Shown here: piece after piece, positions 1-64,000 of the stretch
Layout of the letters: each line of letters begins with the position of its first letter
Position numbering within the stretch: the first letter of the stretch is position 1
Assembly: GCA_964549685.1 (NCBI GenBank)
Contig: CAZJVE010000002.1
Span: 79,520-143,519, forward strand
DNA length: 64,000 nucleotides
Source: an uncultured archaeon
GTDB taxonomy: Archaea > Altiarchaeota > Altiarchaeia > IMC4 > QMZM01
Reading direction: 5' to 3'
Made by a program: the position numbers and the translations under genes
The notes under the pieces: generated by a model
What the model saw: only the letters and a program-made list of their open reading frames with translations
What the model was told of the DNA's origin: nothing
Database searches by the model: none

Positions 1-567
1 GGGGCAAAACCGGCATTCCTTGAAGCCAACATCTCGTGCCCCAACGTGGAGCATGAATTCGGCAGCGCCTTCGGAACGGACCCCGGGGCAGCTTCAAGGA
101 TAACGGCAGAGATTAAGAATTCAACCAAAATCCCCCTGATAGTCAAACTGACCCCCAACGTTACTTCTATCCGAGATATTGGAAGGGCCGTTGCCGATGC
201 GGGAGCAGATGCAATCACAGCCATAAACACCTACGGCCCCGGAATGGCAATAAATGCAGAGACTGGAAAGCCCGTTCTCACAAACAAATTCGGGGGGCTG
301 TCGGGCCCTGCCATGAAGCCCATAGCATTGCGATGCGTCTACGAGCTCTACGAGGAGGTGAAGATTCCCATCATAGGCACGGGTGGAATCCAGACAGGCA
401 AGGACATGGCCGAGATGCTGATGGCCGGAGCTTCAGCATGCGGCATTGGAACCGCAATAATGGACCGCGGCATAGAGGCATTCTCCGAAATCTGCAGGGA
501 GCTGGAAGAATTCATGGACAAAAACGGGCATTCCAAGGCCACGGATTTAATCGGAATGTCACACTAG
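1..567 (+). CDS. pyrD: dihydroorotate dehydrogenase (class 1B-type catalytic subunit), C-terminal part; 5' end lies outside the window
   Basis: Frame is open from base 1. Motifs IVKLTPNV, GGLSGPAMKPIALR and IIGTGGI are typical of the PyrD FMN barrel. Confidence 0.85.
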   Translation, partial: GAKPAFLEANISCPNVEHEFGSAFGTDPGAASRITAEIKNSTKIPLIVKLTPNVTSIRDIGRAVADAGADAITAINTYGPGMAINAETGKPVLTNKFGGLSGPAMKPIALRCVYELYEEVKIPIIGTGGIQTGKDMAEMLMAGASACGIGTAIMDRGIEAFSEICRELEEFMDKNGHSKATDLIGMSH

Positions 568-1250
568 CCTGAGTTAATCCAGTCATTTATTATGTCTAGA
601 AGGTCGCTGCTGTCTATCTCTCCGCTGGCCCACCGGTTTATCGCATTCACTATCTCGTCCAGCGTCACCTCGCCGTCGCTGTTTTCATCCGCCGGGAGCC
701 CGGAGGCAATATCCACTGAAACGTCCCCGTCTATATCTGCTGTAACCTCAGATTCGGTGTCCGGGTCTATGTACGTGTATTGCCCCGCAATCTCCACGGT
801 GCCGGACGCATTCTCCGGCACGCCGACAGTATATGTGATATTCCTCGTATAGAAGTTGGATGAGAACAACAGCCATTTAATCTCCCCTGTTTCGGTGTCA
901 TGGGAGGTGTATGCCGGGCTGGGGCCGGTAGCGCTCCATCCCGGGGGAATGTATTCATTAATGGTAACGGCGTTCGGGGGGCTGTCCCCTTTGACAACAA
1001 GCAGGGTTACCTCGAGGCCGGTTTCAGGCGATGCCGAGGATGGCAGCTCCCTGCTCACGGCCACGGTCGTTGCAACAGAACCCGGCGGCCCTGGCGGAAG
1101 CGGATATGCAGTAGTCGTTGTCGTAACGTCATCCGGAGGCGCCGGCGGAGTCATAAGTGTCAGTAAGCCGATTATGGTCGGCTTGAAGACCGCTATTGAC
1201 GCGAGAAAAATAAAAATCAGAATCGCCATATGGAGAGGCTGCGCTTTCAT
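564..1250 (-). CDS. small secreted/anchored protein with C-terminal dockerin-like module
   Basis: N-terminal hydrophobic segment MAILIFIFLASIAVF, a Pro/Thr linker, a beta-sandwich-like middle (INEYIPPGW...GEIKW...YTVGVPENASG), and a C-terminus DENSDGEVTLDEIVNAINRW...LLDIINDW. Confidence 0.7.
   Translation of the reverse strand: MKAQPLHMAILIFIFLASIAVFKPTIIGLLTLMTPPAPPDDVTTTTTAYPLPPGPPGSVATTVAVSRELPSSASPETGLEVTLLVVKGDSPPNAVTINEYIPPGWSATGPSPAYTSHDTETGEIKWLLFSSNFYTRNITYTVGVPENASGTVEIAGQYTYIDPDTESEVTADIDGDVSVDIASGLPADENSDGEVTLDEIVNAINRWASGEIDSSDLLDIINDWINSG
567..689 (-). other. dockerin-like C-terminal module, copy 1 of 6
   Basis: DENSDGEVTLDE has EF-hand/dockerin loop spacing (D1, N3, D5, G6, E12). 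It is followed by helix IVNAINRW and a second loop-less helix LLDIINDW. Confidence 0.6.
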
Positions 1251-1314
1251 TATTTATAATTAGATGCAGCCCGATAAATACATAACTTTTAAGCCGTCAG
1301 TATAAATATTTTCT

Positions 1315-2439
1315 ATGTTCGATGAGCTCTACAGTTCTATGGTGAAGAAAGCGGACTACCGGGCCCTGATGTTTGTCCCGCCAGTCATCGCAATTCTTCT
1401 TCTCCTATTAATCCTGGTAAACGGCATCCCCCTTGGAATAGACTTCAGAGGAGGCACATGGATTGAGGTTTCTAGCAACAGCGAGATTCCCGCAGGCACT
1501 CTGAATTCCCTGGAATCCGAGCTTATATCTGCAGGGCTCGAGAACCTCAAGATACAGTCGGGCAGGGAGACCGGGACAGGAATATACAAAACCTACATCG
1601 AGACAACCACCGAGGTGGACGAGGAGGCAATCAGACCGATACTCGAGAGGAGCTTTGGCGAACTCAGCGACATAGATTCTGCGACCGTTACACTCTCCGG
1701 CGAGATTCCCTTTGACCTTGCGGACAACCTGAGGTCGAGAATTCCCGGAGTTGATGTTGAACTGGACGAGAATTCGTCCGTTCTCAGGGTATCTGCAATC
1801 GAACTTGATGCAGAGGAACTGGAGAGCGCAATTGAATACTATCTCGGCTATGACGTTTCCATGGAATTTCAGTCGAAGAACTTCAACAGCAGGAGGGTCG
1901 GAGCCACTCTGGGCTCAAGGTTCCGGGACCAGGGCCTCAACGCCCTTCTTTACGCCTATCTCCTTATAATTCTGGTGGTCTTCGTTGCCTTCAGGGACTT
2001 CATCCCATCCATTACCGTTATTCTGGCCGCGACCCTTGACGGTGTGATAGCTGCCGGGGGAATGGCACTCTTTGGAATCATTCTCGAGCCCGCATCTCTC
2101 GTCGCAATCCTTATGCTTGTCGGTTACTCTGTTGATACCAACATTCTCCTGACGACCCGGGTTCTGCGTGGGAAGTTCGGCACAATCAATGAAAGGATAG
2201 ACGATGCCATGAAGACCGGCCTTACCATGTCGGCAACCACTATCCTGGTAATGGCGGTCATACTATTTGTGTCAAGCGAGGTGTTCAGGATATCGACGCT
2301 GAGCAGCATAGCCGCAGTCCTTCTCATAGGCCTTATCGGCGACCTGGCAACGACCTGGCTCATGAACGCAGGAATCCTCAAGTGGTACGTGGAGGAGAAG
2401 AGAGGCAAACTCCGGCTCTTCAGGAGGGGCAGAAGATGA
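1315..2439 (+). CDS. secF: protein-export membrane protein SecF
   Basis: GIDFRGGTWIEV motif, an extracytoplasmic head, and six C-terminal TM helices. Its stop overlaps the secD ATG (ATGA). Confidence 0.85.
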   Translation: MFDELYSSMVKKADYRALMFVPPVIAILLLLLILVNGIPLGIDFRGGTWIEVSSNSEIPAGTLNSLESELISAGLENLKIQSGRETGTGIYKTYIETTTEVDEEAIRPILERSFGELSDIDSATVTLSGEIPFDLADNLRSRIPGVDVELDENSSVLRVSAIELDAEELESAIEYYLGYDVSMEFQSKNFNSRRVGATLGSRFRDQGLNALLYAYLLIILVVFVAFRDFIPSITVILAATLDGVIAAGGMALFGIILEPASLVAILMLVGYSVDTNILLTTRVLRGKFGTINERIDDAMKTGLTMSATTILVMAVILFVSSEVFRISTLSSIAAVLLIGLIGDLATTWLMNAGILKWYVEEKRGKLRLFRRGRR

Positions 2440-3992
2440 GCACACTCAAGAGCGTGAGGGTCTGGGTGATGATAACGGCAGTGACACTGTCCTTACTAAT
2501 GGTTTCCAACATAATCCCCATGAACAAAGGGGAAGAAATTGCCTTCGGGAACGGCCTCGACTACGGCCTCGACTTTGCGGGAGGCATTCAGATGCAGCTC
2601 AAGCTGGAGCGGCCCCTGGACGATGCCAATACCATGGCAGTCGAGAAGGGAATCCTCGAGAACAGGCTGAATGCGATGGGGCTGAAGGACATCGTGATAA
2701 GGCCCTGGGGCAACCAGTATATCCTCCTTGAGATAGCGAGCGCCTCTCCAAGCGACGTGAAGAGGATAGAGGACATACTGAAGCAGCAGGCGAGATTCGA
2801 GGCACGGATAGACGGAGAGGTTGCAATCAGCGGCTCAGATATAAGCATCGACCTCAGCCCGGAAGGAAGGGGCGTAAGCAGGTCGGAGCCGTCCGAATGG
2901 TACGTCGCAATAAAAAACAGCATGGCCGGCGGAGAAAGCTTCTGCCGCGTAGGGAAAAACAAGAGGAACAAGCCGATAGACATGTTCCTCGACAGGCCGG
3001 AAAACACGTTCTTCCTGATGGACAACGGAACCTACTCGATACTGAAAGACCTCAGGGGCAGGGACCTGGCCAGCTACATAAAGATTATAGAGAACCGTTC
3101 CGTAATCCCCGTCGTGGTTGCCCTGAACGATACCCTGAACATGAGTGAGGTATCCTCCCTCAAGGAGTCGGGCTTTGACAGGGCGATGATTCTGGAGGAG
3201 GAGGACCGGGTGTCCAACCGGCTGAGGAACGAGCTGGAGGAGAACGGCATAAAGACCGAGAGAAGGGCCAAGGGCAACGAAAGCTACGAGGAGTGGGTCA
3301 TGGACATAATCGGCCTTCAATCCTCCCCGGTACTGAGGTGCGACCCCTGCTCCCAGTGCAAGTACAGCGCAATCATAACCGGGCAGGCATCAACCTACCA
3401 GGAGGCCGAGGCGGATATGAGGAGCACGCAGATACTCCTTGGCTCAGGGAACCTCCCGGCAAAGGCGACAATCGAGTCAAAGTCCGAGGTTCCGGCATCG
3501 TTAGGTGGAGAGTTCCTGAGATACAGCTTCATAATCGGAATCCTGGCAGTCTTTACCGTCGCTTTGGTTGTATTCCTTAGGTACAAGAGGCCGGAGATGG
3601 TCGTTCCAATAATGATGACCTCGCTCTCGGAGATAATCATCATCCTGGGCGTTGCCTCGTTGATAAGCTGGGAGCTCGACCTTCCCGCGGTTGCCGGAAT
3701 CATAGCTGCAGTGGGAACCGGAGTCGACCACCAGATAATCATCACCGATGAAAGCATAAGCAGGAGGCACAGCGAACAAAAGAAGAAGCTCGTAAGCATC
3801 GTTGAGAGAATAAAGAGGGCGTTTTTCATAATATTCGTTTCGGCGGCAACAACGATTGCCGTGATGATACCTGTATTCCTGATACAGTCGCTGAAGGGCT
3901 TTGCGTTAACAACGGCGGTAGGCGTATTCATCGGGATAATAATAACCCGGCCGGCTTACGCCAAGATAATAGAGGGGATTCTGAAAAGATAG
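2436..3992 (+). CDS. secD: protein-export membrane protein SecD
   Basis: Start placed at ATG 2436 (MSTLKSVRVWVMITAV, TM helix) inside the longer track ORF. GLDFAGGIQMQL motif, large external domain, C-terminal RND-like TM bundle. Confidence 0.85.
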   Translation: MSTLKSVRVWVMITAVTLSLLMVSNIIPMNKGEEIAFGNGLDYGLDFAGGIQMQLKLERPLDDANTMAVEKGILENRLNAMGLKDIVIRPWGNQYILLEIASASPSDVKRIEDILKQQARFEARIDGEVAISGSDISIDLSPEGRGVSRSEPSEWYVAIKNSMAGGESFCRVGKNKRNKPIDMFLDRPENTFFLMDNGTYSILKDLRGRDLASYIKIIENRSVIPVVVALNDTLNMSEVSSLKESGFDRAMILEEEDRVSNRLRNELEENGIKTERRAKGNESYEEWVMDIIGLQSSPVLRCDPCSQCKYSAIITGQASTYQEAEADMRSTQILLGSGNLPAKATIESKSEVPASLGGEFLRYSFIIGILAVFTVALVVFLRYKRPEMVVPIMMTSLSEIIIILGVASLISWELDLPAVAGIIAAVGTGVDHQIIITDESISRRHSEQKKKLVSIVERIKRAFFIIFVSAATTIAVMIPVFLIQSLKGFALTTAVGVFIGIIITRPAYAKIIEGILKR

Positions 3993-4037
3993 GCCCATTT
4001 TTTATTCTCGATTACTATTCTTAATATCACTCCAAAA

Positions 4038-4358
4038 ATGAAAGAACTCGAACAGATAAAGAAGGTCGAGGAGACGGTTGAAAAGTCCGTTGAGAAGGCT
4101 AGGAAGGATGCTGAGAAGAGGATTAACGACCTGAGGGCGAGCAGGGGCACGAGACTGGAAAAGGCCAAGGAAAGCGCCGAGAAGAGCATGGACAAGAAGA
4201 TAAAGGGCGCGAAAGAGAAGGCCGATGGCGAGGCAAAAAGGCTAAACTCAGGGGTTGCCGGCGAGATATCCGAGCTTGAGAAACAGACCAAGAAGAATTT
4301 TAACAGTGCAGTTGACTTTATCGTGGACGAGTTCTCAAGGATAGGGGGCGGCGATTAA
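4038..4358 (+). CDS. atpH: A-type ATP synthase peripheral-stalk subunit H
   Basis: 106-aa charged coiled-coil protein (MKELEQIKKVEETVEKSVEKARKDAEKRI...) lying directly upstream of subunit E. Confidence 0.6.
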   Translation: MKELEQIKKVEETVEKSVEKARKDAEKRINDLRASRGTRLEKAKESAEKSMDKKIKGAKEKADGEAKRLNSGVAGEISELEKQTKKNFNSAVDFIVDEFSRIGGGD

Positions 4359-4360
4359 AA

Positions 4361-4903
4361 ATGGCCTTTGAAAAAATCGAGAGCAAAATCAAGGAAAAGG
4401 GCAATGAAGAGGTTAAGGGAATCAAAGGCGAAGCCAAGAAAGAGATAGATGGCATAGAAAAGGACATAAAGACCGGGGAGGAAAAGGCCAACAAGAAGGT
4501 CATGGACAAGAGAAAACAGGAGTTCGAACTAATCCCGAAGAGAATAATCTCAAACGCCAGGATGGAGAGGAAGCTCCAGGTGGATTCAAAGAAGGCGGAG
4601 ATAGTCCACAACGTCTTCGAGAGCGCGAAGAAAAAGATTCTCGACATGGACAGCAAGAAGAAGGAAAAGCTTCTGAAGAGCCTTGCCGAGGATGCAAAGA
4701 AGAGCGTCAGGGACCCGGTGCTCTACGTTGACAAGAAATACGCAAAGTTCATTGATGCAAAGGCCAAGGACATCGGCGATTTTGGTGTAATTGTCGAGAG
4801 CAAGGACGGCTCCATGAGAGTCGACAATACCCTGGACAACCTGATGCTCAGAATGGAGCCCGACCTCAAGGCCAAGGTCGGCGGGATTCTATTTGGGGAC
4901 TAA
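4361..4903 (+). CDS. atpE: A-type ATP synthase peripheral-stalk subunit E
   Basis: 180 aa. N-terminal long charged helix and a C-terminal globular part (GVIVESKDGSMRVDNTLDNLM) typical of A/V-ATPase subunit E. Confidence 0.7.
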   Translation: MAFEKIESKIKEKGNEEVKGIKGEAKKEIDGIEKDIKTGEEKANKKVMDKRKQEFELIPKRIISNARMERKLQVDSKKAEIVHNVFESAKKKILDMDSKKKEKLLKSLAEDAKKSVRDPVLYVDKKYAKFIDAKAKDIGDFGVIVESKDGSMRVDNTLDNLMLRMEPDLKAKVGGILFGD

Positions 4904-4914
4904 TAATCGTTTCT

Positions 4915-7900
4915 CTATGTGCAAAGAGGGATATCTGCTGTATCCATCCCCATATACGGTGAGAAGCACGTATCCGAGTCATAGTCGTCTATGCAGCCAT
5001 CCTGATTCAGGTCATGGCTTGAAGTATAACCTGGATCGCCCGCGCATAAGTCCAGGCTTATTTGCATCGACAAATAATCAGCATAATCAACCTCTGCATC
5101 GCCGTTTAGGTCTGGACACAGCACGCATCCCGTAGCAATGCTCGTAGTTGTTAGGGTGGTGCTTGTCGTAGTGCTCGAAGCCCCGCTACTCCACGCGTTT
5201 ATCAGGTCTATTACATCCGCCAGATTCGCCTGGTCATTGGACCAGAGAGTTATCAGGTCTATCACTTCTGAGAGACTCACGTCACCACAGGGTGCGCTGT
5301 CGCCAACCAGAGTGCAGTCCCCCGATATTGTTGTGCTGGTGCTTGTCGTAGTTGTGGTTGTAGCGCCCTCCTCGGCACATTCTATCTTGGATACATTGAC
5401 CCCCCACACCGTGATGGAGCCGTCCGAGTCAAAGACGAACTTCATGTCGTCCGTTTCATAGTACTCGGTCCAGTTGTAGTCCCCCCCGCTCCAGGTGCCG
5501 TCTATCGTATCCAGGCTGGAGCCCTCGCCCGTTTTTATGTAGAGGTAGTCGTACCCCGACTCCGTAATCGCCTTCATATATGCCCTCATTGACGAGCCGG
5601 AGCTGCATTGATATTCATAGGAGGCGCAGTCCAGGTAATTCGAATACGGGTGCGGCGTTTCGAATGCTATGCTATGCTGCCCCAGGCCAAAGGAGCCGCC
5701 CGAATCCATGCTGCAGCCCGATGCGATGGTGGACGTGGTCAAGACCGTCGTCGTGCTCGTTGATGTGGATGTTGTCGATGTGGTTGTTGTGCCATTTATT
5801 GATGTCGATGTTGAGCTCGTGGAGGTGCTGCTTGTTGATGTGCTGCTGCTAGTGGATGTAGACGTCGTGGTAGTCCCGGTAACCGTAACCGCGGCATTGC
5901 TACTCCTTACTGTCTGAAGTTGCGGGTTTCCGCTGTTGTAGGTCCTTATATCTACGGTGTCAAGCGTTATGTTGCTGACTCCTGCACCTATCGCCTCGAA
6001 TTTCGCGGACGCTATGCCGGTCCCGGAAGAAGATATGCCGTCCGTCGACCTGACTCTCAGGTACTGCACCGTCCCCTGGGTATTGTTTATGGTCGGTCCG
6101 ACATCGGTATATGCGGTTGAGCTATCCGCAGTCAGGAAATCCCCTATCGTTAGCGAGGTGGCGTTCAGGACGTCCGGGTCAAAGCCGAGATGAATCTCCA
6201 CGCTGTATGCATCTGAAAGCTGGCTGCTGTTAATCTCGACGGAGAAGGTGTCTCCAGCCACGGCGGCTACGCTCGAGGGGTCGATGCTCACGTCCAGCAG
6301 GATTGTGCTTGTGGTGCTCGTCGACGAGGTGCTGGTCGTGGTCGTCTGGTTTGTTATGCTTGTGGTGGTCGACATTGACGTGCTGGTAGAGGTCGTAGTG
6401 CTCGTGGACGTGGTAACAACGCTGCAGTCATACGTGCATCCGGCCGTCCCGCTGTCGCTCCAGGTGCTCGGGTTGTCGCACGTATTCTCGTCCCCTGAAT
6501 TCCCCGATGTGGTGCCTGAAAACTTGAAGTCTGACTCCGTATTACCGCAGATTCGGTTCGAATCCACGTCATTGAACATCGAATCATGGAAGCGGATTCC
6601 GTTCGTGTTGTTGGATATGGTGTTGTTGGCGATTGTGTTACTGGAGGAGCTGCTGAAAGAGATTCCCTTGTCGAAGTCCGTGATGATGCAGTTCCTTATC
6701 TTGTTGCTGGCCCTGAGGTGCATGTAGATTCCGGTGCCGGAGGTGTCCCCGTCCCCGTCAATTTTGTAGTTCTGGCAGTCGAAGATTATGCCGCTCTCGC
6801 CGAACGTAATGCAACTGCCGTCCTGGTCGGTTATGTCCGCGCCGAGGTTCACGGTCGAATAGGTGCCGTCCAGCTTCGTGGTGCAGTCCGCACAGGAGGT
6901 GCAGGTATTCCCTGTCGATACGGTCGTTGTCGTTGAGGTCAAGCTCGTGCTTGTAGATGTTGACGTGCTCGTCGATGTACTGGTCGAGGTGGATGTCGAC
7001 GTCGTGCTACTACTACTGGTCGTCGTAGTGCCAGACGTAACGACGCTGAATGCAAGGTCGTCATCATCTCCGTAGGTTCCGGTATAGCAGCTGCTTCCGC
7101 CACCCCACTTCCAGCCGATTATCGCCCTCACGTATTGGGTGCTACTGGCGTCATCCACGGTAAAGCTCGTGGAGTAAGTTCCTGTGGTTCCGGGGTAATC
7201 GCACTGGGAGTCTATAAGGAGCACTCTCCAGCCAGTGCCGTTATAATACCATATCTCTACTCTGTCATTGGAATCATAGCACTCCACCAGGACCTCCACG
7301 TTAACGGTGTCCCCCGCATTCACTCCGCAGGAGGAGCCCACGTTCGTAAGGGTAATCCCCTCTATGTCGTCCTCGCCGTTGCAGCTCGCCGCCCCGGCGC
7401 AGGAATCCGCCAGGATATTGTCGGTGCAGCCGTTGCTCCCAAGGCACGCGCTCCCGCACTGGCACTGCGTAACTACGGTTGAGGTCGTGCTTGTAGAGCT
7501 AGTAGTTGATGTTGTCGTGCTGGTAGAAGACGTGCTGCTGGACGTTGTCTGGGTTATCGTGCTAGTGGTGCTGGTCGAACTCGTGCTAGTGGTGCTGTAG
7601 CAGTTAATCGTCTCGACATCGATGCCCCAGTCTGTTTGAGAACCGTCGGATGTGAACCTGAACTGGATGCTCCTCGTGTTGGGGTGCTCCCTCCATACGT
7701 AGCCCTGTGAATCCCCGCACCAGTACGTGCTTGTGCCGGTGTCGGCGTTTATTATGTAGAACTTGTCATAATTGCACGTGGAATGGTACTCAATATCGTG
7801 CTTTACATAGACCTTTCCGTAGTAGCTGGATGGGCAGGTATAGGTGTTCGAAGAGCAATCCATGTTGTTGGGATAAGTGTGCGGGGTCTGGAAATCGATT

Positions 7901-10230
7901 GTATTGTCCCCGGCGCTCAGGCTTGCTGATGCAGAGGAGGTACACGACAGGATAGAGGTCGTGGTCGAGGTTGTCGTGGATGTGGTGGTTGTACTTGAGG
8001 TAGAGCTTGAGGAGGGGCAGTCCGCCTCGCAGTTGCCCGTGGTCTCGGCATTTGTAGCAGAGGAATCGCAGGTGCCGTCGCCGCAGTATTTCAGCTCATA
8101 GGTGAAGTCGAACAGCTCACCGCCGCCGTCTTCATATACATGGGCCGCAATGCTTATATCGCAGCCGGAAGAGCAGTACTCTTTACTGGTTATGTCGTTC
8201 CATGCATCGCTGTCCGCGCTGCCCGTGCACGTGGTGGCACAGCCCCCCACGTAATTCGTTCCGCTGCAGTTCCCGCCTTCGTAGAGATCCGGGCTGGAGG
8301 ATTCGTCGTTGTTGGAATCAATCCAGAGCTTATAGCCGTCGTCGGATGCGACCCTGTAGCTCAGATTGGCCAACCGCCCCGGGACATTAATGGTCTTCCT
8401 GTAGAATTTATCGCAGTGGTCGCAGTTCTCGTCCCACTCGTCTTTCAGGTCCACGTCGCTCCAGCAGGAGTCGTCATAGTTGAGCTCGTACCAGTAGTCA
8501 TAGCCGCCGTCCCTCATGACCTCGTTATCGGAATACTCGTCGCACTGGTCGTTGTCCGCGTCGTATCTCACCGCCTTCCAGCCGCACCTCGGGTCTGTGG
8601 GATTCGTCAAGCACCAGGACTTCGAGTTCGTGACGGTGCCTACGCACTCCCCGTTGCAGCTAGCCCACCTCGTGGAATCGTTAACCGCGCAGTCGCTTCC
8701 GTCTATGGTGCCATCATCATCACAGTCGGAATCCTCGGGGCACGGGTCGTTCATGTTGGAGAGGCCGTCGCTGTCCAGGTCCGTGGAGTACGAGGTGTCG
8801 GTGTTTATCATCTCGTGGTTAGAGGCGACGGCATAGTACTCAAAGCCGTTCTCCAGTGTGTAGGGGTAGGGGACCCCCACCCTGAGCCAGTATATTCCGT
8901 TCTCGCTGACCTGGTAATGGACGTGCTCCACGTTGTTCTTGGTGCTTCTCGAGGAGCTTATGAGGTTGTAATCGCCGTCGTAGAGGTAAAGATTAAAGTT
9001 GGTCAGGGATGCCGGGGTTCCTTTATAGCTCGAGACGTTGCGCCTCCAGACAAGCGTTGCCGTGATATTGGCGGGGGCGTCAGTCACGTAGACCTTATGG
9101 TACCTGTCGGTTGTGTCAGAGGCCAGTCTGGCATGCAGCTTGTAGCCTGACGGCTCCGTTGTCGCCCTGCTACTGTAGGTTGCGAGCGCCTCCACCGCGT
9201 CCACGAGCCCCGCCCCCTGCCACTGGTCCAGGGGGTCGGTGGTTGTATGCGACCAGCCACTCAGCTTCGTTGCAGAGTTCATGATTGCGGCCTTCATAAG
9301 GACCGGGTCGTTCGTCTGGCTATTCGTCTCAGCCCAGCTGAAGAGAAGCGCTGCCACGCCCGAGACGTGGGGGGTGGCCTGGCTGGTGCCTGTCCTGGGC
9401 GCGATGCTGTCTTCGGTTTCCCAGTCATTGTTGGACGACCATATCTCCTTCCCCGGCGCCACAACATCGACCGTCGTTCTGCCGTCGTCCGTCTTGCCGT
9501 GGCCGCTCTCGTTGTCCGGAGAACAGCTATCAGCATCACTACAACTTAGCACTGAGCCCACGGTAATGGCGTTGTAGTTGTCCCCCGGCGCCTCGATGTG
9601 CGAGTCCGGATTGTGCGTCTGGTCCCAGTTGCCTGCAGCGGTGACGAAGATGGTATCTCTCCCATACGATATATAGTCCACGAGTTGCGTCAGGTTAGAG
9701 CTGCCTGTCGTGCTCAGTTCGTCATAGTAGCGGCCCTGGCTCAGGCTGATTATCTCTGCGCTATTCGGGTAGTCTATGGCCCAGTTAATCCCGGCATAGA
9801 GGTAATCCCAGAGCCCAAATGCGGTTGAGGCCTGGACGTCTATTATCCCGGCGTAGGGTGCCACTCCCTTGTAGCTGCTGTCCTGGCTGACGATAATCCC
9901 TGCGACGTGGGTCCCGTGCCCCTCAATGTCCCCCTCGTGCCCGTCGGGGTCCGTGTTATTGTAGAAACTCCCCCAGTTGAGGACGGCGTTGATGTCGGGG
10001 TGGCTCCTGTCAATTCCTGTGTCGACGACCGCCACCGTGGTAACTAGTCCTCCGGACGTATTATCCTGGATTTCATCTGCTCTGATTAGGGATACTGACT
10101 CAATCAGACTTGTCTTGATTCCGCCTTCATCAGACACGTCGCCGGCATCTTCAACACCGACAACACCGCAGCTAAGAACCAATATACTGACTGCAAGAAT
10201 GAATAAAACACCCTGTTTCATTTTATTCAA
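4915..10230 (-). CDS. giant secreted multidomain S8 subtilisin-like serine protease (1771 aa)
   Basis: Signal peptide MNKMKQGVLFILAVSILVLSC and S8 triad motifs VAVVDTGID, HGTHVAG, GTSQATPHVSG. Downstream order: P/PPC-like domain, TSP3-like Asp-rich Ca repeats, PA14-like, CUB-like, beta-helix (PbH1), cohesin-like, second CUB-like, dockerin-like module, then a canonical dockerin. Domains are separated by Thr/Ser linkers. Confidence 0.9.
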   Translation of the reverse strand: MNKMKQGVLFILAVSILVLSCGVVGVEDAGDVSDEGGIKTSLIESVSLIRADEIQDNTSGGLVTTVAVVDTGIDRSHPDINAVLNWGSFYNNTDPDGHEGDIEGHGTHVAGIIVSQDSSYKGVAPYAGIIDVQASTAFGLWDYLYAGINWAIDYPNSAEIISLSQGRYYDELSTTGSSNLTQLVDYISYGRDTIFVTAAGNWDQTHNPDSHIEAPGDNYNAITVGSVLSCSDADSCSPDNESGHGKTDDGRTTVDVVAPGKEIWSSNNDWETEDSIAPRTGTSQATPHVSGVAALLFSWAETNSQTNDPVLMKAAIMNSATKLSGWSHTTTDPLDQWQGAGLVDAVEALATYSSRATTEPSGYKLHARLASDTTDRYHKVYVTDAPANITATLVWRRNVSSYKGTPASLTNFNLYLYDGDYNLISSSRSTKNNVEHVHYQVSENGIYWLRVGVPYPYTLENGFEYYAVASNHEMINTDTSYSTDLDSDGLSNMNDPCPEDSDCDDDGTIDGSDCAVNDSTRWASCNGECVGTVTNSKSWCLTNPTDPRCGWKAVRYDADNDQCDEYSDNEVMRDGGYDYWYELNYDDSCWSDVDLKDEWDENCDHCDKFYRKTINVPGRLANLSYRVASDDGYKLWIDSNNDESSSPDLYEGGNCSGTNYVGGCATTCTGSADSDAWNDITSKEYCSSGCDISIAAHVYEDGGGELFDFTYELKYCGDGTCDSSATNAETTGNCEADCPSSSSTSSTTTTSTTTSTTTSILSCTSSASASLSAGDNTIDFQTPHTYPNNMDCSSNTYTCPSSYYGKVYVKHDIEYHSTCNYDKFYIINADTGTSTYWCGDSQGYVWREHPNTRSIQFRFTSDGSQTDWGIDVETINCYSTTSTSSTSTTSTITQTTSSSTSSTSTTTSTTSSTSTTSTVVTQCQCGSACLGSNGCTDNILADSCAGAASCNGEDDIEGITLTNVGSSCGVNAGDTVNVEVLVECYDSNDRVEIWYYNGTGWRVLLIDSQCDYPGTTGTYSTSFTVDDASSTQYVRAIIGWKWGGGSSCYTGTYGDDDDLAFSVVTSGTTTTSSSSTTSTSTSTSTSTSTSTSTSTSLTSTTTTVSTGNTCTSCADCTTKLDGTYSTVNLGADITDQDGSCITFGESGIIFDCQNYKIDGDGDTSGTGIYMHLRASNKIRNCIITDFDKGISFSSSSSNTIANNTISNNTNGIRFHDSMFNDVDSNRICGNTESDFKFSGTTSGNSGDENTCDNPSTWSDSGTAGCTYDCSVVTTSTSTTTSTSTSMSTTTSITNQTTTTSTSSTSTTSTILLDVSIDPSSVAAVAGDTFSVEINSSQLSDAYSVEIHLGFDPDVLNATSLTIGDFLTADSSTAYTDVGPTINNTQGTVQYLRVRSTDGISSSGTGIASAKFEAIGAGVSNITLDTVDIRTYNSGNPQLQTVRSSNAAVTVTGTTTTSTSTSSSTSTSSTSTSSTSTSINGTTTTSTTSTSTSTTTVLTTSTIASGCSMDSGGSFGLGQHSIAFETPHPYSNYLDCASYEYQCSSGSSMRAYMKAITESGYDYLYIKTGEGSSLDTIDGTWSGGDYNWTEYYETDDMKFVFDSDGSITVWGVNVSKIECAEEGATTTTTTSTSTTISGDCTLVGDSAPCGDVSLSEVIDLITLWSNDQANLADVIDLINAWSSGASSTTTSTTLTTTSIATGCVLCPDLNGDAEVDYADYLSMQISLDLCAGDPGYTSSHDLNQDGCIDDYDSDTCFSPYMGMDTADIPLCT
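4918..5127 (-). other. canonical two-loop dockerin-like domain
   Basis: Two EF-hand-type loops, DLNGDAEVDYAD and DLNQDGCIDDYD, about 30 aa apart at the extreme C-terminus. Confidence 0.55.
5182..5319 (-). other. dockerin-like module, copy 2 of 6 (internal position)
   Basis: DCTLVGDSAPCGDVSLSEVIDLITLWSNDQANLADVIDLINAWSSG. Confidence 0.6.
5377..5715 (-). other. CUB-like domain 2
   Basis: CSMDSGGSFGLGQHSIAFETPHPYSNYLDC...YDYLYIKTGEG...MKFVFDSDGSITVWGVNVSKIEC. Confidence 0.45.
5875..6300 (-). other. cohesin-like domain
   Basis: LLDVSIDPSSVAAVAGDTFSVEINSSQLSDAYSVEIHLGFDPDVLNATSLTIGDFL...GTGIASAKFEAIGAGVSNITL. This parallels the type-I cohesin pattern (V..v.a.pGDTv.v.v.....a..f.l.yDp.vL....i..G.l ... 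G.fa.i.f.a...G...i). Confidence 0.6.
6424..6912 (-). other. right-handed beta-helix (PbH1/NosD-like) module
   Basis: CTSCADCTTKLDG...CITF...FDCQNYKIDGDGD...IRNCIITDFDKGI...NTIANNTISNNTNGIRF. By eye it is closely similar to module 2 of the neighbouring protease (10515..10997). Confidence 0.7.
7600..7947 (-). other. CUB-like domain 1
   Basis: C-x20-FQTPHTYPNNMDC ... TCNYDKFYII ... YWCGD ... IQFRFTSDGSQTDWGIDVE. Four-Cys spacing and the YP..Y..C / C.yD / CG / F.sD.s...G pattern match CUB. Confidence 0.5.
8083..8418 (-). other. PA14-like domain
   Basis: SYRVASDDGYKLWIDSN ... ISIAAHVYEDGGGELFDFTYEL resembles the PA14 hallmarks (sDDG..L.idg ... Y.e.gG.a.l.l). Confidence 0.45.
9196..10053 (-). other. 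S8 peptidase catalytic domain of the 1771-aa protease
   Basis: Asp (VVDTG), His (HGTHVAG), Asn (AAGNW) and Ser (GTSQATPHVSG) motifs in canonical order. Confidence 0.85.
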
Positions 10231-10277
10231 TTAAGGATTGGTTCCAGCACTATAAATCCTTATTGATTCGCTGCTGT

Positions 10278-13200
10278 CTAGCCCGAGGACCAGGCACTTA
10301 TCAGGTCTATCACGTCCGCAAGGCTTGCGCCGTCCGCTGCCCACAGGCTTATCAGGTCGATTACTTCTGCCAGACCCACTTCGCCGCAGGGCGGGTCGTC
10401 TCCTACTAGGTCACAGCCCCCGGATATTGTGGTGCTGGTCGATGTCGTGCTTGTCGTCGTTCCTGCTATTGTCGTAGAGGTACTCGTGCTGGTTGATGTC
10501 GTAGTAGTCGCGCTGCACGCATAGGTGCATCCGGTCGTCCCGTCGTCGCTCCAGTCTCCCGGAATATCGCATGTGTTCTCATCGCCTGAGTTCCCTGAGT
10601 TGCTGCCCGAGAACGAGAAATCAGCCTCGGTGTTGGAACAGACGGTGTTGGAATTCACCGTGTTGTACATGGCGCTCGAGAAACGGATTCCCTCAACGTT
10701 ATTTGATACGGTATTGTTAACAAGGGTGCTGAAAGACGTGGAGCTGAGCAATATCCCCTTGTCAAACCCGGTAATGACGCAGTTTCTTATGGTACTGTCC
10801 GATTTCAAATGCAAATAGATTCCCGTTCCATAATCGTCTCCGTCCCCGTCGATTGTATGGCCCTGGCAGTCGAACTCTATATTGCCGTCGCTGAATGTGA
10901 TGCAGTTCCCGTCCTTGTTCGATATGCTCGCAGTCAGCTGAACCGTGGAGTAGGTCCCGTCCAGCTTCGCGTTGCAGCCGGAGCATGAGCTGCAAGTATT
11001 CCCTGCTGACAATGTGGTGGTGGTCGATGTCGACGTAGTCGAGGTGGTCAATGTGCTGCTGGTTGACGTCGTTGTGCTGGTTGTTGTTGCGCCGGCGCAG
11101 GTATAGCTGCATCCCGTAACTCCTGTGTCGTTCCATCCAGCTACCGTGTCGCAGCTATTCTCGTCGCCGGAATTATCCGTGCCGTTGGCGAAGTAAAAAT
11201 CCTCCTGCGTGTTGGAGCAGAAGCGGTTCGAACTTATGGTGTTGTTATCGGAGTTATAGATGCGGATTCCGTTTATGCCATTGGACTGTGCGGTGTTTGC
11301 CGTAATTGTATTATTGTCGGCTGATGTCCCAACGAACATTCCCTGCCAGGTGTTCGAGTTCATGGTGTTGTTGGTTATCGTGTTGTAGCTGCCGCCGACA
11401 TAAATCCCCCGGTATGTGTTGGAGTTTGCGGTGTTGTTGGCGATGGTATGGTAGTCGGACAGGAGAGACAGGTATATTCCGCCGTCGTTGTTTGATGCGT
11501 TGTTGTCCGTAATCGTGGCGCCGTCTGAATAGTATACATAAATCCCATTCCCGCTGTTTGAGGTTAGGGTGTTGTTCAAAATGGTGTTGTTGTTCGAGCC
11601 ATAGAGGTAGATGCCGTCTGAGAAACCAGTAATTATGCAGTTCCTCACGGTGTTGTTGTCTTTATAGAGCATGAATATTCCGTCATTTATGCCCGAACTG
11701 TCAATTGTATAGCCCTGGCAGTCGAACTCGACGTTGTCGGAATTGAAGGTGATGCATCTGCTGGGGTAATCTGTTATGTTCGTGGTCAGCTTAACCACAG
11801 TGTAGTTCCCGTCGAGCTTGTTGCTGCAATCCTCGCATGAGCTACAGGTCGTTTCCAACTGCCATGCGCTTGAGTTCAACGGATAATAATCTGCAGTATT
11901 ATTCACTCCGTCCCCATCACAATCAGTGCAGTAGGTCAGGTCATAGTCCAGCATCGGCTTGTTGCTGGCGAGAGCATAGTATTCGAAGCCGTTCTCCAAG
12001 GCACCGCCATAGACATCGACGTTGAGCCAGTATATCCCGTTCTCAGTGGCCTCATAGTAAACGTGCTCCACATTGTCCTTGTTGCTCGCGGACCAGTTGA
12101 GCATCTCGTTCATGTCTCCGTCATAAAGATAGAGGTCGAAGTCCGTCAAATCTGCAGGAGTAAGATTGTAGTTGGTAACATTCCTCCTCCAGACAATGGT
12201 TGCCGTGATGTTCGTCGGGGCATCGTCCACATAGACTCGGGTATACCTGTCCGAGGCATTGTAGACAAGCCTTGAGTGCAGCAGGTAGCCCGTGGGGTCT
12301 GTCGACGGCCTGCTTATATAAGTCCTGTATGCATCAACGGCATTCAGAAGCCCGGCCCCCTGCGTCCTGTCCAGGGGCTCAAGGTGTGTATGGCTCCATC
12401 CCGACAGCTTCGTCGCAGAGTTCATGATTGCGGCCTTCATAAGGACCGGGTCATTCGTTTTCGAATTCAAATCTCCCCAGTGGAAGAGCATTGCAGCAAC
12501 CCCCGACACATGGGGCGTTGCCTGGCTCGTTCCGCTCTTCGTGGTATAATCGTCTATCTCCTCAGGCCAATCGCTCCAGTTATAGTTGCAGGACCATATG
12601 TCGTCCCCGGGCGCCAGGACGTCTATCTTCGTCCTGCCGTCATCCGTTACATTCCTTCCGCTGTCACTGTCCAGGGCCAGGCCCTTTGTCACCGAACCCA
12701 CCGTGATTCCGTTATAGTTGTCCCCCGGAGCCTCGATGTGCGAATCTGGATTGTTCGTCGAGTCCCTGTTGCCTGCGCAGACTATGAACGGAGTATTCCT
12801 CTGATATGCGATGTAATCCACGAATTTTGTAAGCTCAAAATTGCCTGTCGTGCTGACCTCGACATAGGACCGTGCCTGGCTCATGCTTATTATGTTCGCG
12901 CCGTTGTCTATGGCCCAGTTCACTCCCGCATAGAGGTATTTCACTGCGTCATCCAGCTCCGTTATCGAGGCCTTCACGTTTATTATGTCTGCATTCGGAG
13001 CCACCCCTGGGTAAAGGTCGTCCTGGCTCGCGATAATGCACGCGACATGCGTTCCGTGTCCCTGAATATCCTCGGTGCTCCCGTCGGGGTCCGCATCGGT
13101 ATAGAAGTTCCCTCCATTAACAAGATTATTATCGATAGCGGGGTGCGTGCTGTTGACTCCCGTATCTACGACAGCGACCGTAGCCAGAGAAGCCCCCGAT

Positions 13201-13367
13201 ACGTTGCTCGTAATCTCATCGGCCCTGATAAGCCCCACGGAATTATCCAGGGCGGTCTTGATTCCTCCCCTGGACGCATCGTTGGAGTTCTCGGCACTGA
13301 AAGCACCGTAGCTCAGGACTATCAAACAAACCAGAACAAATAAGTTCCTGTTTTTCATCTTAATCAA
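10278..13367 (-). CDS. secreted S8 subtilisin-like protease with two beta-helix modules and a dockerin-like C-terminus (1029 aa)
   Basis: Signal peptide MIKMKNRNLFVLVCLIVLSYGAFS and triad motifs VAVVDTGVN, HGTHVAC, GTSQATPHVSG. The N-terminal ~470 aa are clearly paralogous to the 1771-aa protease. Two PbH1 modules (11097..11846 and 10515..10997). Confidence 0.9.
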   Translation of the reverse strand: MIKMKNRNLFVLVCLIVLSYGAFSAENSNDASRGGIKTALDNSVGLIRADEITSNVSGASLATVAVVDTGVNSTHPAIDNNLVNGGNFYTDADPDGSTEDIQGHGTHVACIIASQDDLYPGVAPNADIINVKASITELDDAVKYLYAGVNWAIDNGANIISMSQARSYVEVSTTGNFELTKFVDYIAYQRNTPFIVCAGNRDSTNNPDSHIEAPGDNYNGITVGSVTKGLALDSDSGRNVTDDGRTKIDVLAPGDDIWSCNYNWSDWPEEIDDYTTKSGTSQATPHVSGVAAMLFHWGDLNSKTNDPVLMKAAIMNSATKLSGWSHTHLEPLDRTQGAGLLNAVDAYRTYISRPSTDPTGYLLHSRLVYNASDRYTRVYVDDAPTNITATIVWRRNVTNYNLTPADLTDFDLYLYDGDMNEMLNWSASNKDNVEHVYYEATENGIYWLNVDVYGGALENGFEYYALASNKPMLDYDLTYCTDCDGDGVNNTADYYPLNSSAWQLETTCSSCEDCSNKLDGNYTVVKLTTNITDYPSRCITFNSDNVEFDCQGYTIDSSGINDGIFMLYKDNNTVRNCIITGFSDGIYLYGSNNNTILNNTLTSNSGNGIYVYYSDGATITDNNASNNDGGIYLSLLSDYHTIANNTANSNTYRGIYVGGSYNTITNNTMNSNTWQGMFVGTSADNNTITANTAQSNGINGIRIYNSDNNTISSNRFCSNTQEDFYFANGTDNSGDENSCDTVAGWNDTGVTGCSYTCAGATTTSTTTSTSSTLTTSTTSTSTTTTLSAGNTCSSCSGCNAKLDGTYSTVQLTASISNKDGNCITFSDGNIEFDCQGHTIDGDGDDYGTGIYLHLKSDSTIRNCVITGFDKGILLSSTSFSTLVNNTVSNNVEGIRFSSAMYNTVNSNTVCSNTEADFSFSGSNSGNSGDENTCDIPGDWSDDGTTGCTYACSATTTTSTSTSTSTTIAGTTTSTTSTSTTISGGCDLVGDDPPCGEVGLAEVIDLISLWAADGASLADVIDLISAWSSG
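10281..10415 (-). other. dockerin-like module, copy 3 of 6
   Basis: GCDLVGDDPPCGEVGLAEVIDLISLWAADGASLADVIDLISAWSSG. Confidence 0.6.
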
Positions 13368-13396
13368 TTAAGAATTAATCACGGGGCTATAAATTC

Positions 13397-16018
13397 TTAT
13401 TGGTTCGCCCAGTTATCGATGGCATCGATTACGTCAGCCAATTCGGCCTCCTCGTTCTGCCAGAGGTTTATGATATCTATGACCTCTGCCAGGCTCACCT
13501 CCCCATCGCAGTCAGAATCGCCCGTTAGACACACTATCGTCGTGCTCGTGGACGTGGTGCTGGTCGAGGTGGTCGTGGTTAGCACTGTCATGCTCAGGTC
13601 CCATTCTACTGGTATGAAGTTCTGCTTCGTTACTGTGAGGTTCATGGAGTCGTTGCCGGCGACGGTTACCTGAAGCGCCGCATCGCCCGAGGAATTGGTG
13701 TAGGCATTGGCGTATGAGCCCGAGTTCTGCAGGCAGACCCTCGCATCCTCGACAGGGCCGGCTGAACCGTTAACGGAAACCACTATTGAATTCTCCCCCA
13801 GATAAATCTCGCTGGGGAATTCCACGGTGAAATTCTCCGGGACCGAGGTCCATATCGGAACCTCAGGGTCTCCCAGGAGGTTGTAGTCCGCAAAGTTCTT
13901 CTTCGAGGCATCTCCGCCGCCCCATCCCTCATCCGTTGGCCACTGGTTGACGTAATACCATCTCTTCATGTCCGCCAGCGTCTTCCCCGGCTGATGGCTT
14001 CCGTTGATGAACTGCTCGAAGAACCTGTAAACCAGCTCCTGGTTGAAGCCGTCGCCAAGGACCCATCCCTGCGTGTAGTAGCTGGTCCTTGTGGCCCCCA
14101 CATAGCCGATGGCCCAGTTCTTCAGCACCTCGTTGCCGAGAGAGCCTGTCTGGTCGAATGCCCCGGTTAAACAGGAATCTGCATAGACAAGCGGCAGCAT
14201 CCCGCCGTTTGCAGGGTCCGTCCCGGTATCTACAAAGGCGTCGCATGTCTGGCACGGTACCGACACGGTATATAGCCCGTGGCCTGACCAGGTTACAAGG
14301 GAATTCCCATAGCCTGCATAGGTCTCAAAATTGGAATATGTGAGTGCAGCATCCCTGTCGTACGTGCTGGAATGATACAGTCTGTAATTCGAGAAATTCC
14401 CCGGTTCCAGTAAATCAGCCCTGACCAGCTCCATCAGATAGGCATCGTCAGTGGTGTCGTCGGATACCCCTCCCGCAAGAACCGCCCTCGAGAACCACTC
14501 GCTGCTGTTCGTGGGCGGTGATTTCTCATAGCTGATTATGGCACTGACAAGGCTCTCAATCTCCGTTGCTGTTGATACCGGCAGCCTCCCGACGTAGACG
14601 TCGGGAATCCAGTCCGTTACCTCGTCCCCGACCCCGGTGTGTTCATTCTCTCCATAGTTGGAGTCCCAGTCGCTATTCCAGTCCCCGCCAAGGCAGCTAT
14701 AGTAGTAGTCGGTCGGCACACTATCCTCGTCGCCTTCATACCAGTCCCTGCTCACTCTCAACGAGGGGACCTGGCTGTCCGAGCCTGCAAGAAGAACCCA
14801 TTCCGCCCCCTCGCTGTATCTGTCGATGATGAAATCCCTAATCATCTTCTGCGGTGGATTCTCATGGGAATTCAAATCCATTGCACTGAAGCCGGAAACG
14901 GTCCAGTTGGTGGTTGAATTCCCCTCCGCCAGGAAGAGAACTTCCTGGTCCGTAACTACAGAAACATTGTCCAGCCACCAGCCGCCGAAGCTGACGTAGG
15001 TGTCGGTAACATAGTAGAACCTAAGGTAGATTTCCTCCCCGGCGTAGCTGTCCATGTTTATAGTATCCTGCACCCAGGAGCTGTTCCCGGTATAGGCATA
15101 GGCGCCCTCCGTCCCTACATAGGCCTCCGGCTCCCGGTAGTCGGTCATCTGCCCGCCCTGCAGTTGGGTCCAGTTTTCTCCATTGCTTGAGACCTCGATG
15201 TAGCCAAAGTCCCAGCCCTTCTCGACCTTGAATTTTGTCATGAGCGTCAGCTTCGCAGTGGTTGCATTGCTCAGGTTCAGTGTTCTCTGCATATAGTTGC
15301 TCTGGTCGTTGCCTGTCCCAGAATGGAAAACATAGTTCTCGGTTCCGTTGTAGCTCTGATAAATCCACTGCACGGTATATATCTCTGCTGGAACGCCCTT
15401 CTTCGTCTTCCATTCCTTCAATGGCTCCAGGGAAGAGTTCAAAGAGGAGTCGGTTATTATCAGATACTTCGTTGCGTTGGAGACAGTAAGTGTGCCCACC
15501 TTTCTCTTCTTCGGGAGTTCGTATTCAAGGCGTAGCGAGACCCTCCTATGGAAGAGCAGGCTGCCACCACTATATTGCAGCGGGAAGATTGAGACCGATA
15601 CCAGCTTGTGGTCCTTAAAACCATCGATAATCCAGAAGGAATAGACGTCTTCTGGGAACAGAAGGGACTGACCACCTGCCGTTTTAAGCGCCGGGGGATT
15701 CCCCCCTGTAGTCATGATTACGGGCTGCTTCGACAGGACAAGGCCATCGACCTCGCCGAGGGATTCCGTTTCTGTGTCCTCCAGAATTACCTGAATATTC
15801 ATAGCATCCCGGGGAATTTCCACGAACTCTCTCTTCATGGGTAGCCTTGGTTCATTGGGAATGGCTGTAAAATCAAGGCCCGGAATCTCATACTGGATTC
15901 CCTCATCGCTCTGGAATGCCGTCGGCTCCTGGAACTCAAAATCCAGATGCGTGCTCTCGGCCGAGACCGAGGCCGAAAGAAGGAAAAGCAACAGCAGCGC
16001 TCCAAACCTGTTCGACAT
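13397..16018 (-). CDS. secreted C25 (gingipain-like) cysteine protease with inserted MAM/InhA-like beta-sandwich and dockerin-like C-terminus
   Basis: Start moved to ATG 16018 (MSNRFGALLLLFLLSASVSA signal peptide). LIITDSSL...LKEWKTKKG, VYVGRLPV, catalytic-type WSGHG and YADSCLTG. Insert GWDFGYIEVSSNGENWTQL. C-terminal Thr linker plus module. Confidence 0.75.
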   Translation of the reverse strand: MSNRFGALLLLFLLSASVSAESTHLDFEFQEPTAFQSDEGIQYEIPGLDFTAIPNEPRLPMKREFVEIPRDAMNIQVILEDTETESLGEVDGLVLSKQPVIMTTGGNPPALKTAGGQSLLFPEDVYSFWIIDGFKDHKLVSVSIFPLQYSGGSLLFHRRVSLRLEYELPKKRKVGTLTVSNATKYLIITDSSLNSSLEPLKEWKTKKGVPAEIYTVQWIYQSYNGTENYVFHSGTGNDQSNYMQRTLNLSNATTAKLTLMTKFKVEKGWDFGYIEVSSNGENWTQLQGGQMTDYREPEAYVGTEGAYAYTGNSSWVQDTINMDSYAGEEIYLRFYYVTDTYVSFGGWWLDNVSVVTDQEVLFLAEGNSTTNWTVSGFSAMDLNSHENPPQKMIRDFIIDRYSEGAEWVLLAGSDSQVPSLRVSRDWYEGDEDSVPTDYYYSCLGGDWNSDWDSNYGENEHTGVGDEVTDWIPDVYVGRLPVSTATEIESLVSAIISYEKSPPTNSSEWFSRAVLAGGVSDDTTDDAYLMELVRADLLEPGNFSNYRLYHSSTYDRDAALTYSNFETYAGYGNSLVTWSGHGLYTVSVPCQTCDAFVDTGTDPANGGMLPLVYADSCLTGAFDQTGSLGNEVLKNWAIGYVGATRTSYYTQGWVLGDGFNQELVYRFFEQFINGSHQPGKTLADMKRWYYVNQWPTDEGWGGGDASKKNFADYNLLGDPEVPIWTSVPENFTVEFPSEIYLGENSIVVSVNGSAGPVEDARVCLQNSGSYANAYTNSSGDAALQVTVAGNDSMNLTVTKQNFIPVEWDLSMTVLTTTTSTSTTSTSTTIVCLTGDSDCDGEVSLAEVIDIINLWQNEEAELADVIDAIDNWANQ
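13400..13534 (-). other. dockerin-like module, copy 4 of 6
   Basis: VCLTGDSDCDGEVSLAEVIDIINLWQNEEAELADVIDAIDNWANQ. Confidence 0.6.
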
Positions 16019-16038
16019 AATCTCTATTTGCCTGCCAA

Positions 16039-16048
16039 TATTTAAATA
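16039..16048. promoter_or_regulatory. palindromic TATA-like box TATTTAAATA between divergent genes
   Basis: Perfect 10-bp AT palindrome, 28 nt upstream of the sec61-beta ATG (16076) and 21 nt upstream of the C25 protease ATG (16018). This spacing fits short-leader or leaderless archaeal transcripts. Confidence 0.45.
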
Positions 16049-16075
16049 CACAGAACTATCTTTTAATATAGCAAG

Positions 16076-16237
16076 ATGCCTGCAATGAAAAAGAGAGAGT
16101 ACGGCGGCCCCGCGGGAGGGGCAGGACTAATCCGCTACTTCGACGTCGACGAAGGCGGCCCCAAGCTCGATCCGAAGTTCGTGCTCGGAATAGTCATAGC
16201 CGTAATCCTTCTTGAGATTCTTACGAACATGTTTTGA
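16076..16237 (+). CDS. secG: preprotein translocase subunit Sec61beta (archaeal SecG)
   Basis: 53-aa ORF below the track cutoff: MPAMKKREYGGPAGGAGLIRYFDVDEGGPKLDPKFVLGIVIAVILLEILTNMF. It has the conserved AGLIRYFD motif and a single C-terminal TM helix. Confidence 0.85.
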   Translation: MPAMKKREYGGPAGGAGLIRYFDVDEGGPKLDPKFVLGIVIAVILLEILTNMF

Positions 16238-16255
16238 TTGAACCGCAAAATGTGG

Positions 16256-16274
16256 CTGAATGCTTCGCATTCAG
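16256..16274. terminator. perfect hairpin ctgaatgc-ttc-gcattcag
   Basis: 8-bp stem with a 3-nt loop (GCGAAGC on the minus strand), located between convergent sec61-beta and SRP RNA. Confidence 0.35.
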
Positions 16275-16328
16275 ACACGCGCCCGACAAAGTCGGCCGCG
16301 TCGGTTCACGCTTTGTGCGACATACGCT

Positions 16329-16362
16329 AATTGCGACGTCGCCTTCCTCCGTCGCAATTTTT
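16329..16362 (+). terminator. hairpin plus T-tract (intrinsic-terminator-like)
   Basis: 10-bp stem aattgcgacg/cgtcgcaatt with an 11-nt loop, running into TTTTT (16358..16362) downstream of sec61-beta. Confidence 0.4.
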
Positions 16363-16363
16363 C

Positions 16364-16384
16364 AAAATTCGCTTCGCGAATTTT
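16364..16384. terminator. symmetric hairpin aaaattcgc-ttc-gcgaatttt (bidirectional terminator-like)
   Basis: 9-bp stem with A-tract and T-tract arms, so either strand gives a stem followed by U-rich 3' sequence. The minus strand reads GCGAAGC at the apex. Confidence 0.4.
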
Positions 16385-16400
16385 CAAATCGCTAGTCGCA

Positions 16401-16432
16401 TGTGAATTCTCTAGAAATTTACCGGGAAATTC
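16401..16432. repeat. GAATTC-based intergenic motif, copy A
   Basis: TGTGAATTC[TCTAGAAATTT]ACCGGGAAATTC. Compare 58218..58243 (TGTGAATTCACCGGGGAATTTCC) and 30686..30708 (TTGAATTCACCAGCAGAATTTCC). Confidence 0.5.
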
Positions 16433-16438
16433 AGTTAT

Positions 16439-16711
16439 GGCGAACAGGTCCGGGAGTGAATCTACCAGCTGAACACCGGCAACCTGAGTACATCCTCGTT
16501 CCCGCTACCCCACCAGCACCCTCTAGAGAGGTTAGGGCTGCTCCCGTCAAGGTCTGACCCGGTTCCCCCGGAAGAAAGTCCGGTAAGACGAGAGGTCATA
16601 GTCAGAAACTCAGACCGAATGAACGGCTGATAGACTGCCTCCCGGACTTCAGCTTTCCCTAAAGGCGATTGGGAATTACAGAGGACGCCTACCCCTCCAG
16701 CCTAGTTCACC
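16439..16711 (-). ncRNA. ffs: signal recognition particle RNA (archaeal 7S type), ~273 nt
   Basis: The minus-strand read shows four features. (1) Alu-domain CUAGGCUGGAGGGGUAGGCGUCCUCUGUAAUUCCCAAUCGCC, where loop GGCG and loop CGCC are complementary. (2) Helix-5 pairs GUCCGGGAG/CUCCCGGAC and UCUAUCAGC/GCUGGUAGA. (3) Helix-8 region GGGGGAACCGGGUCAGACCUUGACGGGAGCAGCCC followed by GUGCUGGUGGGGUAGCGGGA (compare human ACGGAGCAGGUC...GUGCUGAUCAGUAGUGGGA). (4) Termini GGUGAAC/GUUCGCC pair. Ends are +/-5 nt. Confidence 0.8.
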
Positions 16712-16748
16712 GTAAGATATGTGGATTATAGACCTAAAAATTCCCAGC

Positions 16749-16757
16749 TATTTAAAT
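16749..16757. promoter_or_regulatory. TATA-like box TATTTAAAT between divergent SRP RNA and ftsZ
   Basis: Lies 46 nt upstream of the ftsZ ATG and ~38 nt upstream of the inferred SRP RNA 5' end. Confidence 0.35.
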
Positions 16758-16802
16758 CAGAAAACTAATATCTATGTATTCGTTTAATCTCACTGAAACA
16801 AG

Positions 16803-17897
16803 ATGGATTCCATAGTAAATGCTGCTATACAGCACGGAAGTCTGGAAAAAAGGTCCTTTGATGAATTTGAAGACACTGACAAACTAAAGATAGTCGTTCT
16901 TGGTACAGGCGGAGGCGGAAACAACACAATAAATAGGCTGCAGCACATAGGCATAGAGGGCGCTGAGCTGATTGCCGCCAACACAGACAAGCAGGATTTG
17001 CAGAAGTTGGAGGGAGATGTAACGAAGATTCTAATTGGAGCCAAATTGATGCGCGGCCTTGGCGCTGGCGGATTCCCGGAGATGGGAGAGAAGGCTGCTG
17101 AAGCATCAAGGCACGAATTAGCCGACCTACTTGCTGATACACACCTTCTGTTCCTGACAGCGGGAATGGGCGGCGGCACCGGAACCGGCTCAGCCCCCGT
17201 AATCGCAGAAATCGCAAGGGACCAGGGCGCGATAGTAGTAGCTATAGTAACATTCCCATTCAACCTGGAGAGAACAAGGTTGAATGTCGCAAGGGCAGGA
17301 ATCGACCGCCTGAGAAAGGTTGCCGATACAGTCATAGTCCTTGACAACAACAAGCTTGTGCAGTACGTACCTAACCTCCCGATAGACAAGGCCTTCTCTG
17401 TTGCGGATGAGGTCGTTGCAAGGGCAGTCAAGGGAATTACCGAAACAATCATGGAGCCCAGCCTAATCAACCTCGACTTCGCAGACATAAAGTCCGTCCT
17501 CGGAGGGGGCCAAGTTGCGGTCATCTCCGTCGGAGATGGAGAGGGCCCGGACAAGGTCGAGCGGGCAGTTGAGAATACTCTGGCACAGCCGCTCCTTGAG
17601 GTAAGTTATGCGGATGCTAGCGGAGCATTAATCCATATAACTGGTGGAGAGGAGATGACACTCGGCGAGGCCAACGCAGTCGGCGAGCTCATAACCAAGG
17701 AGCTTAGAGCCGATGCATCAGTAACCTGGGGCGCCAGGGTCGAGCCAAGCCTGAAGGAGAAGATTCAGGTCATCGCAATCCTGACGGGAATAAAGTCTCC
17801 GAACATACTCTCAACCTGCGACGATGACAGCAGAACAGGCGCCTTCGTATATACTGAAGAATTCCACAGGTGGTCCAGAGGCCTTCCCGAAGTATAG
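16803..17897 (+). CDS. ftsZ: cell division GTPase FtsZ
   Basis: GTGGGGNN, the tubulin signature GGGTGTGSAP, and the T7 region NLDFADIK. Confidence 0.95.
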   Translation: MDSIVNAAIQHGSLEKRSFDEFEDTDKLKIVVLGTGGGGNNTINRLQHIGIEGAELIAANTDKQDLQKLEGDVTKILIGAKLMRGLGAGGFPEMGEKAAEASRHELADLLADTHLLFLTAGMGGGTGTGSAPVIAEIARDQGAIVVAIVTFPFNLERTRLNVARAGIDRLRKVADTVIVLDNNKLVQYVPNLPIDKAFSVADEVVARAVKGITETIMEPSLINLDFADIKSVLGGGQVAVISVGDGEGPDKVERAVENTLAQPLLEVSYADASGALIHITGGEEMTLGEANAVGELITKELRADASVTWGARVEPSLKEKIQVIAILTGIKSPNILSTCDDDSRTGAFVYTEEFHRWSRGLPEV

Positions 17898-18596
17898 CTA
17901 CTTCTTTCTCTTCTCGGACGCTTTTCTGAATACTCCAGTCAGAGTAGTTGCCTCCAGCCCCGAGATGAATGCCCGGCCTATCAGCTGCCTGAACGTCTTC
18001 TTTGCTACTCTCTTCCTAAAATCTTCCTTATAGACCGAGTCAACGAGGGCGCTGAACTTTTCCAGCATGATGTCCTTCTCAATCTTCTTTGCCTTCCTGA
18101 ACTTCCTGAGCCCTTTCCTGTTAGAAGCCTTTGAAATCTCGTAGAGGACTATCGCCACGGACTGCGACAGGTTCAGGGTCGGATACTCATCACTCGCCGG
18201 AATCGTAACCAGCATGTCGCACTCCTTTATCTCTTCGTTCAGCAGCCCCGTATCCTCTCTACCAAAGAGAATCCCCACCTTCCCGTCCAGGTCCAGGGAA
18301 TTCCCCAGCTCCTCCGGAGCCACGGGAGACCTCATCGCATTACTATCTCCTGCTATAACCGCGCTAGTAGCAACAAGAAAGTCGAATTTCCCGGCCAGCT
18401 CATCGAAGCTCTTCAGCACCTCGGCGCCCTTCAAGATATCTATGCCGTGCATGGCCATCGCTCTTGCTTCTCCTTCAAGCTTCGGCGGCTTTACAAGGAC
18501 AAGGCTGCTGAAACCGAAGTTCTTCATGGCCCTCGCTACCGAGCCGATGTTGCCCTGATACTTTGGCTGCACCAATACCACAAAAAATTCGGCCAT
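17898..18596 (-). CDS. trmJ: SPOUT (SpoU/TrmH-class, TrmJ-like) RNA 2'-O-methyltransferase
   Basis: VVLVQPKYQGNIGSVARAMKNFGF N-terminus, FGREDTGL, and a LNLSQSVAIVLYE knot motif. Confidence 0.75.
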   Translation of the reverse strand: MAEFFVVLVQPKYQGNIGSVARAMKNFGFSSLVLVKPPKLEGEARAMAMHGIDILKGAEVLKSFDELAGKFDFLVATSAVIAGDSNAMRSPVAPEELGNSLDLDGKVGILFGREDTGLLNEEIKECDMLVTIPASDEYPTLNLSQSVAIVLYEISKASNRKGLRKFRKAKKIEKDIMLEKFSALVDSVYKEDFRKRVAKKTFRQLIGRAFISGLEATTLTGVFRKASEKRKK

Positions 18597-18634
18597 ACCG
18601 TTAGTTATAAGTCACTCAAGATTAATTATTTAAC

Positions 18635-20185
18635 ATGAGATTCATAGGGACCATTCATGGCAAGGTCGACCCCACCAACTTCGACATACTTCTTGCTGTA
18701 GCAGATGTCGAGAAGGGGAGCTTCGTGAAGATAAACCACGAGCTCTATGGTTGGGTCCTTGCCAGGATAGAGAACCTGAACAGATACCTTGAAAAGAGCG
18801 AGGAGGTAATCCTGGCGAAGGCCAGGACAATAGGTTACAAGGAAGGCAACCACATACTCATACCAAAGACGCCCTTCAAGCCCCAGGAGAAGGTCTATTC
18901 TGCCGACAGGGAGTTGATAGCCGATATCATAGGCCTGAAGAAGACTAAGACGGACAACCTCTACCTTGGCCTCCTTGAGGGCCACGACATCCCGGTCTAC
19001 CTCGACACGGACAAATGCATAAGCAAGCACATGTCCGTCCTTGCAAAGACGGGGGCAGGAAAGAGCTATACTGTGGGAGTCATCCTCGAGGAACTGCTCA
19101 AGGGCAGGTTCCCCATAGTCATAATCGACCCGCACGGCGAGTATTCCAGCCTGAAGCACGAGAGCGAGGACTACGACTCCATGCTCCCGTACGGCACCAA
19201 GCCCAGGGCCTATGACAACCAGATAAAGGAATATGCTGCCAATATCATCACAAACCCCGAGGCAAGGAAATTCACTATCCGGCCGAAGTTCACTCTTGAG
19301 GAGCTGGTCGAGATTCTGCCCATGAGGCTTACTGACAAGCAGAAGTCCATAGTCTATGACGTCCTGCGCAGAGTCGAGCACCAGGAGTACACCATCCAGG
19401 ACCTCATAAATGCGGTAAGGATGGAGGAGAGCAAGGCAAAGTGGAAAGTCATAAGCGGCCTTGAATCGCTGCGAAACTCCGGCATCTTCGACGGCAAGCC
19501 CCTTGCAGAGAAGGACCTGGTAAAGGGGGGCCAGGCCACCGTAATCAACCTGAAGGGAGCAGAACCAAGGATACAGGAGCTCATAGTCTCGAAGGTCTCC
19601 AAGGACCTGTTCAACGCGATAAAGGTTGGCGATATTCCTGCATTCTTCTACCTGGTCGAGGAGGCGCACAACTTCTGCCCTGAAAGGGGCTTCGGGGACA
19701 CGCTCTCATCACAAATTCTCCGCGACATCGCATCCGAGGGAAGGAAGTTTGGATTGCATCTGTGTGTTGTTTCACAGAGGCCCGCCAGGATAGACAAGAA
19801 CGTCCTCTCCCAGTGCAACACACAGGTCATTCTCAAGGTAACGAACCCCAACGACCTCAGGGCCCTTGGGCAGTCCATAGAGGGCTTCACCCCCGGGATG
19901 GAGAACGACATAAAGCAGCTCTCCGTGGGGCAGGCCCTTGTTGTTGGCGAATGCGTCGAGCAGCCGATTACAATCAACATAAGGGCAAGAGAAACCAGGC
20001 ACGGCGGCTCCAGAGGCAAGGAGGCAAAGCCAAGGCCCGAGACAAAGCCCGGCATCGTGGAAAAGATAAAGCCCGTCTTCATCAAGGAGGATGAGCAGCC
20101 AACACCCATCACAAAGGAGCAGCCCAAAAAGAAGAAGAAAACCAAGTGGGGCCTGGTCAAGAAAATATTTCTGAAGGATGAGTGA
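18635..20185 (+). CDS. HerA/DUF87-type P-loop ATPase (COG0433-like) with Lys-rich tail
   Basis: Walker A LAKTGAGKSY, IIDPHGEY, Walker B-region FFYLVEEAHNF, and SQRPARIDKNVLSQCNTQVILKVTNPNDL. The C-terminus contains KEQPKKKKKTKW. Confidence 0.8.
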   Translation: MRFIGTIHGKVDPTNFDILLAVADVEKGSFVKINHELYGWVLARIENLNRYLEKSEEVILAKARTIGYKEGNHILIPKTPFKPQEKVYSADRELIADIIGLKKTKTDNLYLGLLEGHDIPVYLDTDKCISKHMSVLAKTGAGKSYTVGVILEELLKGRFPIVIIDPHGEYSSLKHESEDYDSMLPYGTKPRAYDNQIKEYAANIITNPEARKFTIRPKFTLEELVEILPMRLTDKQKSIVYDVLRRVEHQEYTIQDLINAVRMEESKAKWKVISGLESLRNSGIFDGKPLAEKDLVKGGQATVINLKGAEPRIQELIVSKVSKDLFNAIKVGDIPAFFYLVEEAHNFCPERGFGDTLSSQILRDIASEGRKFGLHLCVVSQRPARIDKNVLSQCNTQVILKVTNPNDLRALGQSIEGFTPGMENDIKQLSVGQALVVGECVEQPITINIRARETRHGGSRGKEAKPRPETKPGIVEKIKPVFIKEDEQPTPITKEQPKKKKKTKWGLVKKIFLKDE

Positions 20186-20236
20186 GGGAGATACACAACA
20201 GCACAAGTGGCTAGGTTCGTTCTCTCTATCTTATTA

Positions 20237-21451
20237 TCATTCAATAACGCTTTTCAAATCATCCAGTAGATTGTCTGCTTTTGCGTCGTATGTATCGACG
20301 TAGTATATCTTTTGGTCGTCGGCATATAATATTTCACGTAGAGATATGTGGAATCCTGCCTTTTCGTCGTTTAGTTTTAGTATGTGGTTGTTCCTTAACT
20401 CTATGTCCTCTAATTTATCCGACAGCATTACCCTGAGTGGTATTGAATGGCCTGTTTTTCTTAATAGAACCGAGGTAAGAATGCTTGGTATGAGCTTCCT
20501 TTTTATTTTATTTTTGTATTCAACGTCTGTAAGCTTTTTTGCATATTTTTTCCAATCTTTCAGCTTTATAGTAATTGTGAAAAAAGAACCAAATCTCTGC
20601 CTGGAAATTGAGCTGATGTCTTCCTTTTTTATTTCAATAGGGGGATAGTTTTTGGTTGGATATATAAGCTCAATCTTTTTCCCATACACTCTAACCATTG
20701 GCTGATACACGAGAAAGGTGAAGTAATCGACCAGGGTAAGTAGAAAACCTATGAAAAAGAAAAAACCCCCAATTCTTCGAAACCAGAGCATAATGTCATC
20801 GGTTGCAGGCAGGAAATTAAAAAAGATAATACCGACAACCAGAAGCAATACACTGTTTAGTATTATATGGGATTTGTTAGGTTTATAGTCTCTAAAAGCA
20901 TCACCTCTAATCTTTTCTCTAATCTCCTTTTCCTTATATTTCCCTAGTTTCGTAGACCATTCTACCTCCCTTCTTAGTCGGGTTATGCCCAATACTATAA
21001 GCAAAAATGCGTAAGACGTTAGGATTAGTAGCAGGATTATAGTGTTTAAGCCATGTTCCCATGTCCACCAAAAATACAGGAGTGGAAGAAAAATCCAAAA
21101 ACCAAAGAATATCATCAGGTAGGGGTACCAGCGTTTCTTTGTAGTGAGATATATTGCTGCTGTTAGCGGTATTAAAGTCACAAGTATGCCAGGAATTCTA
21201 GGAGACAATAGCAATGCTATCAAACCAAGCACGATAGATATCACAAACAAGCAGTTACGCATTATGTTATAATACGTCTTGTATCTCAGTTTCCAGATAA
21301 AGATCAAAAAGAGAGAGATAGGAAATGCATCAAGAAGACTAAATAAGATGGGGAATACCTTATCCTCTGAAAGCAAAAAATGATTAACACCTACAACCAA
21401 CACAATGGCAAATACCAAGAACCAACCGAACCCCCCAGCGATATTTCTCAT
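20237..21451 (-). CDS. polytopic membrane protein with soluble C-terminal domain, unknown function (low-GC island)
   Basis: 404 aa with about 8 hydrophobic segments, then a ~150-aa charged domain. Local GC is visibly lower (~32-35%) than the flanks. Confidence 0.6.
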   Translation of the reverse strand: MRNIAGGFGWFLVFAIVLVVGVNHFLLSEDKVFPILFSLLDAFPISLFLIFIWKLRYKTYYNIMRNCLFVISIVLGLIALLLSPRIPGILVTLIPLTAAIYLTTKKRWYPYLMIFFGFWIFLPLLYFWWTWEHGLNTIILLLILTSYAFLLIVLGITRLRREVEWSTKLGKYKEKEIREKIRGDAFRDYKPNKSHIILNSVLLLVVGIIFFNFLPATDDIMLWFRRIGGFFFFIGFLLTLVDYFTFLVYQPMVRVYGKKIELIYPTKNYPPIEIKKEDISSISRQRFGSFFTITIKLKDWKKYAKKLTDVEYKNKIKRKLIPSILTSVLLRKTGHSIPLRVMLSDKLEDIELRNNHILKLNDEKAGFHISLREILYADDQKIYYVDTYDAKADNLLDDLKSVIE

Positions 21452-21517
21452 CTCATTAATCTATAGCCCCCCATACCTTTTATCCTGTGTAGATTAATCA
21501 TTACGTAGAGAGATGAG

Positions 21518-21994
21518 ATGAAAAAGAAACCAAAGGTATGGGCTAAGAAGATAAGATGGAATGGTATCGCAGTGAGTAAGAAAAGATTGGAGACAAAGGA
21601 TAAACTCTTATTCTTCCTTCCCCTCTTGTTTGTGCTCATAATTCTCATAATCTGCACCATATTTCTGATTACGAGGGCTTTTTGGTGGGGGGTGATGATA
21701 GGCCTTATTATTGCTCTCATGTCCTTCACTTTCATAACTATCATAAAGCTACATTCTTATCGGCCCCCAAAAGGTTACGACTACTACGTTTTATATGATT
21801 CCGAAGACACCTTAGACCATGAATTGGGGCATATAATCGGGGAGCATTGTGATAAATTAACCAACCTTCCCTCCCTGATTGACAGACTTATCTATGAATT
21901 GTCAGATGACCCGTGGATCACGAAATTGCTAAAGAGACCGAGATGGAAGAGGAGGGCCGATAGGTCGCAGTTTGAAATCACTTATGCTGATTAA
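21518..21994 (+). CDS. small membrane protein with HExxH motif (putative Zn-metallopeptidase-like)
   Basis: Two TM segments followed by DHELGHIIGEH. Divergent from the 404-aa gene and shares its low GC. Confidence 0.45.
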   Translation: MKKKPKVWAKKIRWNGIAVSKKRLETKDKLLFFLPLLFVLIILIICTIFLITRAFWWGVMIGLIIALMSFTFITIIKLHSYRPPKGYDYYVLYDSEDTLDHELGHIIGEHCDKLTNLPSLIDRLIYELSDDPWITKLLKRPRWKRRADRSQFEITYAD

Positions 21995-22001
21995 TAACTT
22001 G

Positions 22002-22874
22002 CTACGCCATCTCTTCAGCAATAGCATAGACCTTCTCCAGGTCGAAGATTGTCTTGTTGTCCTCGAAGAGCTTTTCTACGAGCTTGTGATGCACCTTCAT
22101 CTTCAGCCCGCCGATTGCCAGCGCGCCGATTGCTGCCTTTCCTTCGAGGTCCTTGCAGTCGTCCTGAATGCCCACGCCCTCAATCCCTGCAGGGGGGACT
22201 GCATTCACGTCCGCAAGGACCTTCAGCTCGGGAAATTTCGACCATATTGATTTAGAAAGGACTAGAATCCCCTCGGGGCCTGTGGAAATTACAATATCTT
22301 TATCAGAAACCGCCTTCTCGGTGGATTCGTCGTCGGCAACCTGCATCGGCTTTACATCCGCCCCGTACTTCTCCTTCATCAAGGCGCAGATTTGCGTGGC
22401 CCTCCCCTCCTTCCTGGATGTCAGCGTAACCTCGCAGCCCTCCTTTGTAAGGAGGACGGCCACCCTCTGTCCGACAGGGCCTGTTCCGGCGAGAATCACC
22501 GCCTTCTTTCCCTTCAAATTGCCGTCCATGGCGTGCTTGACCTTTACCGCGCAGCCGCATGCCGTGGTATATGCGCCGTCGGGGTCGACTGCAATGGAAA
22601 CTCTGAAGAAGTCGGGCAGCTCCTTGAATGCTTCCAGTGCCTTTTCGAGCATCTGCTCTCCGAGATTGACGTCATGGCCTCCAATGAACAGGGCGGTATT
22701 CTTCAGCTCGTCCGGGTGCCTGGTGAATACGCAGCTGTGCACCATGTCCCTTACATCGTCTGGGGCAATGTTGCAATAGGGGACGATGACGTCTGCTCCC
22801 GCATCATGGCCAACAATGAGGTCGAAGAGGCTGGCATACTTCTCCGGGCTCAGGTAGGCGAGAATCTTTTTCAT
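22002..22874 (-). CDS. mtdA: NAD(P)-dependent methylene-tetrahydromethanopterin/tetrahydrofolate dehydrogenase (MtdA/MtdB family)
   Basis: Start at MKKILAYL (ATG 22874). FDLIVGHDAGAD, AVILAGTGPVGQR, ALAIGGLKMKVHHKLVEKLFE and YAIAEEMA track my recollection of the Methylobacterium MtdA sequence end to end. Confidence 0.7.
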   Translation of the reverse strand: MKKILAYLSPEKYASLFDLIVGHDAGADVIVPYCNIAPDDVRDMVHSCVFTRHPDELKNTALFIGGHDVNLGEQMLEKALEAFKELPDFFRVSIAVDPDGAYTTACGCAVKVKHAMDGNLKGKKAVILAGTGPVGQRVAVLLTKEGCEVTLTSRKEGRATQICALMKEKYGADVKPMQVADDESTEKAVSDKDIVISTGPEGILVLSKSIWSKFPELKVLADVNAVPPAGIEGVGIQDDCKDLEGKAAIGALAIGGLKMKVHHKLVEKLFEDNKTIFDLEKVYAIAEEMA

Positions 22875-22954
22875 TGAATTAATACATGAGTTTGCAGGGT
22901 AAAAAATCATGCTGCAGGATTAGTTTTTAATCTGCTCTCCAATAGATTTATACC

Positions 22955-23476
22955 ATGGATTTGGGAATCATCTACAGCAACATGGACCTCGTGATGAAGA
23001 TAGTTTACAGCGTTCTGGTCCTCATAGGCGCGAAGTTTGTGATAATCCTGCTGAGGCCGACCATGAGGAAGCTTGACGGCCATATCGGCGAGGTCGACCT
23101 CACGGAGAGCACGCACAAGCTGATAGAGAACGTAATCCACTACGGCATATATATGGCTGCGGTGGTCGTAATCCTCTACATCTTCGGGCTTAAGGACGCC
23201 TTCTATGGGGTTCTTACCGGTGGAGCAGTATTCGGCTTCGCCATCGGCTACGCCGCCCAGGATATCGTCTCCAACATGCTCTCAGGGGTTATGATAGCCG
23301 TCGACAAGCCATTCAAGATAGGGGACAGGATAATGGCTGCCGGCATAACCGGAGTTGTGAAAGACATAACCCTCAGAACGACCGAGATGAAGACCGATGA
23401 CGGCGTTAAGGTCGTGGTCCCGAACTCTAACCTGCTAAAGAGTCCCATACACAACTACGGCAGGAAGAAGAAGTAA
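22955..23476 (+). CDS. small-conductance mechanosensitive channel (short MscS family)
   Basis: Three TM helices, then AAQDIVSNMLSGVMIAVDKPFKIGDRI...GVVKDITLRTTEMKTDDGVKVVVPNS. Confidence 0.75.
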   Translation: MDLGIIYSNMDLVMKIVYSVLVLIGAKFVIILLRPTMRKLDGHIGEVDLTESTHKLIENVIHYGIYMAAVVVILYIFGLKDAFYGVLTGGAVFGFAIGYAAQDIVSNMLSGVMIAVDKPFKIGDRIMAAGITGVVKDITLRTTEMKTDDGVKVVVPNSNLLKSPIHNYGRKKK

Positions 23477-23477
23477 A

Positions 23478-24914
23478 ATGCAGGACAAGATATTGGACAT
23501 CTCGAGGAGGAGGGGGATAATCTATCCCTCCTTTGAAATCTACGGCGGGCTTGCGGGATTCTACGACTATGGTCCTGTCGGAAAGAGAATAAAGGAGAAC
23601 GTCGAGAACCTGATAAGAGAATTCTATGTCATTGACGAGGGCTTCATGGAGGTCGAGTGCCCTACTCTCTCGCCCGAAGAGGTGTGGGTTGCCTCCGGGC
23701 ACGTGGAGAACTTCGCAGACCTGATGACGGAGTGCAAGAAGTGCGGCGCACCATACAGGGCGGACCACCTCGTGGAGGCGCACCTCAAGAAGGCAGTCGA
23801 CGGCCTCGGCATCAAGGAGCTTGAGACCCTGATAGAAAAGGAGAAAATCAGCTGTCCCAAATGCAGGGGCGAGCTTGACAAAGTTTATAACTATAATCTG
23901 ATGTTCCAGACCTTCGTTGGCCCTGGCAAGGAGAAGAAGACCTCCTACCTCCGGCCTGAAACCGCGCAGACCACATACCTCGCCTTCAGGCGGCTCTGGG
24001 AAATCGGCAGGAAGAAGCTCCCCCTCGGAGTGCTGCAGATTGGCCGCTCGTTCAGGAACGAGATATCGCCGAGGCAGGGCGTTATAAGGTTGCGGGAGTT
24101 CAACCAGGCGGAGATTCAGATTTTCGTGGACCCCGATGAAAAGGACACCGAGGAATTCAAAAATGTTTCTAAGATAAAGGTTAGAATTCTCGACAAGAAT
24201 GATAAAGAGTCCGATATGACTCTTGGCGATGCCGTCAAGAAGAAGATAATAGAGTCAAGGCTCATTGCATATCACCTGGGCAGGGCGCTGCAGCTGTTCG
24301 AGGCCATGGGGATAGACGGCAAGAGGCTGAAGCTCAGGCAGCATAGAGATGAGGAAAGGGCATTCTATTCGACCGATACCTGGGACGTTGAGTTCCAGTC
24401 CGAGCAGTTCGGCCGGGTCGAGCTTGTTGGAATATCGGACAGGACAGACTATGATTTGAAGGCACATCAGGACCTCAGCGGCCAGAGCATGGAGGTCAAT
24501 CTGGAGGGCAAAAGATTCATACCCCACGTCATTGAGATAGCATACGGGGTCGACAGGCCGGTTTACTGCGCGGTTGAGTCATGCTATGCCGAGGATGACA
24601 GGGGCGCATACTTCAAATTCCCAAGGAGAACGGCACCCTACCAGGTGGCAGTCTTCCCTCTTGTTAACAAGGACAAAATTCCCGAGAAAGCAAGAGAAAT
24701 TTTCAATTCCCTGAAAAAGGCCAGGATATTCTCTCTTTACGATAGAGGGGGAAGCATAGGCCGAAGATACGCAAGAGCGGACGAGATAGGAATCCCTGCC
24801 TGCATAACGGTAGATTATGATACTCTGGAGGACGATACGGTGACCGTCAGGGAAAGGGATTCCAAGAAGCAGGAGAGAGTAAAGATAGAGGAACTCTCTA
24901 AGCACATTTTATGA
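23478..24914 (+). CDS. glyS: glycine--tRNA ligase (archaeal/eukaryotic alpha2 type)
   Basis: RRGIIYPSFEIYGGLAGFYDYGPVG, FRNEISPRQGVIRLREFNQAE, and a C-terminal anticodon-binding domain. Confidence 0.9.
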   Translation: MQDKILDISRRRGIIYPSFEIYGGLAGFYDYGPVGKRIKENVENLIREFYVIDEGFMEVECPTLSPEEVWVASGHVENFADLMTECKKCGAPYRADHLVEAHLKKAVDGLGIKELETLIEKEKISCPKCRGELDKVYNYNLMFQTFVGPGKEKKTSYLRPETAQTTYLAFRRLWEIGRKKLPLGVLQIGRSFRNEISPRQGVIRLREFNQAEIQIFVDPDEKDTEEFKNVSKIKVRILDKNDKESDMTLGDAVKKKIIESRLIAYHLGRALQLFEAMGIDGKRLKLRQHRDEERAFYSTDTWDVEFQSEQFGRVELVGISDRTDYDLKAHQDLSGQSMEVNLEGKRFIPHVIEIAYGVDRPVYCAVESCYAEDDRGAYFKFPRRTAPYQVAVFPLVNKDKIPEKAREIFNSLKKARIFSLYDRGGSIGRRYARADEIGIPACITVDYDTLEDDTVTVRERDSKKQERVKIEELSKHIL

Positions 24915-25668
24915 AGATTTCGTCGTACAGGCTTTCCTGCTCGAGCTTCACTCGCTGGTTGTTTGACAGGTACAGCAGCGAAAGGAACAGGGATATCTTT
25001 TCCTCGAGGTTGCCGGCCATCTCCGAGAAGAGGGCCACGTCCTTTGTAGACAGGATGTCCCTCACCCTCTGGTAGGTCTCCTCTATCAGCTCGGTTATGT
25101 TGGCGGTAAGCGCGATTTCGAGCTCCTTCTTCCCGTTGCCGTTTCCGTTGCCTTCCTTCTTCAGCTTCTGCTTGAGAGTCTTTTCCTCCAGGACCCCCTG
25201 GATTGCGTTAATCAGCTCGACTGCGGTTACCCTTCTTTTCACAATCCTCTTTGGCTTGACGTGTATTGGAAGGCCGTCGTCGCCCTCAATCTCCCTCTTG
25301 AGCTTGTCTCCTGCAGAGGAAAAGGCCGAGGGGTCTAATTCACCGAACAGGTCGAAGTCCCCCTCAAGGAACTCGGGCATGAACTCGTCCATGCTTATCG
25401 GAATGTTGCCGACTATGTCGGCCTTCATTCGCAGGAGAACGGCGGTGACAATGACTACGTTAGCGGGAATCGTGAAGTTCATGTCTTTCATCTGCTCGAC
25501 CTTGGAGGCGTATTCGGTAGCAAGCTCGGATATGTCGATGTCCCAGGGGTCCATCTGGCCAATCACTTCATAGAGGGTGTCCTTCCAGAACGAGCTTTCC
25601 ATCATTCCGTGCGGGAATGATGTTTTGTGAATCTCCTGATTTGCGATATTGGCGTCGGTCGCGACCAT
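24898..25668 (-). CDS. scpA: segregation and condensation protein A (kleisin ScpA)
   Basis: WDIDISELATEYASKVEQMKDMNFTIPANVVIVTAVLLRMKA plus a C-terminal winged-helix-like part. Confidence 0.8.
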   Translation of the reverse strand: MVATDANIANQEIHKTSFPHGMMESSFWKDTLYEVIGQMDPWDIDISELATEYASKVEQMKDMNFTIPANVVIVTAVLLRMKADIVGNIPISMDEFMPEFLEGDFDLFGELDPSAFSSAGDKLKREIEGDDGLPIHVKPKRIVKRRVTAVELINAIQGVLEEKTLKQKLKKEGNGNGNGKKELEIALTANITELIEETYQRVRDILSTKDVALFSEMAGNLEEKISLFLSLLYLSNNQRVKLEQESLYDEIFIKCA

Positions 25669-25710
25669 TTTGGTGGTATTAGTGATAAGGTCGATTCGGG
25701 TTTAAATACA

Positions 25711-25863
25711 TTACGGTTTTTCCTCGCTCAGGATAGCGATTACGTTCCTGCCCAGCCACTTCAGCGGGACGGTTATGTGTGCCCCGGTGCCGAACTCCTT
25801 GGCCTTCTTCTTGCGCACGTCGCTGATTCCTATGTCCACCCGGACGATATCACCCTTTCTCAT
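25711..25863 (-). CDS. small AbrB/SpoVT-like (DUF2080-like) protein, 50 aa
   Basis: ORF below the track cutoff: MRKGDIVRVDIGISDVRKKKAKEFGTGAHITVPLKWLGRNVIAILSEEKP. It shows a g.sg.v.vP..w.G..v pattern. Confidence 0.4.
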   Translation of the reverse strand: MRKGDIVRVDIGISDVRKKKAKEFGTGAHITVPLKWLGRNVIAILSEEKP

Positions 25864-25967
25864 TATATATATTTATATATATCTAAGTATAAAAAGGTTT
25901 TGGTTTTTGCGGATTTGTACAAGAAGTGAATCCGAAAGGGATTAATACCTATGAGGCAAATACTTTA

Positions 25968-28187
25968 ATGCTTAAAATGAAGTACGGGCTCTTGATACTG
26001 CTGGTGGTGTTATCACAGGTTGCGGTGGTAGACTCGAATGTTATAATCAATGAAGTGATGTACAATCCGAACCAGTGCACCGACTCGTATTGTGAATGGA
26101 TTGAGCTGTATAATCCCACCGCATCAGCCGTGGATGTGAGTGGATGGGGCCTGTCGGATGATACTGCGACTGACACATTAGAGGGAACCAACACAGTTAT
26201 TCCCGCCTATGGGTATGCAATAATAACGGATAAAACGACCTACGTCTACAGCTACTTTAACGTTAATGCATCGGCTATCAGACTCACCGTTGATGACGAG
26301 AGCATCGGCAACGGACTTGGTAACAGTGGCGAGAGCATAGGGATATCGTCAGGCAACTACTCCGATTCAATGACATATTACGGTAATGAACTGGCAGGAT
26401 ATTCAACCGAAAAAATAGGGTCCAGCTGGACGGAGAGCGTCGCACTGGGCGGAACTCCAGGTTCGGCCAATGGGGCCGCAGCGACAACCACCTCCACGAC
26501 AACAACCACAACGACATCGTCCACGACAACAACCAGCGTCCCAATCGCAGCCGTAATAATCAACGAAATAATGTATGACCCAAACCAGTGCAGCGATACA
26601 TACTGTGAGTGGATAGAGCTCTACAACCCCACAGGCTCGTCGGTTAATATTTCCAACTGGACTATCTCAGATGACAGTGCAACCGATACCCTGATGGGGA
26701 CCACCATGGTCATCCCGGCCTATGGTTATGCCATAATCACGGACGTCACCAACAATGTCTACAGCAGCTTCAACGTTAGTGCATCCGCTATCCGGCTTAC
26801 GGTGGATGATGAGAGCATCGGCAACGGATTAGGTAACACAATCGGAGAAACCATAACTCTGTCCTATAGTACGTATTCTGACTCGGTAAGTTATTCCATA
26901 GGGGGTACACCGGGATATTCTGTCGAGAAAACAGGCTCTGGCTGGGCTCAGAGTGCCGTAGATGGCGGCACGCCGGGCAGCGCAAACAGCGGAACGACTA
27001 CGACGACCACTACCACAACAACGACCGCTGCAAGCACGTCTACGACAACAGCCCCTGCTACGACGTCCACTACAACAAGCACGTCTACGACGGTGACTGG
27101 TACGACCACCACGAGCACATCCACGACCGTAACCAGTACGACATCTACCACGAGCACGTCTACGACTGTGACTAGCACGACATCCACTACGAGCACATCC
27201 ACGACAGTGACTGGTACAACAACCACGTCCACTACAAGCACGTCCACGACAGTAACTGGCACAACAACCACGTCCACTACGACCACCACAACGACCAGCA
27301 CGACCACAACGATATCCGGAGAGCTGGAGGTAACATCGGCACAGGCCTCCCTGGGCGAAACGGTTACAGTCGATATAAGGGTTAACAGCGCCCCCAATGA
27401 AGTTAGTGCATTTGGATTCGACTTAACATATGATGGAGACGTCCTCCTGTATCAGGCTTATTGGAACGGGAGCATTATCGAGGGCTATGATTACCTTGGC
27501 GTGAATGACATCTCACTAGATACGGTCAGGGTCGGCGCATTTACGACCCAGAACGCAATACAGGCCGGAGAATCCGGAAGCATTTTGGAAGTGGACTTCA
27601 CAGTCGTAGGCTGCTATAATATCTCACTTGGGCTGACAAACCTTGTGGATGATGTTTCCTCCTGGGAAGTAAGCAATGGGACCTTTACCTGTACGGGGGC
27701 CGCTACAACGACTACCTCCACCACCACAACATCCTCAACAACCACGACACTGGATGGCGTGGTTGAATACATAGATATAGGGGACTCTGAATTCTTCCCC
27801 AATCCCATGCCCATAGTGTTGGGAAGGTATGTAAGATGGATCAACTTTGATGCAATCCCGCACCAGGTAATGATGGATTCGGGTCAGGGCATAGACTATA
27901 CGAGTGCGGTATTATCCCAGTATCAGGAATCAACAGTCCTGCTGATAAATGATACAGGCACCTACACCTATCACTGTCACCTGCATCCTGAAATGACCGG
28001 CACAATCGAAGTCAACGCTGAAACCACGACCACCCTTGGAGAATGTCTTACCGGAGACCTCGACTGCGATGGAACAGTGGGTTTGGACGAGGTAGTGGAC
28101 GTGATTACCCTTTGGACGGAGGGCCAGGCCCTTCTCAGCGAGGTAGTAGAGGCCATAACCAACTGGGAGGCGCAGGCGGGGGGCTAG
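25968..28187 (+). CDS. secreted LTD-LTD-cohesin-cupredoxin protein with dockerin-like C-terminus
   Basis: Start at MLKMKYGLLILLVVLSQVAVV (signal peptide). Domain order is listed in the following rows. Confidence 0.8.
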   Translation: MLKMKYGLLILLVVLSQVAVVDSNVIINEVMYNPNQCTDSYCEWIELYNPTASAVDVSGWGLSDDTATDTLEGTNTVIPAYGYAIITDKTTYVYSYFNVNASAIRLTVDDESIGNGLGNSGESIGISSGNYSDSMTYYGNELAGYSTEKIGSSWTESVALGGTPGSANGAAATTTSTTTTTTTSSTTTTSVPIAAVIINEIMYDPNQCSDTYCEWIELYNPTGSSVNISNWTISDDSATDTLMGTTMVIPAYGYAIITDVTNNVYSSFNVSASAIRLTVDDESIGNGLGNTIGETITLSYSTYSDSVSYSIGGTPGYSVEKTGSGWAQSAVDGGTPGSANSGTTTTTTTTTTTAASTSTTTAPATTSTTTSTSTTVTGTTTTSTSTTVTSTTSTTSTSTTVTSTTSTTSTSTTVTGTTTTSTTSTSTTVTGTTTTSTTTTTTTSTTTTISGELEVTSAQASLGETVTVDIRVNSAPNEVSAFGFDLTYDGDVLLYQAYWNGSIIEGYDYLGVNDISLDTVRVGAFTTQNAIQAGESGSILEVDFTVVGCYNISLGLTNLVDDVSSWEVSNGTFTCTGAATTTTSTTTTSSTTTTLDGVVEYIDIGDSEFFPNPMPIVLGRYVRWINFDAIPHQVMMDSGQGIDYTSAVLSQYQESTVLLINDTGTYTYHCHLHPEMTGTIEVNAETTTTLGECLTGDLDCDGTVGLDEVVDVITLWTEGQALLSEVVEAITNWEAQAGG
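26034..26465 (+). other. lamin-tail domain (LTD) 1
   Basis: VIINEVMYNPNQ...CEWIELYNPTASAVDVSGWGLSDD... Confidence 0.65.
26544..26981 (+). other. lamin-tail domain (LTD) 2
   Basis: VIINEIMYDPNQ...CEWIELYNPTGSSVNISNWTISDD... It is a close internal duplicate of LTD1. Confidence 0.65.
26991..27317 (+). repeat. Thr/Ser-rich linker encoded by imperfect tandem repeats
   Basis: Repeating TSTSTTVT(G/S)TT(T)TS units encoded by ACN/AGC-rich ~40-nt repeats. Confidence 0.8.
27318..27698 (+). other. cohesin-like domain
   Basis: ELEVTSAQASLGETVTVDIRVNSAPNEVSAFGFDLTYDGDVLLYQ...GSILEVDFTVVG. Confidence 0.55.
27750..28016 (+). other. cupredoxin (amicyanin/plastocyanin-like type-1 Cu) domain
   Basis: INFDAIPHQV supplies the N-terminal His ligand. 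YTYHCHLHPEMTG has C-x2-H-x2-M spacing like amicyanin YHCTPHPFM. Confidence 0.65.
28041..28175 (+). other. dockerin-like module, copy 5 of 6
   Basis: ECLTGDLDCDGTVGLDEVVDVITLWTEGQALLSEVVEAITNWEAQ. Confidence 0.6.
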
Positions 28188-28206
28188 TTCTTGCGGGACG
28201 AAAACC

Positions 28207-29526
28207 CTATATGACCTTGTCTTCTCTCAGCACCGACAGCAGATTCAGCACCGAATAGGATGCCCGGGTTATGCCCATGCTCCTCTTCTCGGTGTCGGTG
28301 CCGACGAGATAGATGCCGTCAACCGGGGTTTTGATTCCCGTGAATTTTGTGTTGATTGTCCATGCTGCCTTCTCGGGCACAAGGATTTGGTAGTGTGTCA
28401 TGTCCTCGCTCTTTTCAAGCCCCGGCTTTACGTCAAATATTGCAGCCAGCGCCCTTTTTTTCTCCTTCTCCGGCTTGTAGTTTTCGGGCAGCCTGAACGC
28501 GAAGCCGACGAGCTGCTTTCCTTTTGGAGCGAGAGAGGAGTCATAGTTTGATACGGGCACGGCCCAGGTGTAGGGATTGGAATCCACCCATATCTCGGAA
28601 CCGTCCCTCTTGAATGCCTGCTCGTTCAGGCCGAGCCATATTGTGAGGGCGTCCGCCCTGTGCGATTCCTTGAGGGAGCCCCCGTACTCTTTCGGAAGGT
28701 CTTTGATGATTCCCGGCAGCTCCGACGCAAACCCGGAGTAGATTACGGTCTCCGCGGAATACTCGGCCTTGTCGGTGAGAATCTTCTTCTTCCCGCCTGA
28801 GCCCTCTATCTTCTTTACTTCCTCGTTAGTCTTAATCTCAACCTTCCCATCAGGCATCGACGACAGGACGGAATTCGTTATGGACTGTATTCCTCCCCTG
28901 GGGTAGAACTGGTCCGTTGCGCCCTCCTTCATAAGGACGTTGTAGAGCTTGTCAAGGATGTTCTTGGAGCGGCTCTTGTAGTGTTCTGCATCGAGGAACC
29001 TGGCAACCGGGGTCTCCTTCATCGACGTCCCGGTCATGAAGTAGGACAGGCAGTTAAGGAACCTCGTGGTGGATTCGCTGAGGTTGTTCCCGATGAGGTC
29101 CCCAACGGACTTTTTGGACAGATCCTCCCCCGACTTGAAGAGATATGATATCGAGAATAGAGCGGATACAAGATGCAGCCTGTCAACCGGAGGGATTAAA
29201 TCGAAGTTGAACCAGCCCTGCAGGTTCCAGGGGAATGGCTTTACTTTGTTGTTCAGCCTGACGTAATAGCGGCCGTGGGGAACAAAATTCGGGACGACAT
29301 CGAAATAGCTATCCATCAGCTCACGCAGCGGGCCGTTCTCAACCCTCGTTATTATGTGCGGCCCGGTATCCACTTGATAACCGTCGACGTCATAGGACCT
29401 GCATACTCCTCCGATGTCGGGGCTCTTCTCAAGGACCAATACATTCCTTCCCTCCTTTGCCAATGCAAGCGAGGTCAAAAGCCCGCTGATTCCAGCGCCC
29501 ACAACAACGATTCTGTCCTTATCCAT
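28207..29526 (-). CDS. FAD-dependent oxidoreductase (phytoene-desaturase/CrtI-like, COG1233)
   Basis: Start at MDKDRIVVVGAGISGL (ATG 29526), 1 nt after the upstream gene's stop. Dinucleotide fold VVVGAGISGLLTSLALAKEGRNVLVLEKSPDIGG. Confidence 0.8.
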   Translation of the reverse strand: MDKDRIVVVGAGISGLLTSLALAKEGRNVLVLEKSPDIGGVCRSYDVDGYQVDTGPHIITRVENGPLRELMDSYFDVVPNFVPHGRYYVRLNNKVKPFPWNLQGWFNFDLIPPVDRLHLVSALFSISYLFKSGEDLSKKSVGDLIGNNLSESTTRFLNCLSYFMTGTSMKETPVARFLDAEHYKSRSKNILDKLYNVLMKEGATDQFYPRGGIQSITNSVLSSMPDGKVEIKTNEEVKKIEGSGGKKKILTDKAEYSAETVIYSGFASELPGIIKDLPKEYGGSLKESHRADALTIWLGLNEQAFKRDGSEIWVDSNPYTWAVPVSNYDSSLAPKGKQLVGFAFRLPENYKPEKEKKRALAAIFDVKPGLEKSEDMTHYQILVPEKAAWTINTKFTGIKTPVDGIYLVGTDTEKRSMGITRASYSVLNLLSVLREDKVI

Positions 29527-29527
29527 C

Positions 29528-30496
29528 TTACAACACAAAGGAAATCGCAATAACACCAAAGAGGAATTCTATCAGGATGAGAATCAAAACGAGGTCCTTC
29601 TCAGTAACCCCGCCGGTCAGCTTCATTATCCACTGGCAGAGGCTTACCGGCCTCTCCGGACTGAAGAGCTTACCGTCCCTGTACCGGCCCCACCAGCCCT
29701 TGCTCGGGAACCCGTTCTTCGCCTTTATGAAAAAGTCTATGATGTAGGGGAGCAGGACTATGGTCCCGAGGGTCTCGAAATTTCCTATTATTACCGCGGA
29801 TGCGATTACTGCGCCAACCGTCAGGGTCCCTATGTCACCTATCAGAACCCTTGAGGGATACCAGTTGAAGAACAGGAACGCGGCAAGTGCGCCGCACATG
29901 GACAGCAGCAGAATCAGGGCCTCGTCGCTGCCGAGCCGGAAGGCGACAAAGGCGAGAGAGAGGCAGGCAACCAGGCCCATCCCCGCCTCCGAGCCGTTGA
30001 AGCCCGCCAGCATGTTAGTGACATTGGACGCCCCCGCAATCCCGATGGGGATGAGAATCAGCGCATAGAAGATTCCGAATTCCACCGGGCCTATGAACGG
30101 GAACGTCATCGTTGTGACCCCCGCCTTTACGGCCGCCAGGGGGAGTGCCGCAAAGAGCGGCAGGACAGCCTTTATGCCCTGGTGCATCGCAAACAGATCG
30201 TCGAATATCCCGACCAGGGCCATGAGCAGTATCGTCGATAATGCAGCCAGAAGATACGCCAGCTTGAAGCCATTGCCAAACGCATGAAACGAGGTAAAGA
30301 GCGCAACGGCAATAAGAATCCCGGCAGTCAGCCCGAATACTATGCCGAACCCGCCCATCTCCGGAACCTCTGGTTGAGATGGTTTGTTCACATCCTTTCC
30401 CACCAGACCGGCCCTCCGCAGCTTCGGTATTATCCAGGGCGTCGAGACGAACGTCACGAGGAATGATGCCAGAAGAACCGGCAGGAATTCATACAT
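29528..30496 (-). CDS. aglH: glycosyltransferase family 4 (MraY/WecA/AglH-type dolichyl-phosphate hexosamine-1-P transferase)
   Basis: About 10 TM helices, GKDVNKPSQPEVPEMGG, IGIFDDLF, and NVTNMLAGFNG. Confidence 0.8.
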   Translation of the reverse strand: MYEFLPVLLASFLVTFVSTPWIIPKLRRAGLVGKDVNKPSQPEVPEMGGFGIVFGLTAGILIAVALFTSFHAFGNGFKLAYLLAALSTILLMALVGIFDDLFAMHQGIKAVLPLFAALPLAAVKAGVTTMTFPFIGPVEFGIFYALILIPIGIAGASNVTNMLAGFNGSEAGMGLVACLSLAFVAFRLGSDEALILLLSMCGALAAFLFFNWYPSRVLIGDIGTLTVGAVIASAVIIGNFETLGTIVLLPYIIDFFIKAKNGFPSKGWWGRYRDGKLFSPERPVSLCQWIMKLTGGVTEKDLVLILILIEFLFGVIAISFVL

Positions 30497-30544
30497 CTTG
30501 AAATTACATATTAATTTCTAATACTAAATAATAGGTATCTCCAT

Positions 30545-30669
30545 GCGACCATAGTGTAGTCTGGCTATCACTCTGGCTTGCCAACAGCCCTTTTCCGCCT
30601 TCGGCGCAAAAGCGTTGACGGAAAAACGGCAAACAGCCAGTGACTCGGGTTCAAATCCCGGTGGTCGCA
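30545..30669 (+). tRNA. tRNA-Gly(GCC) with ~51-nt intron at the canonical 37/38 position
   Basis: Acceptor GCGACCA/TGGTCGC, D-arm GTGT..TCAC, anticodon stem CTGGC/GCCAG with loop TTGCCAA interrupted by cagccc...ggcaaac, T-arm TCGGG-TTCAAAT-CCCGG, discriminator A. Confidence 0.85.
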
Positions 30670-30685
30670 AACTATTGTTTCAGTC

Positions 30686-30708
30686 TTGAATTCACCAGCA
30701 GAATTTCC
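30686..30708. repeat. GAATTC-based intergenic motif, copy C
   Basis: TTGAATTCACCAGCAGAATTTCC lies between the tRNA-Gly 3' end and the stop codon (cta, 30708..30710) of the minus-strand Zn-ribbon gene. Confidence 0.45.
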
Positions 30709-31004
30709 TAGCGTCTAGACTTCTCGCTTTTCCTGCCCTCTTCCATCGCCCAGCGCTTTGCCTCAATCATGGCTTCCTCTGCAGTCGGGAAGTCCTTCAG
30801 CTTCACGTTCCAGCAGCCCTTCTTCCTGTACCTGTTCGATTTGTTGCATGCCCTGCAGCGGAACATTATCTCTCCCTGCGTGACCTGTATCCTGCCGCAG
30901 TGCCCGCACATCGCTGTCTTGTAGGGCAGTAGTTTCTTATCCGGCGCTGCTTTTTTCTTACCTGCAAATACCATGCCCATGATGGTTGATGGTTCGTCGG
31001 TCAT
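30708..31004 (-). CDS. zinc-ribbon protein (DUF1922-like)
   Basis: Start at MTDEPS (ATG 31004), overlapping the upstream ORF's stop (ATGA). CGHCG-x13-CRAC, then FPTAEEAMIEAKRW. Confidence 0.5.
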   Translation of the reverse strand: MTDEPSTIMGMVFAGKKKAAPDKKLLPYKTAMCGHCGRIQVTQGEIMFRCRACNKSNRYRKKGCWNVKLKDFPTAEEAMIEAKRWAMEEGRKSEKSRR

Positions 31005-31129
31005 TTTTTGCTCACGGCAATGACGTGGGCCCTCATCGTGCCCCCGCAGGGGCATTTCTTCTCGACAAATGAGGGATTATCTATATCCTCCGTAAATCCA
31101 CACTCTTGGCACTCGAACTTGAATTTCAC
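31001..31129 (-). CDS. tiny zinc-ribbon protein (42 aa, GTG start)
   Basis: VKFKFECQECGFTEDIDNPSFVEKKCPCGGTMRAHVIAVSKK. A GGGGGT Shine-Dalgarno-like box lies upstream, and the ORF is translationally coupled to the next gene. Confidence 0.35.
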   Translation of the reverse strand: MKFKFECQECGFTEDIDNPSFVEKKCPCGGTMRAHVIAVSKK

Positions 31130-31221
31130 AATCAAAATACCCCCATTTGTTTCGTTTTATTATCTTATAATTAATAATTATTAATAATTACAAAAGCAAT
31201 AATCATTAATTGTTACAAGAG

Positions 31222-32499
31222 ATGGAAACCGAGTTTGAGGCGTTCTTTGGGAAACAGCAAAGGCCAACAAGGTCCATTAACAATATCCGAAAGGTAGGAG
31301 ATATACTCGATATAGAGCCGAGGACCGTTAACGAGATTATCTACCCCCAGGACGTTCACGTTTTCAGGCTTCACATCAACCTGGTGGAGCACCCCATAAG
31401 CGTGTGGGGGTGCATCTCCTTCCACAACAGGGCAAAGGGCATTTACAAGGGAGGCATAAGGATTTCCTCCGACCTGGATATCTGGGACACCATTGAGCTC
31501 TCGAGGCTGATGACCCTGAAGACCTCCCTGGTGAACCTAGAGTTTGGCGGGGCAAAGACGGGAATACGCTTTGACATGTCCAAGGCATATGAGCTGCTTG
31601 ACAGGACACAATATGATGTCAAGTTCGAAACCTATGTCAAAAAGGAGATAATCAAGGAGTTTGCCCACCATTATCACGACATGCTTACGAAAAAGCACTA
31701 TGTCCCTGCCCCGGACATTAACACGGGCCCGTCTGAAATGGCCCTGATTTACGGCGAGACCCACGAGCCGTCTTCCGTCACCGGAAAGCCGGAGGGTGTT
31801 CCCGGCTGGCTGCCCGGCAGAAAGGAAGCGACGGGCTACGGGGTTTATATCGTTGTTAAAAACCTGATTGAGAGGATGAAGCAAAAGCCCGGAGAAACTA
31901 CTGTGGCGATTCAGGGCTTTGGGAACGTCGGCTCAAACTCGGCCTTTTTCCTGGACAAGCTGGGTGTGAAGATAGTGGCTGTCGAGGACAAGGACGGGAG
32001 CGTTCACAAAGAAGATGGCATCGATGTCGCATCGCTGACCAAGCACGTAACATCCAATGGAACAGTTAAGGGGTTTTGCGACCCTGCACCGGACTTCTTC
32101 GGGGTTGAGGCGGACATCATGGTTCCGGCGGCAATCAATGACGCCATAGACGCTGAAGCCGCCAAAAAGATAAAGGCAAAGTACGTTGTCGAGGGCGCAA
32201 ACTTCCCGACGACCCCCGAGGCAATGGAAATATTTGAGAAGAAGGACACAGAGGTTATTCCGGACATTCTCTCAAACGCCGGGGGCGTAATAGCATCATC
32301 CGTGGAGTATGCCAATCCCGTATCGACGCAAAAAATGGACAAGGAGGAGGTATTCGCCATGATTGAGAAGAAGATCGGGAAAAACCTGAACCTTGCCTCC
32401 AACATAGCGAAGGAGAGATCAATAAGCCTGGACCTTGCATGCACCTTCTTATCGGCCGAGAGACTAATCAAGACGATGAAGAACAAGGGGTGGATATAG
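31222..32499 (+). CDS. gdh: Glu/Leu/Phe/Val-family amino-acid dehydrogenase (glutamate dehydrogenase-like, divergent)
   Basis: KGIYKGGIRISS, LEFGGAKTGIRFD, and the Rossmann motif VAIQGFGNVGS. First ATG used; the track ORF starts at an upstream TTG. Confidence 0.75.
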   Translation: METEFEAFFGKQQRPTRSINNIRKVGDILDIEPRTVNEIIYPQDVHVFRLHINLVEHPISVWGCISFHNRAKGIYKGGIRISSDLDIWDTIELSRLMTLKTSLVNLEFGGAKTGIRFDMSKAYELLDRTQYDVKFETYVKKEIIKEFAHHYHDMLTKKHYVPAPDINTGPSEMALIYGETHEPSSVTGKPEGVPGWLPGRKEATGYGVYIVVKNLIERMKQKPGETTVAIQGFGNVGSNSAFFLDKLGVKIVAVEDKDGSVHKEDGIDVASLTKHVTSNGTVKGFCDPAPDFFGVEADIMVPAAINDAIDAEAAKKIKAKYVVEGANFPTTPEAMEIFEKKDTEVIPDILSNAGGVIASSVEYANPVSTQKMDKEEVFAMIEKKIGKNLNLASNIAKERSISLDLACTFLSAERLIKTMKNKGWI

Positions 32500-32558
32500 T
32501 CCCTTTCAGAGAAATCAGCCAAGCGTATTTATCTCTATAATCCGATTTCTTTAAGGTA

Positions 32559-35084
32559 ATGGCCATTGAATTCCAGAACCTCGGCATCGAGAACCCCTAC
32601 GTTCTTTTGCTCATAATTCCTGCAGCGTTCCTCATCCACCGCTATGTCAAGAAGGGTGGGATGAACCGGGAGAAGAGGCTATTCATCGCGTCCAGGACGG
32701 TTATATTATCTCTCCTGCTCCTGGCGCTCTCCATCCCGTATATCATCGAAGAGGTGAGAGAATTCCAGGACGCTGCCTCTGTAATGTTCCTCTACGATGC
32801 CTCGGGGAGCATGTCCGTTTATCCCGAGGAGATTCATGCTACAGTCAATGAGCTCTACCGCACAGTGAGGAGCATGGTCGGGAACATGACCGGCTATCCC
32901 GATGCCGTCAGCATCCAGTACTTTTCCGAGGGCAACAGGACGGAGATAGGAAACGTTCTGTATCAGAATGCAATGAAGACGGATACGGAGAGCAACCTGC
33001 TTCTCCTGATAAGCGACGGCAACAACAACTATGGCAGGGATGCGGAGGACGTCGCGGCTGTTCTTGCCGGGATGAACACCACCATATCGGCACTAATTCC
33101 CGACTCGGCAGCCCGGGACGTATACCTTGCTGATATTCGCGGCGAGAAGAAGGTCCCCGCAGATACGGAGTATCGCATAGTGGTAAAGGTCGGCAAAACC
33201 GGCGAAGGGAGGGCGGACTACCGGCTGAACCTCTACGTTGATGACAACCAGAAGAACGGCGTCGACGCCTTCCAGGACGAAGACATGAGCAGCAGGGCAT
33301 TTGTTCTGTCCTTCAGCGAGAGGGGCCCGCACAAGATAGTCGCCGAGATTATTCCTGAGGGGGAAGACTATTTTGCAATGAACAACCGGTTCCTGAAGGC
33401 CATAGACGTTGTCGACAAGCCCCACGTTCTTCTCATCTCGGATGACTCTGACTCCCCGCTTTTCAAGGTATTGCAGGAGAGCTATGTAGTTACGGTAACC
33501 CCCAGCCCGACCACGGACTTCGATAGCTACGACGTGGTATTCATTGACAACAAGCCGCTGGGGGAGCTCGGCTCCGGCTTTGTCAGCTCCATAAACGCCT
33601 ATGTTGTTGATGGAAACGGCCTCGTGGTCGTTGGAGGGGACGATTCATACGAGAACGGGGACTATTACAACAGCGACCTGGAGAGGATTCTTCCCGTTGT
33701 TTCAGCCGAAATTCCGAAGGACAGGAGGAAGGAGATTGCAGTTATCTTCCTGATTGACATCTCGGAGAGCACCGAATACGGTGTCGGAGGCGAATCAAAG
33801 ATTGACGTTGAGAAGGCCATTGCCATAAACATGCTGAGACAGCTCAACGACAACGACAAGGTCGGGGCTGTTGCATTCAACTACAACGGCTATATCCTGT
33901 CTGCCCTGAACAGCCTGAGCAACAACAAGGACTCGCTGGAGAATCAGATATACTCTCTGCAGTTTGGCGGCGGCACGGACATGCTTCCGGGCCTGATGAT
34001 AGCGGAAACGCTCATTGAAGACTTTCAGGGGGACAAATATGTGATAATCCTCTCTGATGGAGTCATAGGGAGCAAGAGCAGGAGGGAGCCGACCCTGGGG
34101 CAGGTTGCTGCGATGGCGGAGAAGGGGATTTTCGTCTATACGGTCGGCGTTGGATTCGACACCGATGAAGGATTCATGAGCCAGCTGGCTCAGAACGGCG
34201 GCGGAATCTATTTCAGGCCCACGGAATATCAGCGGCTCAAGCTGGAATTCGGCCAGGGCGGACAGGACAGAGACGGAAAGAACGCCATTAGCATCTACAA
34301 CAGATACCACTTCATAACGCAGGACCTTGAGGATACCGACGTCGAGGGCCTGACGGTGAGCAAATATAATGGGGTTACTGACAAGTCAATCGCCCAGCTG
34401 CTGGTAACTGCTGGGAGCAAGAAACCGCTCGTTACTGCATGGAGATTCGGCCTCGGTAGGGCAGTTTCAATCTCCACGGACAACGGAAAGGGCTGGGGCT
34501 CGAACCTCTATAAGGTCGCCGACGGCCAGCTGGTCAATGCGATAACGAACTGGGCAATCGGGGACCTTGAGAAGGGGAAGAATACGATAATAAACTCAAG
34601 GGACGGTTCCGTCGGCAGGGACTCGTCCATATTCATAGAATCCGCCGAGGTGCCTTCACTGGTAGCAAGGCACGAGGGCGCGGGCGAGGCGAGCGGGATA
34701 GGACTCAAACAGATTGACCTGAAGGAATACACCGGGACCCTATATCCTGACCTGGAGGGCTTCTATTTCCTGATAGCCAGGTCCGCAGTCGGAGAGGACA
34801 GCGATGCAGTTGCTGTAAATTATCTGGCCGAGTATTCGCGGCTGGGGGCAGACCGGGAGAGCCTCACAAGAGTTACGAGAACGACCCGCGGCCTGATATA
34901 CGATATGTCCCAGCTCGATGAGCTGGAGCAGGACGTAATAAGCTATGCAAGGGAGGGCACAATGAAGAAAACCGTCAAGAAGAACCCCCTGGTCATGTAC
35001 TTCGCAATTCTTGCATTGCTTATATTCTTTACGGATGTGGTTGTCAGGAGGGTCCGGGAGATAAAGAAGAGGACCGAGGAATGA
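32559..35084 (+). CDS. membrane-anchored double vWA-domain protein (BatA-like N-terminus)
   Basis: N-terminal double-TM segment, MIDAS motifs LYDASGSMS and LIDISESTE, GGGTDMLPGL, and a C-terminal TM helix. Confidence 0.8.
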   Translation: MAIEFQNLGIENPYVLLLIIPAAFLIHRYVKKGGMNREKRLFIASRTVILSLLLLALSIPYIIEEVREFQDAASVMFLYDASGSMSVYPEEIHATVNELYRTVRSMVGNMTGYPDAVSIQYFSEGNRTEIGNVLYQNAMKTDTESNLLLLISDGNNNYGRDAEDVAAVLAGMNTTISALIPDSAARDVYLADIRGEKKVPADTEYRIVVKVGKTGEGRADYRLNLYVDDNQKNGVDAFQDEDMSSRAFVLSFSERGPHKIVAEIIPEGEDYFAMNNRFLKAIDVVDKPHVLLISDDSDSPLFKVLQESYVVTVTPSPTTDFDSYDVVFIDNKPLGELGSGFVSSINAYVVDGNGLVVVGGDDSYENGDYYNSDLERILPVVSAEIPKDRRKEIAVIFLIDISESTEYGVGGESKIDVEKAIAINMLRQLNDNDKVGAVAFNYNGYILSALNSLSNNKDSLENQIYSLQFGGGTDMLPGLMIAETLIEDFQGDKYVIILSDGVIGSKSRREPTLGQVAAMAEKGIFVYTVGVGFDTDEGFMSQLAQNGGGIYFRPTEYQRLKLEFGQGGQDRDGKNAISIYNRYHFITQDLEDTDVEGLTVSKYNGVTDKSIAQLLVTAGSKKPLVTAWRFGLGRAVSISTDNGKGWGSNLYKVADGQLVNAITNWAIGDLEKGKNTIINSRDGSVGRDSSIFIESAEVPSLVARHEGAGEASGIGLKQIDLKEYTGTLYPDLEGFYFLIARSAVGEDSDAVAVNYLAEYSRLGADRESLTRVTRTTRGLIYDMSQLDELEQDVISYAREGTMKKTVKKNPLVMYFAILALLIFFTDVVVRRVREIKKRTEE

Positions 35085-35569
35085 TTCTTGGAAAGGAGAG
35101 AATTCAGGAGCTCGTAGAGCAGTCCGCACTGCTGGAGAGCTTCAGCCCCGATTCCCTGGGGGGAGCGGGCTATGACTTGCGGATTGGAAGGGTTTACAGG
35201 CTGAGGGGCGGGGGGGCCCTGCTGGTCGAAGGCAAGAATAATCCAGAGGTTGAGGAGCTTCAGGGCGATGAATTCACTCTGAAGGCCGGAGAATATATTC
35301 TAATCGAAAGTCTTGAGAAGGTCAATATGCCGCCGAATCTGGTTGCGAGAATTCTGCCAAGGTCGACAATCTTCAGGAATGGTTGTTCTCTAATAACGGC
35401 CCTCGTCGACCCCGGGTTCAGGGGGACCCTGACCATGGGCCTGAAGAACCTGTCGGGCCATGAGTTCAAATTCCAGAGGAACGCGAGGGTAGCGCAGATT
35501 GTTTTCGAGGAGGTAAGCGGAGGGACAGAGGAATACGGCGGGCACTATCAGGGCGGCAAGGTCGTGTGA
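35081..35569 (+). CDS. dcd: dCTP deaminase / dUTPase-fold enzyme
   Basis: GGAGYDLRIG, RSTIFRNG, VDPGFRGTLTMGLKN, and VAQIVFEEV. ATGA overlap with the vWA gene. Confidence 0.8.
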   Translation: MILGKERIQELVEQSALLESFSPDSLGGAGYDLRIGRVYRLRGGGALLVEGKNNPEVEELQGDEFTLKAGEYILIESLEKVNMPPNLVARILPRSTIFRNGCSLITALVDPGFRGTLTMGLKNLSGHEFKFQRNARVAQIVFEEVSGGTEEYGGHYQGGKVV

Positions 35570-35808
35570 CCGAAATGGATGATTAGGTCGAGGTTGAGCA
35601 TCCCCCCCTCTTTCTTCTTGGTGTCGCAGGCCCCATAGCACGGGTCTGTGAATATGACAGTCTTTGCTCCTGTCTTTGACTCTATCTCCTCTGCAATCTT
35701 TACCGCCTCCTTCTTCAGGCCCTCAGGAAGCTGCAGGCCGACAAGCTTTGCATTCTTCTCCCTAATCTCTCGTACAACCCTGTCGAGTTCGAGGTTATAG
35801 TCAGGCAT
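35548..35808 (-). pseudogene. dph2: N-terminal fragment (86 aa) of diphthamide synthase Dph2
   Basis: LVGLQLPEGLKKEA...DPCYGACD...DLIIHFGH matches only the first quarter of archaeal Dph2 (~330 aa). The ORF stops and overlaps the convergent dcd 3' end by 22 nt. Confidence 0.6.
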
Positions 35809-36205
35809 CTTCTTTTCTATCGACCCATTTCACTCTATCAAACCCCGCATCGAATGAATACAAGGTCTTATCATTTAATATCTTCATCAGCGTGAGAATG
35901 GTGCCATCAGTAAAGCTCAGCTTGTATCTCTTTGAGAACTTCCACGCATGCAAAAACATTGGACTGTCAATCAAAACAAGCCTAAGCTTCGGTTCATGGA
36001 TCAATGTTCTGCCAAGTTCACTCGCTGCAATAAAATCCCTCTTGTTTATAAGAAAGGTAACGCATTCGTTGAATATGTGGTCATTCACAAAAACATTCTT
36101 TATCTTACCCTCGTGTATGGCTTTTATTATTGGAACCGCCATTTCATGCCATTGGTCCTTTTTCCTCTTAGCTCCAATCCAGACACATGAATCCACAACT
36201 GGCAT
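35801..36205 (-). CDS. vapC: PIN-domain ribonuclease toxin VapC
   Basis: Acidic residues in PIN spacing (VVDSCVWI, NEC, SFTDGT, SFDAGFD). AT-rich and paired with an upstream RHH gene. Confidence 0.8.
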   Translation of the reverse strand: MPVVDSCVWIGAKRKKDQWHEMAVPIIKAIHEGKIKNVFVNDHIFNECVTFLINKRDFIAASELGRTLIHEPKLRLVLIDSPMFLHAWKFSKRYKLSFTDGTILTLMKILNDKTLYSFDAGFDRVKWVDRKEDA

Positions 36206-36209
36206 TTAC

Positions 36210-36461
36210 CTATCCCCACACTACCTCGTCAAGCTCTTTTACGGAGTCGGTTTTGGGTCCTTTTGTCGAGGGATTCTCAAGGATCTCAAGGAGATAATTA
36301 TGCTTTTGTGCCTTACTTCCTTTATGGATTTCCGGTTCTATATAAGAAACAAGGGCTTCGCGCATTAGTTCTGACCTCTTCTTATATCTATACCTTGCTT
36401 CTTGATCATATCTTTTTAGTACCTTCTTTGGCAGTTTTAGAGAGATTTGTGTGTATTCCAT
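36210..36461 (-). CDS. vapB: ribbon-helix-helix (CopG-like) antitoxin VapB
   Basis: ISLKLPKKVLKRYDQEA...RSELMREALVSYI is an RHH pattern. The gene ends 4 nt upstream of vapC. Confidence 0.65.
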   Translation of the reverse strand: MEYTQISLKLPKKVLKRYDQEARYRYKKRSELMREALVSYIEPEIHKGSKAQKHNYLLEILENPSTKGPKTDSVKELDEVVWG

Positions 36462-36504
36462 TGTATCACCTTGAATATCTATTGGGATTCAGAATATAAA
36501 TACA

Positions 36505-38232
36505 TTACTTCCCCTTCTTTATTCGAAGGATTTCCCGCATTGTCTCTTTGTCCTCCTCGCTCAGGGCCTCTTTGTCGACCCGTTCTACATCCTCGTTGGA
36601 CATGAAGGGATAGACTATGTCCCCTTCGGAGAGCTGCCTGCCCACGGTTACGTTCTCTATTGCGACGGCGACCTGTTCGCCCTTCTTGGCGGATTTCACT
36701 GTTTCGCTCTTGCTCTGAATCTCCTTTACCCGGCCCACAATCTTTCCGTCTTCCTTGAGGAGGCTGCAGCCCGGGCCGAATTCCCCGGCAAGAACCTCTA
36801 TGCCCACAATAGCCGGCTTGCTCTGCCTGAAGACGCAGTCCGGCATGAACCTGAGTTTTGCTGGAGTGACGACCTTGCCAACGAGCTCCTTCTTCTCCTT
36901 GTCCCTCTCTTCCTTGACCCAGAGCTCGTAGTCCTCCAGAAGCTTATAGATTACGTTGCTCTGGAAGATTTTGACCTCGTTGTCCCTGGCAATCTGCTCC
37001 GCGTTCTCAAGGACCCTGGAGTTGAAGGCGAGGATTACGCCGAGGTGTTTGTTCTCCTGCCCTACTGCTGATGCCTCGATAACGTCATTGTTGGAGACCT
37101 TTCCTATCGTGCCCCTCTTTATCGGAATCTCGCTCTCCTGCAGAATCTTTATCAGGGCTTCGAGCGAGCCGATGGTATCTGCCTTGATTATCAGGCCCAG
37201 GTTGTCCTTGTCTATCTCGACGTCCTGAATCTCATTCCTTACCTTGCCGATGAGCTCTTCTGCCCCAACATAGACCGGGGCCCCCGCCATTGCATCCTCC
37301 AGGCCCGGAGCAGCAATCTTTACCCCTGCTGCTGCGTAAATCTCATCCTCCTGCGAGAACTTGTCCCTTGGGTCGCGAATTTCGTCGAGGGGCTTCGGCC
37401 TGAGCAGGGCCTTGACTTTTGTAAGGATTGGTTCCTTCGCCCCGACGATTATCGAATCCCCCTTCCTTATCACTCCTTCATAGACTATGACGTCTATTGT
37501 CGTGCCGAGGCCCTTTTCCTCTCTAACCTCAAGGATGGTGCCTTTTGCCGGGCTGTTCGGGTCGATGGTCAGCTTCCCCGTGAGGTACTGCTGCGACAGG
37601 CCGATGAGGACCATCAGGAGCTCCGGTATGCCCTTGCCGTGCTTGGCTGAGATAGGAACGATGGCTATCTGCTTTGTGAAGTCACTTACCTGGGAGAATA
37701 AATCGGACTCAAAGCCGTGCTCCGACAGCTTTCCAATGAGCGAATAGAACCTGTTGTAGAATTCCTTCTGGACATGCTCCTGCTGTGAATTCAGGTCCTG
37801 CTCTGGATTCCAGCCCCCGATAACGTCCACCTTATTTGCAGCAATGATGAAGGGCACCCGGTACTGCTTGAGAATCTGCATCGCCTCAAGGGACTGGGGC
37901 ATGAGCCCTTCATTTATGTCAACGACGAGAATTGCCAGGTCGGCGACAGAACCGCCCCTCTTCCTTAGATTGGTGAATGCCTCGTGGCCCGGCGTGTCTA
38001 TGAAAAGAAGGCCCCTGAGTTCGGTCTTCATCCCGAAGGCATCCAGCAGGCTGCCGCAAATCTCCTTCACGGTCTCAAAGGGAACGTCAGTCGCGCCGAT
38101 GTGCTGGGTGATTCCCCCCGCCTCTCTCGATGCTATTACGGAACCCCTTATCCAGTCCAGGAGCGTTGTCTTCCCATGGTCTACATGACCCAGAACCGAG
38201 ATGATTGGCTCCCTCACCTTAGCGGATGACAT
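36505..38232 (-). CDS. infB: translation initiation factor aIF5B (IF2 homolog)
   Basis: PIISVLGHVDHGKTTLLD, DTPGHEAF, and NKVD, followed by domains II-IV. Confidence 0.95.
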   Translation of the reverse strand: MSSAKVREPIISVLGHVDHGKTTLLDWIRGSVIASREAGGITQHIGATDVPFETVKEICGSLLDAFGMKTELRGLLFIDTPGHEAFTNLRKRGGSVADLAILVVDINEGLMPQSLEAMQILKQYRVPFIIAANKVDVIGGWNPEQDLNSQQEHVQKEFYNRFYSLIGKLSEHGFESDLFSQVSDFTKQIAIVPISAKHGKGIPELLMVLIGLSQQYLTGKLTIDPNSPAKGTILEVREEKGLGTTIDVIVYEGVIRKGDSIIVGAKEPILTKVKALLRPKPLDEIRDPRDKFSQEDEIYAAAGVKIAAPGLEDAMAGAPVYVGAEELIGKVRNEIQDVEIDKDNLGLIIKADTIGSLEALIKILQESEIPIKRGTIGKVSNNDVIEASAVGQENKHLGVILAFNSRVLENAEQIARDNEVKIFQSNVIYKLLEDYELWVKEERDKEKKELVGKVVTPAKLRFMPDCVFRQSKPAIVGIEVLAGEFGPGCSLLKEDGKIVGRVKEIQSKSETVKSAKKGEQVAVAIENVTVGRQLSEGDIVYPFMSNEDVERVDKEALSEEDKETMREILRIKKGK

Positions 38233-38265
38233 GTATATATTTAAAATTTTAACCTTTTATGTCCA

Positions 38266-39939
38266 ATGACTAACATGGAATTCTCAGAACTCGCTTCGGT
38301 GTATCAAAAACTTGAGGGGATTTCGGGCAGACTGGAGATGACGTCCGTTGTTTCCGAGTTCCTGAAGACCGTTCCCGATGATGAGCTCTCCACCGTAATC
38401 ATGTTCCTCCAGGGAAAGGCATTCCCGCTCTGGAGCGAGAAGGAGCTTGGCATAGGCGGCAAGCTGATGATCCGGGCCATCTCCAACATCTCCGGCTTTC
38501 CCGAGGAGAAGGTCGTGGACGAGGTTCGCGAGAAGGGGGATACCGGCCTTGCGGCCGAGGAGCTCCTTGTCAATAAGACCCAGACTACTCTCTTCAAGGA
38601 GAAGCTGACTCTCCGTAAGGTCAGCGACAACCTCAACAAGCTGGCCGGCCTCACAGGGAAGGGGGCGCAGGACAAGAAGATTTCCTACATCAACGAGCTG
38701 CTGTCTTTTGCGAGCCCGGTGGAGAGCAGATACCTCGTGAAAATCATCCTGGAGGAACTTAGACTGGGAGTCGGCAGGGGGGTTGTAAGGGACGCGATAG
38801 CTGGAGCATTCGAGGTCGATGCCGCGCTGGTCGACAGGGCATATTCACTGACGTCTGACCTGGGAGAGGTTGCAAGGACCGCTAAGTCCAAGGGCAACAA
38901 GGGCCTTGAGCTTGCCATGATGAAGACCGGAGTCCCGGTCGAGGTTATGCTGGCGCAGAAGGTTGCCGGCATTGAAGAGGCCCTTGAAAAATTCAGCCCC
39001 GCCGCCTTCGAGGTTAAGTACGACGGGGCCAGGATTCAAATTCACAAGGAGGGGGACAAGATAACGCTATTCACCAGAAGGCTGGAGAACGTGACAAAGC
39101 AATTCCCGGAGATTGTGGAGGAATCGAGGGAGAATATAACTGCCGGGTCTGCCATAGTGGAGGGCGAGCTTGTTGCGATAAAGGATGGCCGTCATCCCCG
39201 GCCCTTTCAGGACCTGTCGCGAAGAATAAAGAGGAAGTATAATATTGAAGAGATGGTCGGGAAGATTCCGGTTGAAATTAATCTGTTCGATGCCATCTAT
39301 CATGAGGGAAAGAGCGTGATAGATTCAGGATTCAAGAAGAGGAGGAAGATTCTGGAGAAGATTGTTTCTCCAACCGAACAATTTAGAATCGCCGATGACC
39401 TTATAACGGAGGATGCCTCCGAGGCCGGGAAATTCTATCAGAAAGCCCTGGACCTGGGGCACGAGGGCGTGATGGTCAAGAATCTTGATGCCCCCTACCA
39501 GCCCGGCTCCAGAGTGGGTCACATGTACAAGGTCAAGCCGATAATGGAAACCCTCGATTTGGTTCTTGTAGGGGCAACATGGGGCGAGGGGAGGAGGGCA
39601 AACTGGCTTGCCTCATACCTTCTTGCAGTCCTCGACCCGGACAGCGGCCAGCTTCTCACGATAGGAAGAATGGGCACCGGTTTTACTGACGAGGAGTTCA
39701 AGAGCATGACCGAGCTGCTGAATGAGCAGGTTCTGGAAGAAGCAGGGAAGGAGGTGAAGCTCCGCCCCTCAGTAGTCGTCGAGGTCGCCTATGAAGAAAT
39801 TCAGAAGTCCCCGACCTATGAGTCCGGCTACGCATTAAGGTTCCCGCGCCTTGTCAGAATCCGCGATGATAAGGGCGTGGACGATGCCGACACCCTGGCA
39901 AGGGTCGAGGAGATTATCGGCTCTAGGAAGGGTCAGTAA
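38266..39939 (+). CDS. lig: ATP-dependent DNA ligase
   Basis: Adenylation motif EVKYDGARIQIH, EGVMVK, and the OB-fold motif LRFPRLVRIRDDK. Confidence 0.95.
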   Translation: MTNMEFSELASVYQKLEGISGRLEMTSVVSEFLKTVPDDELSTVIMFLQGKAFPLWSEKELGIGGKLMIRAISNISGFPEEKVVDEVREKGDTGLAAEELLVNKTQTTLFKEKLTLRKVSDNLNKLAGLTGKGAQDKKISYINELLSFASPVESRYLVKIILEELRLGVGRGVVRDAIAGAFEVDAALVDRAYSLTSDLGEVARTAKSKGNKGLELAMMKTGVPVEVMLAQKVAGIEEALEKFSPAAFEVKYDGARIQIHKEGDKITLFTRRLENVTKQFPEIVEESRENITAGSAIVEGELVAIKDGRHPRPFQDLSRRIKRKYNIEEMVGKIPVEINLFDAIYHEGKSVIDSGFKKRRKILEKIVSPTEQFRIADDLITEDASEAGKFYQKALDLGHEGVMVKNLDAPYQPGSRVGHMYKVKPIMETLDLVLVGATWGEGRRANWLASYLLAVLDPDSGQLLTIGRMGTGFTDEEFKSMTELLNEQVLEEAGKEVKLRPSVVVEVAYEEIQKSPTYESGYALRFPRLVRIRDDKGVDDADTLARVEEIIGSRKGQ

Positions 39940-41572
39940 CCCGGCCGATGAACAGGATATTCCCTGTTCCCTTCTCTTGTATTATGAAGATAAACGGGTG
40001 GTCTGCGCGGAATATCTTGTATTTTGGCTCCTGGACCGACGTTATCCCTATCACCACACCCGTCGCAGCCGCAGCCTCCGTTCCCTCCTCATTCACCTCA
40101 ACGAACGCCTGGTGAATCACGTTGCTGATGAACAAATCCCTGGTGCCGTCCATCCCGGAGAAGTCCGCGACCTCGCTGTCGAACGCGTCCACCATATTCA
40201 GCTCCCTCAGTACCTCCGGAAGGAAGTACTTCGTCTCCAGTTTGAATTTGGGAAGGTAGACACGCACCTCTTCTTCCCTGAGGTCGCTCCTCCACAGGTT
40301 TATATCATCCGCTGAAAGGGACTCCTCCAAATCCTCAAGGTCGTTCTCCTTTGGAAGGATGACGAGCATCGAGACCTCCTCACCGTCATAGGGGAGTTCA
40401 AGAACCTGAGCATCTTCATCCTCGGCATAATTGAACTTTACATCATCGCCAGTCAGGCGCATCATCTGTGCCGTTACCGTCTCCTCCGGGCTGACGTGAA
40501 AGTCCTGGTCCGTTGTATCCTCCTCGTCGAACTGCATGACCCAGGTTCCCTTGAAGTATATGGCATTGGTAAGAACCATCCTTGTTAGGGGGCTGAGCAC
40601 CCCCGCGGGAATCAGGTCCTTTATCTTGTCGTTCGTCTTCTCCTCGACCCATGAGTTGATTGTCTGCCTCGAGCTTTCGGCTGCGGTGACGTAGTCGAGG
40701 GCCGTGACCTCCCCGCCGTAGTAGGTTCTTATGGTATCGATGTAGCTGTCAAGGAAGGGGTAGTCCTGCTGAGGCCACAGGGCATTCGCTGTAAGCAGCT
40801 CGTATCCCTTGTCCTCTCTGTTAATCCCCTCCTGAACCTCCTTGAATGAGCTCCTCCTGCTCTCATCGTCCTCGGGGAGATGGAGAACCTCCTGCATCTC
40901 TTCCGCGGTCTGGCCTCCCGCTCCTTCATAGGTCATTGCCAGGGCGGAGAGGATACTCCATGGAGAATAGAACATGTTGCCGTCAGAATCCCTCAGCTCC
41001 TGGTAGAGGTCGAGGGCGAATTCGTTGTTCGCTTCCACAATGTCGTTGCTCACATCTACGACCGGGGCGTCGCCGGTGGATTCTTCTGCGACGCAGTAAC
41101 CCAGGGCATCGGCTATTCCCGACGGTGCTTTGCACGTATATCCTTCAGGGCACGCAAAGCCCGCTATTCCTGCGCACTCGCACAGGGCCTCGCAGACGGA
41201 GGGACAGGCCATATCCTTCCCTTGGTTATCTATCCTGCATCTGTTTGAACAGCTTCTCCAGTTCCCACCAGCAGATTCGCAGAGCTCTTCGCTCATTTCC
41301 TGAACAGGACACGCCGCAAATTCGCAGTCCGGGCCTTCTCTCACAACTACTGTGCCGTCAGGGCATATCTTGGCATCCTCGGGGCAGCCAACCGGCTGTG
41401 GCTCAGGGCACGCTGCAAATTCACAGTCCGGTGCGACCCTTCCAACGGCAGTACCATCGGGGCACGTCTTGGCGTCCAGTGTACAGGCAACCGGCTCTTC
41501 TGACTTTTCTGGTTGAATGCATCCCATGAAAAGTGCCGATATCGCCAGCAACAAAATAATCTTATCTTTCAT
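39923..41572 (-). CDS. lipoprotein serpin (inhibitory type) with Cys-rich N-terminal extension
   Basis: Lipobox-like LFMGC. Duplicated C..DAK.CPDGT.V.R..PDCEFAACP units. Serpin core SPWSILSALAMTYEGAGG. Hinge EEGTEAAAATGVVIGITSV and C-terminal FRADHPFIFIIQE. Confidence 0.9.
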   Translation of the reverse strand: MKDKIILLLAISALFMGCIQPEKSEEPVACTLDAKTCPDGTAVGRVAPDCEFAACPEPQPVGCPEDAKICPDGTVVVREGPDCEFAACPVQEMSEELCESAGGNWRSCSNRCRIDNQGKDMACPSVCEALCECAGIAGFACPEGYTCKAPSGIADALGYCVAEESTGDAPVVDVSNDIVEANNEFALDLYQELRDSDGNMFYSPWSILSALAMTYEGAGGQTAEEMQEVLHLPEDDESRRSSFKEVQEGINREDKGYELLTANALWPQQDYPFLDSYIDTIRTYYGGEVTALDYVTAAESSRQTINSWVEEKTNDKIKDLIPAGVLSPLTRMVLTNAIYFKGTWVMQFDEEDTTDQDFHVSPEETVTAQMMRLTGDDVKFNYAEDEDAQVLELPYDGEEVSMLVILPKENDLEDLEESLSADDINLWRSDLREEEVRVYLPKFKLETKYFLPEVLRELNMVDAFDSEVADFSGMDGTRDLFISNVIHQAFVEVNEEGTEAAAATGVVIGITSVQEPKYKIFRADHPFIFIIQEKGTGNILFIGRVTDPS

Positions 41573-41612
41573 TCTATTACTAATTTCACAGAAGCTATAA
41601 AAAGTGTTGCGG

Positions 41613-41638
41613 TTTTTCTTCGGTCCAGACCGAAAGAA
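41613..41638. terminator. imperfect hairpin just 3' of the 41639..41923 gene
   Basis: ttcttcggtc-cag-accgaaagaa starts immediately after the stop codon. The serpin promoter-like ctataaaaag follows. Confidence 0.3.
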
Positions 41639-41923
41639 TCAGATGTCAGACCTTGCGGGCGCCTTCAGCCCGAACCTGTGGCCGCACCTGGGACAGGTCG
41701 TATGACTTCCCTTAGCATCGTTGTCAACCACTCCAAGGAGCCGCAGAGACTCCGTCCTCCTGTTCCTCGCCTCATCTATGATGTCCGCCATCAGCCTGTA
41801 GCGCGCGGGCATATGGGCGCGAATATCCCTCCTGGTTTCAGGAGTGAGGTTGAGGCGCTTCTTTTTCCTTCCCTTTCTCGGAAGTGCTTTGAGGCTCGAC
41901 CTGTGCAGAGCTTTTACGGCCAT
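41639..41923 (-). CDS. small basic hypothetical protein with C-terminal CPRCG motif
   Basis: 94-aa ORF, Lys/Arg-rich N-terminus. No family recognised. Confidence 0.4.
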   Translation of the reverse strand: MAVKALHRSSLKALPRKGRKKKRLNLTPETRRDIRAHMPARYRLMADIIDEARNRRTESLRLLGVVDNDAKGSHTTCPRCGHRFGLKAPARSDI

Positions 41924-41962
41924 TTTCGGATTATATTATTTGCTAAGAACTATAAAAGGAGT

Positions 41963-42772
41963 TTATTTCAGGCCGAGAACGTCGGCCATGGAGAAGATTC
42001 CCTTCTTTCCGCTGATGAATTGAACTGCCCTGATGACGCCGCTGGAGAACGCTCCTCTGGAATGCGCCCTGTGCGTAATTTCCACTCTCTCGCCCAGCGT
42101 GCCGAACAGGACCGTATGCTCGCCGACAATGTCCCCCGCCCTTATCGCATGGATTCCGATTTCTCCGGGCTGTCTTTCCTTGATTCCCTCTCTTCCGTAG
42201 ACTGCTGAGTCGGAAAGCTTTTCGTTCAGCTCATCGGCTATGACCTCAGCGGTCTTCTTTGCAGTCCCTGACGGGGCGTCCTTCTTGAACCTGTGATGTG
42301 CCTCGGTAATCTCGATGTCGTAGTCCTTCAGGAGTCCCGTGGCGTTCCTGACCATCTCCCAGAATACGTTGACTCCGACGCTCATGTTCGGGGAGATGAC
42401 CGCGCCGATTCCCGCGCCTTCGATATTCTTCTTTAACTCCCCCGTCTGCTCATCGGAAAGTCCCGTAGTTCCGATGACCATATCAATCTTGTTCTCACAA
42501 ACGATTGCGGAATTCTTTACGCATGCCCCGGGGCCTGAAAAGTCCACCACGACGTCGGGCTTTGCCCGGTCGAGGATGTCCATAAGGTTTCCTGCCCCGG
42601 CAACGGTTACGCCAAGGGCTGGAATTCCCGCGAGAGCGCCGGCATCTTGGCCCACAGCAGGGCTGTCGTCGCTGTCTATTGCAGCAACAACCTGCATGCC
42701 TTCGGCTGCAGCATTCCGAACTATCTCCCTGCCCATCCTGCCCATGCCGAGCATTGCGATTTTCGTTGCCAT
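41963..42772 (-). CDS. dapB: 4-hydroxy-tetrahydrodipicolinate reductase
   Basis: KIAMLGMGRMGREI, GTTG, and EAHHRFKKDAPSGTA. Confidence 0.9.
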   Translation of the reverse strand: MATKIAMLGMGRMGREIVRNAAAEGMQVVAAIDSDDSPAVGQDAGALAGIPALGVTVAGAGNLMDILDRAKPDVVVDFSGPGACVKNSAIVCENKIDMVIGTTGLSDEQTGELKKNIEGAGIGAVISPNMSVGVNVFWEMVRNATGLLKDYDIEITEAHHRFKKDAPSGTAKKTAEVIADELNEKLSDSAVYGREGIKERQPGEIGIHAIRAGDIVGEHTVLFGTLGERVEITHRAHSRGAFSSGVIRAVQFISGKKGIFSMADVLGLK

Positions 42773-42828
42773 CTCTACCTATAATATTGAATTGAGAGAT
42801 ATATTAATCCAGATTTTCATATTATTAC

Positions 42829-43212
42829 ATGGCTGATGTCCTGATAATTGCTGGAAGCGAGTCTGACAAGGAGATTGTGAAGAAGGCAGAGGACGTGCTG
42901 AAGGAGAACAAGGTTTCTTACGACATCGAATACTGCTCCGCGCACCGGGAGCCGGACAGGCTCAAGGAGATTGTTGGAAAAGCCGATGCGAAGGTATTCA
43001 TCTGCATTGCGGGTTTGTCAGCAGCTTTACCCGGAGTGGTTGCCTCCATAACAAAGAAGCCGGTCATCGGAGTTCCTGTTGCGGTGAAGCTTGATGGTCT
43101 TGATGCCCTGCTCAGCAGCATGCAAATGCCGAAGGGCGTTCCCGTAGCAACGGTGGGAATAGACAACGGCCAGAACGCTGCGTGGCTGGCTATTCGAATC
43201 CTGTCTCTCTGA
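42829..43212 (+). CDS. purE: phosphoribosylaminoimidazole carboxylase catalytic subunit / N5-CAIR mutase (short PurE)
   Basis: [22 protein letters not shown], and [24 protein letters not shown]. Confidence 0.85.
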
Positions 43213-43864
43213 TTAGGAGCTGGCCCCTCAGACCGTCCCATATCTTTTCCGATTTCTTTATCTCTATCTTCTTCTTGAATATCGGGCCGTTGATGACGAA
43301 AGTTTCATACTCTCCACCCTCCCCGCCGACATCAATGCCGAATTTCCTGGAGAGCTTTTTTAATTCCTCCAGCGCCCCGGAATCCAATGTCCTGCCCAGC
43401 CAGCTGTCGTCAAGGCCATCGGCTGCGACCCCCACAATGACCGTCTCGAATCCCGCATCTATAGCATCCGTGACCAGCTCCTCGTGATTATGCTGCCAGT
43501 AGGGGGCGACTGCCTCAAGACCAAGCTCCTCGCAGGCCTTTGAGACTATTCCATGCTGGTAGTTCGACCTTACTGCTCCTGCAACGACGCCCTCGACCCC
43601 GAATTCCCTCTTCATCTCCGCCAGTGAATTCGCCATGTCTACGTTCTCCTGCGGGGGCTTTCCGGAGGTCTTTCGCTGCACGATTGGAATTTCCATTGCT
43701 TCAGCCTGGACCTTCGTCAGCTCTATGTTGGGGTAATGGAACATGTAGCTGTCGTCCCTTTCAGGAAGCATTGTCAAGAGGACGGAGATTTCATGCTCCT
43801 CCATGGCCTTGTACATGGCCATGGTCGAGTCCTTCCCTCCCGAAAACAAGGAACAGAGCTTCAT
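43190..43864 (-). CDS. dph6: diphthine--ammonia ligase (Dph6-type PP-loop ATPase, MJ0570 family)
   Basis: PP-loop LFSGGKDST and the family-typical SNYQ...ELGLE pattern. Confidence 0.75.
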
Positions 43865-43902
43865 TCTGTTTTAATCTTGGATTTCAATAGTTAATACTTT
43901 CG

Positions 43903-46269
43903 ATGGACAAGCGCTACAACCCGAAGGATATAGAGCCGAAGTGGCAGAAGAGCTGGAAGGGGAAGAAGGCACACAGGTTCAATCCCGGCTCTGAAAAGGA
44001 CGTCTATTCCATAGACACCCCGCCGCCCTTCACCTCGGGAACGCTGCACATGGGCCACGTCTATAACCACGTCTGGATTGACCTCGTTGCCCGATACAAG
44101 AGAATGAGGGGCTTTGAGGTCTACCTGCCGCAGGGCTTCGACTGCCATGGGTTGCCGACAGAACTGAGAGTGGAGGAGGAGGTAGGGGTCAAGAAGGAGA
44201 GCAGGGAGGAATTCCTGAAGGCGTGCCAGGACTGGACAGAGACTGCGATAGAGAGGATGAGGAAGCAGTTCGATGATATCGGCTATTCCGCAGACTGGGA
44301 TTACACCTACAAGACCATGGACGGCTCCTACAAGGCGCTGGTCCAGGGCACTCTGCTCGATTTCTATGAAAAGGGGCTGCTCTACAGGGAGAAGCACCCG
44401 GTTCTCTGGTGCCCGCAGTGCGAGACAGCACTGGCAAAGGCCGAGGTGGGGCACGTCGAGAGGGCCGGAAAATTCTATCACATAGACCTGGACTGCGAGG
44501 GGCATAAGCTTACAATAGCCACAACGAGACCGGAGATGATGCCGGCCTGCGTTGCGGTATTCGTGCATCCGGAAGACAAGAGGTACAAGAAATTCGTTGG
44601 CAAGAAGGCGAAAATGCCAATATTCGGTCAGGAGGTGCCAATCCTGGAAGACGAAGCAGTCGACATGGAATTCGGAACCGGGGTTGTCTACCTTTGTACC
44701 TTTGGAGATGAGCAGGACATTGCGTGGCAGAAGAAGTACAAGCTCCCGGTCATTGAGGCCCTCGACAAGAAGGGCAACATGACCGAGGTCGCAGGGAAGT
44801 ATGCAGGCATGAGTTCAAAGGAGGCGCAGAAGAAGATTTCCGAGGACTTGGTTGAGTCCGGTCACATAAGAAAGATTGAAGACCTGACCCATGCCGTCCT
44901 GTCGCATACCGAAAGGAGCTCCTGCAAAACCCCTATCGAACTGTTGCCATTAAAGCAGTGGTTCATCAAGGTCAAGGAATTCAACCAGGACATCATAAAG
45001 GCGGCGAAGGAGATGAACTGGTATCCTGGCTATATGTTACAGCGCCTGATAGACTGGACCGAGTCCATGGACTGGGACTGGATAATCTCCAGGCAGAGGG
45101 TATTTGGCACTCCCATCCCGTTCTGGGTCTGCGACTGCGGGGAGATTGTCGCCGCTGAAAGGAAGAAGCTGCCGGTCGACCCCAGGGGGACAAAGAGGAA
45201 GTGCCCTGGCTGCGGCAAAGAGGCCGAAGGGGTCAGGGACGTCTGCGACTGCTGGGTCGATTCGTCTGTAACTCCGTTAATAATCTCAAAGTGGGGCTCG
45301 GACGAGGAGTTCTTCAAGAAGACCTATCCATCTTCACTGAGGCCGCAGGGCTACGAGATTATAAGGACTTGGGCATTCTATACCATCTTCAGGGATTTGA
45401 TGCTGACGGGGAAGCCGTGCTTCAAGGACCTCATGATAAACGGTATGGTTGCAGGTCCTGATGGCAGGAAGATGTCCAAGTCCCTCGGCAACGTCATTGA
45501 GCCGGAGGAGCCGCTGGAGAAGTATTCTGCTGACACCATAAGACAGTGGGCGGCCAACGGAACTCTTGGAGCGGACTATCCATTCTCCTGGGAGGAGTGC
45601 GAACACTCACAGAAGTTCATGACGAAGCTCTGGAACGTCAGCAGGTTCATAGGAATGCACCTCGAGGGCTACGACGGCAAGGAAGGCAAGATGAGAGACG
45701 TCGACCGCTGGCTGCTGACAAAGCTGCAGAAACTGGTTGAGGAATGCACGAAGAGCATGGATTCATACGTATTCAACATTCCCCTGGACAGGATAAGGAG
45801 CTTTATCTGGCACGATTTAGCCGATAATTACCTGGAGATGGTGAAGCACCGCCTCTATAAACCAGAGATTTACGGGGAGGATTCAAGGAAGGGGGCACAG
45901 TATGCCCTGCATCTCACGCTGAGGACGGTTCTAAGTCTTCTTGCCCCGTTCACCCCCCATATCTGCGACGAGCTCTGGGAGGGCCTGCTGAAGGAGGGGG
46001 GTGCAACCTCCTCGCAGTGGCCGGAGGTTGATAAAAAGCTCGTTGACGAGGATGCCGAAAAAGCCGGAGAAATCCTCGTGGACATCGTAACAAGAATCCG
46101 CAAGCATAAATCAGATAATAATCTCTCTCTGGGCAGTGAATTGGAAAGGGCCAAAATCCTCGCGCCGAAGGAGATGGGAGTTGAAAAAATCAAGGAAGAT
46201 ATCTCCGGAACTGGAAAGATAAAGGATATTGAGATTGCCGAAGGCCCCGAGCTGAAACTGGAGTTCTAA
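43903..46269 (+). CDS. valS: valine--tRNA ligase (short archaeal form)
   Basis: TPPPFTSGTLHMGH (HIGH), WCPQCETALAKAEV, IATTRPEMM, VHPEDKRY, FGTG, and KMSKS. IleRS is less likely given the length and editing-domain motifs. Confidence 0.75.
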   Translation: MDKRYNPKDIEPKWQKSWKGKKAHRFNPGSEKDVYSIDTPPPFTSGTLHMGHVYNHVWIDLVARYKRMRGFEVYLPQGFDCHGLPTELRVEEEVGVKKESREEFLKACQDWTETAIERMRKQFDDIGYSADWDYTYKTMDGSYKALVQGTLLDFYEKGLLYREKHPVLWCPQCETALAKAEVGHVERAGKFYHIDLDCEGHKLTIATTRPEMMPACVAVFVHPEDKRYKKFVGKKAKMPIFGQEVPILEDEAVDMEFGTGVVYLCTFGDEQDIAWQKKYKLPVIEALDKKGNMTEVAGKYAGMSSKEAQKKISEDLVESGHIRKIEDLTHAVLSHTERSSCKTPIELLPLKQWFIKVKEFNQDIIKAAKEMNWYPGYMLQRLIDWTESMDWDWIISRQRVFGTPIPFWVCDCGEIVAAERKKLPVDPRGTKRKCPGCGKEAEGVRDVCDCWVDSSVTPLIISKWGSDEEFFKKTYPSSLRPQGYEIIRTWAFYTIFRDLMLTGKPCFKDLMINGMVAGPDGRKMSKSLGNVIEPEEPLEKYSADTIRQWAANGTLGADYPFSWEECEHSQKFMTKLWNVSRFIGMHLEGYDGKEGKMRDVDRWLLTKLQKLVEECTKSMDSYVFNIPLDRIRSFIWHDLADNYLEMVKHRLYKPEIYGEDSRKGAQYALHLTLRTVLSLLAPFTPHICDELWEGLLKEGGATSSQWPEVDKKLVDEDAEKAGEILVDIVTRIRKHKSDNNLSLGSELERAKILAPKEMGVEKIKEDISGTGKIKDIEIAEGPELKLEF

Positions 46270-46270
46270 A

Positions 46271-46567
46271 ATGCCCAAGAAAAGATTTGGAAACCAGACC
46301 GCGGACCAGATACTGAAGCACCTGATAAACCTTCTTGACCCGGCAGCAAAGTACACACTCTCCGTCGACCCGTTGAACGTTCACTTCACCATCAGGGAGG
46401 CCATCGGGAAGACGCCCCGCTCCGAGAAGAGGAATAGATTGAGGGCAGCGCAGAGGAACCTCAGCAAGGGCAGGAAGAAGCACATGGCCACGAAGAAGAC
46501 GACCCGGCCGAAGATAAGGACTGTGAAGAAGGGAAGAACGGTGAACCTGAAGGGGCAGGTTTATTAA
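46271..46567 (+). CDS. basic hypothetical protein
   Basis: 98-aa ORF starting 2 nt after valS. Lys/Arg-rich C-terminus. No family recognised. Confidence 0.4.
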   Translation: MPKKRFGNQTADQILKHLINLLDPAAKYTLSVDPLNVHFTIREAIGKTPRSEKRNRLRAAQRNLSKGRKKHMATKKTTRPKIRTVKKGRTVNLKGQVY

Positions 46568-46579
46568 CTCCCCAAAGCC

Positions 46580-47461
46580 ATGTATAACGGGATGAAAAGA
46601 CTGGTTTTGATGTTCCTGGTTATTCTACTCAGCGGATGCATTGGGGTGAGGGACGAGACGCCGTCGGTTTTACAGAACACCAGCTCGACAAGAGCCAGGA
46701 TTATGATTGACACGCTGGGAGAGTTCGAATTCAATCCCAACGAGGTTGTTACAGTAAGGGAGGACATCTTTGTGGACGGACAATTCTCCATTTTTGACAT
46801 TCTGGTTTACCTGGACAACGATGGTTCAATCGACATGGAGTATCGGTTCGATGAGGAGATTAACACGCACGTCGTAGAATCCATCAACGGTAAAGAGGGC
46901 TGGTGGTACATGGCCTATTATAGCGGCGGCTGGTCCGAGAACAATGTCTTCAGGATGGACCACTACCCCTACAAGGAGAGTACGTATATAAGGATTATCG
47001 AAGAGGACGCGGGAATGCTGGAGGAGATGTACGGCGTCTTCAGGGAGGAGATAGACAGAAAGGAGCAGAACAACGGCAAGGTGATAATCCCCAGAGTCAT
47101 TATCGACGGGCCGAGAACCAACCTACGGCTGAATGATGTCGAGGTTACTGCGCATAATCTCAGAGATGACGTGTTCCAGCCCGGGACCATAACTGCAATC
47201 GATGTCATCATGTCCTTGGCCGAGCAGGGGAAACTCACATATGACCTCCAATGGTACGATTCGATTGGCAGGGCAAGGGTCGTGAGGAGCTACTGGGTCA
47301 GCAGGATAGATAACGACGCAAGCCACGGCCGCTGCGGCTTCGTCTATGAGGCGGGTTCATCCACCTATAGCGGCTTCAGGGGGAACCACATACACATTCC
47401 TGCAGATACGAGAGTCATAAATTCGCCGGAATACGAGGAGTGGTTCTGGATTTGCTTATAG
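46580..47461 (+). CDS. lipoprotein with two DUF4430-like (transcobalamin-like beta) repeats
   Basis: Lipobox LLSGC. SINGKEGWWYMAYYSGGW and ITAIDVIMSLAEQG...YWVSRIDN resemble the DUF4430 pattern. The assignment is weak. Confidence 0.55.
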   Translation: MYNGMKRLVLMFLVILLSGCIGVRDETPSVLQNTSSTRARIMIDTLGEFEFNPNEVVTVREDIFVDGQFSIFDILVYLDNDGSIDMEYRFDEEINTHVVESINGKEGWWYMAYYSGGWSENNVFRMDHYPYKESTYIRIIEEDAGMLEEMYGVFREEIDRKEQNNGKVIIPRVIIDGPRTNLRLNDVEVTAHNLRDDVFQPGTITAIDVIMSLAEQGKLTYDLQWYDSIGRARVVRSYWVSRIDNDASHGRCGFVYEAGSSTYSGFRGNHIHIPADTRVINSPEYEEWFWICL

Positions 47462-47486
47462 TCTTTCAAGGATATAGGGTAGGGGG

Positions 47487-48152
47487 ATGGAAACAAAAAT
47501 TGTATGTCTGGTGATGCTGACCTCATTCATTTTCATGTCTGGCTGCGTGTATCAGGACGAGAGCCAGTCGGTGAAAGAACTGCCGGAGGTGGGAGTCATG
47601 GAATACGAGGGTGAAAAGCTGTCGTCGGTAAACGACTTCAGGGAGAATTCAATACTTGGTCCGCAATATGTCGATGTCGAAACCTACAGGCTTGAGATTT
47701 CAGGCCTGGTGGAGAATCCGGAGGAGTACACCTACGAGGAAGTGCTGGACAGGCAGAAATACTCCAAGGTCGTAACGCTGCACTGTGTCGAGGGCTGGAG
47801 TGTGACGCTGCTGTGGGAGGGCGTCATGCTAAAGGACCTGTTGGAAGAGGCAGGAATAAAACCGGAGGCGAATACCATTATATTCTATGCCCATGACGGC
47901 TATTCGAGCTCGCTGCCCCTGGACTACATACTGGACAATGACATTATCATGGCCCATAGGATGAACGATGCGCCCCTGCTGCCGGAGCGGGGTTTCCCGT
48001 TCCAGCTGGTCGCCGAGGAGAAATGGGGCTACAAGTGGGTCAAGTGGATAACAAAGATCGAGCTGTCAAACAGGGCGGATTACAAGGGTTACTGGGAGAC
48101 CAGGGGCTACAACAATGACGGAGACCTCGACGGGCCGAAGCTTGAGAGGTAG
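47487..48152 (+). CDS. molybdopterin-dependent oxidoreductase (YedY/MsrP / sulfite-oxidase-fold), lipoprotein
   Basis: Lipobox FMSGC. LHCVEGWSVTLLWEGVMLKDLL, HDGYSSSLPLD, PERGFPFQLVAEEKWGYKWVKWITKIE. Confidence 0.8.
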   Translation: METKIVCLVMLTSFIFMSGCVYQDESQSVKELPEVGVMEYEGEKLSSVNDFRENSILGPQYVDVETYRLEISGLVENPEEYTYEEVLDRQKYSKVVTLHCVEGWSVTLLWEGVMLKDLLEEAGIKPEANTIIFYAHDGYSSSLPLDYILDNDIIMAHRMNDAPLLPERGFPFQLVAEEKWGYKWVKWITKIELSNRADYKGYWETRGYNNDGDLDGPKLER

Positions 48153-48199
48153 CGAGGCACTATCTTTTATAAAGTAGGCACCATATTATATAGGTTGAA

Positions 48200-48727
48200 A
48201 TGAAAAGGTTCGCTTTATTTGCACTAATTGCGCTGGTTCTAATCAGTGGATGTACTCAGCAGCAGGAATCGCCGGAAACCACTATCATTGCAACGACCCT
48301 GCAGCAGGAGACGACTCTGGCGGAGGAGACGACCATTGCACAGGAGACGACGGTTCAGGCAGAGGAGACGAGCACCGTGGGAGAGGTGACGACAACTTTG
48401 GAGGAGAGCAGCACCATCCAGCCAGAGGAAACGATTACCCTTGCAGAACCCACTGTTCGCGAATTCTCCATGACGGCCAAAAGATTCAGCTTCGACCCGG
48501 GCACGATAACAGTTAATCAGGGCGACATAGTCAGGATAACGCTTACAACTACGGACGTAGCGCACGGATTGGGAATAAGGGAATACAACATCGATGAAGA
48601 AATCAACCCCGGCGAAGAAAAAATAATCGAGTTCACTGCAAACAAGAGGGGAACCTTCACTTTCTACTGCTCCGTTTTCTGCGGCGGCGGCCACCGGGGC
48701 ATGACCGGCACGCTAATAGTGGAATAA
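48200..48727 (+). CDS. cupredoxin-fold lipoprotein with CuA-like ligand motif
   Basis: Lipobox LISGC, an acidic Thr/Glu linker, HGLGI, then FYCSVFCGGGHRGMTG (C-x3-C-x3-H-x2-M). Confidence 0.7.
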   Translation: MKRFALFALIALVLISGCTQQQESPETTIIATTLQQETTLAEETTIAQETTVQAEETSTVGEVTTTLEESSTIQPEETITLAEPTVREFSMTAKRFSFDPGTITVNQGDIVRITLTTTDVAHGLGIREYNIDEEINPGEEKIIEFTANKRGTFTFYCSVFCGGGHRGMTGTLIVE

Positions 48728-48730
48728 AAA

Positions 48731-48949
48731 ATGCTCGAGGAGATAAGCTATTACATGATATTGGGGATCCCCCTGATAGTTTACCTGGGGGTTCTTACCC
48801 TTATTTCCTTCATTGCCACGGCAGCAATCGCCATCATGAACCAGAAGGGGAACACAAAAATTCCCCTGAAATGGCACTTCCACATGGCGAAAATCTCTAT
48901 CCTTCTCGCATTAATCCACGGCTCGCTGGGGATAATGGCCTATCTTTAG
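48731..48949 (+). CDS. small 2-TM membrane protein with conserved-looking His residues (DUF4405/cytochrome-b-like?)
   Basis: 72 aa with HFHMAKISILLALIHG in the second TM helix. Starts 4 nt after the cupredoxin gene. Confidence 0.45.
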   Translation: MLEEISYYMILGIPLIVYLGVLTLISFIATAAIAIMNQKGNTKIPLKWHFHMAKISILLALIHGSLGIMAYL

Positions 48950-49004
48950 GATAGTTTCTGCAATATCGCTATTTTTATAGGTTTATTCGGCTTATAATAG
49001 CCAT

Positions 49005-49562
49005 ATGGCTGCTTCTAAATCGAAAAGGAAGGCAAATAGGGCCAGTTCATTGGGTGGAAAGAAAATCAAGAGCTCCAGCTCGTTGGGTGGAAGTAAATCT
49101 AAATCATTGACCAAAAGGAAACCGAAAAAACCCACATCACTGAGCGGAGCGAGAGCGAAGAAGCCTAAGACGCCGGAGATAAGCGGCGTGGGGATGCACG
49201 TCCTGCTGATGGCCTTTCTTTTCATGATTCTGGCGCTGCTAAACGCCTACTCCACCGAGAGCGCGGAGCCAGCTGTCGTCGGGAAGGTCACGGCGCCAGT
49301 ATATACGACTACTACTAGTACATCGACTACTACCAGCACATCGACTATACCAACAACCACGACATCGACTATCCCCACAACCACCACAACCCTGTGCGGT
49401 GGAGAGTACCAGCCGCCCTGCGAGGACGGCTGCAATGTTGGTTTCACCATCGGTTCGACGGGCACCTGCCATCCCAAGGGACCGTGCGCGCCCTCCGTTT
49501 CAAGCGGTAGGGAAGGATGCGGCGCATTCGCGCTCAGCTTCTGCGCGGGCGGCAGGATATAA
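49005..49562 (+). CDS. type-II membrane protein with Lys/Ser-rich N-terminus, Thr linker and Cys-rich ectodomain
   Basis: SSLGGKKIKSSSSLGGSKSKS repeats, TM helix MHVLLMAFLFMILALL, TTTSTSTTT linker, and 8 Cys in the C-terminal 60 aa. Confidence 0.5.
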   Translation: MAASKSKRKANRASSLGGKKIKSSSSLGGSKSKSLTKRKPKKPTSLSGARAKKPKTPEISGVGMHVLLMAFLFMILALLNAYSTESAEPAVVGKVTAPVYTTTTSTSTTTSTSTIPTTTTSTIPTTTTTLCGGEYQPPCEDGCNVGFTIGSTGTCHPKGPCAPSVSSGREGCGAFALSFCAGGRI

Positions 49563-49585
49563 AGGTTTTTTCCTATTGATAAGGG

Positions 49586-51217
49586 ATGAACATACGGCTC
49601 CAGTTCGCGTCCCTTATAACGCTGGGAATTCTATCCGGATTCGTCCTTGCGATAGTTCTCGCTGCTTCTTACTATGCGGGCTATGTCTCGTGGCCGCTGA
49701 TGATAGGGCTTACGCTTATCTTCAATTTTGTCATGTGGCTTGTCGGGCCCTATATCTCCGACTTCATGTACAAATGGTTCTACAAGGTCGAGTTCTATGA
49801 GTATGAGCAGATTAAGGACAAGCCGTTCGCGCAGTTTGTAAAGAGGGTTTGTGATGAACATGGAATCAAGGTTCCCAAAATCGGCATAATCAAGGACCAG
49901 AACCCTACCGCTTTTACCTATGGTTCGGCAGCCTTCAATGCCCGGATTGTCCTGACCGAGGGGCTGTTCAAGTTCCTGGATGACAGGGAGGTCGAGGCGG
50001 TGGTCGCACACGAGCTCGGGCACATAATCAACAAGGACTTCATCATTATGACCATAGCGGCGACTCTGCTGCAGATTCTCTACCAGCTGTACTTCGTCTT
50101 TACCAGGTCGAGGAGCAGGGGGAGCGACAACAAGAAGGGCGGCTACCTTGTAGCCATAGGAATCGCATCGTTAATACTCTACTGGGTAGGAACCTATGTC
50201 CTGCTATACCTGAGCAGGTTGCGGGAGTATTATGCCGATGAATTCGCAGCAAAGAAAACAGGCGATGGAAACCTGCTTTCCTCTGCACTGATAAAGATTG
50301 CCTATGGGATTGCTGCTGTTCCCGATACCCAGAAGACCGCCCACCTCCTGAACGCTACAAGGGCACAGGGGATATTTGACTTCAAGAGCGCGAACGAATT
50401 CGGCCTTGTCCATGAGAATTCCAAGAACAACAGGGGCCTGCTGGAGAAGGCGCTCCTCTTCGACCTGGTCAATCCGTGGGCAAAGCTTCTGGAGCTGAAA
50501 TCAACGCATCCGCTGGTTGGAAAGAGGGTGAGGCGGCTTTCTGCAATGGTCCAGAATCCTGCCTTTGACTTCGAGAGCCTGATGGACAGGAGCATAGACA
50601 AAGGGAGACTATGGGGTAACTTCTTCAAGGACGTTCTCGTTTCGTATTCGATACTCATTACAATTATTGTGTTTATTGGGCTTGCCGTAATGCAGTTCAT
50701 GGCGGGAGTGAACCAATTCCTTCCGATGCTGGTCGCGTTCTTCTTTGCGATAATAATCCTTTCGATAGTCAAGGTCCGGTACAGGCTGCCGATGGGCAAC
50801 TTTGCCGAAACCACTGTCATTGAGTGCATGGCGGACATCTATGCGTCCCCGGTCAGGGGCAAGCCCATCAGGCTGAGTGGCCAGGCGATAGGCCGGGGGC
50901 AGGCAGGCTACGTCTTCGGCGAAGACATGATGTACCAGGACCGGACAGGAATAATCTATCTCAACTATGAGTCTGGAATCCCGTTCCTCGGGAACCTGTT
51001 CTTTGCATGGAAGAAGCTGGAGTCGTTGCTCATGAAGCCTTCAAGTGCGGAGGGGTGGTTTCTGAGGGGGGCCACGCACCACATAGAGCTGCACAAGTTC
51101 AAGGTCGGGGAGCAGATAATAAAGAGCTACGTGCGTTTCTGGATGGTCGTTGGAACAATCTTGACCATATTGCTTATAGGAGTTATACTATTCATCCTGG
51201 CGGGCATTTTTCTGTGA
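49586..51217 (+). CDS. M48-family Zn metalloprotease (HtpX-like) with long C-terminal extension
   Basis: AVVAHELGHIINKD with downstream REYYADEFA, and multiple TM helices. Confidence 0.8.
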   Translation: MNIRLQFASLITLGILSGFVLAIVLAASYYAGYVSWPLMIGLTLIFNFVMWLVGPYISDFMYKWFYKVEFYEYEQIKDKPFAQFVKRVCDEHGIKVPKIGIIKDQNPTAFTYGSAAFNARIVLTEGLFKFLDDREVEAVVAHELGHIINKDFIIMTIAATLLQILYQLYFVFTRSRSRGSDNKKGGYLVAIGIASLILYWVGTYVLLYLSRLREYYADEFAAKKTGDGNLLSSALIKIAYGIAAVPDTQKTAHLLNATRAQGIFDFKSANEFGLVHENSKNNRGLLEKALLFDLVNPWAKLLELKSTHPLVGKRVRRLSAMVQNPAFDFESLMDRSIDKGRLWGNFFKDVLVSYSILITIIVFIGLAVMQFMAGVNQFLPMLVAFFFAIIILSIVKVRYRLPMGNFAETTVIECMADIYASPVRGKPIRLSGQAIGRGQAGYVFGEDMMYQDRTGIIYLNYESGIPFLGNLFFAWKKLESLLMKPSSAEGWFLRGATHHIELHKFKVGEQIIKSYVRFWMVVGTILTILLIGVILFILAGIFL

Positions 51218-51260
51218 TTTTTATTTAAAAGCCTATACCTAATCGGTGAGGTGGTAAAAA

Positions 51261-51977
51261 ATGACTGATTCAAACGATAGGTGCCCCAGTGGCATCCACG
51301 GTCTTGACGAGTTGATTGAGGGCGGTTTCCCGCGAGGGAGAACCATTCTGGTTTCTGGCTCCTGCGGAACAGGAAAGAGCACGCTTGGGATTCAGTTTAT
51401 CTATAATGGCATCGTAATGCACAACGAGCCCGGAATTATTGTAACGATGGAGCAGACCGCCAAGGACCTCAAGAAGGACATGCTTAAGCTGGGTTTTGAC
51501 CTCGGCGGGGAGGAGAAGAGCGGCAACTTGATTATAGTCGACAGAAAGAAGGCCATTCCTGAGATTCATGGTCTGACTGACATATTAGCGAGTTCTATGG
51601 AGCAGATGAAGGCCAAGAGAATGGTAATCGATAGCCTTGGAGCGATAGACTTCTTCATGGGCGAGGGGGATAAAATAAGGTCCGAGCTGCTTACCCTGAG
51701 CGAGAGGATAAAGGATGCAGGTCTTACAACCGTCCTTGTCTCAGAAAGGCCGGAGGGGGAGAGCGCCATAAGTGCCCATGGGATAGAGAGCTATATCCTG
51801 GACGGTGTGGTAATACTGACCATACACCCTGCCCTGGATGCAAGGAAAATGGAGATAAGGAAGATGAGGGGAACGAACCATACCCTCAGGATGCTGGACT
51901 TTGGTTTCACAGAGAAGGGAATTGAGATACTCGGGGGCTCTGGTCCAGAAGAGGGCCACAGGAAGGTTATAATCTGA
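51261..51977 (+). CDS. KaiC/RecA-superfamily ATPase (single-domain KaiC-like, COG0467)
   Basis: GIHGLDELIEGGFPRGRTILVSGSCGTGKSTL (Walker A) and MVIDSL (Walker B). Confidence 0.8.
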   Translation: MTDSNDRCPSGIHGLDELIEGGFPRGRTILVSGSCGTGKSTLGIQFIYNGIVMHNEPGIIVTMEQTAKDLKKDMLKLGFDLGGEEKSGNLIIVDRKKAIPEIHGLTDILASSMEQMKAKRMVIDSLGAIDFFMGEGDKIRSELLTLSERIKDAGLTTVLVSERPEGESAISAHGIESYILDGVVILTIHPALDARKMEIRKMRGTNHTLRMLDFGFTEKGIEILGGSGPEEGHRKVII

Positions 51978-52292
51978 TTACCCCAGCTTTACAGCCGTCC
52001 CGTAGGCAAGAAGCTCTGCCGCACCCTGCATCACTTGTGAAGTGGCGAATCTTACGTTTACGACTGCATCTGCATTGAGTTTATCTGCTTGTTCAAGCAT
52101 TCTATTCAGTGCCGTTTCCCTGGCATCATCAAACATTTCAGTATATTCCACTAGCTCTCCACCAACCATATGTCTTAATCCCGCAAGGATATCCTTGCCA
52201 ACCCACCTGGTTTTTATTGTATTCCCTCTTACCAAGCCTAGTGTCTTCTTTACCTTCTTTCCCGCAATTGTTTCAGTATTTACAACAATCAT
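51978..52292 (-). CDS. YbjQ/UPF0145 family protein
   Basis: Start at MIVVNTETIAGK (ATG 52292). LGLVRGNTI...GGELVEYTEMFDDARETALNRM...NADAVVNVRF is typical of YbjQ. Confidence 0.8.
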   Translation of the reverse strand: MIVVNTETIAGKKVKKTLGLVRGNTIKTRWVGKDILAGLRHMVGGELVEYTEMFDDARETALNRMLEQADKLNADAVVNVRFATSQVMQGAAELLAYGTAVKLG

Positions 52293-52483
52293 TTTTTCTC
52301 CCTCCTGCTTTCTATTGACATTGATGCCAGTATTATAACGATGCCAAGGATAACGAGGACTATCGCAGCCTTTATCGAAACAGGCAGCTCCGAGGAACTC
52401 AGCATCAGATAGAGCCACCAACACACGAAGAGGAGTACGCCACCGCCTATAAAAGCCAGTCCTATGTTCTTTGACGAATTCAT
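52289..52483 (-). CDS. small 2-TM membrane protein
   Basis: 64-aa ORF with 4-nt overlaps to both neighbours. Confidence 0.45.
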   Translation of the reverse strand: MNSSKNIGLAFIGGGVLLFVCWWLYLMLSSSELPVSIKAAIVLVILGIVIILASMSIESRREKK

Positions 52484-52722
52484 TTTTCAGGGGCTTTCTT
52501 TTTGTTGTCTTTCATCAGCTGCTTATATATCCTATTCATGCCGATGGCCATGATGTTTATTATTGTACCGGTTACAAGAAGCACCAGCCCTAGCTTTATC
52601 GATGCAGGAATGTCCGGGTAAGTCAGCACCTGGCCGCTTAGCATCGCCGGCAGGAATCCCATGGCAAGCAAAACGATTCCACTGACGATTAAAAAAATGC
52701 CCACGGCATTGCCCAACATCAT
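52480..52722 (-). CDS. small 2-TM membrane protein
   Basis: 80-aa ORF with 4-nt overlaps to hisG and the next ORF. Confidence 0.45.
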   Translation of the reverse strand: MMLGNAVGIFLIVSGIVLLAMGFLPAMLSGQVLTYPDIPASIKLGLVLLVTGTIINIMAIGMNRIYKQLMKDNKKKAPEK

Positions 52723-53630
52723 TCTATTATCATCCGTGTATCCGATACGACTATTGAAGACGCGCCCTTCCTCTTTAGTTCCGGCAATAGATACTTGAGC
52801 TCCTTCTCGTCAATGACGACAAAGACGTCATACCCTCCCCCCTCGAGGTTGTTTATTGTCGGGCGCTCCACATGACTCTTTAGGACGGGAAGTACCTTGT
52901 CAAGGTCCTTTGGATTCAGTATGTTCATGTAGACGTTGACCTTGCCCTGGCCCCTTAAAGCCCCGCCGAACAGCTGAACAATCTCATCAATCTTCTTTTT
53001 CTTGCCCTTGTCCTTCAGGCTGTCGCTGTTGGCTATCAGGAACGAGGAGGTGTCCATTATCGTGTCGATGACCCTGCAGCTGTTCTCCCTCAGGGTTCTG
53101 CCGGTCTCCGTTGTCTCGATTATCATGTCCGCCTCTGGCACCGGGGGGACCAGCCACGCCTCCGTCTTGCCGGCGGGCTTCCTGATTATTGCCTCTATCC
53201 CGTTCTTCTTGAGATACTCCTTGGATATGTTCGGGTATTCTGTTGCAACTACGACCTTCTTGCCCTTCATGGACTTCTTGAAGTCCTCGAGTGATTTGAC
53301 TCCCGGGAGAATTTCCTCGGAGATTGCTACGCAGAGTCGGGTCTGTCCAAGCTCCAGGTCCAGCAGCTCCTGAACCTTTTTCCCGTTCTCCGGGTATCGC
53401 AGCCTGAATTCCTGAATTATGTCGGAGCCGGTGATTGCAAGGTCGCCCTTGTCAAGAGAGAGAACGAAGGGAAAGTCCTGCGGTCTTATCCGCTTCATGA
53501 CTATCTCCTCGTCATCAATCTGGGGATTATATCCCCTTTCTGAGATGCTAACCTTGAAACCGGCCCGCTCGAACACCCTCAGCGCGAATTTCTCAAGGTG
53601 CCCGTCAGGAATATAGAACTTCACGGTCAT
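52719..53630 (-). CDS. hisG: ATP phosphoribosyltransferase (long form)
   Basis: LAITGSDII, VATEYPNISKEYL, EADMIIETTETGRTLRENS, and a C-terminal regulatory domain. Confidence 0.85.
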   Translation of the reverse strand: MTVKFYIPDGHLEKFALRVFERAGFKVSISERGYNPQIDDEEIVMKRIRPQDFPFVLSLDKGDLAITGSDIIQEFRLRYPENGKKVQELLDLELGQTRLCVAISEEILPGVKSLEDFKKSMKGKKVVVATEYPNISKEYLKKNGIEAIIRKPAGKTEAWLVPPVPEADMIIETTETGRTLRENSCRVIDTIMDTSSFLIANSDSLKDKGKKKKIDEIVQLFGGALRGQGKVNVYMNILNPKDLDKVLPVLKSHVERPTINNLEGGGYDVFVVIDEKELKYLLPELKRKGASSIVVSDTRMIIE

Positions 53631-53659
53631 TTTATTTAACTCCCTCGTAATAGTAATAA

Positions 53660-54667
<1,008 letters not shown>

Positions 54668-54711
54668 AACAATATACAAAGAGTAGTAAAACAATAAAGG
54701 AGTAGATTAAG

Positions 54712-55155
54712 ATGGAAGGAACAGTAAAGTTTTTTAACAGAGGACGAGGCTTCGGCTTTGTTGCCGGAGACGACGGAAACGAGTATTTTGTACATGCGAC
54801 TGGTTTGAAAGAAGGCGTGGATATAAAGGAGGGAGACAAAGTCACCTTCGATCCAGCTGAAGGAGACAGGGGCCCGAAGGCAGAGAACGTCGTTCCCACC
54901 GGGGAGACTGCACCTGTTGGAGAGGCTGCTGAAGCTCCGGCAGAAGAGCCTGCAGAGGAAGCACCGGCAGAAGAGCCTGCTGCTGCAGAGGAAGCACCGG
55001 CCGAGGAGCCAGCAGAGGAAGAGCCCGCTGCTGAAGAGCCTGCTGAGGAAGAAGCTGCAGAGGAAACTCCGGCAGAAGAGCCTGCAGAGGAAGCTCCTGC
55101 AGAGGAAGCCGCTGAAGAAGAAGCTCCTGCTGAAGAGGCACCAAAGGAAGAATAA
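54712..55155 (+). CDS. csp: cold-shock domain protein with long acidic Pro/Ala/Glu tail
   Basis: GTVKFFNRGRGFGFV (RNP1) and YFVHAT (RNP2-like), then ~85 aa of (P)AEE(A/P) repeats. An AAGGAG box lies upstream. Confidence 0.85.
   Translation: MEGTVKFFNRGRGFGFVAGDDGNEYFVHATGLKEGVDIKEGDKVTFDPAEGDRGPKAENVVPTGETAPVGEAAEAPAEEPAEEAPAEEPAAAEEAPAEEPAEEEPAAEEPAEEEAAEETPAEEPAEEAPAEEAAEEEAPAEEAPKEE
54895..55152 (+). repeat. tandem low-complexity coding repeat (PAEE/AEEA units)
   Basis: Reiterated gaagagcctgc(a/t)ga(g)gaagc(a/t)cc(g)gc units. They produce a spurious 172-aa antisense ORF. Confidence 0.8.
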
Positions 55156-55158
55156 GTA

Positions 55159-55560
55159 TCAGAGTCCCAGGGCATCATCGACCATCTTACGGTGGTCGAA
55201 TGCCATTTCTGGCATTTCTTTTATTTTGAATTCTTTAGCCTCGGCTGCGTCATCCGCAGCCACTAATTCTCCGCCAACCTTGCGACAGAGGAAGGTAACG
55301 GCCACCGTGTGGCCCCTCGGGTCGCGCTCCGGGTCAGAGTAGACCCCGACCATCCTCTCAATCTCGATGTCAAGCCCTGTTTCTTCCTTGGCCTCGCGGA
55401 TTGTCGCATTTTCAAGGGTCTCCTTATATTCGACAAATCCGCCGGGCAGCGCCCACGTGCCCTCGAAGGGATATATCCCCCTCTTTATCAGCACTATGGA
55501 ATTCTTCTCCCGGTCCAAGATTACTGCATCTACCGTCAGGCGAGGTATTTTCTGCTCCAT
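55159..55560 (-). CDS. Nudix hydrolase (ADP-ribose pyrophosphatase-like)
   Basis: Nudix box GGFVEYKETLENATIREAKEETGL. Confidence 0.85.
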   Translation of the reverse strand: MEQKIPRLTVDAVILDREKNSIVLIKRGIYPFEGTWALPGGFVEYKETLENATIREAKEETGLDIEIERMVGVYSDPERDPRGHTVAVTFLCRKVGGELVAADDAAEAKEFKIKEMPEMAFDHRKMVDDALGL

Positions 55561-55597
55561 CTTTAATAATTTCTATCCAATATTATAAAACGGGTTC

Positions 55598-55672
55598 GGG
55601 CCCGTAGTCTAGTTCGGTTATGACGTCGCCTTTACGAGGCGAAGATCGCCGGTTCGAATCCGGCCGGGCCCA
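55598..55672 (+). tRNA. tRNA-Val(TAC)
   Basis: GGGCCCG/CGGGCCC acceptor, anticodon stem TCGCC/GGCGA with loop TTTACGA, T-arm GCCGG-TTCGAAT-CCGGC, discriminator A. Confidence 0.9.
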
Positions 55673-55826
55673 AATGCTGATTCTTATGCTCTGACCCCCA
55701 TAGTATAACATACTATTTCTGCTGAGTGCGGTAGTCAACATAAATATGGGTATGTTCACCTCCCTGTTTGGGGAGCGCCTCTGACTGCTTTGACTGGTAG
55801 GACTAAAGAACAAGACGGGTGAAAGC

Positions 55827-56093
55827 ATGCCAAAACCAAAAAAACAAGGACGTTTAGACCGAGCCGTTAATAATGCGTCGTTTCTAATGAACGACGAGGG
55901 CGTTTCTTACCAAGTAAGCAGCATAGCTGCAGCAGTCTGGAATCAATGTGATGGCCACACAGAAACTGATAGACTAGTCGCAAACATGATGAAGACCATG
56001 GACCTTAAAAGAGATGAAAAAATAGCTGCCAAAACCAGCATTAACCAGATAATCACGAAGCTAAATGAGATGGGCCTGATTCGTTTTGGCTGA
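55827..56093 (+). CDS. PqqD-family (RiPP recognition element-like) protein
   Basis: YQVSSIAAAVWNQCDGHTETDRLVANMMKTMDLKRDEKIAAKTSINQIITKLNEMGLI follows the PqqD pattern (LN.t...iW.l.dG..t...i...l.......e....dv..fi..L...gli). Confidence 0.55.
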   Translation: MPKPKKQGRLDRAVNNASFLMNDEGVSYQVSSIAAAVWNQCDGHTETDRLVANMMKTMDLKRDEKIAAKTSINQIITKLNEMGLIRFG

Positions 56094-56172
56094 AGCAGCG
56101 CTACCTCTATCCTGAATGGGCAGTTTATAAGCCCCCACTCCATTATAACAGTATAAATATTGGGTAAATAAT

Positions 56173-56316
56173 ATGAGAGACAATTACGGAGAAAGGGAAA
56201 TGCACAAGATAACCTGTGCCGAGTGCGGTCAGGAGTCTGAAGTCCCTTTCAAGCCGGATGGTTCACGCCCCGTGTATTGCAGGGAGTGCTACTCGAAGAA
56301 AAATAGAAGGTACTGA
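56173..56316 (+). CDS. CxxC-x17-CxxC zinc-finger protein (47 aa)
   Basis: ORF below the track cutoff: MRDNYGEREMHKITCAECGQESEVPFKPDGSRPVYCRECYSKKNRRY, with the conserved VPFKP...RPVYC.eCy signature. Confidence 0.6.
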   Translation: MRDNYGEREMHKITCAECGQESEVPFKPDGSRPVYCRECYSKKNRRY

Positions 56317-56435
56317 TTCTTTGGTATATCTGAATTTTTATCGTAGTAGAAATTGATTTTTTATTTTTGGGGTGAATAACCCCGCTTATTCTTATTTTAG
56401 AAAGGAAATGCATTTCTATTACTGTCAGTAAAAAA

Positions 56436-57443
56436 ATGAGACCCGACAGTGAGGTAGTTGAGCTGGAGCGGAAGGTTTTTGAAATACAGAACGAGCCCAT
56501 GCCCCAGGGGGCATGGTGGTGGTGGTTCTGGCTGTTCTTCTTCAACAACCCCAAAAATCCTGAAAGACCCCGGCAACTGATGATATTGTGGTCCACAAAG
56601 AATGAGCCGGAGATTAGCTGCAATGATATAGCGTTCAGACTGGCCCCCTCCCAGGACCGGAACAATCTCAATGGTATCGTTGCCGCCTGGTACTTTGATG
56701 GGGAGAAAATGCACCACAACCTTCTTCTTGACCAGTGCAATCTGAGCATATCGGACAAAGAACTCTCTTCGGATTCAGTTACGCCCACGTCATTCTCCAT
56801 AGACAAAACCAAGAATACAGTAAAACTTGGAAATGATTTTGAATTCATTGCGGATGCTGGAGAAAAGCACGGTTTTGTAATGCCCACCTACAAGTCAAAC
56901 GTTTACATGATGGATAAGGGCTACTCCCTGCTGCGGCTGAATCATCTGGATTTGCGCGGGAGAGTCAAAAATGAAAAAATTCACGGGAGCGCCTACTTCC
57001 AGCGTGTTTTCGTGAATGCTCCCATGCCCCCCTGGTACTGGGGAATATTCCACTTCGAGGGCGGGGGCGTCCTGAGCTACTACAGACCGTATCTGCTTGG
57101 AAAATCCCTGAAGAAGGACATCTCCTTCTTTGACGGCGAAAGGATGCATAAATTCGATAACATAGCCATAACGAGGTCTGGGGGTGACCTGCCCATATTC
57201 ACGGTATCGGGAGAGAACAAAGACGAAAGAATAGACTTCAGCGTAACCCCCTACTCCCATTCTTCATGGACATTCAGAAAAAGGGCTCTAGGCATCATCC
57301 CGAACAAGCTGGTCTACAATGAGTATCCTGCAGCAATCTCCAGCCTGAGGCTCAGGAACAAGAGAACGGGGGATGAGATTACGCTGAAGGATCTTGGTAA
57401 TTCAGTGGGCAATGCGGAGCATACGACGGGCCTGCTGATATAA
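56436..57443 (+). CDS. hypothetical Trp-rich protein (possible tocopherol-cyclase/CrtC-like beta-barrel fold; weak)
   Basis: 335-aa ORF. GAWWWWFWLFFF and HGSAYFQRVFVNAPMPPWYWGIFHFEGG resemble fEGWYF / ...FP..WiW motifs only loosely. Confidence 0.55.
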   Translation: MRPDSEVVELERKVFEIQNEPMPQGAWWWWFWLFFFNNPKNPERPRQLMILWSTKNEPEISCNDIAFRLAPSQDRNNLNGIVAAWYFDGEKMHHNLLLDQCNLSISDKELSSDSVTPTSFSIDKTKNTVKLGNDFEFIADAGEKHGFVMPTYKSNVYMMDKGYSLLRLNHLDLRGRVKNEKIHGSAYFQRVFVNAPMPPWYWGIFHFEGGGVLSYYRPYLLGKSLKKDISFFDGERMHKFDNIAITRSGGDLPIFTVSGENKDERIDFSVTPYSHSSWTFRKRALGIIPNKLVYNEYPAAISSLRLRNKRTGDEITLKDLGNSVGNAEHTTGLLI

Positions 57444-57448
57444 GAATG

Positions 57449-57461
57449 CGCCTCGGACAGG
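57449..57461. repeat. 13-bp direct repeat cgcctcggacagg (copy of the tRNA-Asn 3' end), distal copy
   Basis: Identical to 58075..58087, which is the discriminator, 3' acceptor strand and start of the T-stem of tRNA-Asn. Confidence 0.7.
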
Positions 57462-57516
57462 CCTAAACAAAGTTCTCAGTCCTCTTTTTATGTCGTGTGG
57501 GGTCCCGTTTCCAATT

Positions 57517-57537
57517 TAGTTATTTACTAAATAACTA
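57517..57537. promoter_or_regulatory. perfect palindrome TAGTTATTTA-C-TAAATAACTA (operator-like) upstream of doc
   Basis: 10-bp arms. A half-site TAGTTATTTACTA is repeated at 57545..57557, about 30-70 nt upstream of the doc GTG start. Confidence 0.5.
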
Positions 57538-57587
57538 ATTAACTTAGTTATTTACTATTTAAATATCAAATTTAATAATTTACTAAA

Positions 57588-57941
57588 GTGGTATTAAAAG
57601 CAGATAGCCTAACGAAGAAGAGCCTAGTAAACATAAACAGGCAGTTTGAGAAGGGAGCAGTAAGGGACGAGGGCACTTTAGACCACATTATCTTCGAAGT
57701 CTCAAAAACCAGAGGCATCAACAGGAAAGGTGCAAGACTCTTGGTTGAAATCACAACAAAACATCCGTTTTTCGATGGAAATAAGAGAACGGCAATAGAA
57801 AGTATGAAGGCATTTTTAGCCCAACACAACAAAAAGATTACAGTAAGAGATGAGACATTATACGATCTGATATACCGGGTCACAAGCCAAAGAAATGCAA
57901 TAGATGAAGTTGCGATGTGGATTGCTAATCACACAAAATGA
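57588..57941 (+). CDS. doc: Doc (death-on-curing) Fic-fold toxin
   Basis: HPFFDGNKRTA matches the Doc variant of the Fic motif. GTG is the only available start after the in-frame stop at 57576. Confidence 0.85.
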   Translation: MVLKADSLTKKSLVNINRQFEKGAVRDEGTLDHIIFEVSKTRGINRKGARLLVEITTKHPFFDGNKRTAIESMKAFLAQHNKKITVRDETLYDLIYRVTSQRNAIDEVAMWIANHTK

Positions 57942-58066
57942 AACTTGTAGAAATGAAGGGCATCAAACGCCCCGTCAGGTTATTGGAATGGGACGATATC
58001 AAAGATTTTGTAGAGAAAGACATCAGAGAAAACAAAGCATTCTATGAGAAATTAGCTCAGATGTGA
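57938..58066 (+). CDS. 42-aa ORF translationally coupled to doc (candidate cognate partner)
   Basis: ATGA overlap with the doc stop. MKLVEMKGIKRPVRLLEWDDIKDFVEKDIRENKAFYEKLAQM. No homology recognised. Confidence 0.35.
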   Translation: MKLVEMKGIKRPVRLLEWDDIKDFVEKDIRENKAFYEKLAQM

Positions 58067-58074
58067 AAAAAGCT

Positions 58075-58147
58075 CGCCTCGGACAGGACTTGAACCTGTG
58101 ACCACCTGGTTAACAGCCAGGCGCTCTACCAACTGAGCTACCGAGGC
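58075..58147 (-). tRNA. tRNA-Asn(GTT)
   Basis: Minus strand reads GCCTCGG-TA-GCTC-AGTTGGTA-GAGC-G-CCTGG-CTGTTAA-CCAGG-TGGTC-ACAGG-TTCAAGT-CCTGT-CCGAGGC-G. Confidence 0.9.
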
Positions 58148-58165
58148 TGAACTGACGTCAGTTCA
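58148..58165. repeat. perfect 18-bp palindrome tgaactgac/gtcagttca abutting the tRNA-Asn 5' end
   Basis: Lies in the 96-nt spacer between the rpl15e stop and tRNA-Asn. The spacer has no AT-rich TATA-like box. Confidence 0.6.
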
Positions 58166-58217
58166 CACCGAAGCGGGTATGTGGGATTTCGCTGTCGCTC
58201 AATCCCACTTAACGCAC

Positions 58218-58243
58218 TGTGAATTCACCGGGGAATTTCCCGG
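58218..58243. repeat. GAATTC-based intergenic motif, copy B
   Basis: TGTGAATTCACCGGGGAATTTCCCGG lies directly 3' of the rpl15e stop codon (cta, 58244..58246). Confidence 0.5.
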
Positions 58244-58855
58244 CTATTTTGCAAGCCTGCCCTTCGCGCGCAGGCTTGGCCTTACCTTCTCGGCGCCCTT
58301 GCCTCTCTTCGTCAGGCCCCTGCCCTTCCTTCCTGCGGGAGTGAGTCCCCTGAACACCCTGCCCATGTGCTGCTTCTCGCAAATCCAGCCGACGTCCTTG
58401 TCGCTTCTTATCGCAGGATGGCTTGGGTCGACCATGATGACCTCGAACCACTTGTACTGACCGTCCTCCCAGAGCCAGTAAGAACTGAGAACCTCTAGAT
58501 TCGGGAATTTCTTCTGTGTTCGCTCCTCGGCAATCCGCTGGATGGACTTCTTGGGGGTTATCTTGCTGATACCCATCCTTTTCGGCTTCCTTCCACCGGT
58601 GGGGCGGGACTTTCTCAGGCCACCTCTCCTTACCCGGGTTCTTGCGACGACGAAGCCCTGCTTTGACTTGTAGCCATAGCTTCTTGCCCGGTCTATTCTG
58701 GTGGGTTTCTCAACCCTTACGACGGCGGGGCTCTTTCTCCAGGCCTTCTTTCTCTCCATCACAAGGTCCCTGAGGTCCTTGTTTTCGGGGCGCTTTATCT
58801 TTCTCTTAATGTCCTTATATGTTTCCTTAACGTACTTGTAATAGCCCATTTTCAT
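58244..58855 (-). CDS. rpl15e: 50S ribosomal protein L15e
   Basis: [14 protein letters not shown]... and [22 protein letters not shown]. Start placed at M28 of the track ORF, next to a GGTGAT box; ATG 58849 is also possible. Confidence 0.9.
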
Positions 58856-58955
58856 CACCCTTGCGGATTCAAAGATTACCTCACATCTCCATTGCGGGTG
58901 TATTCTATGATATGTCTTTTTATCATTAAAAACCAATTCTTAACATCAATATCAG

Positions 58956-59588
58956 GTGATTCGTGTGCCTTTGAGGAGGTTGTTTGGCTGGTTCAAGACG
59001 GTCTTCGGCAAGAAGAACATAATCAAGCTCGGCCTTTATGGCCCTCCAAATGCAGGAAAGACCACCCTGGCGAATAAGATTTCTATGGACTGGACCGGAG
59101 AGCCGGTAGGTAAGGTTTCTGAGATCCCACACGAGACGAGAGAGGTTCAGAAGAAGGAGCAGATTATCGTAAGGGCGGGGGGGAAGAAGCTCGTTATGAA
59201 CCTCCTGGACATGCCCGGAATTGCAACAAAGGTCGACTTTGAGGAATTCGTGGGGCACGGCATGACGAAGGAGGCTGCTCAGCAGAGGGCAAAAGAGGCG
59301 ACCAAGGGCGTTATCGAGGCGATAAAGTGGCTTGAGCACGTTGATACCGCGCTGGTTGTCATGGATTCTACCCGGGACCCCTATACGCAGGTTAATATCA
59401 CAATCATTGGAAACCTCGAGGCGAGGGACATACCGATAATCCTGGTTGCCAATAAGCTTGACCTTCCCGATGCCAACCCTGATGCGATAAGGGACGCGTT
59501 TCCCCAGCACCACGTCGTCGAGGTCTCTGCCCTGACAGGAAAGCTGGTTGACGAGCTCTATGAAGAAATAGCAAAGTACGCAAAATGA
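58956..59588 (+). CDS. small GTPase (COG1100-like) of the archaeal GTPase/DUF2073/DUF2072 trio
   Basis: G1 GPPNAGKTT, G3 DMPG, and G4 NKLD. GTG start. Confidence 0.8.
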   Translation: MIRVPLRRLFGWFKTVFGKKNIIKLGLYGPPNAGKTTLANKISMDWTGEPVGKVSEIPHETREVQKKEQIIVRAGGKKLVMNLLDMPGIATKVDFEEFVGHGMTKEAAQQRAKEATKGVIEAIKWLEHVDTALVVMDSTRDPYTQVNITIIGNLEARDIPIILVANKLDLPDANPDAIRDAFPQHHVVEVSALTGKLVDELYEEIAKYAK

Positions 59589-59941
59589 GCATAGAAATAG
59601 AATTCATATCATCCGACGTGCTTTCGAACAAGGAGAGCGACGAGAAGATAGACTACATTCTCGACCGGGTGAAGAAAAACAAGATTCTCGTTGTCGAGGA
59701 GAGCATGTCGGCCCTGGAGGAGAGCAAGCTGATAGAGGCGACCATGAGCCAGATAAAGGGTAAATTCTCCGGGATAGAGATATCCACGCTCAAGGACAAG
59801 AGCTCGGAGGGGATAAAGCACAAACTGATAAGGGCCCTTGGCGGAACAACCGGCGGACTGACGGTCATAGGGCCCTCGAAGATGATTCGCAAGGTCAAGA
59901 AGCAGCCGCAGAGCATATCCCTGCTGGCTGGAGAGAAGTAA
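59585..59941 (+). CDS. DUF2073-like protein
   Basis: 118 aa with ATGA overlap to the GTPase. IDYILDRVKKNKILVVEESMSALEESKLIEATM. Confidence 0.55.
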   Translation: MSIEIEFISSDVLSNKESDEKIDYILDRVKKNKILVVEESMSALEESKLIEATMSQIKGKFSGIEISTLKDKSSEGIKHKLIRALGGTTGGLTVIGPSKMIRKVKKQPQSISLLAGEK

Positions 59942-59943
59942 AG

Positions 59944-60327
59944 ATGCCACACAAATGCGCCCGATGTGGAACAATCTACGACGACAATTCTCCTGAGCTC
60001 ATAAACGGCTGTTCCTGCGGAGCCAGAGTGTTTCTGTATCTCAAGGAGAGGCCGGGCAGGAGCGAGGAGGACACAATCGAGGAGCTGAAGATAAAGGAGA
60101 TAGGTGGAGAAGATCTCAAGAGGCTGGACAGGGAGTTCGGCATGGACCTTGAGAAGACGGGGAGGACAATCCACCTCGACCTGGAGAACCTGCACCAGAT
60201 TGACAAGGGGAGGTACAGGATAGACATAAAGTCACTGATGAAGGGCGACCCCCTGATAATGAAGGTCGGTGACGGGGTCTACTACATCGACATAATCGAT
60301 GCCATGAGCAAGGGGAGGAAAAGATGA
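59944..60327 (+). CDS. Zn-ribbon protein (DUF2072-like)
   Basis: MPHKCARCGTIYDDNSPELINGCSCGARVFLY. Overlaps the purB start by 4 nt. Confidence 0.55.
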   Translation: MPHKCARCGTIYDDNSPELINGCSCGARVFLYLKERPGRSEEDTIEELKIKEIGGEDLKRLDREFGMDLEKTGRTIHLDLENLHQIDKGRYRIDIKSLMKGDPLIMKVGDGVYYIDIIDAMSKGRKR

Positions 60328-61652
60328 CAATCCATCCGATGGAGTCCCGCTACGGGCGGGACGAGGTCAGGAGTATTTTTGATGAAGAAAAAAAGCTGGA
60401 GCTGATGCTGGAGGTCGAGGCAGCCCTTGCAAGGGCCCATGCAAAGGCAGGGAACATCCCTGAGAAGGATGCTGCTGCAATCTCCAAGGCCAAAAAAGGC
60501 GTCAAAATCGAGAGGGTCAAGGCGATTGAGGCCGAGATAAACCATGACGTCATGGCGCTGGCCAAGGCCATGGCCGAGCTCAGCGGGGACTCCGGCAAAT
60601 ACGTTCATCTCGGGGCCACAAGCAATGATATTACAGATACTGCGCTTGCATTACAACTTAAGGAATTCGTCGAATTCCTTTCCGAGGACCTGGTGAATTT
60701 GAAGAAGATTCTGCTCGGCCTCGCCAAGAAGCACAAGGCCACAGTATGCATAGGAAGGACCCATGCCCAGCATTCTATCCCGACCACCTATGGACTGAAG
60801 TTCGCAATATTTGCCTCGGAGGTTCAGAGGCATATTCAAAGGCTGGAGGAAACAAAACCGAGAATCCTCGTCGGCAAGATGTCCGGCGCAGTCGGAACCC
60901 AGGCCTCCTTCGGAAAGAAGGGCATTGAGATTCAGGAGTATGTCATGGCGGACCTGGGGCTCAATGCCGCGATGGTCTCGAACCAGGTCATCCAGCGGGA
61001 CAGGCACGCTGAATTTTTGCTGCTGCTGGCATTGATTACAGAGACAATGAACAAGATTGCAACGGAAATCAGGAATCTGCAAAGGACTGAAATCGCTGAG
61101 ATATCAGAGGGCTTCGGCAAGAAGCAGGTCGGCTCCTCGACGATGCCGCATAAGAGGAATCCAATCATTGCCGAGAGGATATGCGGCCTGAGCCGGGTTA
61201 TAAAGGCGGATGCCATGGCATCGCTTGACAACATCCCGCTCTGGCATGAGAGAGACCTGACGAACTCAAGCTGCGAAAGGGTTATCATCCCGGAGGCCTG
61301 CATCCTGACGGACTACATCCTGAACCTCAGCATCAACCTGCTGAAGAATCTCGTTTTCGATAAGGAGCAGATAGAAAAGAACCTGAACCTCTCGCAGGGG
61401 AGAATCATGGCCGAGTCCCTGATGATTAAAATGGTCGAGAAGGGAGTGGGCAGGCAGGTGGCCCACGAGATGCTGAGGAAGGACGCGATGAAGAGCCATG
61501 AGTCTGGAATCCCCTTCAGGGACGTTCTTCTGAACGACAAGAAGGTCATGAAGCACATGAGCGAGAAGGAGCTGACATCCGCCCTTAACCCAAAGAATTA
61601 CACGGGGACTGCGAAAGAGCAGGTCGACAGGATTGTGAAAGAGTTAAGCTAG
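60324..61652 (+). CDS. purB: adenylosuccinate lyase
   Basis: MESRYGRDEV, GATSNDITDTA, and the signature GSSTMPHKRNP. Confidence 0.95.
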   Translation: MTIHPMESRYGRDEVRSIFDEEKKLELMLEVEAALARAHAKAGNIPEKDAAAISKAKKGVKIERVKAIEAEINHDVMALAKAMAELSGDSGKYVHLGATSNDITDTALALQLKEFVEFLSEDLVNLKKILLGLAKKHKATVCIGRTHAQHSIPTTYGLKFAIFASEVQRHIQRLEETKPRILVGKMSGAVGTQASFGKKGIEIQEYVMADLGLNAAMVSNQVIQRDRHAEFLLLLALITETMNKIATEIRNLQRTEIAEISEGFGKKQVGSSTMPHKRNPIIAERICGLSRVIKADAMASLDNIPLWHERDLTNSSCERVIIPEACILTDYILNLSINLLKNLVFDKEQIEKNLNLSQGRIMAESLMIKMVEKGVGRQVAHEMLRKDAMKSHESGIPFRDVLLNDKKVMKHMSEKELTSALNPKNYTGTAKEQVDRIVKELS

Positions 61653-63034
61653 CCCGCCCAGCTGTTTATTGCATCTACCACTGCGGATAGTGAGACCTCT
61701 TCGTTGGCCCATCTGTTTATCATGTTCACGACTTCGGCCAAGGTTACCTCGCCGTCGCAGTTCTCATCCGCCAATGGCTCAAAGCTCGGCGCACCGCAGA
61801 CGAAGGCATCCAGGTAAGGGATGTATACTACCTCAGGCAGGCCAGCATCATCATAGTAGTCATAGATGTATACGTCAATATCCTGTTTGTTGCTGGTGCC
61901 CCACCAGTTGTTTATCATCATTATCTCCTCGCTCGGCATTGAGTGCTCTATGTCGATTGCCCTGACGCCGTATTCGAAATTGTCATGCAGGTTGTTATAC
62001 GAATACTCTCCAAGATACTCATTCACGAATATGCCGATGCTGTTCAGGGTTATGGTGTTGTATGTAATCTCGCCTCCATCGACCATGTCCTCGACGTAGA
62101 TGCCTACCGAGTTGTTGTAGATGAGGTTGTAGCTCAGGCTCACCTCGCCGTAGGCGTCGTTTACGTCAATTCCATAGGTGTTGTTATAGAAGGTGTTGTA
62201 GCTGACCTCGGTCCAGCCCATGACTGCCGCACCGTGCGTGCTTCCATGCACCGTGTTGTTGCTGAAATAGACGTATGACGCCGCTTCTTCTCTCCCTCTC
62301 AGCTCGGGGGTGCAGTTGTTGAATTCGTTCTGGGTTGCATAAATGTGTATGCTGGGGAATATACTCCTCATTATGGCGTTGCTGCCGCAGTTTGTGAATG
62401 TATTGTTGCTTATGTATATGGTGAAGTTCCCGCCCCTTATCTCCATATCCCCATCATAGAATATGGAGTCCATGACGTCAACGGAGGACTCGTAGGTCTC
62501 CAGCCCTGTGTTGTTAAACCTGCAGTATCTCAGGCTATTGTTTCCGCTGATGCTGGTGTATTCGAAGTAGACCACCCCTCCCCCGGAGGAGACGAATTCA
62601 ATCGGGCTTATGGAGTTCCCCTCGGCTATGAGGCCGCCCTCCATGTCAAGGCGGTAGCTGCCGTTGAACTGTACCACTACGCCAGGCCCTATTGTCAGGG
62701 TGCTGTTCTCCTTTACCTCAATGTCGTTCAGCAGGAGGTAGGGGCTGTCGGCCAGAGTCCATGTCGTGTCTCCCTTGATGTCCCCTGTCACGTAGGTGGG
62801 AATCAGCGTCGATGTGGTTGAGGTGGATGTTGTGCTGGTTGTTGATGTGGTTGAGGTCGTTGAAGTTGATGTGGTCGAGGTGCTTGTCGTTGATGTCGTT
62901 GAGGTGGATGTAGTAGATATTGTGCTTGTTGATGTTGTTGAAGAGGTGCTTGTGGAGGTGGTCGTCTGAGCGGCAACACCAATGCTAAGGAAAAGCAGCC
63001 CAATCAATAAGAAGAGTGCCTTGCGCTTAATCAT
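61649..63034 (-). CDS. secreted beta-helix (PbH1-repeat) protein with dockerin-like C-terminus
   Basis: Start at MIKRKALFLLIGLLFLSIGVAAQ (ATG 63034; upstream ATG 63070 also possible). An ~80-aa Thr/Ser linker, repeated N.(I/F)..N..G(I/V) beta-helix turns, and the C-terminal module. Confidence 0.75.
   Translation of the reverse strand: MIKRKALFLLIGLLFLSIGVAAQTTTSTSTSSTTSTSTISTTSTSTTSTTSTSTTSTSTTSTTSTTSTTSTSTTSTLIPTYVTGDIKGDTTWTLADSPYLLLNDIEVKENSTLTIGPGVVVQFNGSYRLDMEGGLIAEGNSISPIEFVSSGGGVVYFEYTSISGNNSLRYCRFNNTGLETYESSVDVMDSIFYDGDMEIRGGNFTIYISNNTFTNCGSNAIMRSIFPSIHIYATQNEFNNCTPELRGREEAASYVYFSNNTVHGSTHGAAVMGWTEVSYNTFYNNTYGIDVNDAYGEVSLSYNLIYNNSVGIYVEDMVDGGEITYNTITLNSIGIFVNEYLGEYSYNNLHDNFEYGVRAIDIEHSMPSEEIMMINNWWGTSNKQDIDVYIYDYYDDAGLPEVVYIPYLDAFVCGAPSFEPLADENCDGEVTLAEVVNMINRWANEEVSLSAVVDAINSWAG
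61652..61777 (-). other. dockerin-like module, copy 6 of 6
   Basis: PLADENCDGEVTLAEVVNMINRWANEEVSLSAVVDAINSWAG. Confidence 0.6.
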
Positions 63035-63066
63035 ATTAGGAATTAGCTCATGAGCGTATAAATCTC

Positions 63067-64000
63067 TCATCCTTCAACAGCATACCTCAATCTTCCGCCA
63101 TATTCCTGTCTATAGACAACATGCGCTTTGTCTGTGCTGTCAACAGCAAGCTCGGCATAGGTCCCGATCTGTTCGTCATCGCTATTACCGCCATACTGGA
63201 TTGTCCGGGTCGTCCAGCTGGTATCGCCGGAATTCTTAACCGCGACCTTCATGTAAGAATCCAGATAGGTTGCACTCATCGCCTTTCTATGATAGGCAAT
63301 CAGGATATTATCGTTGCTGTCAAAAGCCAGAGAGGTATATAGTCCTGCTCTCAGGCTGTCGTCAATCATGTCCGGGCTTGCGGACCAGGCGCCGCTGCCG
63401 ATTCTTGAGGAGAACATCAGGGCCCCGTCATCGCCATCCCCGCTGTATCTCGCATGATAGGCGATGTGGGGGGTGCCGGAACTGTCAACTGCAATCGAGG
63501 GGTACTGCATCGTATCGCTTGAATCCACCAGTTCCTCCGACCAGGTGCTGGAATCCGTTGCTCTGTAGATATACTTCAGGAAGCTGTTGGAGTCGACGAA
63601 TGCGATGTGTATCACGCCGTTTGCAACGACTATCGAGGTGTCCGCGCTCGTCACGCTGGTATCCACCGTCTCTATTGTCCATGACCCTGAACCAGCTGGT
63701 TTGCTCGCCAGGAGCAAATCGTAACTGGTCCTGTCCAGGTAGGCAATATACACGACGTCGTTCTCGTCTATGTCCATTGAGGTGTACTGGCCGAGGTTGT
63801 TCGTGGCCGATGAGGCAACGGTTTCGGTGGAGAACGACCCTGCACCCGCCGCCTTGTAGGCGTATCCCAGGTTATAGCCTGTGAACGTGGGATAGGCTAT
63901 GTGAACCCCTCCGTTGCTGTCAACTGCTATTCTGGTATATGGGTTTGTCTGGTCGGCATAAACCAACTCCCTTTCCGACCAGGAACCGTCGGAATTGACC
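63067..64000 (-). CDS. beta-propeller-like repeat protein (5' end outside window)
   Basis: About 45-50-aa repeats ending in ...(S/R)IAVDS(S/N)G.(P/V)HIAY. The frame stays open past the TTG at 63966 to the window edge (VNSDGSWSERELVYADQ...). Confidence 0.7.
   Translation of the reverse strand, partial: VNSDGSWSERELVYADQTNPYTRIAVDSNGGVHIAYPTFTGYNLGYAYKAAGAGSFSTETVASSATNNLGQYTSMDIDENDVVYIAYLDRTSYDLLLASKPAGSGSWTIETVDTSVTSADTSIVVANGVIHIAFVDSNSFLKYIYRATDSSTWSEELVDSSDTMQYPSIAVDSSGTPHIAYHARYSGDGDDGALMFSSRIGSGAWSASPDMIDDSLRAGLYTSLAFDSNDNILIAYHRKAMSATYLDSYMKVAVKNSGDTSWTTRTIQYGGNSDDEQIGTYAELAVDSTDKAHVVYRQEYGGRLRYAVEG

Follow-up and report, generated by a model that had tools for sequence, protein, structure and literature searches.

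A 46-residue, dockerin-like module on secreted proteases and many other exoproteins of Altiarchaeota: a possible docking tag

Results

Protease genes and module carriers in the window

The window, i.e. the whole 64-kb stretch of altiarchaeal DNA that was analysed, contains three consecutive protease genes arranged head to tail on the minus strand, which encode two S8 subtilases (S8a and S8b) and a C25 gingipain-like peptidase. These genes, the copies of a small module that they share with other genes, and the further domains treated below are:

564..1250, minus strand: small carrier p4; module at 567-695 (loop DENSDGEVTLDE; HMM 74.2 bits)
4915..10221, minus strand: S8a subtilase gene (Pfam Peptidase_S8 150.5 bits)
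4951..5118, minus strand: canonical two-loop dockerin at the extreme C-terminus of S8a, loops DLNGDAEVDYAD and DLNQDGCIDDYD (phmmer against PDB)
5182..5322, minus strand: module on S8a, internal, GDSAPCG type (HMM 78.0 bits)
5875..6309, minus strand: cohesin-like domain in S8a, aa ~1308-1452 (Pfam Cohesin 29.6 bits, cut-off 24.1)
10278..13358, minus strand: S8b subtilase gene (Pfam Peptidase_S8 145 bits, NosD 106.6, Beta_helix 95.7)
10281..10421, minus strand: module on S8b, GDDPPCG two-cysteine type (HMM 76.5 bits)
13397..16018, minus strand: C25 (gingipain-family) cysteine peptidase gene (Pfam Peptidase_C25 174.9 bits, InhA-like_MAM 82.6 bits; translation)
13400..13534, minus strand: module on C25, canonical EF-hand-type loop DSDCDGEVSLAE (HMM 82.6 bits)
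25968..28187, plus strand: carrier p5 (Pfam LTD 86.3 bits, Copper-bind 24.7 bits); module at 28038-28175 (loop DLDCDGTVGLDE; HMM 77.9 bits)
27309..27698, plus strand: cohesin in p5 (Pfam Cohesin 44.5 bits, cut-off 24.1)
39923..41572, minus strand: serpin, 549 aa (Pfam Serpin 425.6 bits)
61649..63034, minus strand: carrier p6; module at 61652-61783 (loop DENCDGEVTLAE; HMM 83.3 bits)
63067..64000, minus strand: seventh carrier gene, C-terminal 299 aa (C-terminus identical to that of P0036; whole gene in locus L017)

The Pfam matches (S8, S8 and C25) and the signal-peptide-like N-termini of all three proteases bear out the preliminary description of these genes, and the catalytic motifs quoted there were found in the translations; WSGHG and YADSCLTG lie in the C25 catalytic domain. 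S8a and S8b are paralogues with 60% identity over aa 1-472 (BLASTP S8a vs S8b). S8a (about 1768-1771 aa) begins with a signal peptide, the S8 domain, a Cys/Asp-rich region and two unassigned Cys-containing domains of ~115 aa, which a beta-helix cassette, the cohesin, the module and the canonical dockerin follow. S8b (1026 aa, identical to the database protein P0013) is composed of signal peptide, S8 domain, two NosD/beta-helix cassettes, a Thr/Ser linker and a terminal module. In C25 (873 aa, counted from ATG), signal peptide, InhA-like MAM insert, catalytic domain, Ig-like C25_C domain, Thr/Ser linker and module follow one another. A compositional island at the protease region was excluded, since its GC content (0.53-0.545) is the same as that of the surroundings.

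A scan of all six reading frames with an HMM of the six window modules returned exactly the six carriers named in the preliminary description (74-83 bits; next best match 4 bits). The copies share 38-57% of their amino acids and 48-69% of their DNA in pairwise comparisons, which, judged by sequence, makes them old copies and not a recent repeat. The module had been said to end each protease; this holds for S8b and C25, whereas in S8a the module (aa 1637-1683) is followed by a second Thr/Ser linker and the dockerin. The carrier p4 (228 aa) has an N-terminal hydrophobic segment, a Pro/Thr linker, an Ig-like domain (NPCBM_assoc/DUF11-related according to the Pfam matches of p4 homologues) and the module. 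In p5, a signal peptide, two lamin-tail domains and a long Thr/Ser linker precede cohesin, cupredoxin and module, and p6 has signal peptide, Thr/Ser linker, beta-helix-like repeats (para_beta_helix match below threshold) and module. The seventh carrier spans the right edge of the window and its module falls outside; P0036 has 1263 aa; it contains two NosD/beta-helix cassettes and a BNR-like tail, and its module is internal (aa 822-867).

Anatomy of the module

The module has 46 residues, comprising one EF-hand/F-hand-like loop followed by two internally duplicated helices. The helices are amphipathic, each carries the motif [ST]-L-x-[ED]-V-[IV]-D-x-I-N-x-W, and they are predicted to form a hairpin: the AF2 model (pLDDT 96.5, pTM 0.75) places the loop at residues 1-15 and the helices at 16-27 and 33-45. 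On average 6.2 of 13 helix residues are identical between the repeats (BLOSUM62 score 35 vs -9 +/- 9 for shuffles). E18 and W26 are invariant across the family and G6, D7, G12, L16, I23, L33, I40 and W43 are at least 90% conserved. Two loop types were found. The Ca2+-ligand pattern D-x-[DN]-x-D-G-x-V-x-x-x-E is intact in a minority that includes four of the six window copies (DxDxDG...E). The majority type, C-x-L-x-G-D-x-P-P-C-G, was seen in 134 of the 151 copies examined (about 89%), both S8 copies among them; it has lost the ligands at positions 3 and 5 and gained two conserved cysteines, which may form a disulfide staple in place of Ca2+. The module would be stabilised either by Ca2+ or by a disulfide.

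Family size, cargo and lineage

Clustered at 50% identity, the module family has at least 537 representatives at E<=1e-3; at E<=1e-10 there are 143. In 147 carriers, the module was C-terminal in 131 (about 89%), N-terminal in 10 and internal in six, as in S8a and P0036; nine carriers had more than one copy, tandem doubles among them. The 10 N-terminal modules directly follow the signal peptide and are followed by a Thr linker. Such C-terminal, N-terminal, internal and multi-copy placement is the way in which dockerins are deployed. Of 104 carriers that looked full-length, 71 had a signal-peptide-like N-terminus. NosD/Beta_helix domains prevailed (27) in a scan of 89 representative carriers, next to GEVED (5), S8 (3), C25 (2) and C1 (1), and further cargo included fucosidase, ice-binding and other proteins. 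Peptidases made up only 6 of the 89 and carriers were scattered among housekeeping genes, so the protease-centred set proposed earlier did not hold up. No conserved partner gene was found in the gene neighbourhoods of carriers. Among 185,579 species genomes (GTDB), all 14 genuine matches were Altiarchaeota MAGs; FtsZ, ValRS and DNA ligase of the window also cluster with Altiarchaeota proteins at >=90% identity. We read the module as a small extracellular domain that folds on its own and is characteristic of Altiarchaeota.

These data bear on three alternatives to a docking tag. The module might have no binding role and be a small, Ca2+- or disulfide-held stabilising cap, or a glycosylation- or linker-associated terminus, spread by domain shuffling; it is very small, no partner was identified, and its sequence directly reveals nothing but a metal or disulfide site. 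This is the least probable of the readings weighed here, since strong conservation extends to solvent-exposed helix residues in more than 500 clusters with unrelated cargo, the position relative to the cargo is free, and long flexible linkers separate the two, whereas a stabilising cap would be expected to pack on its cargo.

Alternatively, by analogy with PGF-CTERM/archaeosortase signals or with the C-terminal domain that gingipains carry for type IX secretion, the module could be a signal for sorting or export in the unusual envelope of Altiarchaeota, recognised by a machinery and then removed or used for covalent attachment. The 89% of copies at the extreme C-terminus of signal-peptide proteins would fit, as would the restriction to one lineage, the abundance (about 7 carriers per 68 kb at the window locus, 4 in 21 kb in locus L022) and the presence of a C25 peptidase, a family that includes the sortase PorU; moreover, Ca. 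Altiarchaeum has been reported to have a double membrane. We hold this to be very improbable: strictly C-terminal signals would not be met at the N-terminus, inside a protein or in tandem, as the module is, no transmembrane-like hydrophobic stretch was seen in it by eye, prediction makes it a small, well-folded helical domain set off by a flexible linker, and C25 reached 37.7 bits with the PorU model of NCBIfam, far below the cut-off of 420.

Finally, the module could serve homo- or hetero-oligomerisation: hairpins on different exoproteins would assemble into four-helix bundles, and the secreted proteins linked in this way would make up a surface matrix or biofilm that needs no receptor of its own. 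The two amphipathic, pseudo-symmetric helices with surface residues (D, N) highly conserved family-wide, the tandem doubles and the neighbourhoods devoid of a conserved partner gene speak for this. We lend it little credence, since AF2 models the monomer with very high confidence and predicts order in its N-terminal loop; for a naturally occurring tandem double AF2 found no packing of good confidence (pLDDT 57, pTM 0.41), an uninformative result from an alignment of four sequences only.

Relation to dockerins, cohesins and the serpin

The preliminary description regarded the module as an atypical dockerin. In favour of this are the EF-hand-type loop in four of the six copies, the duplicated helices, the placement at protein ends behind Thr/Ser linkers and the best PDB sequence match of the module profile, which is repeat 1 of the ScaA dockerin from R. 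flavefaciens (5n5p_B; E=3.2e-4 with A1, 0.0096 with A2), with EF-hand proteins next in the list. Pfam EF-hand_1 also matched, below threshold (19.2 bits vs cut-off 25.4). Against it being a dockerin, the module has one loop and not two, and Pfam Dockerin_1 gave no match to it even at E<=10. A dockerin HMM scored at most 3 bits on the modules, and hhalign of module against dockerin alignment covered 18 columns (P=0.026, probability 1.9%), which is not significant. The domain scan gave no Excalibur match, and no family in Pfam or NCBIfam covered the module. As to an EF-hand/dockerin-like fold, AF2 confidently predicted loop and helical hairpin, but Foldseek found nothing significant (dockerin at rank 3, E=3). 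By sequence comparison the tag is not recognisable as a dockerin, and homology to dockerins is not demonstrated.

Cohesin-like domains had been noted in two of the six carriers and, indeed, those of S8a and p5 exceeded the Pfam threshold when scored as isolated segments; the whole-protein Pfam scan did not list either. The domain of S8a had no PDB sequence match. The C-terminus of S8a is the only canonical dockerin that the dockerin HMM found in the window (phmmer against PDB: 2y3n_B dockerin, E=5.7e-6; 5lxv_B, 0.0048; Pfam Dockerin_1 21.9 bits vs cut-off 22.9), showing that a classical cohesin-dockerin pair is present alongside the module. This dockerin is an equally good candidate ligand for the two cohesins. 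That it adjoins the module in S8a suggests different partners for the two, and the canonical dockerin, not the module, may be the cohesin ligand.

The serpin reported near the proteases is real, but it lies 24 kb from them with housekeeping genes between and has neither module nor dockerin; it has a lipobox-like signal and a Cys-rich N-terminal extension. Any association with the proteases would be only loose.

Taken strictly, the first reading would make the module a true atypical dockerin whose partners are the cohesins on S8a and p5, in a Ca2+-dependent, protease-centred and serpin-regulated complex. Two Pfam cohesins, one canonical dockerin and six modules in one window, the EF-hand loops and the PDB match are in line with this, and daisy-chaining is conceivable since both cohesin-bearing proteins also carry the module. 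We nevertheless regard it as unlikely: the module is a general tag, both S8 proteases have the loop type in which the Ca ligands of positions 3 and 5 are missing, the serpin is remote and carries no tag, the profile comparison with dockerins is not significant, and no cohesin relatives were found in 150 representative carriers or ~110 kb of related loci (L001-L015), albeit with a weak method.

Discussion

The observation itself is borne out, and its first interpretation in part. The module lies outside the family databases searched (Pfam, NCBIfam) and occurs on hundreds of different secreted proteins, which argues for a general docking or anchoring tag and not for a protease-specific assembly. 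We favour, with an even chance of its being right, a lineage-wide, dockerin-like docking or anchoring tag for exoproteins. Counting against this reading are the non-significant comparisons with dockerins, the weak search that met no cohesin relatives in other carriers and loci, the neighbourhoods with no conserved partner gene and the canonical dockerin next to the module in S8a. Fused by Thr/Ser-rich linkers to a wide range of Sec-exported proteins, the module would most likely act as a non-covalent tag that tethers them to a common envelope receptor or to each other. Sequence family, predicted fold, placement, distribution and cargo are established by the data, whereas binding function and receptor identity are matters that we infer; the cohesin domains, two of which lie in the window, could be one candidate receptor. 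The three proteases would then be ordinary cargo of this system and not a dedicated proteolytic machine.

Dockerins (Dockerin_1, PF00404; e.g. PDB 5N5P of R. flavefaciens ScaA and 2Y3N of B. cellulosolvens Cel48) are likewise small domains on secreted proteins, mostly C-terminal behind a Thr/Ser/Pro linker and at times N-terminal or doubled, with an EF-hand-like 12-residue loop leading into a helix and an internal duplication that yields two antiparallel, pseudo-symmetric helices. Unlike dockerins, the module is shorter (46 aa vs 57 positions of the Pfam model) and has only one loop, with a 5-residue turn before the second helix; an invariant Trp ends each helix, and in most members the Ca ligands of positions 3 and 5 in the loop are lost, with two conserved Cys and Pro-Pro present instead. 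The D-x-D-x-D-G loop with Glu at position 12 resembles EF-hands (PF00036) and Excalibur, and in extracellular Ca-binding motifs of the Excalibur type, too, Cys flank the loop; unlike the EF-hand, the module has no entering helix and most members have no ligands. Gingipains carry the type IX secretion C-terminal domain, which is common to many secreted proteins of outer-membrane organisms, C25 peptidases included; it is a beta-sandwich of ~80 aa, strictly C-terminal and cleaved by PorU. In contrast, the module, a predicted helical hairpin of 46 aa, is found at the N-terminus, inside proteins and as tandem copies as well, and the two are functional analogues only.

Cohesins and dockerins on archaeal secreted proteins unrelated to cellulose degradation are described for A. 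fulgidus and ANME in PMC9012536 (citing Peer 2009, Bayer 1999, Haimovitz 2008), according to which one protein often combines a single cohesin with a dockerin and most of these systems have no large scaffoldins. S8a, with cohesin and canonical dockerin in one protein, matches this non-cellulosomal pattern. The systems of Archaeoglobus fulgidus and ANME have Pfam-recognisable dockerins, whereas the abundant altiarchaeal tag is different, shorter and so far seen only in Altiarchaeota genomes. No described system with a protease-centred set, a shared atypical dockerin and a serpin nearby had been recognised at first; the combination of S8 and cysteine peptidases with serpins, all with dockerins, is nevertheless not unprecedented, since it is on record for bacterial cellulosomes, namely an S8 protease of C. 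thermocellum bearing a double dockerin, an R. flavefaciens cysteine peptidase with an X-dockerin and the serpin PinA (PMC12484212). That set is bacterial and uses canonical dockerins, also on its serpins, whereas the altiarchaeal serpin is untagged and distant and the altiarchaeal tag has no protease specificity; the likeness lies in S8 and cysteine peptidases tethered by docking modules, with serpins in the same organism.

Results

Three protease genes in a row were seen in the ORF listing and its translation, all on the minus strand, and Pfam scores together with the catalytic motifs confirmed the preliminary description of two S8 peptidases and one C25 peptidase:

4915-10221, minus strand: S8a, a subtilase (Peptidase_S8, 150.5 bits, Pfam)
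10278-13358, minus strand: S8b, a subtilase (Peptidase_S8, 145 bits, Pfam)
13397-16018, minus strand: C25, a gingipain-like peptidase (Peptidase_C25, 174.9 bits, plus an InhA-like MAM domain, Pfam)

The Asp/His/Ser catalytic motifs VAVVDTG, HGTHVA and GTSQATPHVSG were found in the translations of both S8a and S8b, and WSGHG and YADSCLTG, the context of the His/Cys dyad, in that of C25; close relatives of the C25 protein were not found in a metagenome scan. S8a and S8b are paralogues, with 60% identity over residues 1-472, 63% in the beta-helix cassette and 71% in the module, the tag that they share with other proteins of the window (BLASTP). By eye, a TATA-like box was found upstream of each protease gene and, therefore, a single operon is not required. 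The nearly identical TATA-like element CCAATAAG[GA]ATTTATAG lies 5' of S8a and S8b (~10240-10275 and ~13370-13395, minus strand), which suggests that the paralogues may have similar yet separate promoters; a sigma-70 promoter scan is irrelevant for the archaeal host. The GC content is even over the protease region, ruling out a compositional genomic island. S8a also contains an Asp/Cys-rich stretch with Ca-loop-like DxDxDG motifs (aa ~490-720) and two Cys-containing domains of ~115 aa (aa ~759-875 and ~1502-1620) with the common pattern [FI]-x-[FT]-P-H-x-Y-x-N-x-x-D-C ... W-G-[IV]-[DN]-V; BLASTP self-comparison did not link these two domains to each other.

The module is carried by the three proteases and by the products of p4 (564-1250, minus strand), p5 (25968-28187, plus strand) and p6 (61649-63034, minus strand). 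The copies can be aligned over 46 residues with 38-57% identity, and an HMM built from them and run over all six reading frames recovered exactly these six at 74-83 bits, with everything else at <=4 bits, so that the earlier count of six window proteins with the same module holds. Since the copies share only 48-69% DNA identity among themselves they are old, and a recent DNA repeat or an assembly artefact as their source is ruled out. Five of the six lie at the extreme C-terminus. In S8a the module (aa 1637-1683) is internal: a second Thr/Ser linker comes next, and then a canonical dockerin with two loops. The claim that each protease ends in the module is correct for S8b and C25 but not for S8a. 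The product of p5 has an unusual layout of two lamin-tail domains, a Thr/Ser linker of ~120 aa, a cohesin, a plastocyanin/amicyanin-like cupredoxin and the module. A seventh carrier gene runs past the right edge of the window, with its internal module just outside:

63067-64000, minus strand: P0036 (1263 aa, of which the C-terminal 299 aa are in the window; whole gene at 340-4131 of the related locus L017), with two NosD/beta-helix cassettes, an internal module and a BNR/beta-propeller-like tail

Four of the six window copies (C25, p4, p5 and p6) contain the Ca2+-ligand pattern D-x-[DN]-x-[DN]-G ... [DE], the last residue being loop position 12, as in the EF-hand loop D-S-D-C-D-G-E-V-S-L-A-E with ligands 1, 3, 5 and 12, Gly6 and Val8. 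The copies of S8a and S8b read G-D-x-x-P-C-G; ligand positions 3 and 5 are gone and a cysteine is gained, which stands in register with an upstream cysteine that is itself conserved, and we infer a disulfide between the two. Among 151 copies of the family, the loop is G[DN]xxPC in 134 and of the EF-hand type in 10. AlphaFold2, run on an alignment of 87 sequences, predicted with very high confidence (pLDDT 96.5, pTM 0.75) an ordered loop (1-15), a helix (16-27), a turn and a second helix (33-45). The helices are related by internal duplication, with a mean of 6.2 of 13 residues identical and a BLOSUM62 score of 35 vs -9 +/- 9 for shuffles; E18 and W26 are invariant and W43, I23 and I40 nearly so. 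A Foldseek search of the PDB with the model gave no significant match, only generic helical hairpins (E>=1.7); at this size the module is too small for a fold search. As a probe of self-association, a tandem pair of modules from a natural carrier was modelled with AlphaFold2 on only four near-identical sequences, and the result (pLDDT 57, pTM 0.41) is uninformative.

When the module profile was compared with the PDB (hmmsearch), the top match was the first repeat of the R. flavefaciens ScaA dockerin (5n5p_B), with E=3.2e-4 for the window alignment and 0.0096 for the family alignment; the match is confined to the first half of the module, that is loop and first helix, and EF-hand proteins rank next. 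Comparison with solved dockerins plus the S8a dockerin by hhalign aligned 18 columns (P=0.026, probability 1.9%). None of the six isolated modules matched Pfam Dockerin_1 (PF00404), even at E<=10, and a small dockerin HMM gave <=3 bits with the window modules. With EF-hand (PF00036), the p4 copy scored best but stayed below the gathering score (19.2 vs 25.4 bits), and the remaining copies gave <=13.7 bits or no match. Further, instead of two tandem F-hand repeats the module has one loop (residues ~7-18), and its second helix comes after a 5-residue turn. By profile match and number of F-hand repeats, which define the family, the module is not a recognisable dockerin. The earlier view of a dockerin-like tag is supported in part by the EF-hand loops of four copies, the duplicated helices and the top PDB match, but not by Dockerin_1 or the number of loops. 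Judged by sequence, the module resembles half a dockerin, and it plausibly works like one. No model in Pfam or NCBIfam covers it.

Cohesin domains (PF00963) were found in S8a and p5 with 29.6 and 44.5 bits as isolated segments, both above the Pfam threshold of 24.1, which confirms the two carriers with cohesin-like domains of the preliminary description. A Pfam scan of the whole proteins listed neither. This may be due to their long Thr/Ser linkers, so that automated annotation of such proteins may under-call domains. Neither cohesin matched the PDB (phmmer), and a word-index protein search with the p5 cohesin segment, a type of search ill-suited to short domain queries, returned nothing. The C-terminal 70 aa of S8a form a dockerin with two Ca loops and helices, both repeats of which were matched by 2y3n_B (E=5.7e-6) and 5lxv_B (0.0048) in a phmmer search of the PDB; its Dockerin_1 score was 21.9 bits, the Pfam cut-off being 22.9, and about 160 kb of related loci contained no canonical dockerin. 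A cohesin is one candidate partner of the module. The window, with two cohesins and a single canonical dockerin, would allow this, but distinct partners are suggested by S8a, where that dockerin adjoins the module, and by the lack of cohesins elsewhere, as a jackhmmer search with both window cohesins gave no relatives in 150 carriers or 15 loci, a weak negative.

To determine the distribution of the module, 1.84 billion cluster representatives were searched exhaustively with HMMER, which gave at least 537 proteins at E<=1e-3, of which 143 remained at E<=1e-10. Among the best 150 of the 537 carriers, the module is C-terminal in 131, internal in 6 and N-terminal in 10, where it stands right after the signal peptide with a Thr linker next; nine carry two or more copies, some of them as neat tandem doubles. 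This placement, the helical fold predicted for the module and the lack, by eye, of a hydrophobic transmembrane-like stretch disfavour a sorting signal, whose tandem, internal or N-terminal occurrence would not be expected. PGF-CTERM/archaeosortase signals (transmembrane helix plus basic tail) and the T9SS CTD (a beta-sandwich) stand obligatorily at the extreme C-terminus, unlike the module, and no NCBIfam sorting-signal model matches it. Signal-peptide-like N-termini were seen in 71 of 104 full-length-looking carriers. The cargo of 89 carriers included NosD/Beta_helix (27), GEVED (5), NPCBM_assoc (4), S8 (3), C25 (2) and C1 (1), besides fucosidase, ice-binding, lactamase_B and other domains; the window proteases are three cargo among many, and the proposed protease-centred set was not borne out.

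One genome per GTDB species was scanned with narrow patterns derived from 12 close module sequences. All 14 genuine loci were from MAGs of Candidatus Altiarchaeota, Altiarchaeales or Altiarchaeia; a fifteenth match, in a Firmicutes genome (L015), was out of frame and rejected as spurious. With patterns this narrow, carriers may also occur in other lineages. A word-index protein search with the 46-aa module profile, unsuited to short queries, returned only six fragments of 42-53 aa. FtsZ, ValRS and DNA ligase of the window share 90%-identity clusters with proteins that NCBI names from Altiarchaeota MAGs, and the window itself is, by these sequences, altiarchaeal. Carriers are dispersed among housekeeping genes and at times clustered: the metagenomic locus L022 (JGI 3300009127, 9364-20931) has four within 21 kb, three of them adjacent or nearly so, showing that carriers can cluster. 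A conserved neighbour gene was not seen in the related loci.

The serpin that had been described as near the proteases is real, but it is 24 kb away from them, among housekeeping genes, and has neither module nor dockerin:

39923-41572, minus strand: serpin (425.6 bits, Pfam)

It has a lipobox-like signal (LFMGC), an inhibitory-type hinge (EEGTEAAAATG) and, at the N-terminus, two Cys-rich repeats of ~40 aa (CP[DE]...CPDGT...PDCEFAACP). Three adjacent plus-strand genes also code for exported proteins with lipobox-like signals ([LMI][SM]GC) and without module: 46580-47461, 47487-48152 and 48200-48727, whose products are a protein of unknown function, a molybdopterin oxidoreductase domain protein and a cupredoxin. 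The window seems to encode two classes of exported proteins, lipobox-bearing and module-tagged. Besides, a cold-shock-domain protein with a long acidic Pro/Ala/Glu-repeat tail is encoded at 54712-55155 (plus strand), and an antisense ORF overlapping it is probably an artefact of the repeat. An MtdA-like methylene-tetrahydromethanopterin dehydrogenase is encoded at 22002-22910 (minus strand; Pfam Mpt_N, 87.2 bits), which would fit a C1 metabolism of the lineage.

Discussion

The observation made in the preliminary description was confirmed, and its interpretation as a cohesin-dockerin proteolytic assembly is supported in part only. The best-supported reading is that the module is a lineage-wide docking tag, through which exoproteins of many kinds would be attached to one shared partner. 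It folds as a small domain, hangs on a flexible and probably glycosylated Thr/Ser linker, takes no fixed position with respect to the cargo and is strongly conserved on its helix surfaces. A mere stabilising cap is disfavoured by the linker that separates module and cargo and by the conservation of the helices; a self-association element is a rival to docking. A more specific form of the docking tag can be offered only tentatively: the module may be the address tag of an Altiarchaeota-specific display system for exoproteins, a minimal, single-loop "mini-dockerin", stabilised in most copies by a disulfide and not by Ca2+, that binds a dedicated receptor on the unusual envelope, which might be an outer-membrane component, a protein of the S-layer or the hami, or a cohesin-like domain.

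The Altiarchaeota, uncultivated archaea that are abundant in the subsurface, have an unusual cell surface, and we know of no account of how their enzymes are placed outside the cell. The module, present on about one window gene in ten and in at least 537 protein clusters, offers a direct way into the exoproteome of the lineage, and it predicts which proteins are displayed jointly: beta-helix proteins, S8, C25 and C1 peptidases and glycosidases. The module also points to extracellular protein degradation by Altiarchaeota. If the display system exists, it would be a new family of compact docking pairs that organises a sizeable share of the exports of the lineage. If the 46-residue module is confirmed as a relative of dockerins whose loop is stabilised by a disulfide, it would be a more compact variant than the two-loop dockerins, of interest for the evolution of dockerins and, as a compact affinity pair, for protein engineering. 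For annotation, the module deserves a family model, as NCBI names the carriers by their beta-helix repeats only.

Literature searches found no paper tying Altiarchaeota to dockerins or to the module motif. That archaea, among them A. fulgidus and ANME, have cohesin-dockerin pairs outside cellulosomes is well established (PMC9012536 and references therein). Bacterial cellulosomes are known to have dockerin-bearing S8 and cysteine peptidases and also serpins (PMC12484212); therefore, the combination of proteases, dockerin and serpin, for which the preliminary description recognised no described system, has precedents in kind. The novelty lies in the tag, which among the genomes scanned is specific to Altiarchaeota and has no model in the family databases searched: unlike canonical dockerins, it has 46 residues and a single loop, mostly of the two-cysteine type.

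What the first reader, a model, noticed from the sequence alone, without database searches (positions are those of the whole stretch)
13400..13534. Atypical half-dockerin: one EF-hand loop plus a loop-less second helix, often with a Cys pair
Canonical dockerins have two 22-residue repeats, each with a DxNxDGxxxxxD Ca loop. Here only the first segment keeps loop spacing: DSDCDGEVSLAE, DLDCDGTVGLDE, DENCDGEVTLAE and DENSDGEVTLDE. It is degenerate in the two S8 copies (DDPPCGEVGLAE and DSAPCGDVSLSE). The second segment retains only the helix (L-A-D-V-I-D-x-I-x-x-W). Both helices end in an invariant Trp. Four copies carry two Cys 6-8 residues apart that could form a disulfide across the loop. This looks like a distinct subfamily, possibly single-mode binding, rather than a decayed dockerin, because the second helix is as conserved as the first.
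Basis: seen in the sequence. Interest (0 to 1): 0.65.

Follow-up and report, generated by a model that had tools for sequence, protein, structure and literature searches.

The report
Altiarchaeal two-helix surface docking module
The 45-residue tail of this archaeal protease belongs to an undescribed small domain seen so far only in Altiarchaeota, attached to many of their secreted proteins; it has a calcium-type or cysteine-bridged loop followed by two tryptophan-capped helices, and it probably tethers those proteins to a shared partner, much as a dockerin does, without being a true dockerin.

Summary
Six copies of a ~45-aa module occur in the window, scoring 50-79 bits in leave-one-out HMM tests against at most 16 bits for shuffles.

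- The module is a conserved family, not decay. An exhaustive search found at least 500 representative clusters.
- All 27 stretches hit by a helix-spanning DNA pattern in 185,579 species genomes lie in Altiarchaeota MAGs.
- It does not qualify as a dockerin. No member hits Pfam Dockerin_1, and hhalign against verified dockerins gives 0.9% probability.
- The two "degenerate" S8 copies are actually the family norm: C-x3-[DN]-x-P-P-C-G-E-V with a co-varying Cys pair.
- The four copies with a canonical EF-hand loop ending in Glu are a rare variant.
- The module is a tandem duplication of a 17-residue loop-helix unit. AlphaFold2 gives a loop plus two helices (pLDDT 93).

It sits mostly at the C-terminus of secreted proteases, beta-helix proteins and glycosidases, but also occurs N-terminally, internally and in tandem. 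My best reading is a lineage-specific docking module with an unknown partner, stapled by Ca2+ or by a disulfide. Cohesins and one true dockerin co-occur in the window, so cohesin binding remains a live rival.

The parts
13400..13531 (-). The module of the finding (copy D). It forms the C-terminal 44 aa of a secreted C25 peptidase with an InhA-like MAM insert (gene 13397-16018).
   Evidence: Family HMM 62 bits. AlphaFold2 pLDDT 93.
13484..13519 (-). Copy D: the 12-residue EF-hand-type Ca2+ loop DSDCDGEVSLAE. Ligand positions are 1 D, 3 D, 5 D, 6 G, 8 V, 9 S and 12 E.
   Evidence: Matches the PROSITE-type EF-hand loop pattern (pattern quoted from memory). The profile of the EF-type subset hits EF-hand proteins at E 1e-7 to 1e-2.
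13508..13531 (-). Copy D: the Cys pair (codons 13529-13531 and 13508-13510), one Cys before the loop and one at loop position 4.
   Evidence: Read directly from the sequence. Family-wide covariation of the two Cys is shown.
13457..13492 (-). Copy D helix 1 (LAEVIDIINLWQ), ending in the invariant Trp.
   Evidence: AlphaFold2 helix at residues 19-30 of the 49-aa construct. Column statistics.
13403..13441 (-). Copy D helix 2 (LADVIDAIDNWAN), a sequence repeat of helix 1 at an offset of 17 residues.
   Evidence: AlphaFold2 helix at residues 36-48. Repeat test.
10281..10415 (-). Copy C, of the PPC/Cys-pair type. C-terminus of an S8 peptidase with parallel beta-helix repeats (gene 10278-13367).
   Evidence: 71 bits. 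AlphaFold2 gives the same two helices with a less confident loop.
5182..5316 (-). Copy B, of the PPC/Cys-pair type. It is internal, at aa 1639-1683 of a 1771-aa S8 peptidase (gene 4915-10230).
   Evidence: (75 bits).
28044..28184 (+). Copy E, EF-hand type with a Cys pair. C-terminus of a protein with two lamin-tail domains, a cohesin and a cupredoxin domain (gene 25926-28187).
   Evidence: 53 bits.
61652..61780 (-). Copy F, EF-hand type. C-terminus of a 473-aa secreted beta-helix-like protein (gene 61649-63070).
   Evidence: 62 bits.
567..701 (-). Copy A, EF-hand type without any Cys. C-terminus of a 228-aa protein with an N-terminal hydrophobic segment (gene 564-1250).
   Evidence: 56 bits.
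5881..6300 (-). Cohesin domain inside protein B, a candidate receptor.
   Evidence: Pfam PF00963, 29.6 bits against a cutoff of 24.1. Coordinates.
27321..27692 (+). Cohesin domain inside protein E, a candidate receptor.
   Evidence: Pfam PF00963, 44.7 bits. Coordinates.
4945..5118 (-). Canonical two-loop dockerin at the very C-terminus of protein B, downstream of copy B. It shows that the genome also uses ordinary dockerins.
   Evidence: Pfam Dockerin_1 21.9 bits (cutoff 22.9). PDB dockerins 2y3n_B at E 5.7e-6 and 5lxv_B at E 0.005.

Best explanation
The segment is one copy of an undescribed extracellular mini-domain of about 45 aa, found here only in Altiarchaeota. It consists of a 12-residue loop followed by two amphipathic 12-residue helices that each end in I-N-x-W, and it arose by tandem duplication of a 17-residue loop-helix ('F-hand'-like) unit.

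In four window copies the first loop is a complete EF-hand Ca2+ site. In most of the family two Ca ligands are replaced by Pro and Cys, and a co-varying Cys pair takes over. The small fold is therefore probably stapled by Ca2+, by a disulfide, or by both.

The module is fused to unrelated secreted proteins: S8 and C25 peptidases, beta-helix proteins, glycosidases and Ig-like proteins. In the window it follows a Thr/Ser-rich linker in about half the copies. I infer that it is a docking module. It would tether many different secreted proteins to one shared partner on the cell envelope, working like a dockerin without being a Dockerin_1 member.

Shown: the family, its anatomy, its taxonomic restriction, its positions in proteins, and its failure to match dockerin models. 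Inferred: Ca2+ binding, the disulfide, the docking function and the partner.
For: - Six copies in 64 kb, all in proteins with N-terminal signal-like hydrophobic segments. Leave-one-out scores are far above shuffles.
- An exhaustive profile search found at least 500 representative clusters at E<=1e-3 and 230 at E<=1e-10.
- Of the 149 best domains, 133 lie within 20 residues of the C-terminus and 8 lie just after the signal peptide. Others are internal or tandem.
- Partner domains are diverse and extracellular: NosD/beta-helix in 27 of 85 proteins, plus S8, C25, CARDB, amylase and fucosidase.
- A degenerate DNA pattern spanning both helices hits 27 stretches in 185,579 species genomes, all in 5 Altiarchaeota MAGs.
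- The 17-residue internal repeat shows 6.9 of 17 identities at offset 17, against at most 2.0 at other offsets.
- The two Cys co-vary: both present 139, both absent 4, one only 2.
- Four copies fit the EF-hand loop pattern and the EF-type profile hits EF-hand proteins.
- AlphaFold2 predicts a loop plus two helices, pLDDT 93 for copy D and 77 for copy C with the same helices.
- No Pfam or NCBIfam family covers the module.
Against: - No partner has been identified and no binding data exist.
- The conserved residues are mostly hydrophobic and could all be structural.
- A strong C-terminal bias (89%) is also what a sorting signal would show.
- The structural searches are uninformative for so small a fold.
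- Extracellular disulfides are less expected in an anaerobe, so the Cys pair might instead bind a metal.
- The top-150 list is biased toward the PPC type, because half of the query profile was of that type.
Confidence: 0.5

Rival explanations
1. It is a genuine but highly divergent, truncated dockerin. Like the ~40-aa Group 2 dockerins of Ruminococcus flavefaciens, it would have one Ca2+ loop, one cohesin-binding helix and a second helix. It would bind the cohesin domains of proteins B and E, possibly two modules per cohesin.
For: - Two Pfam-significant cohesins lie in the same window, both in proteins that also carry the module.
- The best PDB sequence hit of the six-copy profile is the first repeat of a R. 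flavefaciens ScaA dockerin, 5n5p_B, at E 1.8e-4.
- The loop-helix-loop-helix topology and the size match those described for RfDoc2, PDB 9GVB, which binds its cohesin 2:1 (PMC12270676).
- The module is used in the way dockerins are used, on diverse secreted enzymes.
Against: - There is no Dockerin_1 hit for any of the 72 family members at E<=10.
- hhalign of the family against dockerins gives 0.9% probability. The EF-type subset matches only across the loop and matches EF-hand proteins better.
- Loop position 12 is Glu, not the Asp of dockerins.
- The repeat period is 17, not about 22 plus a linker.
- 9GVB and other dockerins are absent from the Foldseek hits.
- Protein B carries a true dockerin next to the module, which suggests two separate functions.
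- No cohesin-like ORF was found in the other fetched loci, about 220 kb and mostly Altiarchaeal, which hold 37 further modules.
- Cohesin is not among the families shared by 2 or more of 85 module proteins.
Confidence: 0.2
2. It is a self-association module. Helical hairpins from two or more proteins would pack into a four-helix bundle, cross-linking secreted proteins into a surface or biofilm matrix without a dedicated receptor.
For: - Six to seven of the eleven positions in each helix are hydrophobic, more than a 45-aa monomer can bury.
- Natural tandem pairs of modules exist, in P0003-P0006 and loci L016 and L024-L026.
- Truncated dockerins of R. flavefaciens sit side by side as a pair (PMC12270676).
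Against: - AlphaFold2 folds the monomer with high confidence.
- There is no direct evidence for oligomers.
- The tandem copies could equally present two binding sites to a receptor.
Confidence: 0.15
3. It is a secretion or sorting tag for crossing or attaching to the outer membrane of these double-membraned archaea. It would be recognised, and perhaps removed, by a dedicated peptidase such as the C25/PorU-like protein D, by analogy with T9SS C-terminal domains.
For: - 133 of 149 domains are at the extreme C-terminus.
- Protein D is a C25 peptidase with weak similarity to the PorU T9SS sortase, E 4.9e-10.
- Altiarchaeota have two membranes (PMC4460559).
- SecD and SecF are encoded next to protein A.
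Against: - The N-terminal, internal and tandem positions are incompatible with a cleavable C-terminal signal.
- There is no transmembrane segment or basic tail.
- The T9SS C-terminal domain is a beta-sandwich, not a helical hairpin.
- The peptidase itself carries the tag.
Confidence: 0.1
4. It is a decayed or chance dockerin-like remnant without a function of its own.
For: The second loop is incomplete, and the first loop lacks Ca ligands in two of the copies.
Against: - There are at least 500 representative clusters with near-invariant residues.
- Helix 2 is as conserved as helix 1.
- The module is far more conserved than the proteins that carry it.
Confidence: 0.01

Closest known systems
Group 2 'naturally truncated' dockerins of Ruminococcus flavefaciens (RfDoc2, PDB 9GVB; Duarte et al., J Biol Chem 2025, PMC12270676)
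   Same: Both are about 40-45 aa. [quoted passage not shown] Both are appended to varied extracellular proteins.
   Different: RfDoc2 is clearly homologous to full-length Group 4 dockerins, and only one of its helices contacts the cohesin. Here the two helices are sequence repeats of each other with a 17-aa period and invariant Trp caps. Loop position 12 is Glu. Most family members have no complete Ca site but a Cys pair. No sequence or fold match to 9GVB or to Dockerin_1 was detected.
Type I dockerin (Pfam Dockerin_1, PF00404), e.g. C. thermocellum Xyn10B dockerin 1OHZ_B
   Same: Both are built from a duplicated loop-helix (F-hand) unit with no entering helix. Both are usually C-terminal on secreted enzymes. 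Cohesins are present in the same genome.
   Different: A type I dockerin is about 70 aa, with two 22-residue repeats, two Ca2+ sites, Asp at loop position 12 and three helices. The module is 45 aa with at most one Ca site and two helices, and gives no HMM match.
Canonical EF-hand (Pfam EF-hand_1, PF00036; PROSITE PS00018)
   Same: Four window copies have a complete 12-residue DxDxDGxVxxxE loop with the exiting helix. These give the best PDB sequence hits of the EF-type profile.
   Different: There is no entering helix and no paired second EF-hand. Scores stay below the Pfam cutoff (at most 18.9 bits against 25.4). The setting is extracellular. Most family members lack ligand positions 3 and 5.

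Membership tests
Dockerin type I (Pfam PF00404) | Match to the Dockerin_1 profile at or above its gathering score | tested here: not met
   No Dockerin_1 hit at E<=10 for the six window copies or for 72 family members. As a positive control, the C-terminus of protein B scores 21.9 bits.
Dockerin type I (Pfam PF00404) | Two ~22-residue repeats, each with a DxNxDGxxxxxD Ca2+ loop (Asp at position 12) | tested here: not met
   There is at most one complete loop, and it ends in Glu. The repeat period is 17. The second unit keeps only Gly (position 6) and Asp/Glu (position 12).
Dockerin type I (Pfam PF00404) | Profile-profile similarity to verified dockerins over both repeats | tested here: not met
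   hhalign of family A3 against dockerin alignment A6 gives probability 0.9% over 15 columns. The EF-type subset A7 gives 71%, but only over the 16 loop columns.
Dockerin type I (Pfam PF00404) | Ca2+-dependent binding to a cohesin | not testable with these tools
   Cohesins are present in the window. No binding or complex prediction was possible, because the structure tool returns no coordinates or interface scores.
R. flavefaciens Group 2 truncated dockerins | About 40-45 aa with Ca loop - helix - loop - helix topology | tested here: met
   AlphaFold2 predicts a loop, H19-30 and H36-48, with pLDDT 93. The RfDoc2 topology is described in PMC12270676.
R. flavefaciens Group 2 truncated dockerins | Detectable homology to a full-length dockerin group or to RfDoc2 (9GVB) | tested here: not met
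   9GVB is absent from the PDB profile hits for A1 and A3 at E<=10, from the 60 best of 268 hits listed for A7 at E<=1, and from the Foldseek hits. The only dockerin hit is 5n5p_B, at E 1.8e-4 to 0.03.
EF-hand (PROSITE PS00018 / Pfam PF00036) | 12-residue Ca2+ loop consensus | tested here: met
   Met by copies A, D, E and F. Not met by the S8 copies B and C, nor by about 140 of 145 family domains (pattern quoted from memory).
EF-hand (PROSITE PS00018 / Pfam PF00036) | Pfam score above cutoff, and a helix-loop-helix with an entering helix, normally paired | tested here: not met
   The best EF-hand_1 score is 18.9 bits, below the 25.4 cutoff. No helix precedes the loop in the model. The second unit has no complete loop.
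Excalibur extracellular Ca-binding domain (PF05901) and other Pfam/NCBIfam C-terminal anchor or sorting domains | Profile match | tested here: not met
   Pfam returned no such family at E<=10, and NCBIfam returned none at E<=1.

The most novel reading that the evidence does not exclude
Altiarchaeota use their own universal surface-display system. A 45-aa two-helix tag would dock dozens of secreted enzymes and beta-helix proteins per genome onto a still unidentified envelope receptor, independent of cohesin-dockerin. The same mini-fold would be held together interchangeably by an EF-hand Ca2+ site or by a disulfide-bridged Pro-Pro-Cys loop.
Probability: 0.35. Interest if true: 0.7.

Novelty: new variant of a known kind. 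Interest (0 to 1): 0.55.

Why it matters
Altiarchaeota are abundant, uncultivated, double-membraned carbon fixers of subsurface and marine habitats. How they hold proteins on their envelope is essentially unknown.

A short module shared by a wide range of their secreted proteases, glycosidases and beta-helix proteins is the obvious handle for finding the receptor and mapping the exoproteome.

The family also offers a natural series in which a Ca2+ EF-hand loop and a Cys-bridged loop replace each other in one 45-residue fold: Ca-only, Ca plus Cys pair, and Cys pair only. That series is useful for studying mini-protein stability.

If the module binds tightly, it could serve as a very small affinity tag in the spirit of 'half dockerins'.

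Tried and rejected
- The word-indexed protein search with the domain profiles returned only 43-80-aa ORF fragments, with no names or co-domains. With the cohesin of protein E as query it returned nothing.
I used hand-made degenerate DNA patterns instead.
- Literature searches on Altiarchaeota surface proteins and hami found no description of the module.
- Cluster look-ups gave only 'right-handed parallel beta-helix repeat-containing protein' or 'hypothetical protein' as names.
- A local jackhmmer search with the two window cohesins found no cohesin in about 220 kb of fetched loci, mostly Altiarchaeal.
- I did not predict a cohesin-module complex, because the structure tool returns neither coordinates nor interface confidence.
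- A chance or decayed remnant was rejected.
- A classical sorting signal was considered unlikely because of the N-terminal, internal and tandem copies.
Full report
**Observation.** The stretch 13400-13531 on the minus strand encodes CLTGDSDCDGEVSLAEVIDIINLWQNEEAELADVIDAIDNWANQ. This is the C-terminal 44 residues of a secreted C25-family peptidase with an InhA-like MAM insert. The same protein is on record in an independent marine metagenome assembly. The DNA recurs in marine and seawater metagenomes from four studies.

A motif scan and then a family HMM on the six-frame translation find exactly six copies in the window:
- 567-701 (-)
- 5182-5316 (-)
- 10281-10415 (-)
- 13400-13531 (-)
- 28044-28184 (+)
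- 61652-61780 (-)

In leave-one-out tests each copy scores 49.5-79.2 bits against a profile of the other five. The best of 1000 shuffles scores at most 15.9 bits.

**Organism and context.** The window is chromosomal DNA of a Candidatus Altiarchaeota archaeon. Its aIF5B is 93% identical to that of MAG KR13_N1.mb.66. The window also carries an archaeal DNA ligase, FtsZ, HerA, aminoacyl-tRNA synthetases, SecD/SecF and a V-ATPase subunit.

All six module proteins start with a signal-peptide-like hydrophobic segment. In three of them the module follows a Thr/Ser-rich linker. Their other domains are unrelated to one another:
- S8 peptidase in two proteins, one of them with parallel beta-helix repeats
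- C25 peptidase
- lamin-tail domains plus cohesin plus cupredoxin
- a beta-helix-like protein
- a small protein with no recognised domain (Ig-like by eye)

**The family.** Neither Pfam (2025 copy) nor NCBIfam (June 2026) has a model that covers the module. The only matches are sub-threshold EF-hand hits on the four EF-type copies.

An exhaustive HMMER search of 1.84 billion representative proteins with an 8-sequence profile found at least 500 proteins at E<=1e-3 and 230 at E<=1e-10. Re-analysis of the best 150 proteins gives this consensus:

C-[LM]-x-G-[DN]-Y-P-P-C-G-E-V-T-L-S-E-V-V-D-x-I-N-x-W-A-x-G-x-A-x-L-x-D-V-I-D-L-I-N-A-W-A

E16, I21, W24, L31, V34, I38 and W41 are essentially invariant.

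The DxDxDG EF-hand loop is a rare variant: 5 of 145 domains match the EF-hand loop pattern. A DNA pattern specific for the EF type matches three window copies, no species-representative genome, and only three contigs among 241 million metagenome records.

One caveat applies. Half of the query profile was of the PPC type, so the ranking favours that type.

**Taxonomic range.** A degenerate DNA pattern that spans only the two helices is expected to give about 1e-4 chance hits. It hit 27 stretches in 185,579 bacterial and archaeal species genomes, and all 27 lie in five Altiarchaeota MAGs.

A narrower pattern gave seven Altiarchaeota hits and two short contigs binned to bacteria. Only one of those two carries a real copy.

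**Position and partners.**
- 133 of 149 domains end within 20 residues of the C-terminus.
- Eight lie directly after the signal peptide and are followed by a Thr-rich linker and an enzyme.
- Others are internal, as in window protein B, or occur as tandem pairs. One protein has three copies.

Among 85 full-length carriers the co-domains are NosD/beta-helix (27), S8, C25, CARDB, Laminin_G_3, alpha-amylase, fucosidase, NHL and others. This is the usage pattern of a portable extracellular interaction module. It does not fit a cleavable C-terminal signal.

**Anatomy.** The module is a tandem duplication of a 17-residue unit. Unit 1 is PCGEVTLSEVVDFINLW and unit 2 is AAGQASLGDVIDLINAW. They share on average 6.9 of 17 identities at offset 17, against at most 2.0 at any other offset.

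In EF-hand numbering the first loop keeps positions 1 (D/N), 6 (G), 8 (V/I), 9 (T/S) and 12 (E) throughout the family. Positions 3 and 5 are Asp/Asn only in the EF type. In the majority they are Pro and Cys.

The second unit keeps only the Gly (position 6) and the acidic position 12. It is therefore a vestigial loop rather than a bare helix.

The Cys in the loop and a Cys upstream of it are present together in 139 domains, absent together in 4, and present singly in only 2. This argues for a disulfide or a shared metal site. Copies lacking both Cys (window copy A, P0071, P0135) all have a full EF-hand loop, and hybrids with both features exist (copies D and E). I infer that Ca2+ and the Cys pair are alternative staples of the same loop.

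AlphaFold2 predicts a loop followed by two helices. For copy D these are residues 19-30 and 36-48 of the 49-aa construct, at pLDDT 93. For copy C (PPC type) the helices are the same but the loop is less confident, with overall pLDDT 77.

**Is it a dockerin?** The evidence in favour is limited:
- The six-copy profile's best PDB hit is the first repeat of the R. flavefaciens ScaA dockerin 5n5p_B, at E 1.8e-4.
- Two Pfam-significant cohesins lie in module-bearing proteins B and E.
- The size and the loop-helix-loop-helix topology resemble the naturally truncated Group 2 dockerins of R. flavefaciens (PDB 9GVB). Those keep one Ca2+ repeat and bind cohesin ScaE two at a time (PMC12270676).

The evidence against is stronger:
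- No Dockerin_1 match was found for any of 72 family members.
- hhalign against an alignment of PDB-verified dockerins gives 0.9% probability.
- The EF-type subset aligns with dockerins only over the Ca loop. It matches ordinary EF-hand proteins better (E down to 1.4e-7) than the one dockerin (3e-3), because position 12 is Glu.
- With the broader family profile the dockerin hit fades to E 0.03.
- Protein B carries a genuine two-loop dockerin (2y3n_B, E 5.7e-6) immediately after its module, so the two are unlikely to be redundant.
- No cohesin-like ORF was found in the other fetched loci, about 220 kb and mostly Altiarchaeal, which contain 37 further modules.

Membership in the dockerin family is therefore not supported. 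A dockerin-like mode of action remains plausible.

**Most likely mechanism.** I commit to a lineage-specific docking module at confidence about 0.5. The loop, held by Ca2+ and/or the Cys pair, and the two Trp-capped helices form a very small hydrophobic core. That core presents a conserved surface to a common partner on the envelope, and so tethers many different secreted proteins.

Rivals, in order:
1. A true, extremely divergent truncated dockerin that binds the window's cohesins (0.2).
2. A self-association module that forms helical bundles (0.15).
3. A sorting or secretion tag for the double membrane, possibly handled by the C25/PorU-like peptidase (0.1).
4. Decay or chance, which is refuted.

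**Novelty.** The module family is not in Pfam or NCBIfam, and the literature I could search does not mention it. In kind it is a new variant of the F-hand/dockerin-type docking modules. The nearest precedent is the 2025 description of 'half dockerins' in R. flavefaciens.

Its distinctive points are:
- restriction to Altiarchaeota
- the 17-residue repeat with twin Trp caps
- the interchange of an EF-hand Ca2+ site with a Cys-bridged Pro-Pro-Cys loop

Noticed in passing
window 4945-5118 (-): A genuine two-loop dockerin forms the very C-terminus of the 1771-aa S8 peptidase (protein B), about 20 residues downstream of its module (PDB 2y3n_B E 5.7e-6; Pfam Dockerin_1 21.9 bits, just under the cutoff). 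It contains several Cys residues, which is unusual for a dockerin.
   Followed up: partly
window 5881-6300 (-) and 27321-27692 (+): Cohesin domains (PF00963, 29.6 and 44.7 bits) lie inside proteins B and E. They were missed when the full-length Thr-rich proteins were scanned and were found only when the segments were scanned alone. Protein E also combines two lamin-tail domains with a cupredoxin domain.
   Followed up: partly
window 39923-41572 (-): A full-length serpin (PF00079, E 2.5e-127) with an N-terminal extension of about 180 residues, in an archaeon that encodes several secreted S8 and C25 peptidases nearby.
   Followed up: no
window 13397-16018 (-): The C25 peptidase that carries the module has an InhA-like MAM domain inserted before the catalytic domain. 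It shows weak similarity to the T9SS sortase PorU (NCBIfam NF033707, E 4.9e-10).
   Followed up: no
window 4915-10230 (-), about aa 700-810 and aa 1520-1635 of protein B: Two Cys-rich repeats of about 100 aa that resemble each other (…FQTPHTYPNNMDC… and …FETPHPYSNYLDC…). They look CUB-like by eye, and Pfam did not report them.
   Followed up: no
P0154-P0182 (metagenome gene calls), loci L005, L007, L009, L018, L022, L030, L032: A large subtype of the module ends in a conserved tail, …INSWADPxxYPPN. Many public gene calls of exactly 49 aa (MPGNYPPC…) appear to be this module cut at an internal Met of the C-x-M-P-G-N motif, not real small genes.
   Followed up: partly
L007 3-3357 (+) (Altiarchaeia MAG MFD12011): Three consecutive genes each end in the module, which indicates a tandem array of paralogous secreted proteins.
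   Followed up: no
P0009 (748 aa, JGI metagenome): One protein carries three modules. Two internal EF-like variants precede 'VSRDLP…' Ig-like domains of the kind found in window protein A, and a PPC-type module sits at the C-terminus.
   Followed up: no
window 1315-3992 (+): SecF and SecD genes lie directly next to module protein A (564-1250). The called ORFs overlap by about 58 bases.
   Followed up: no
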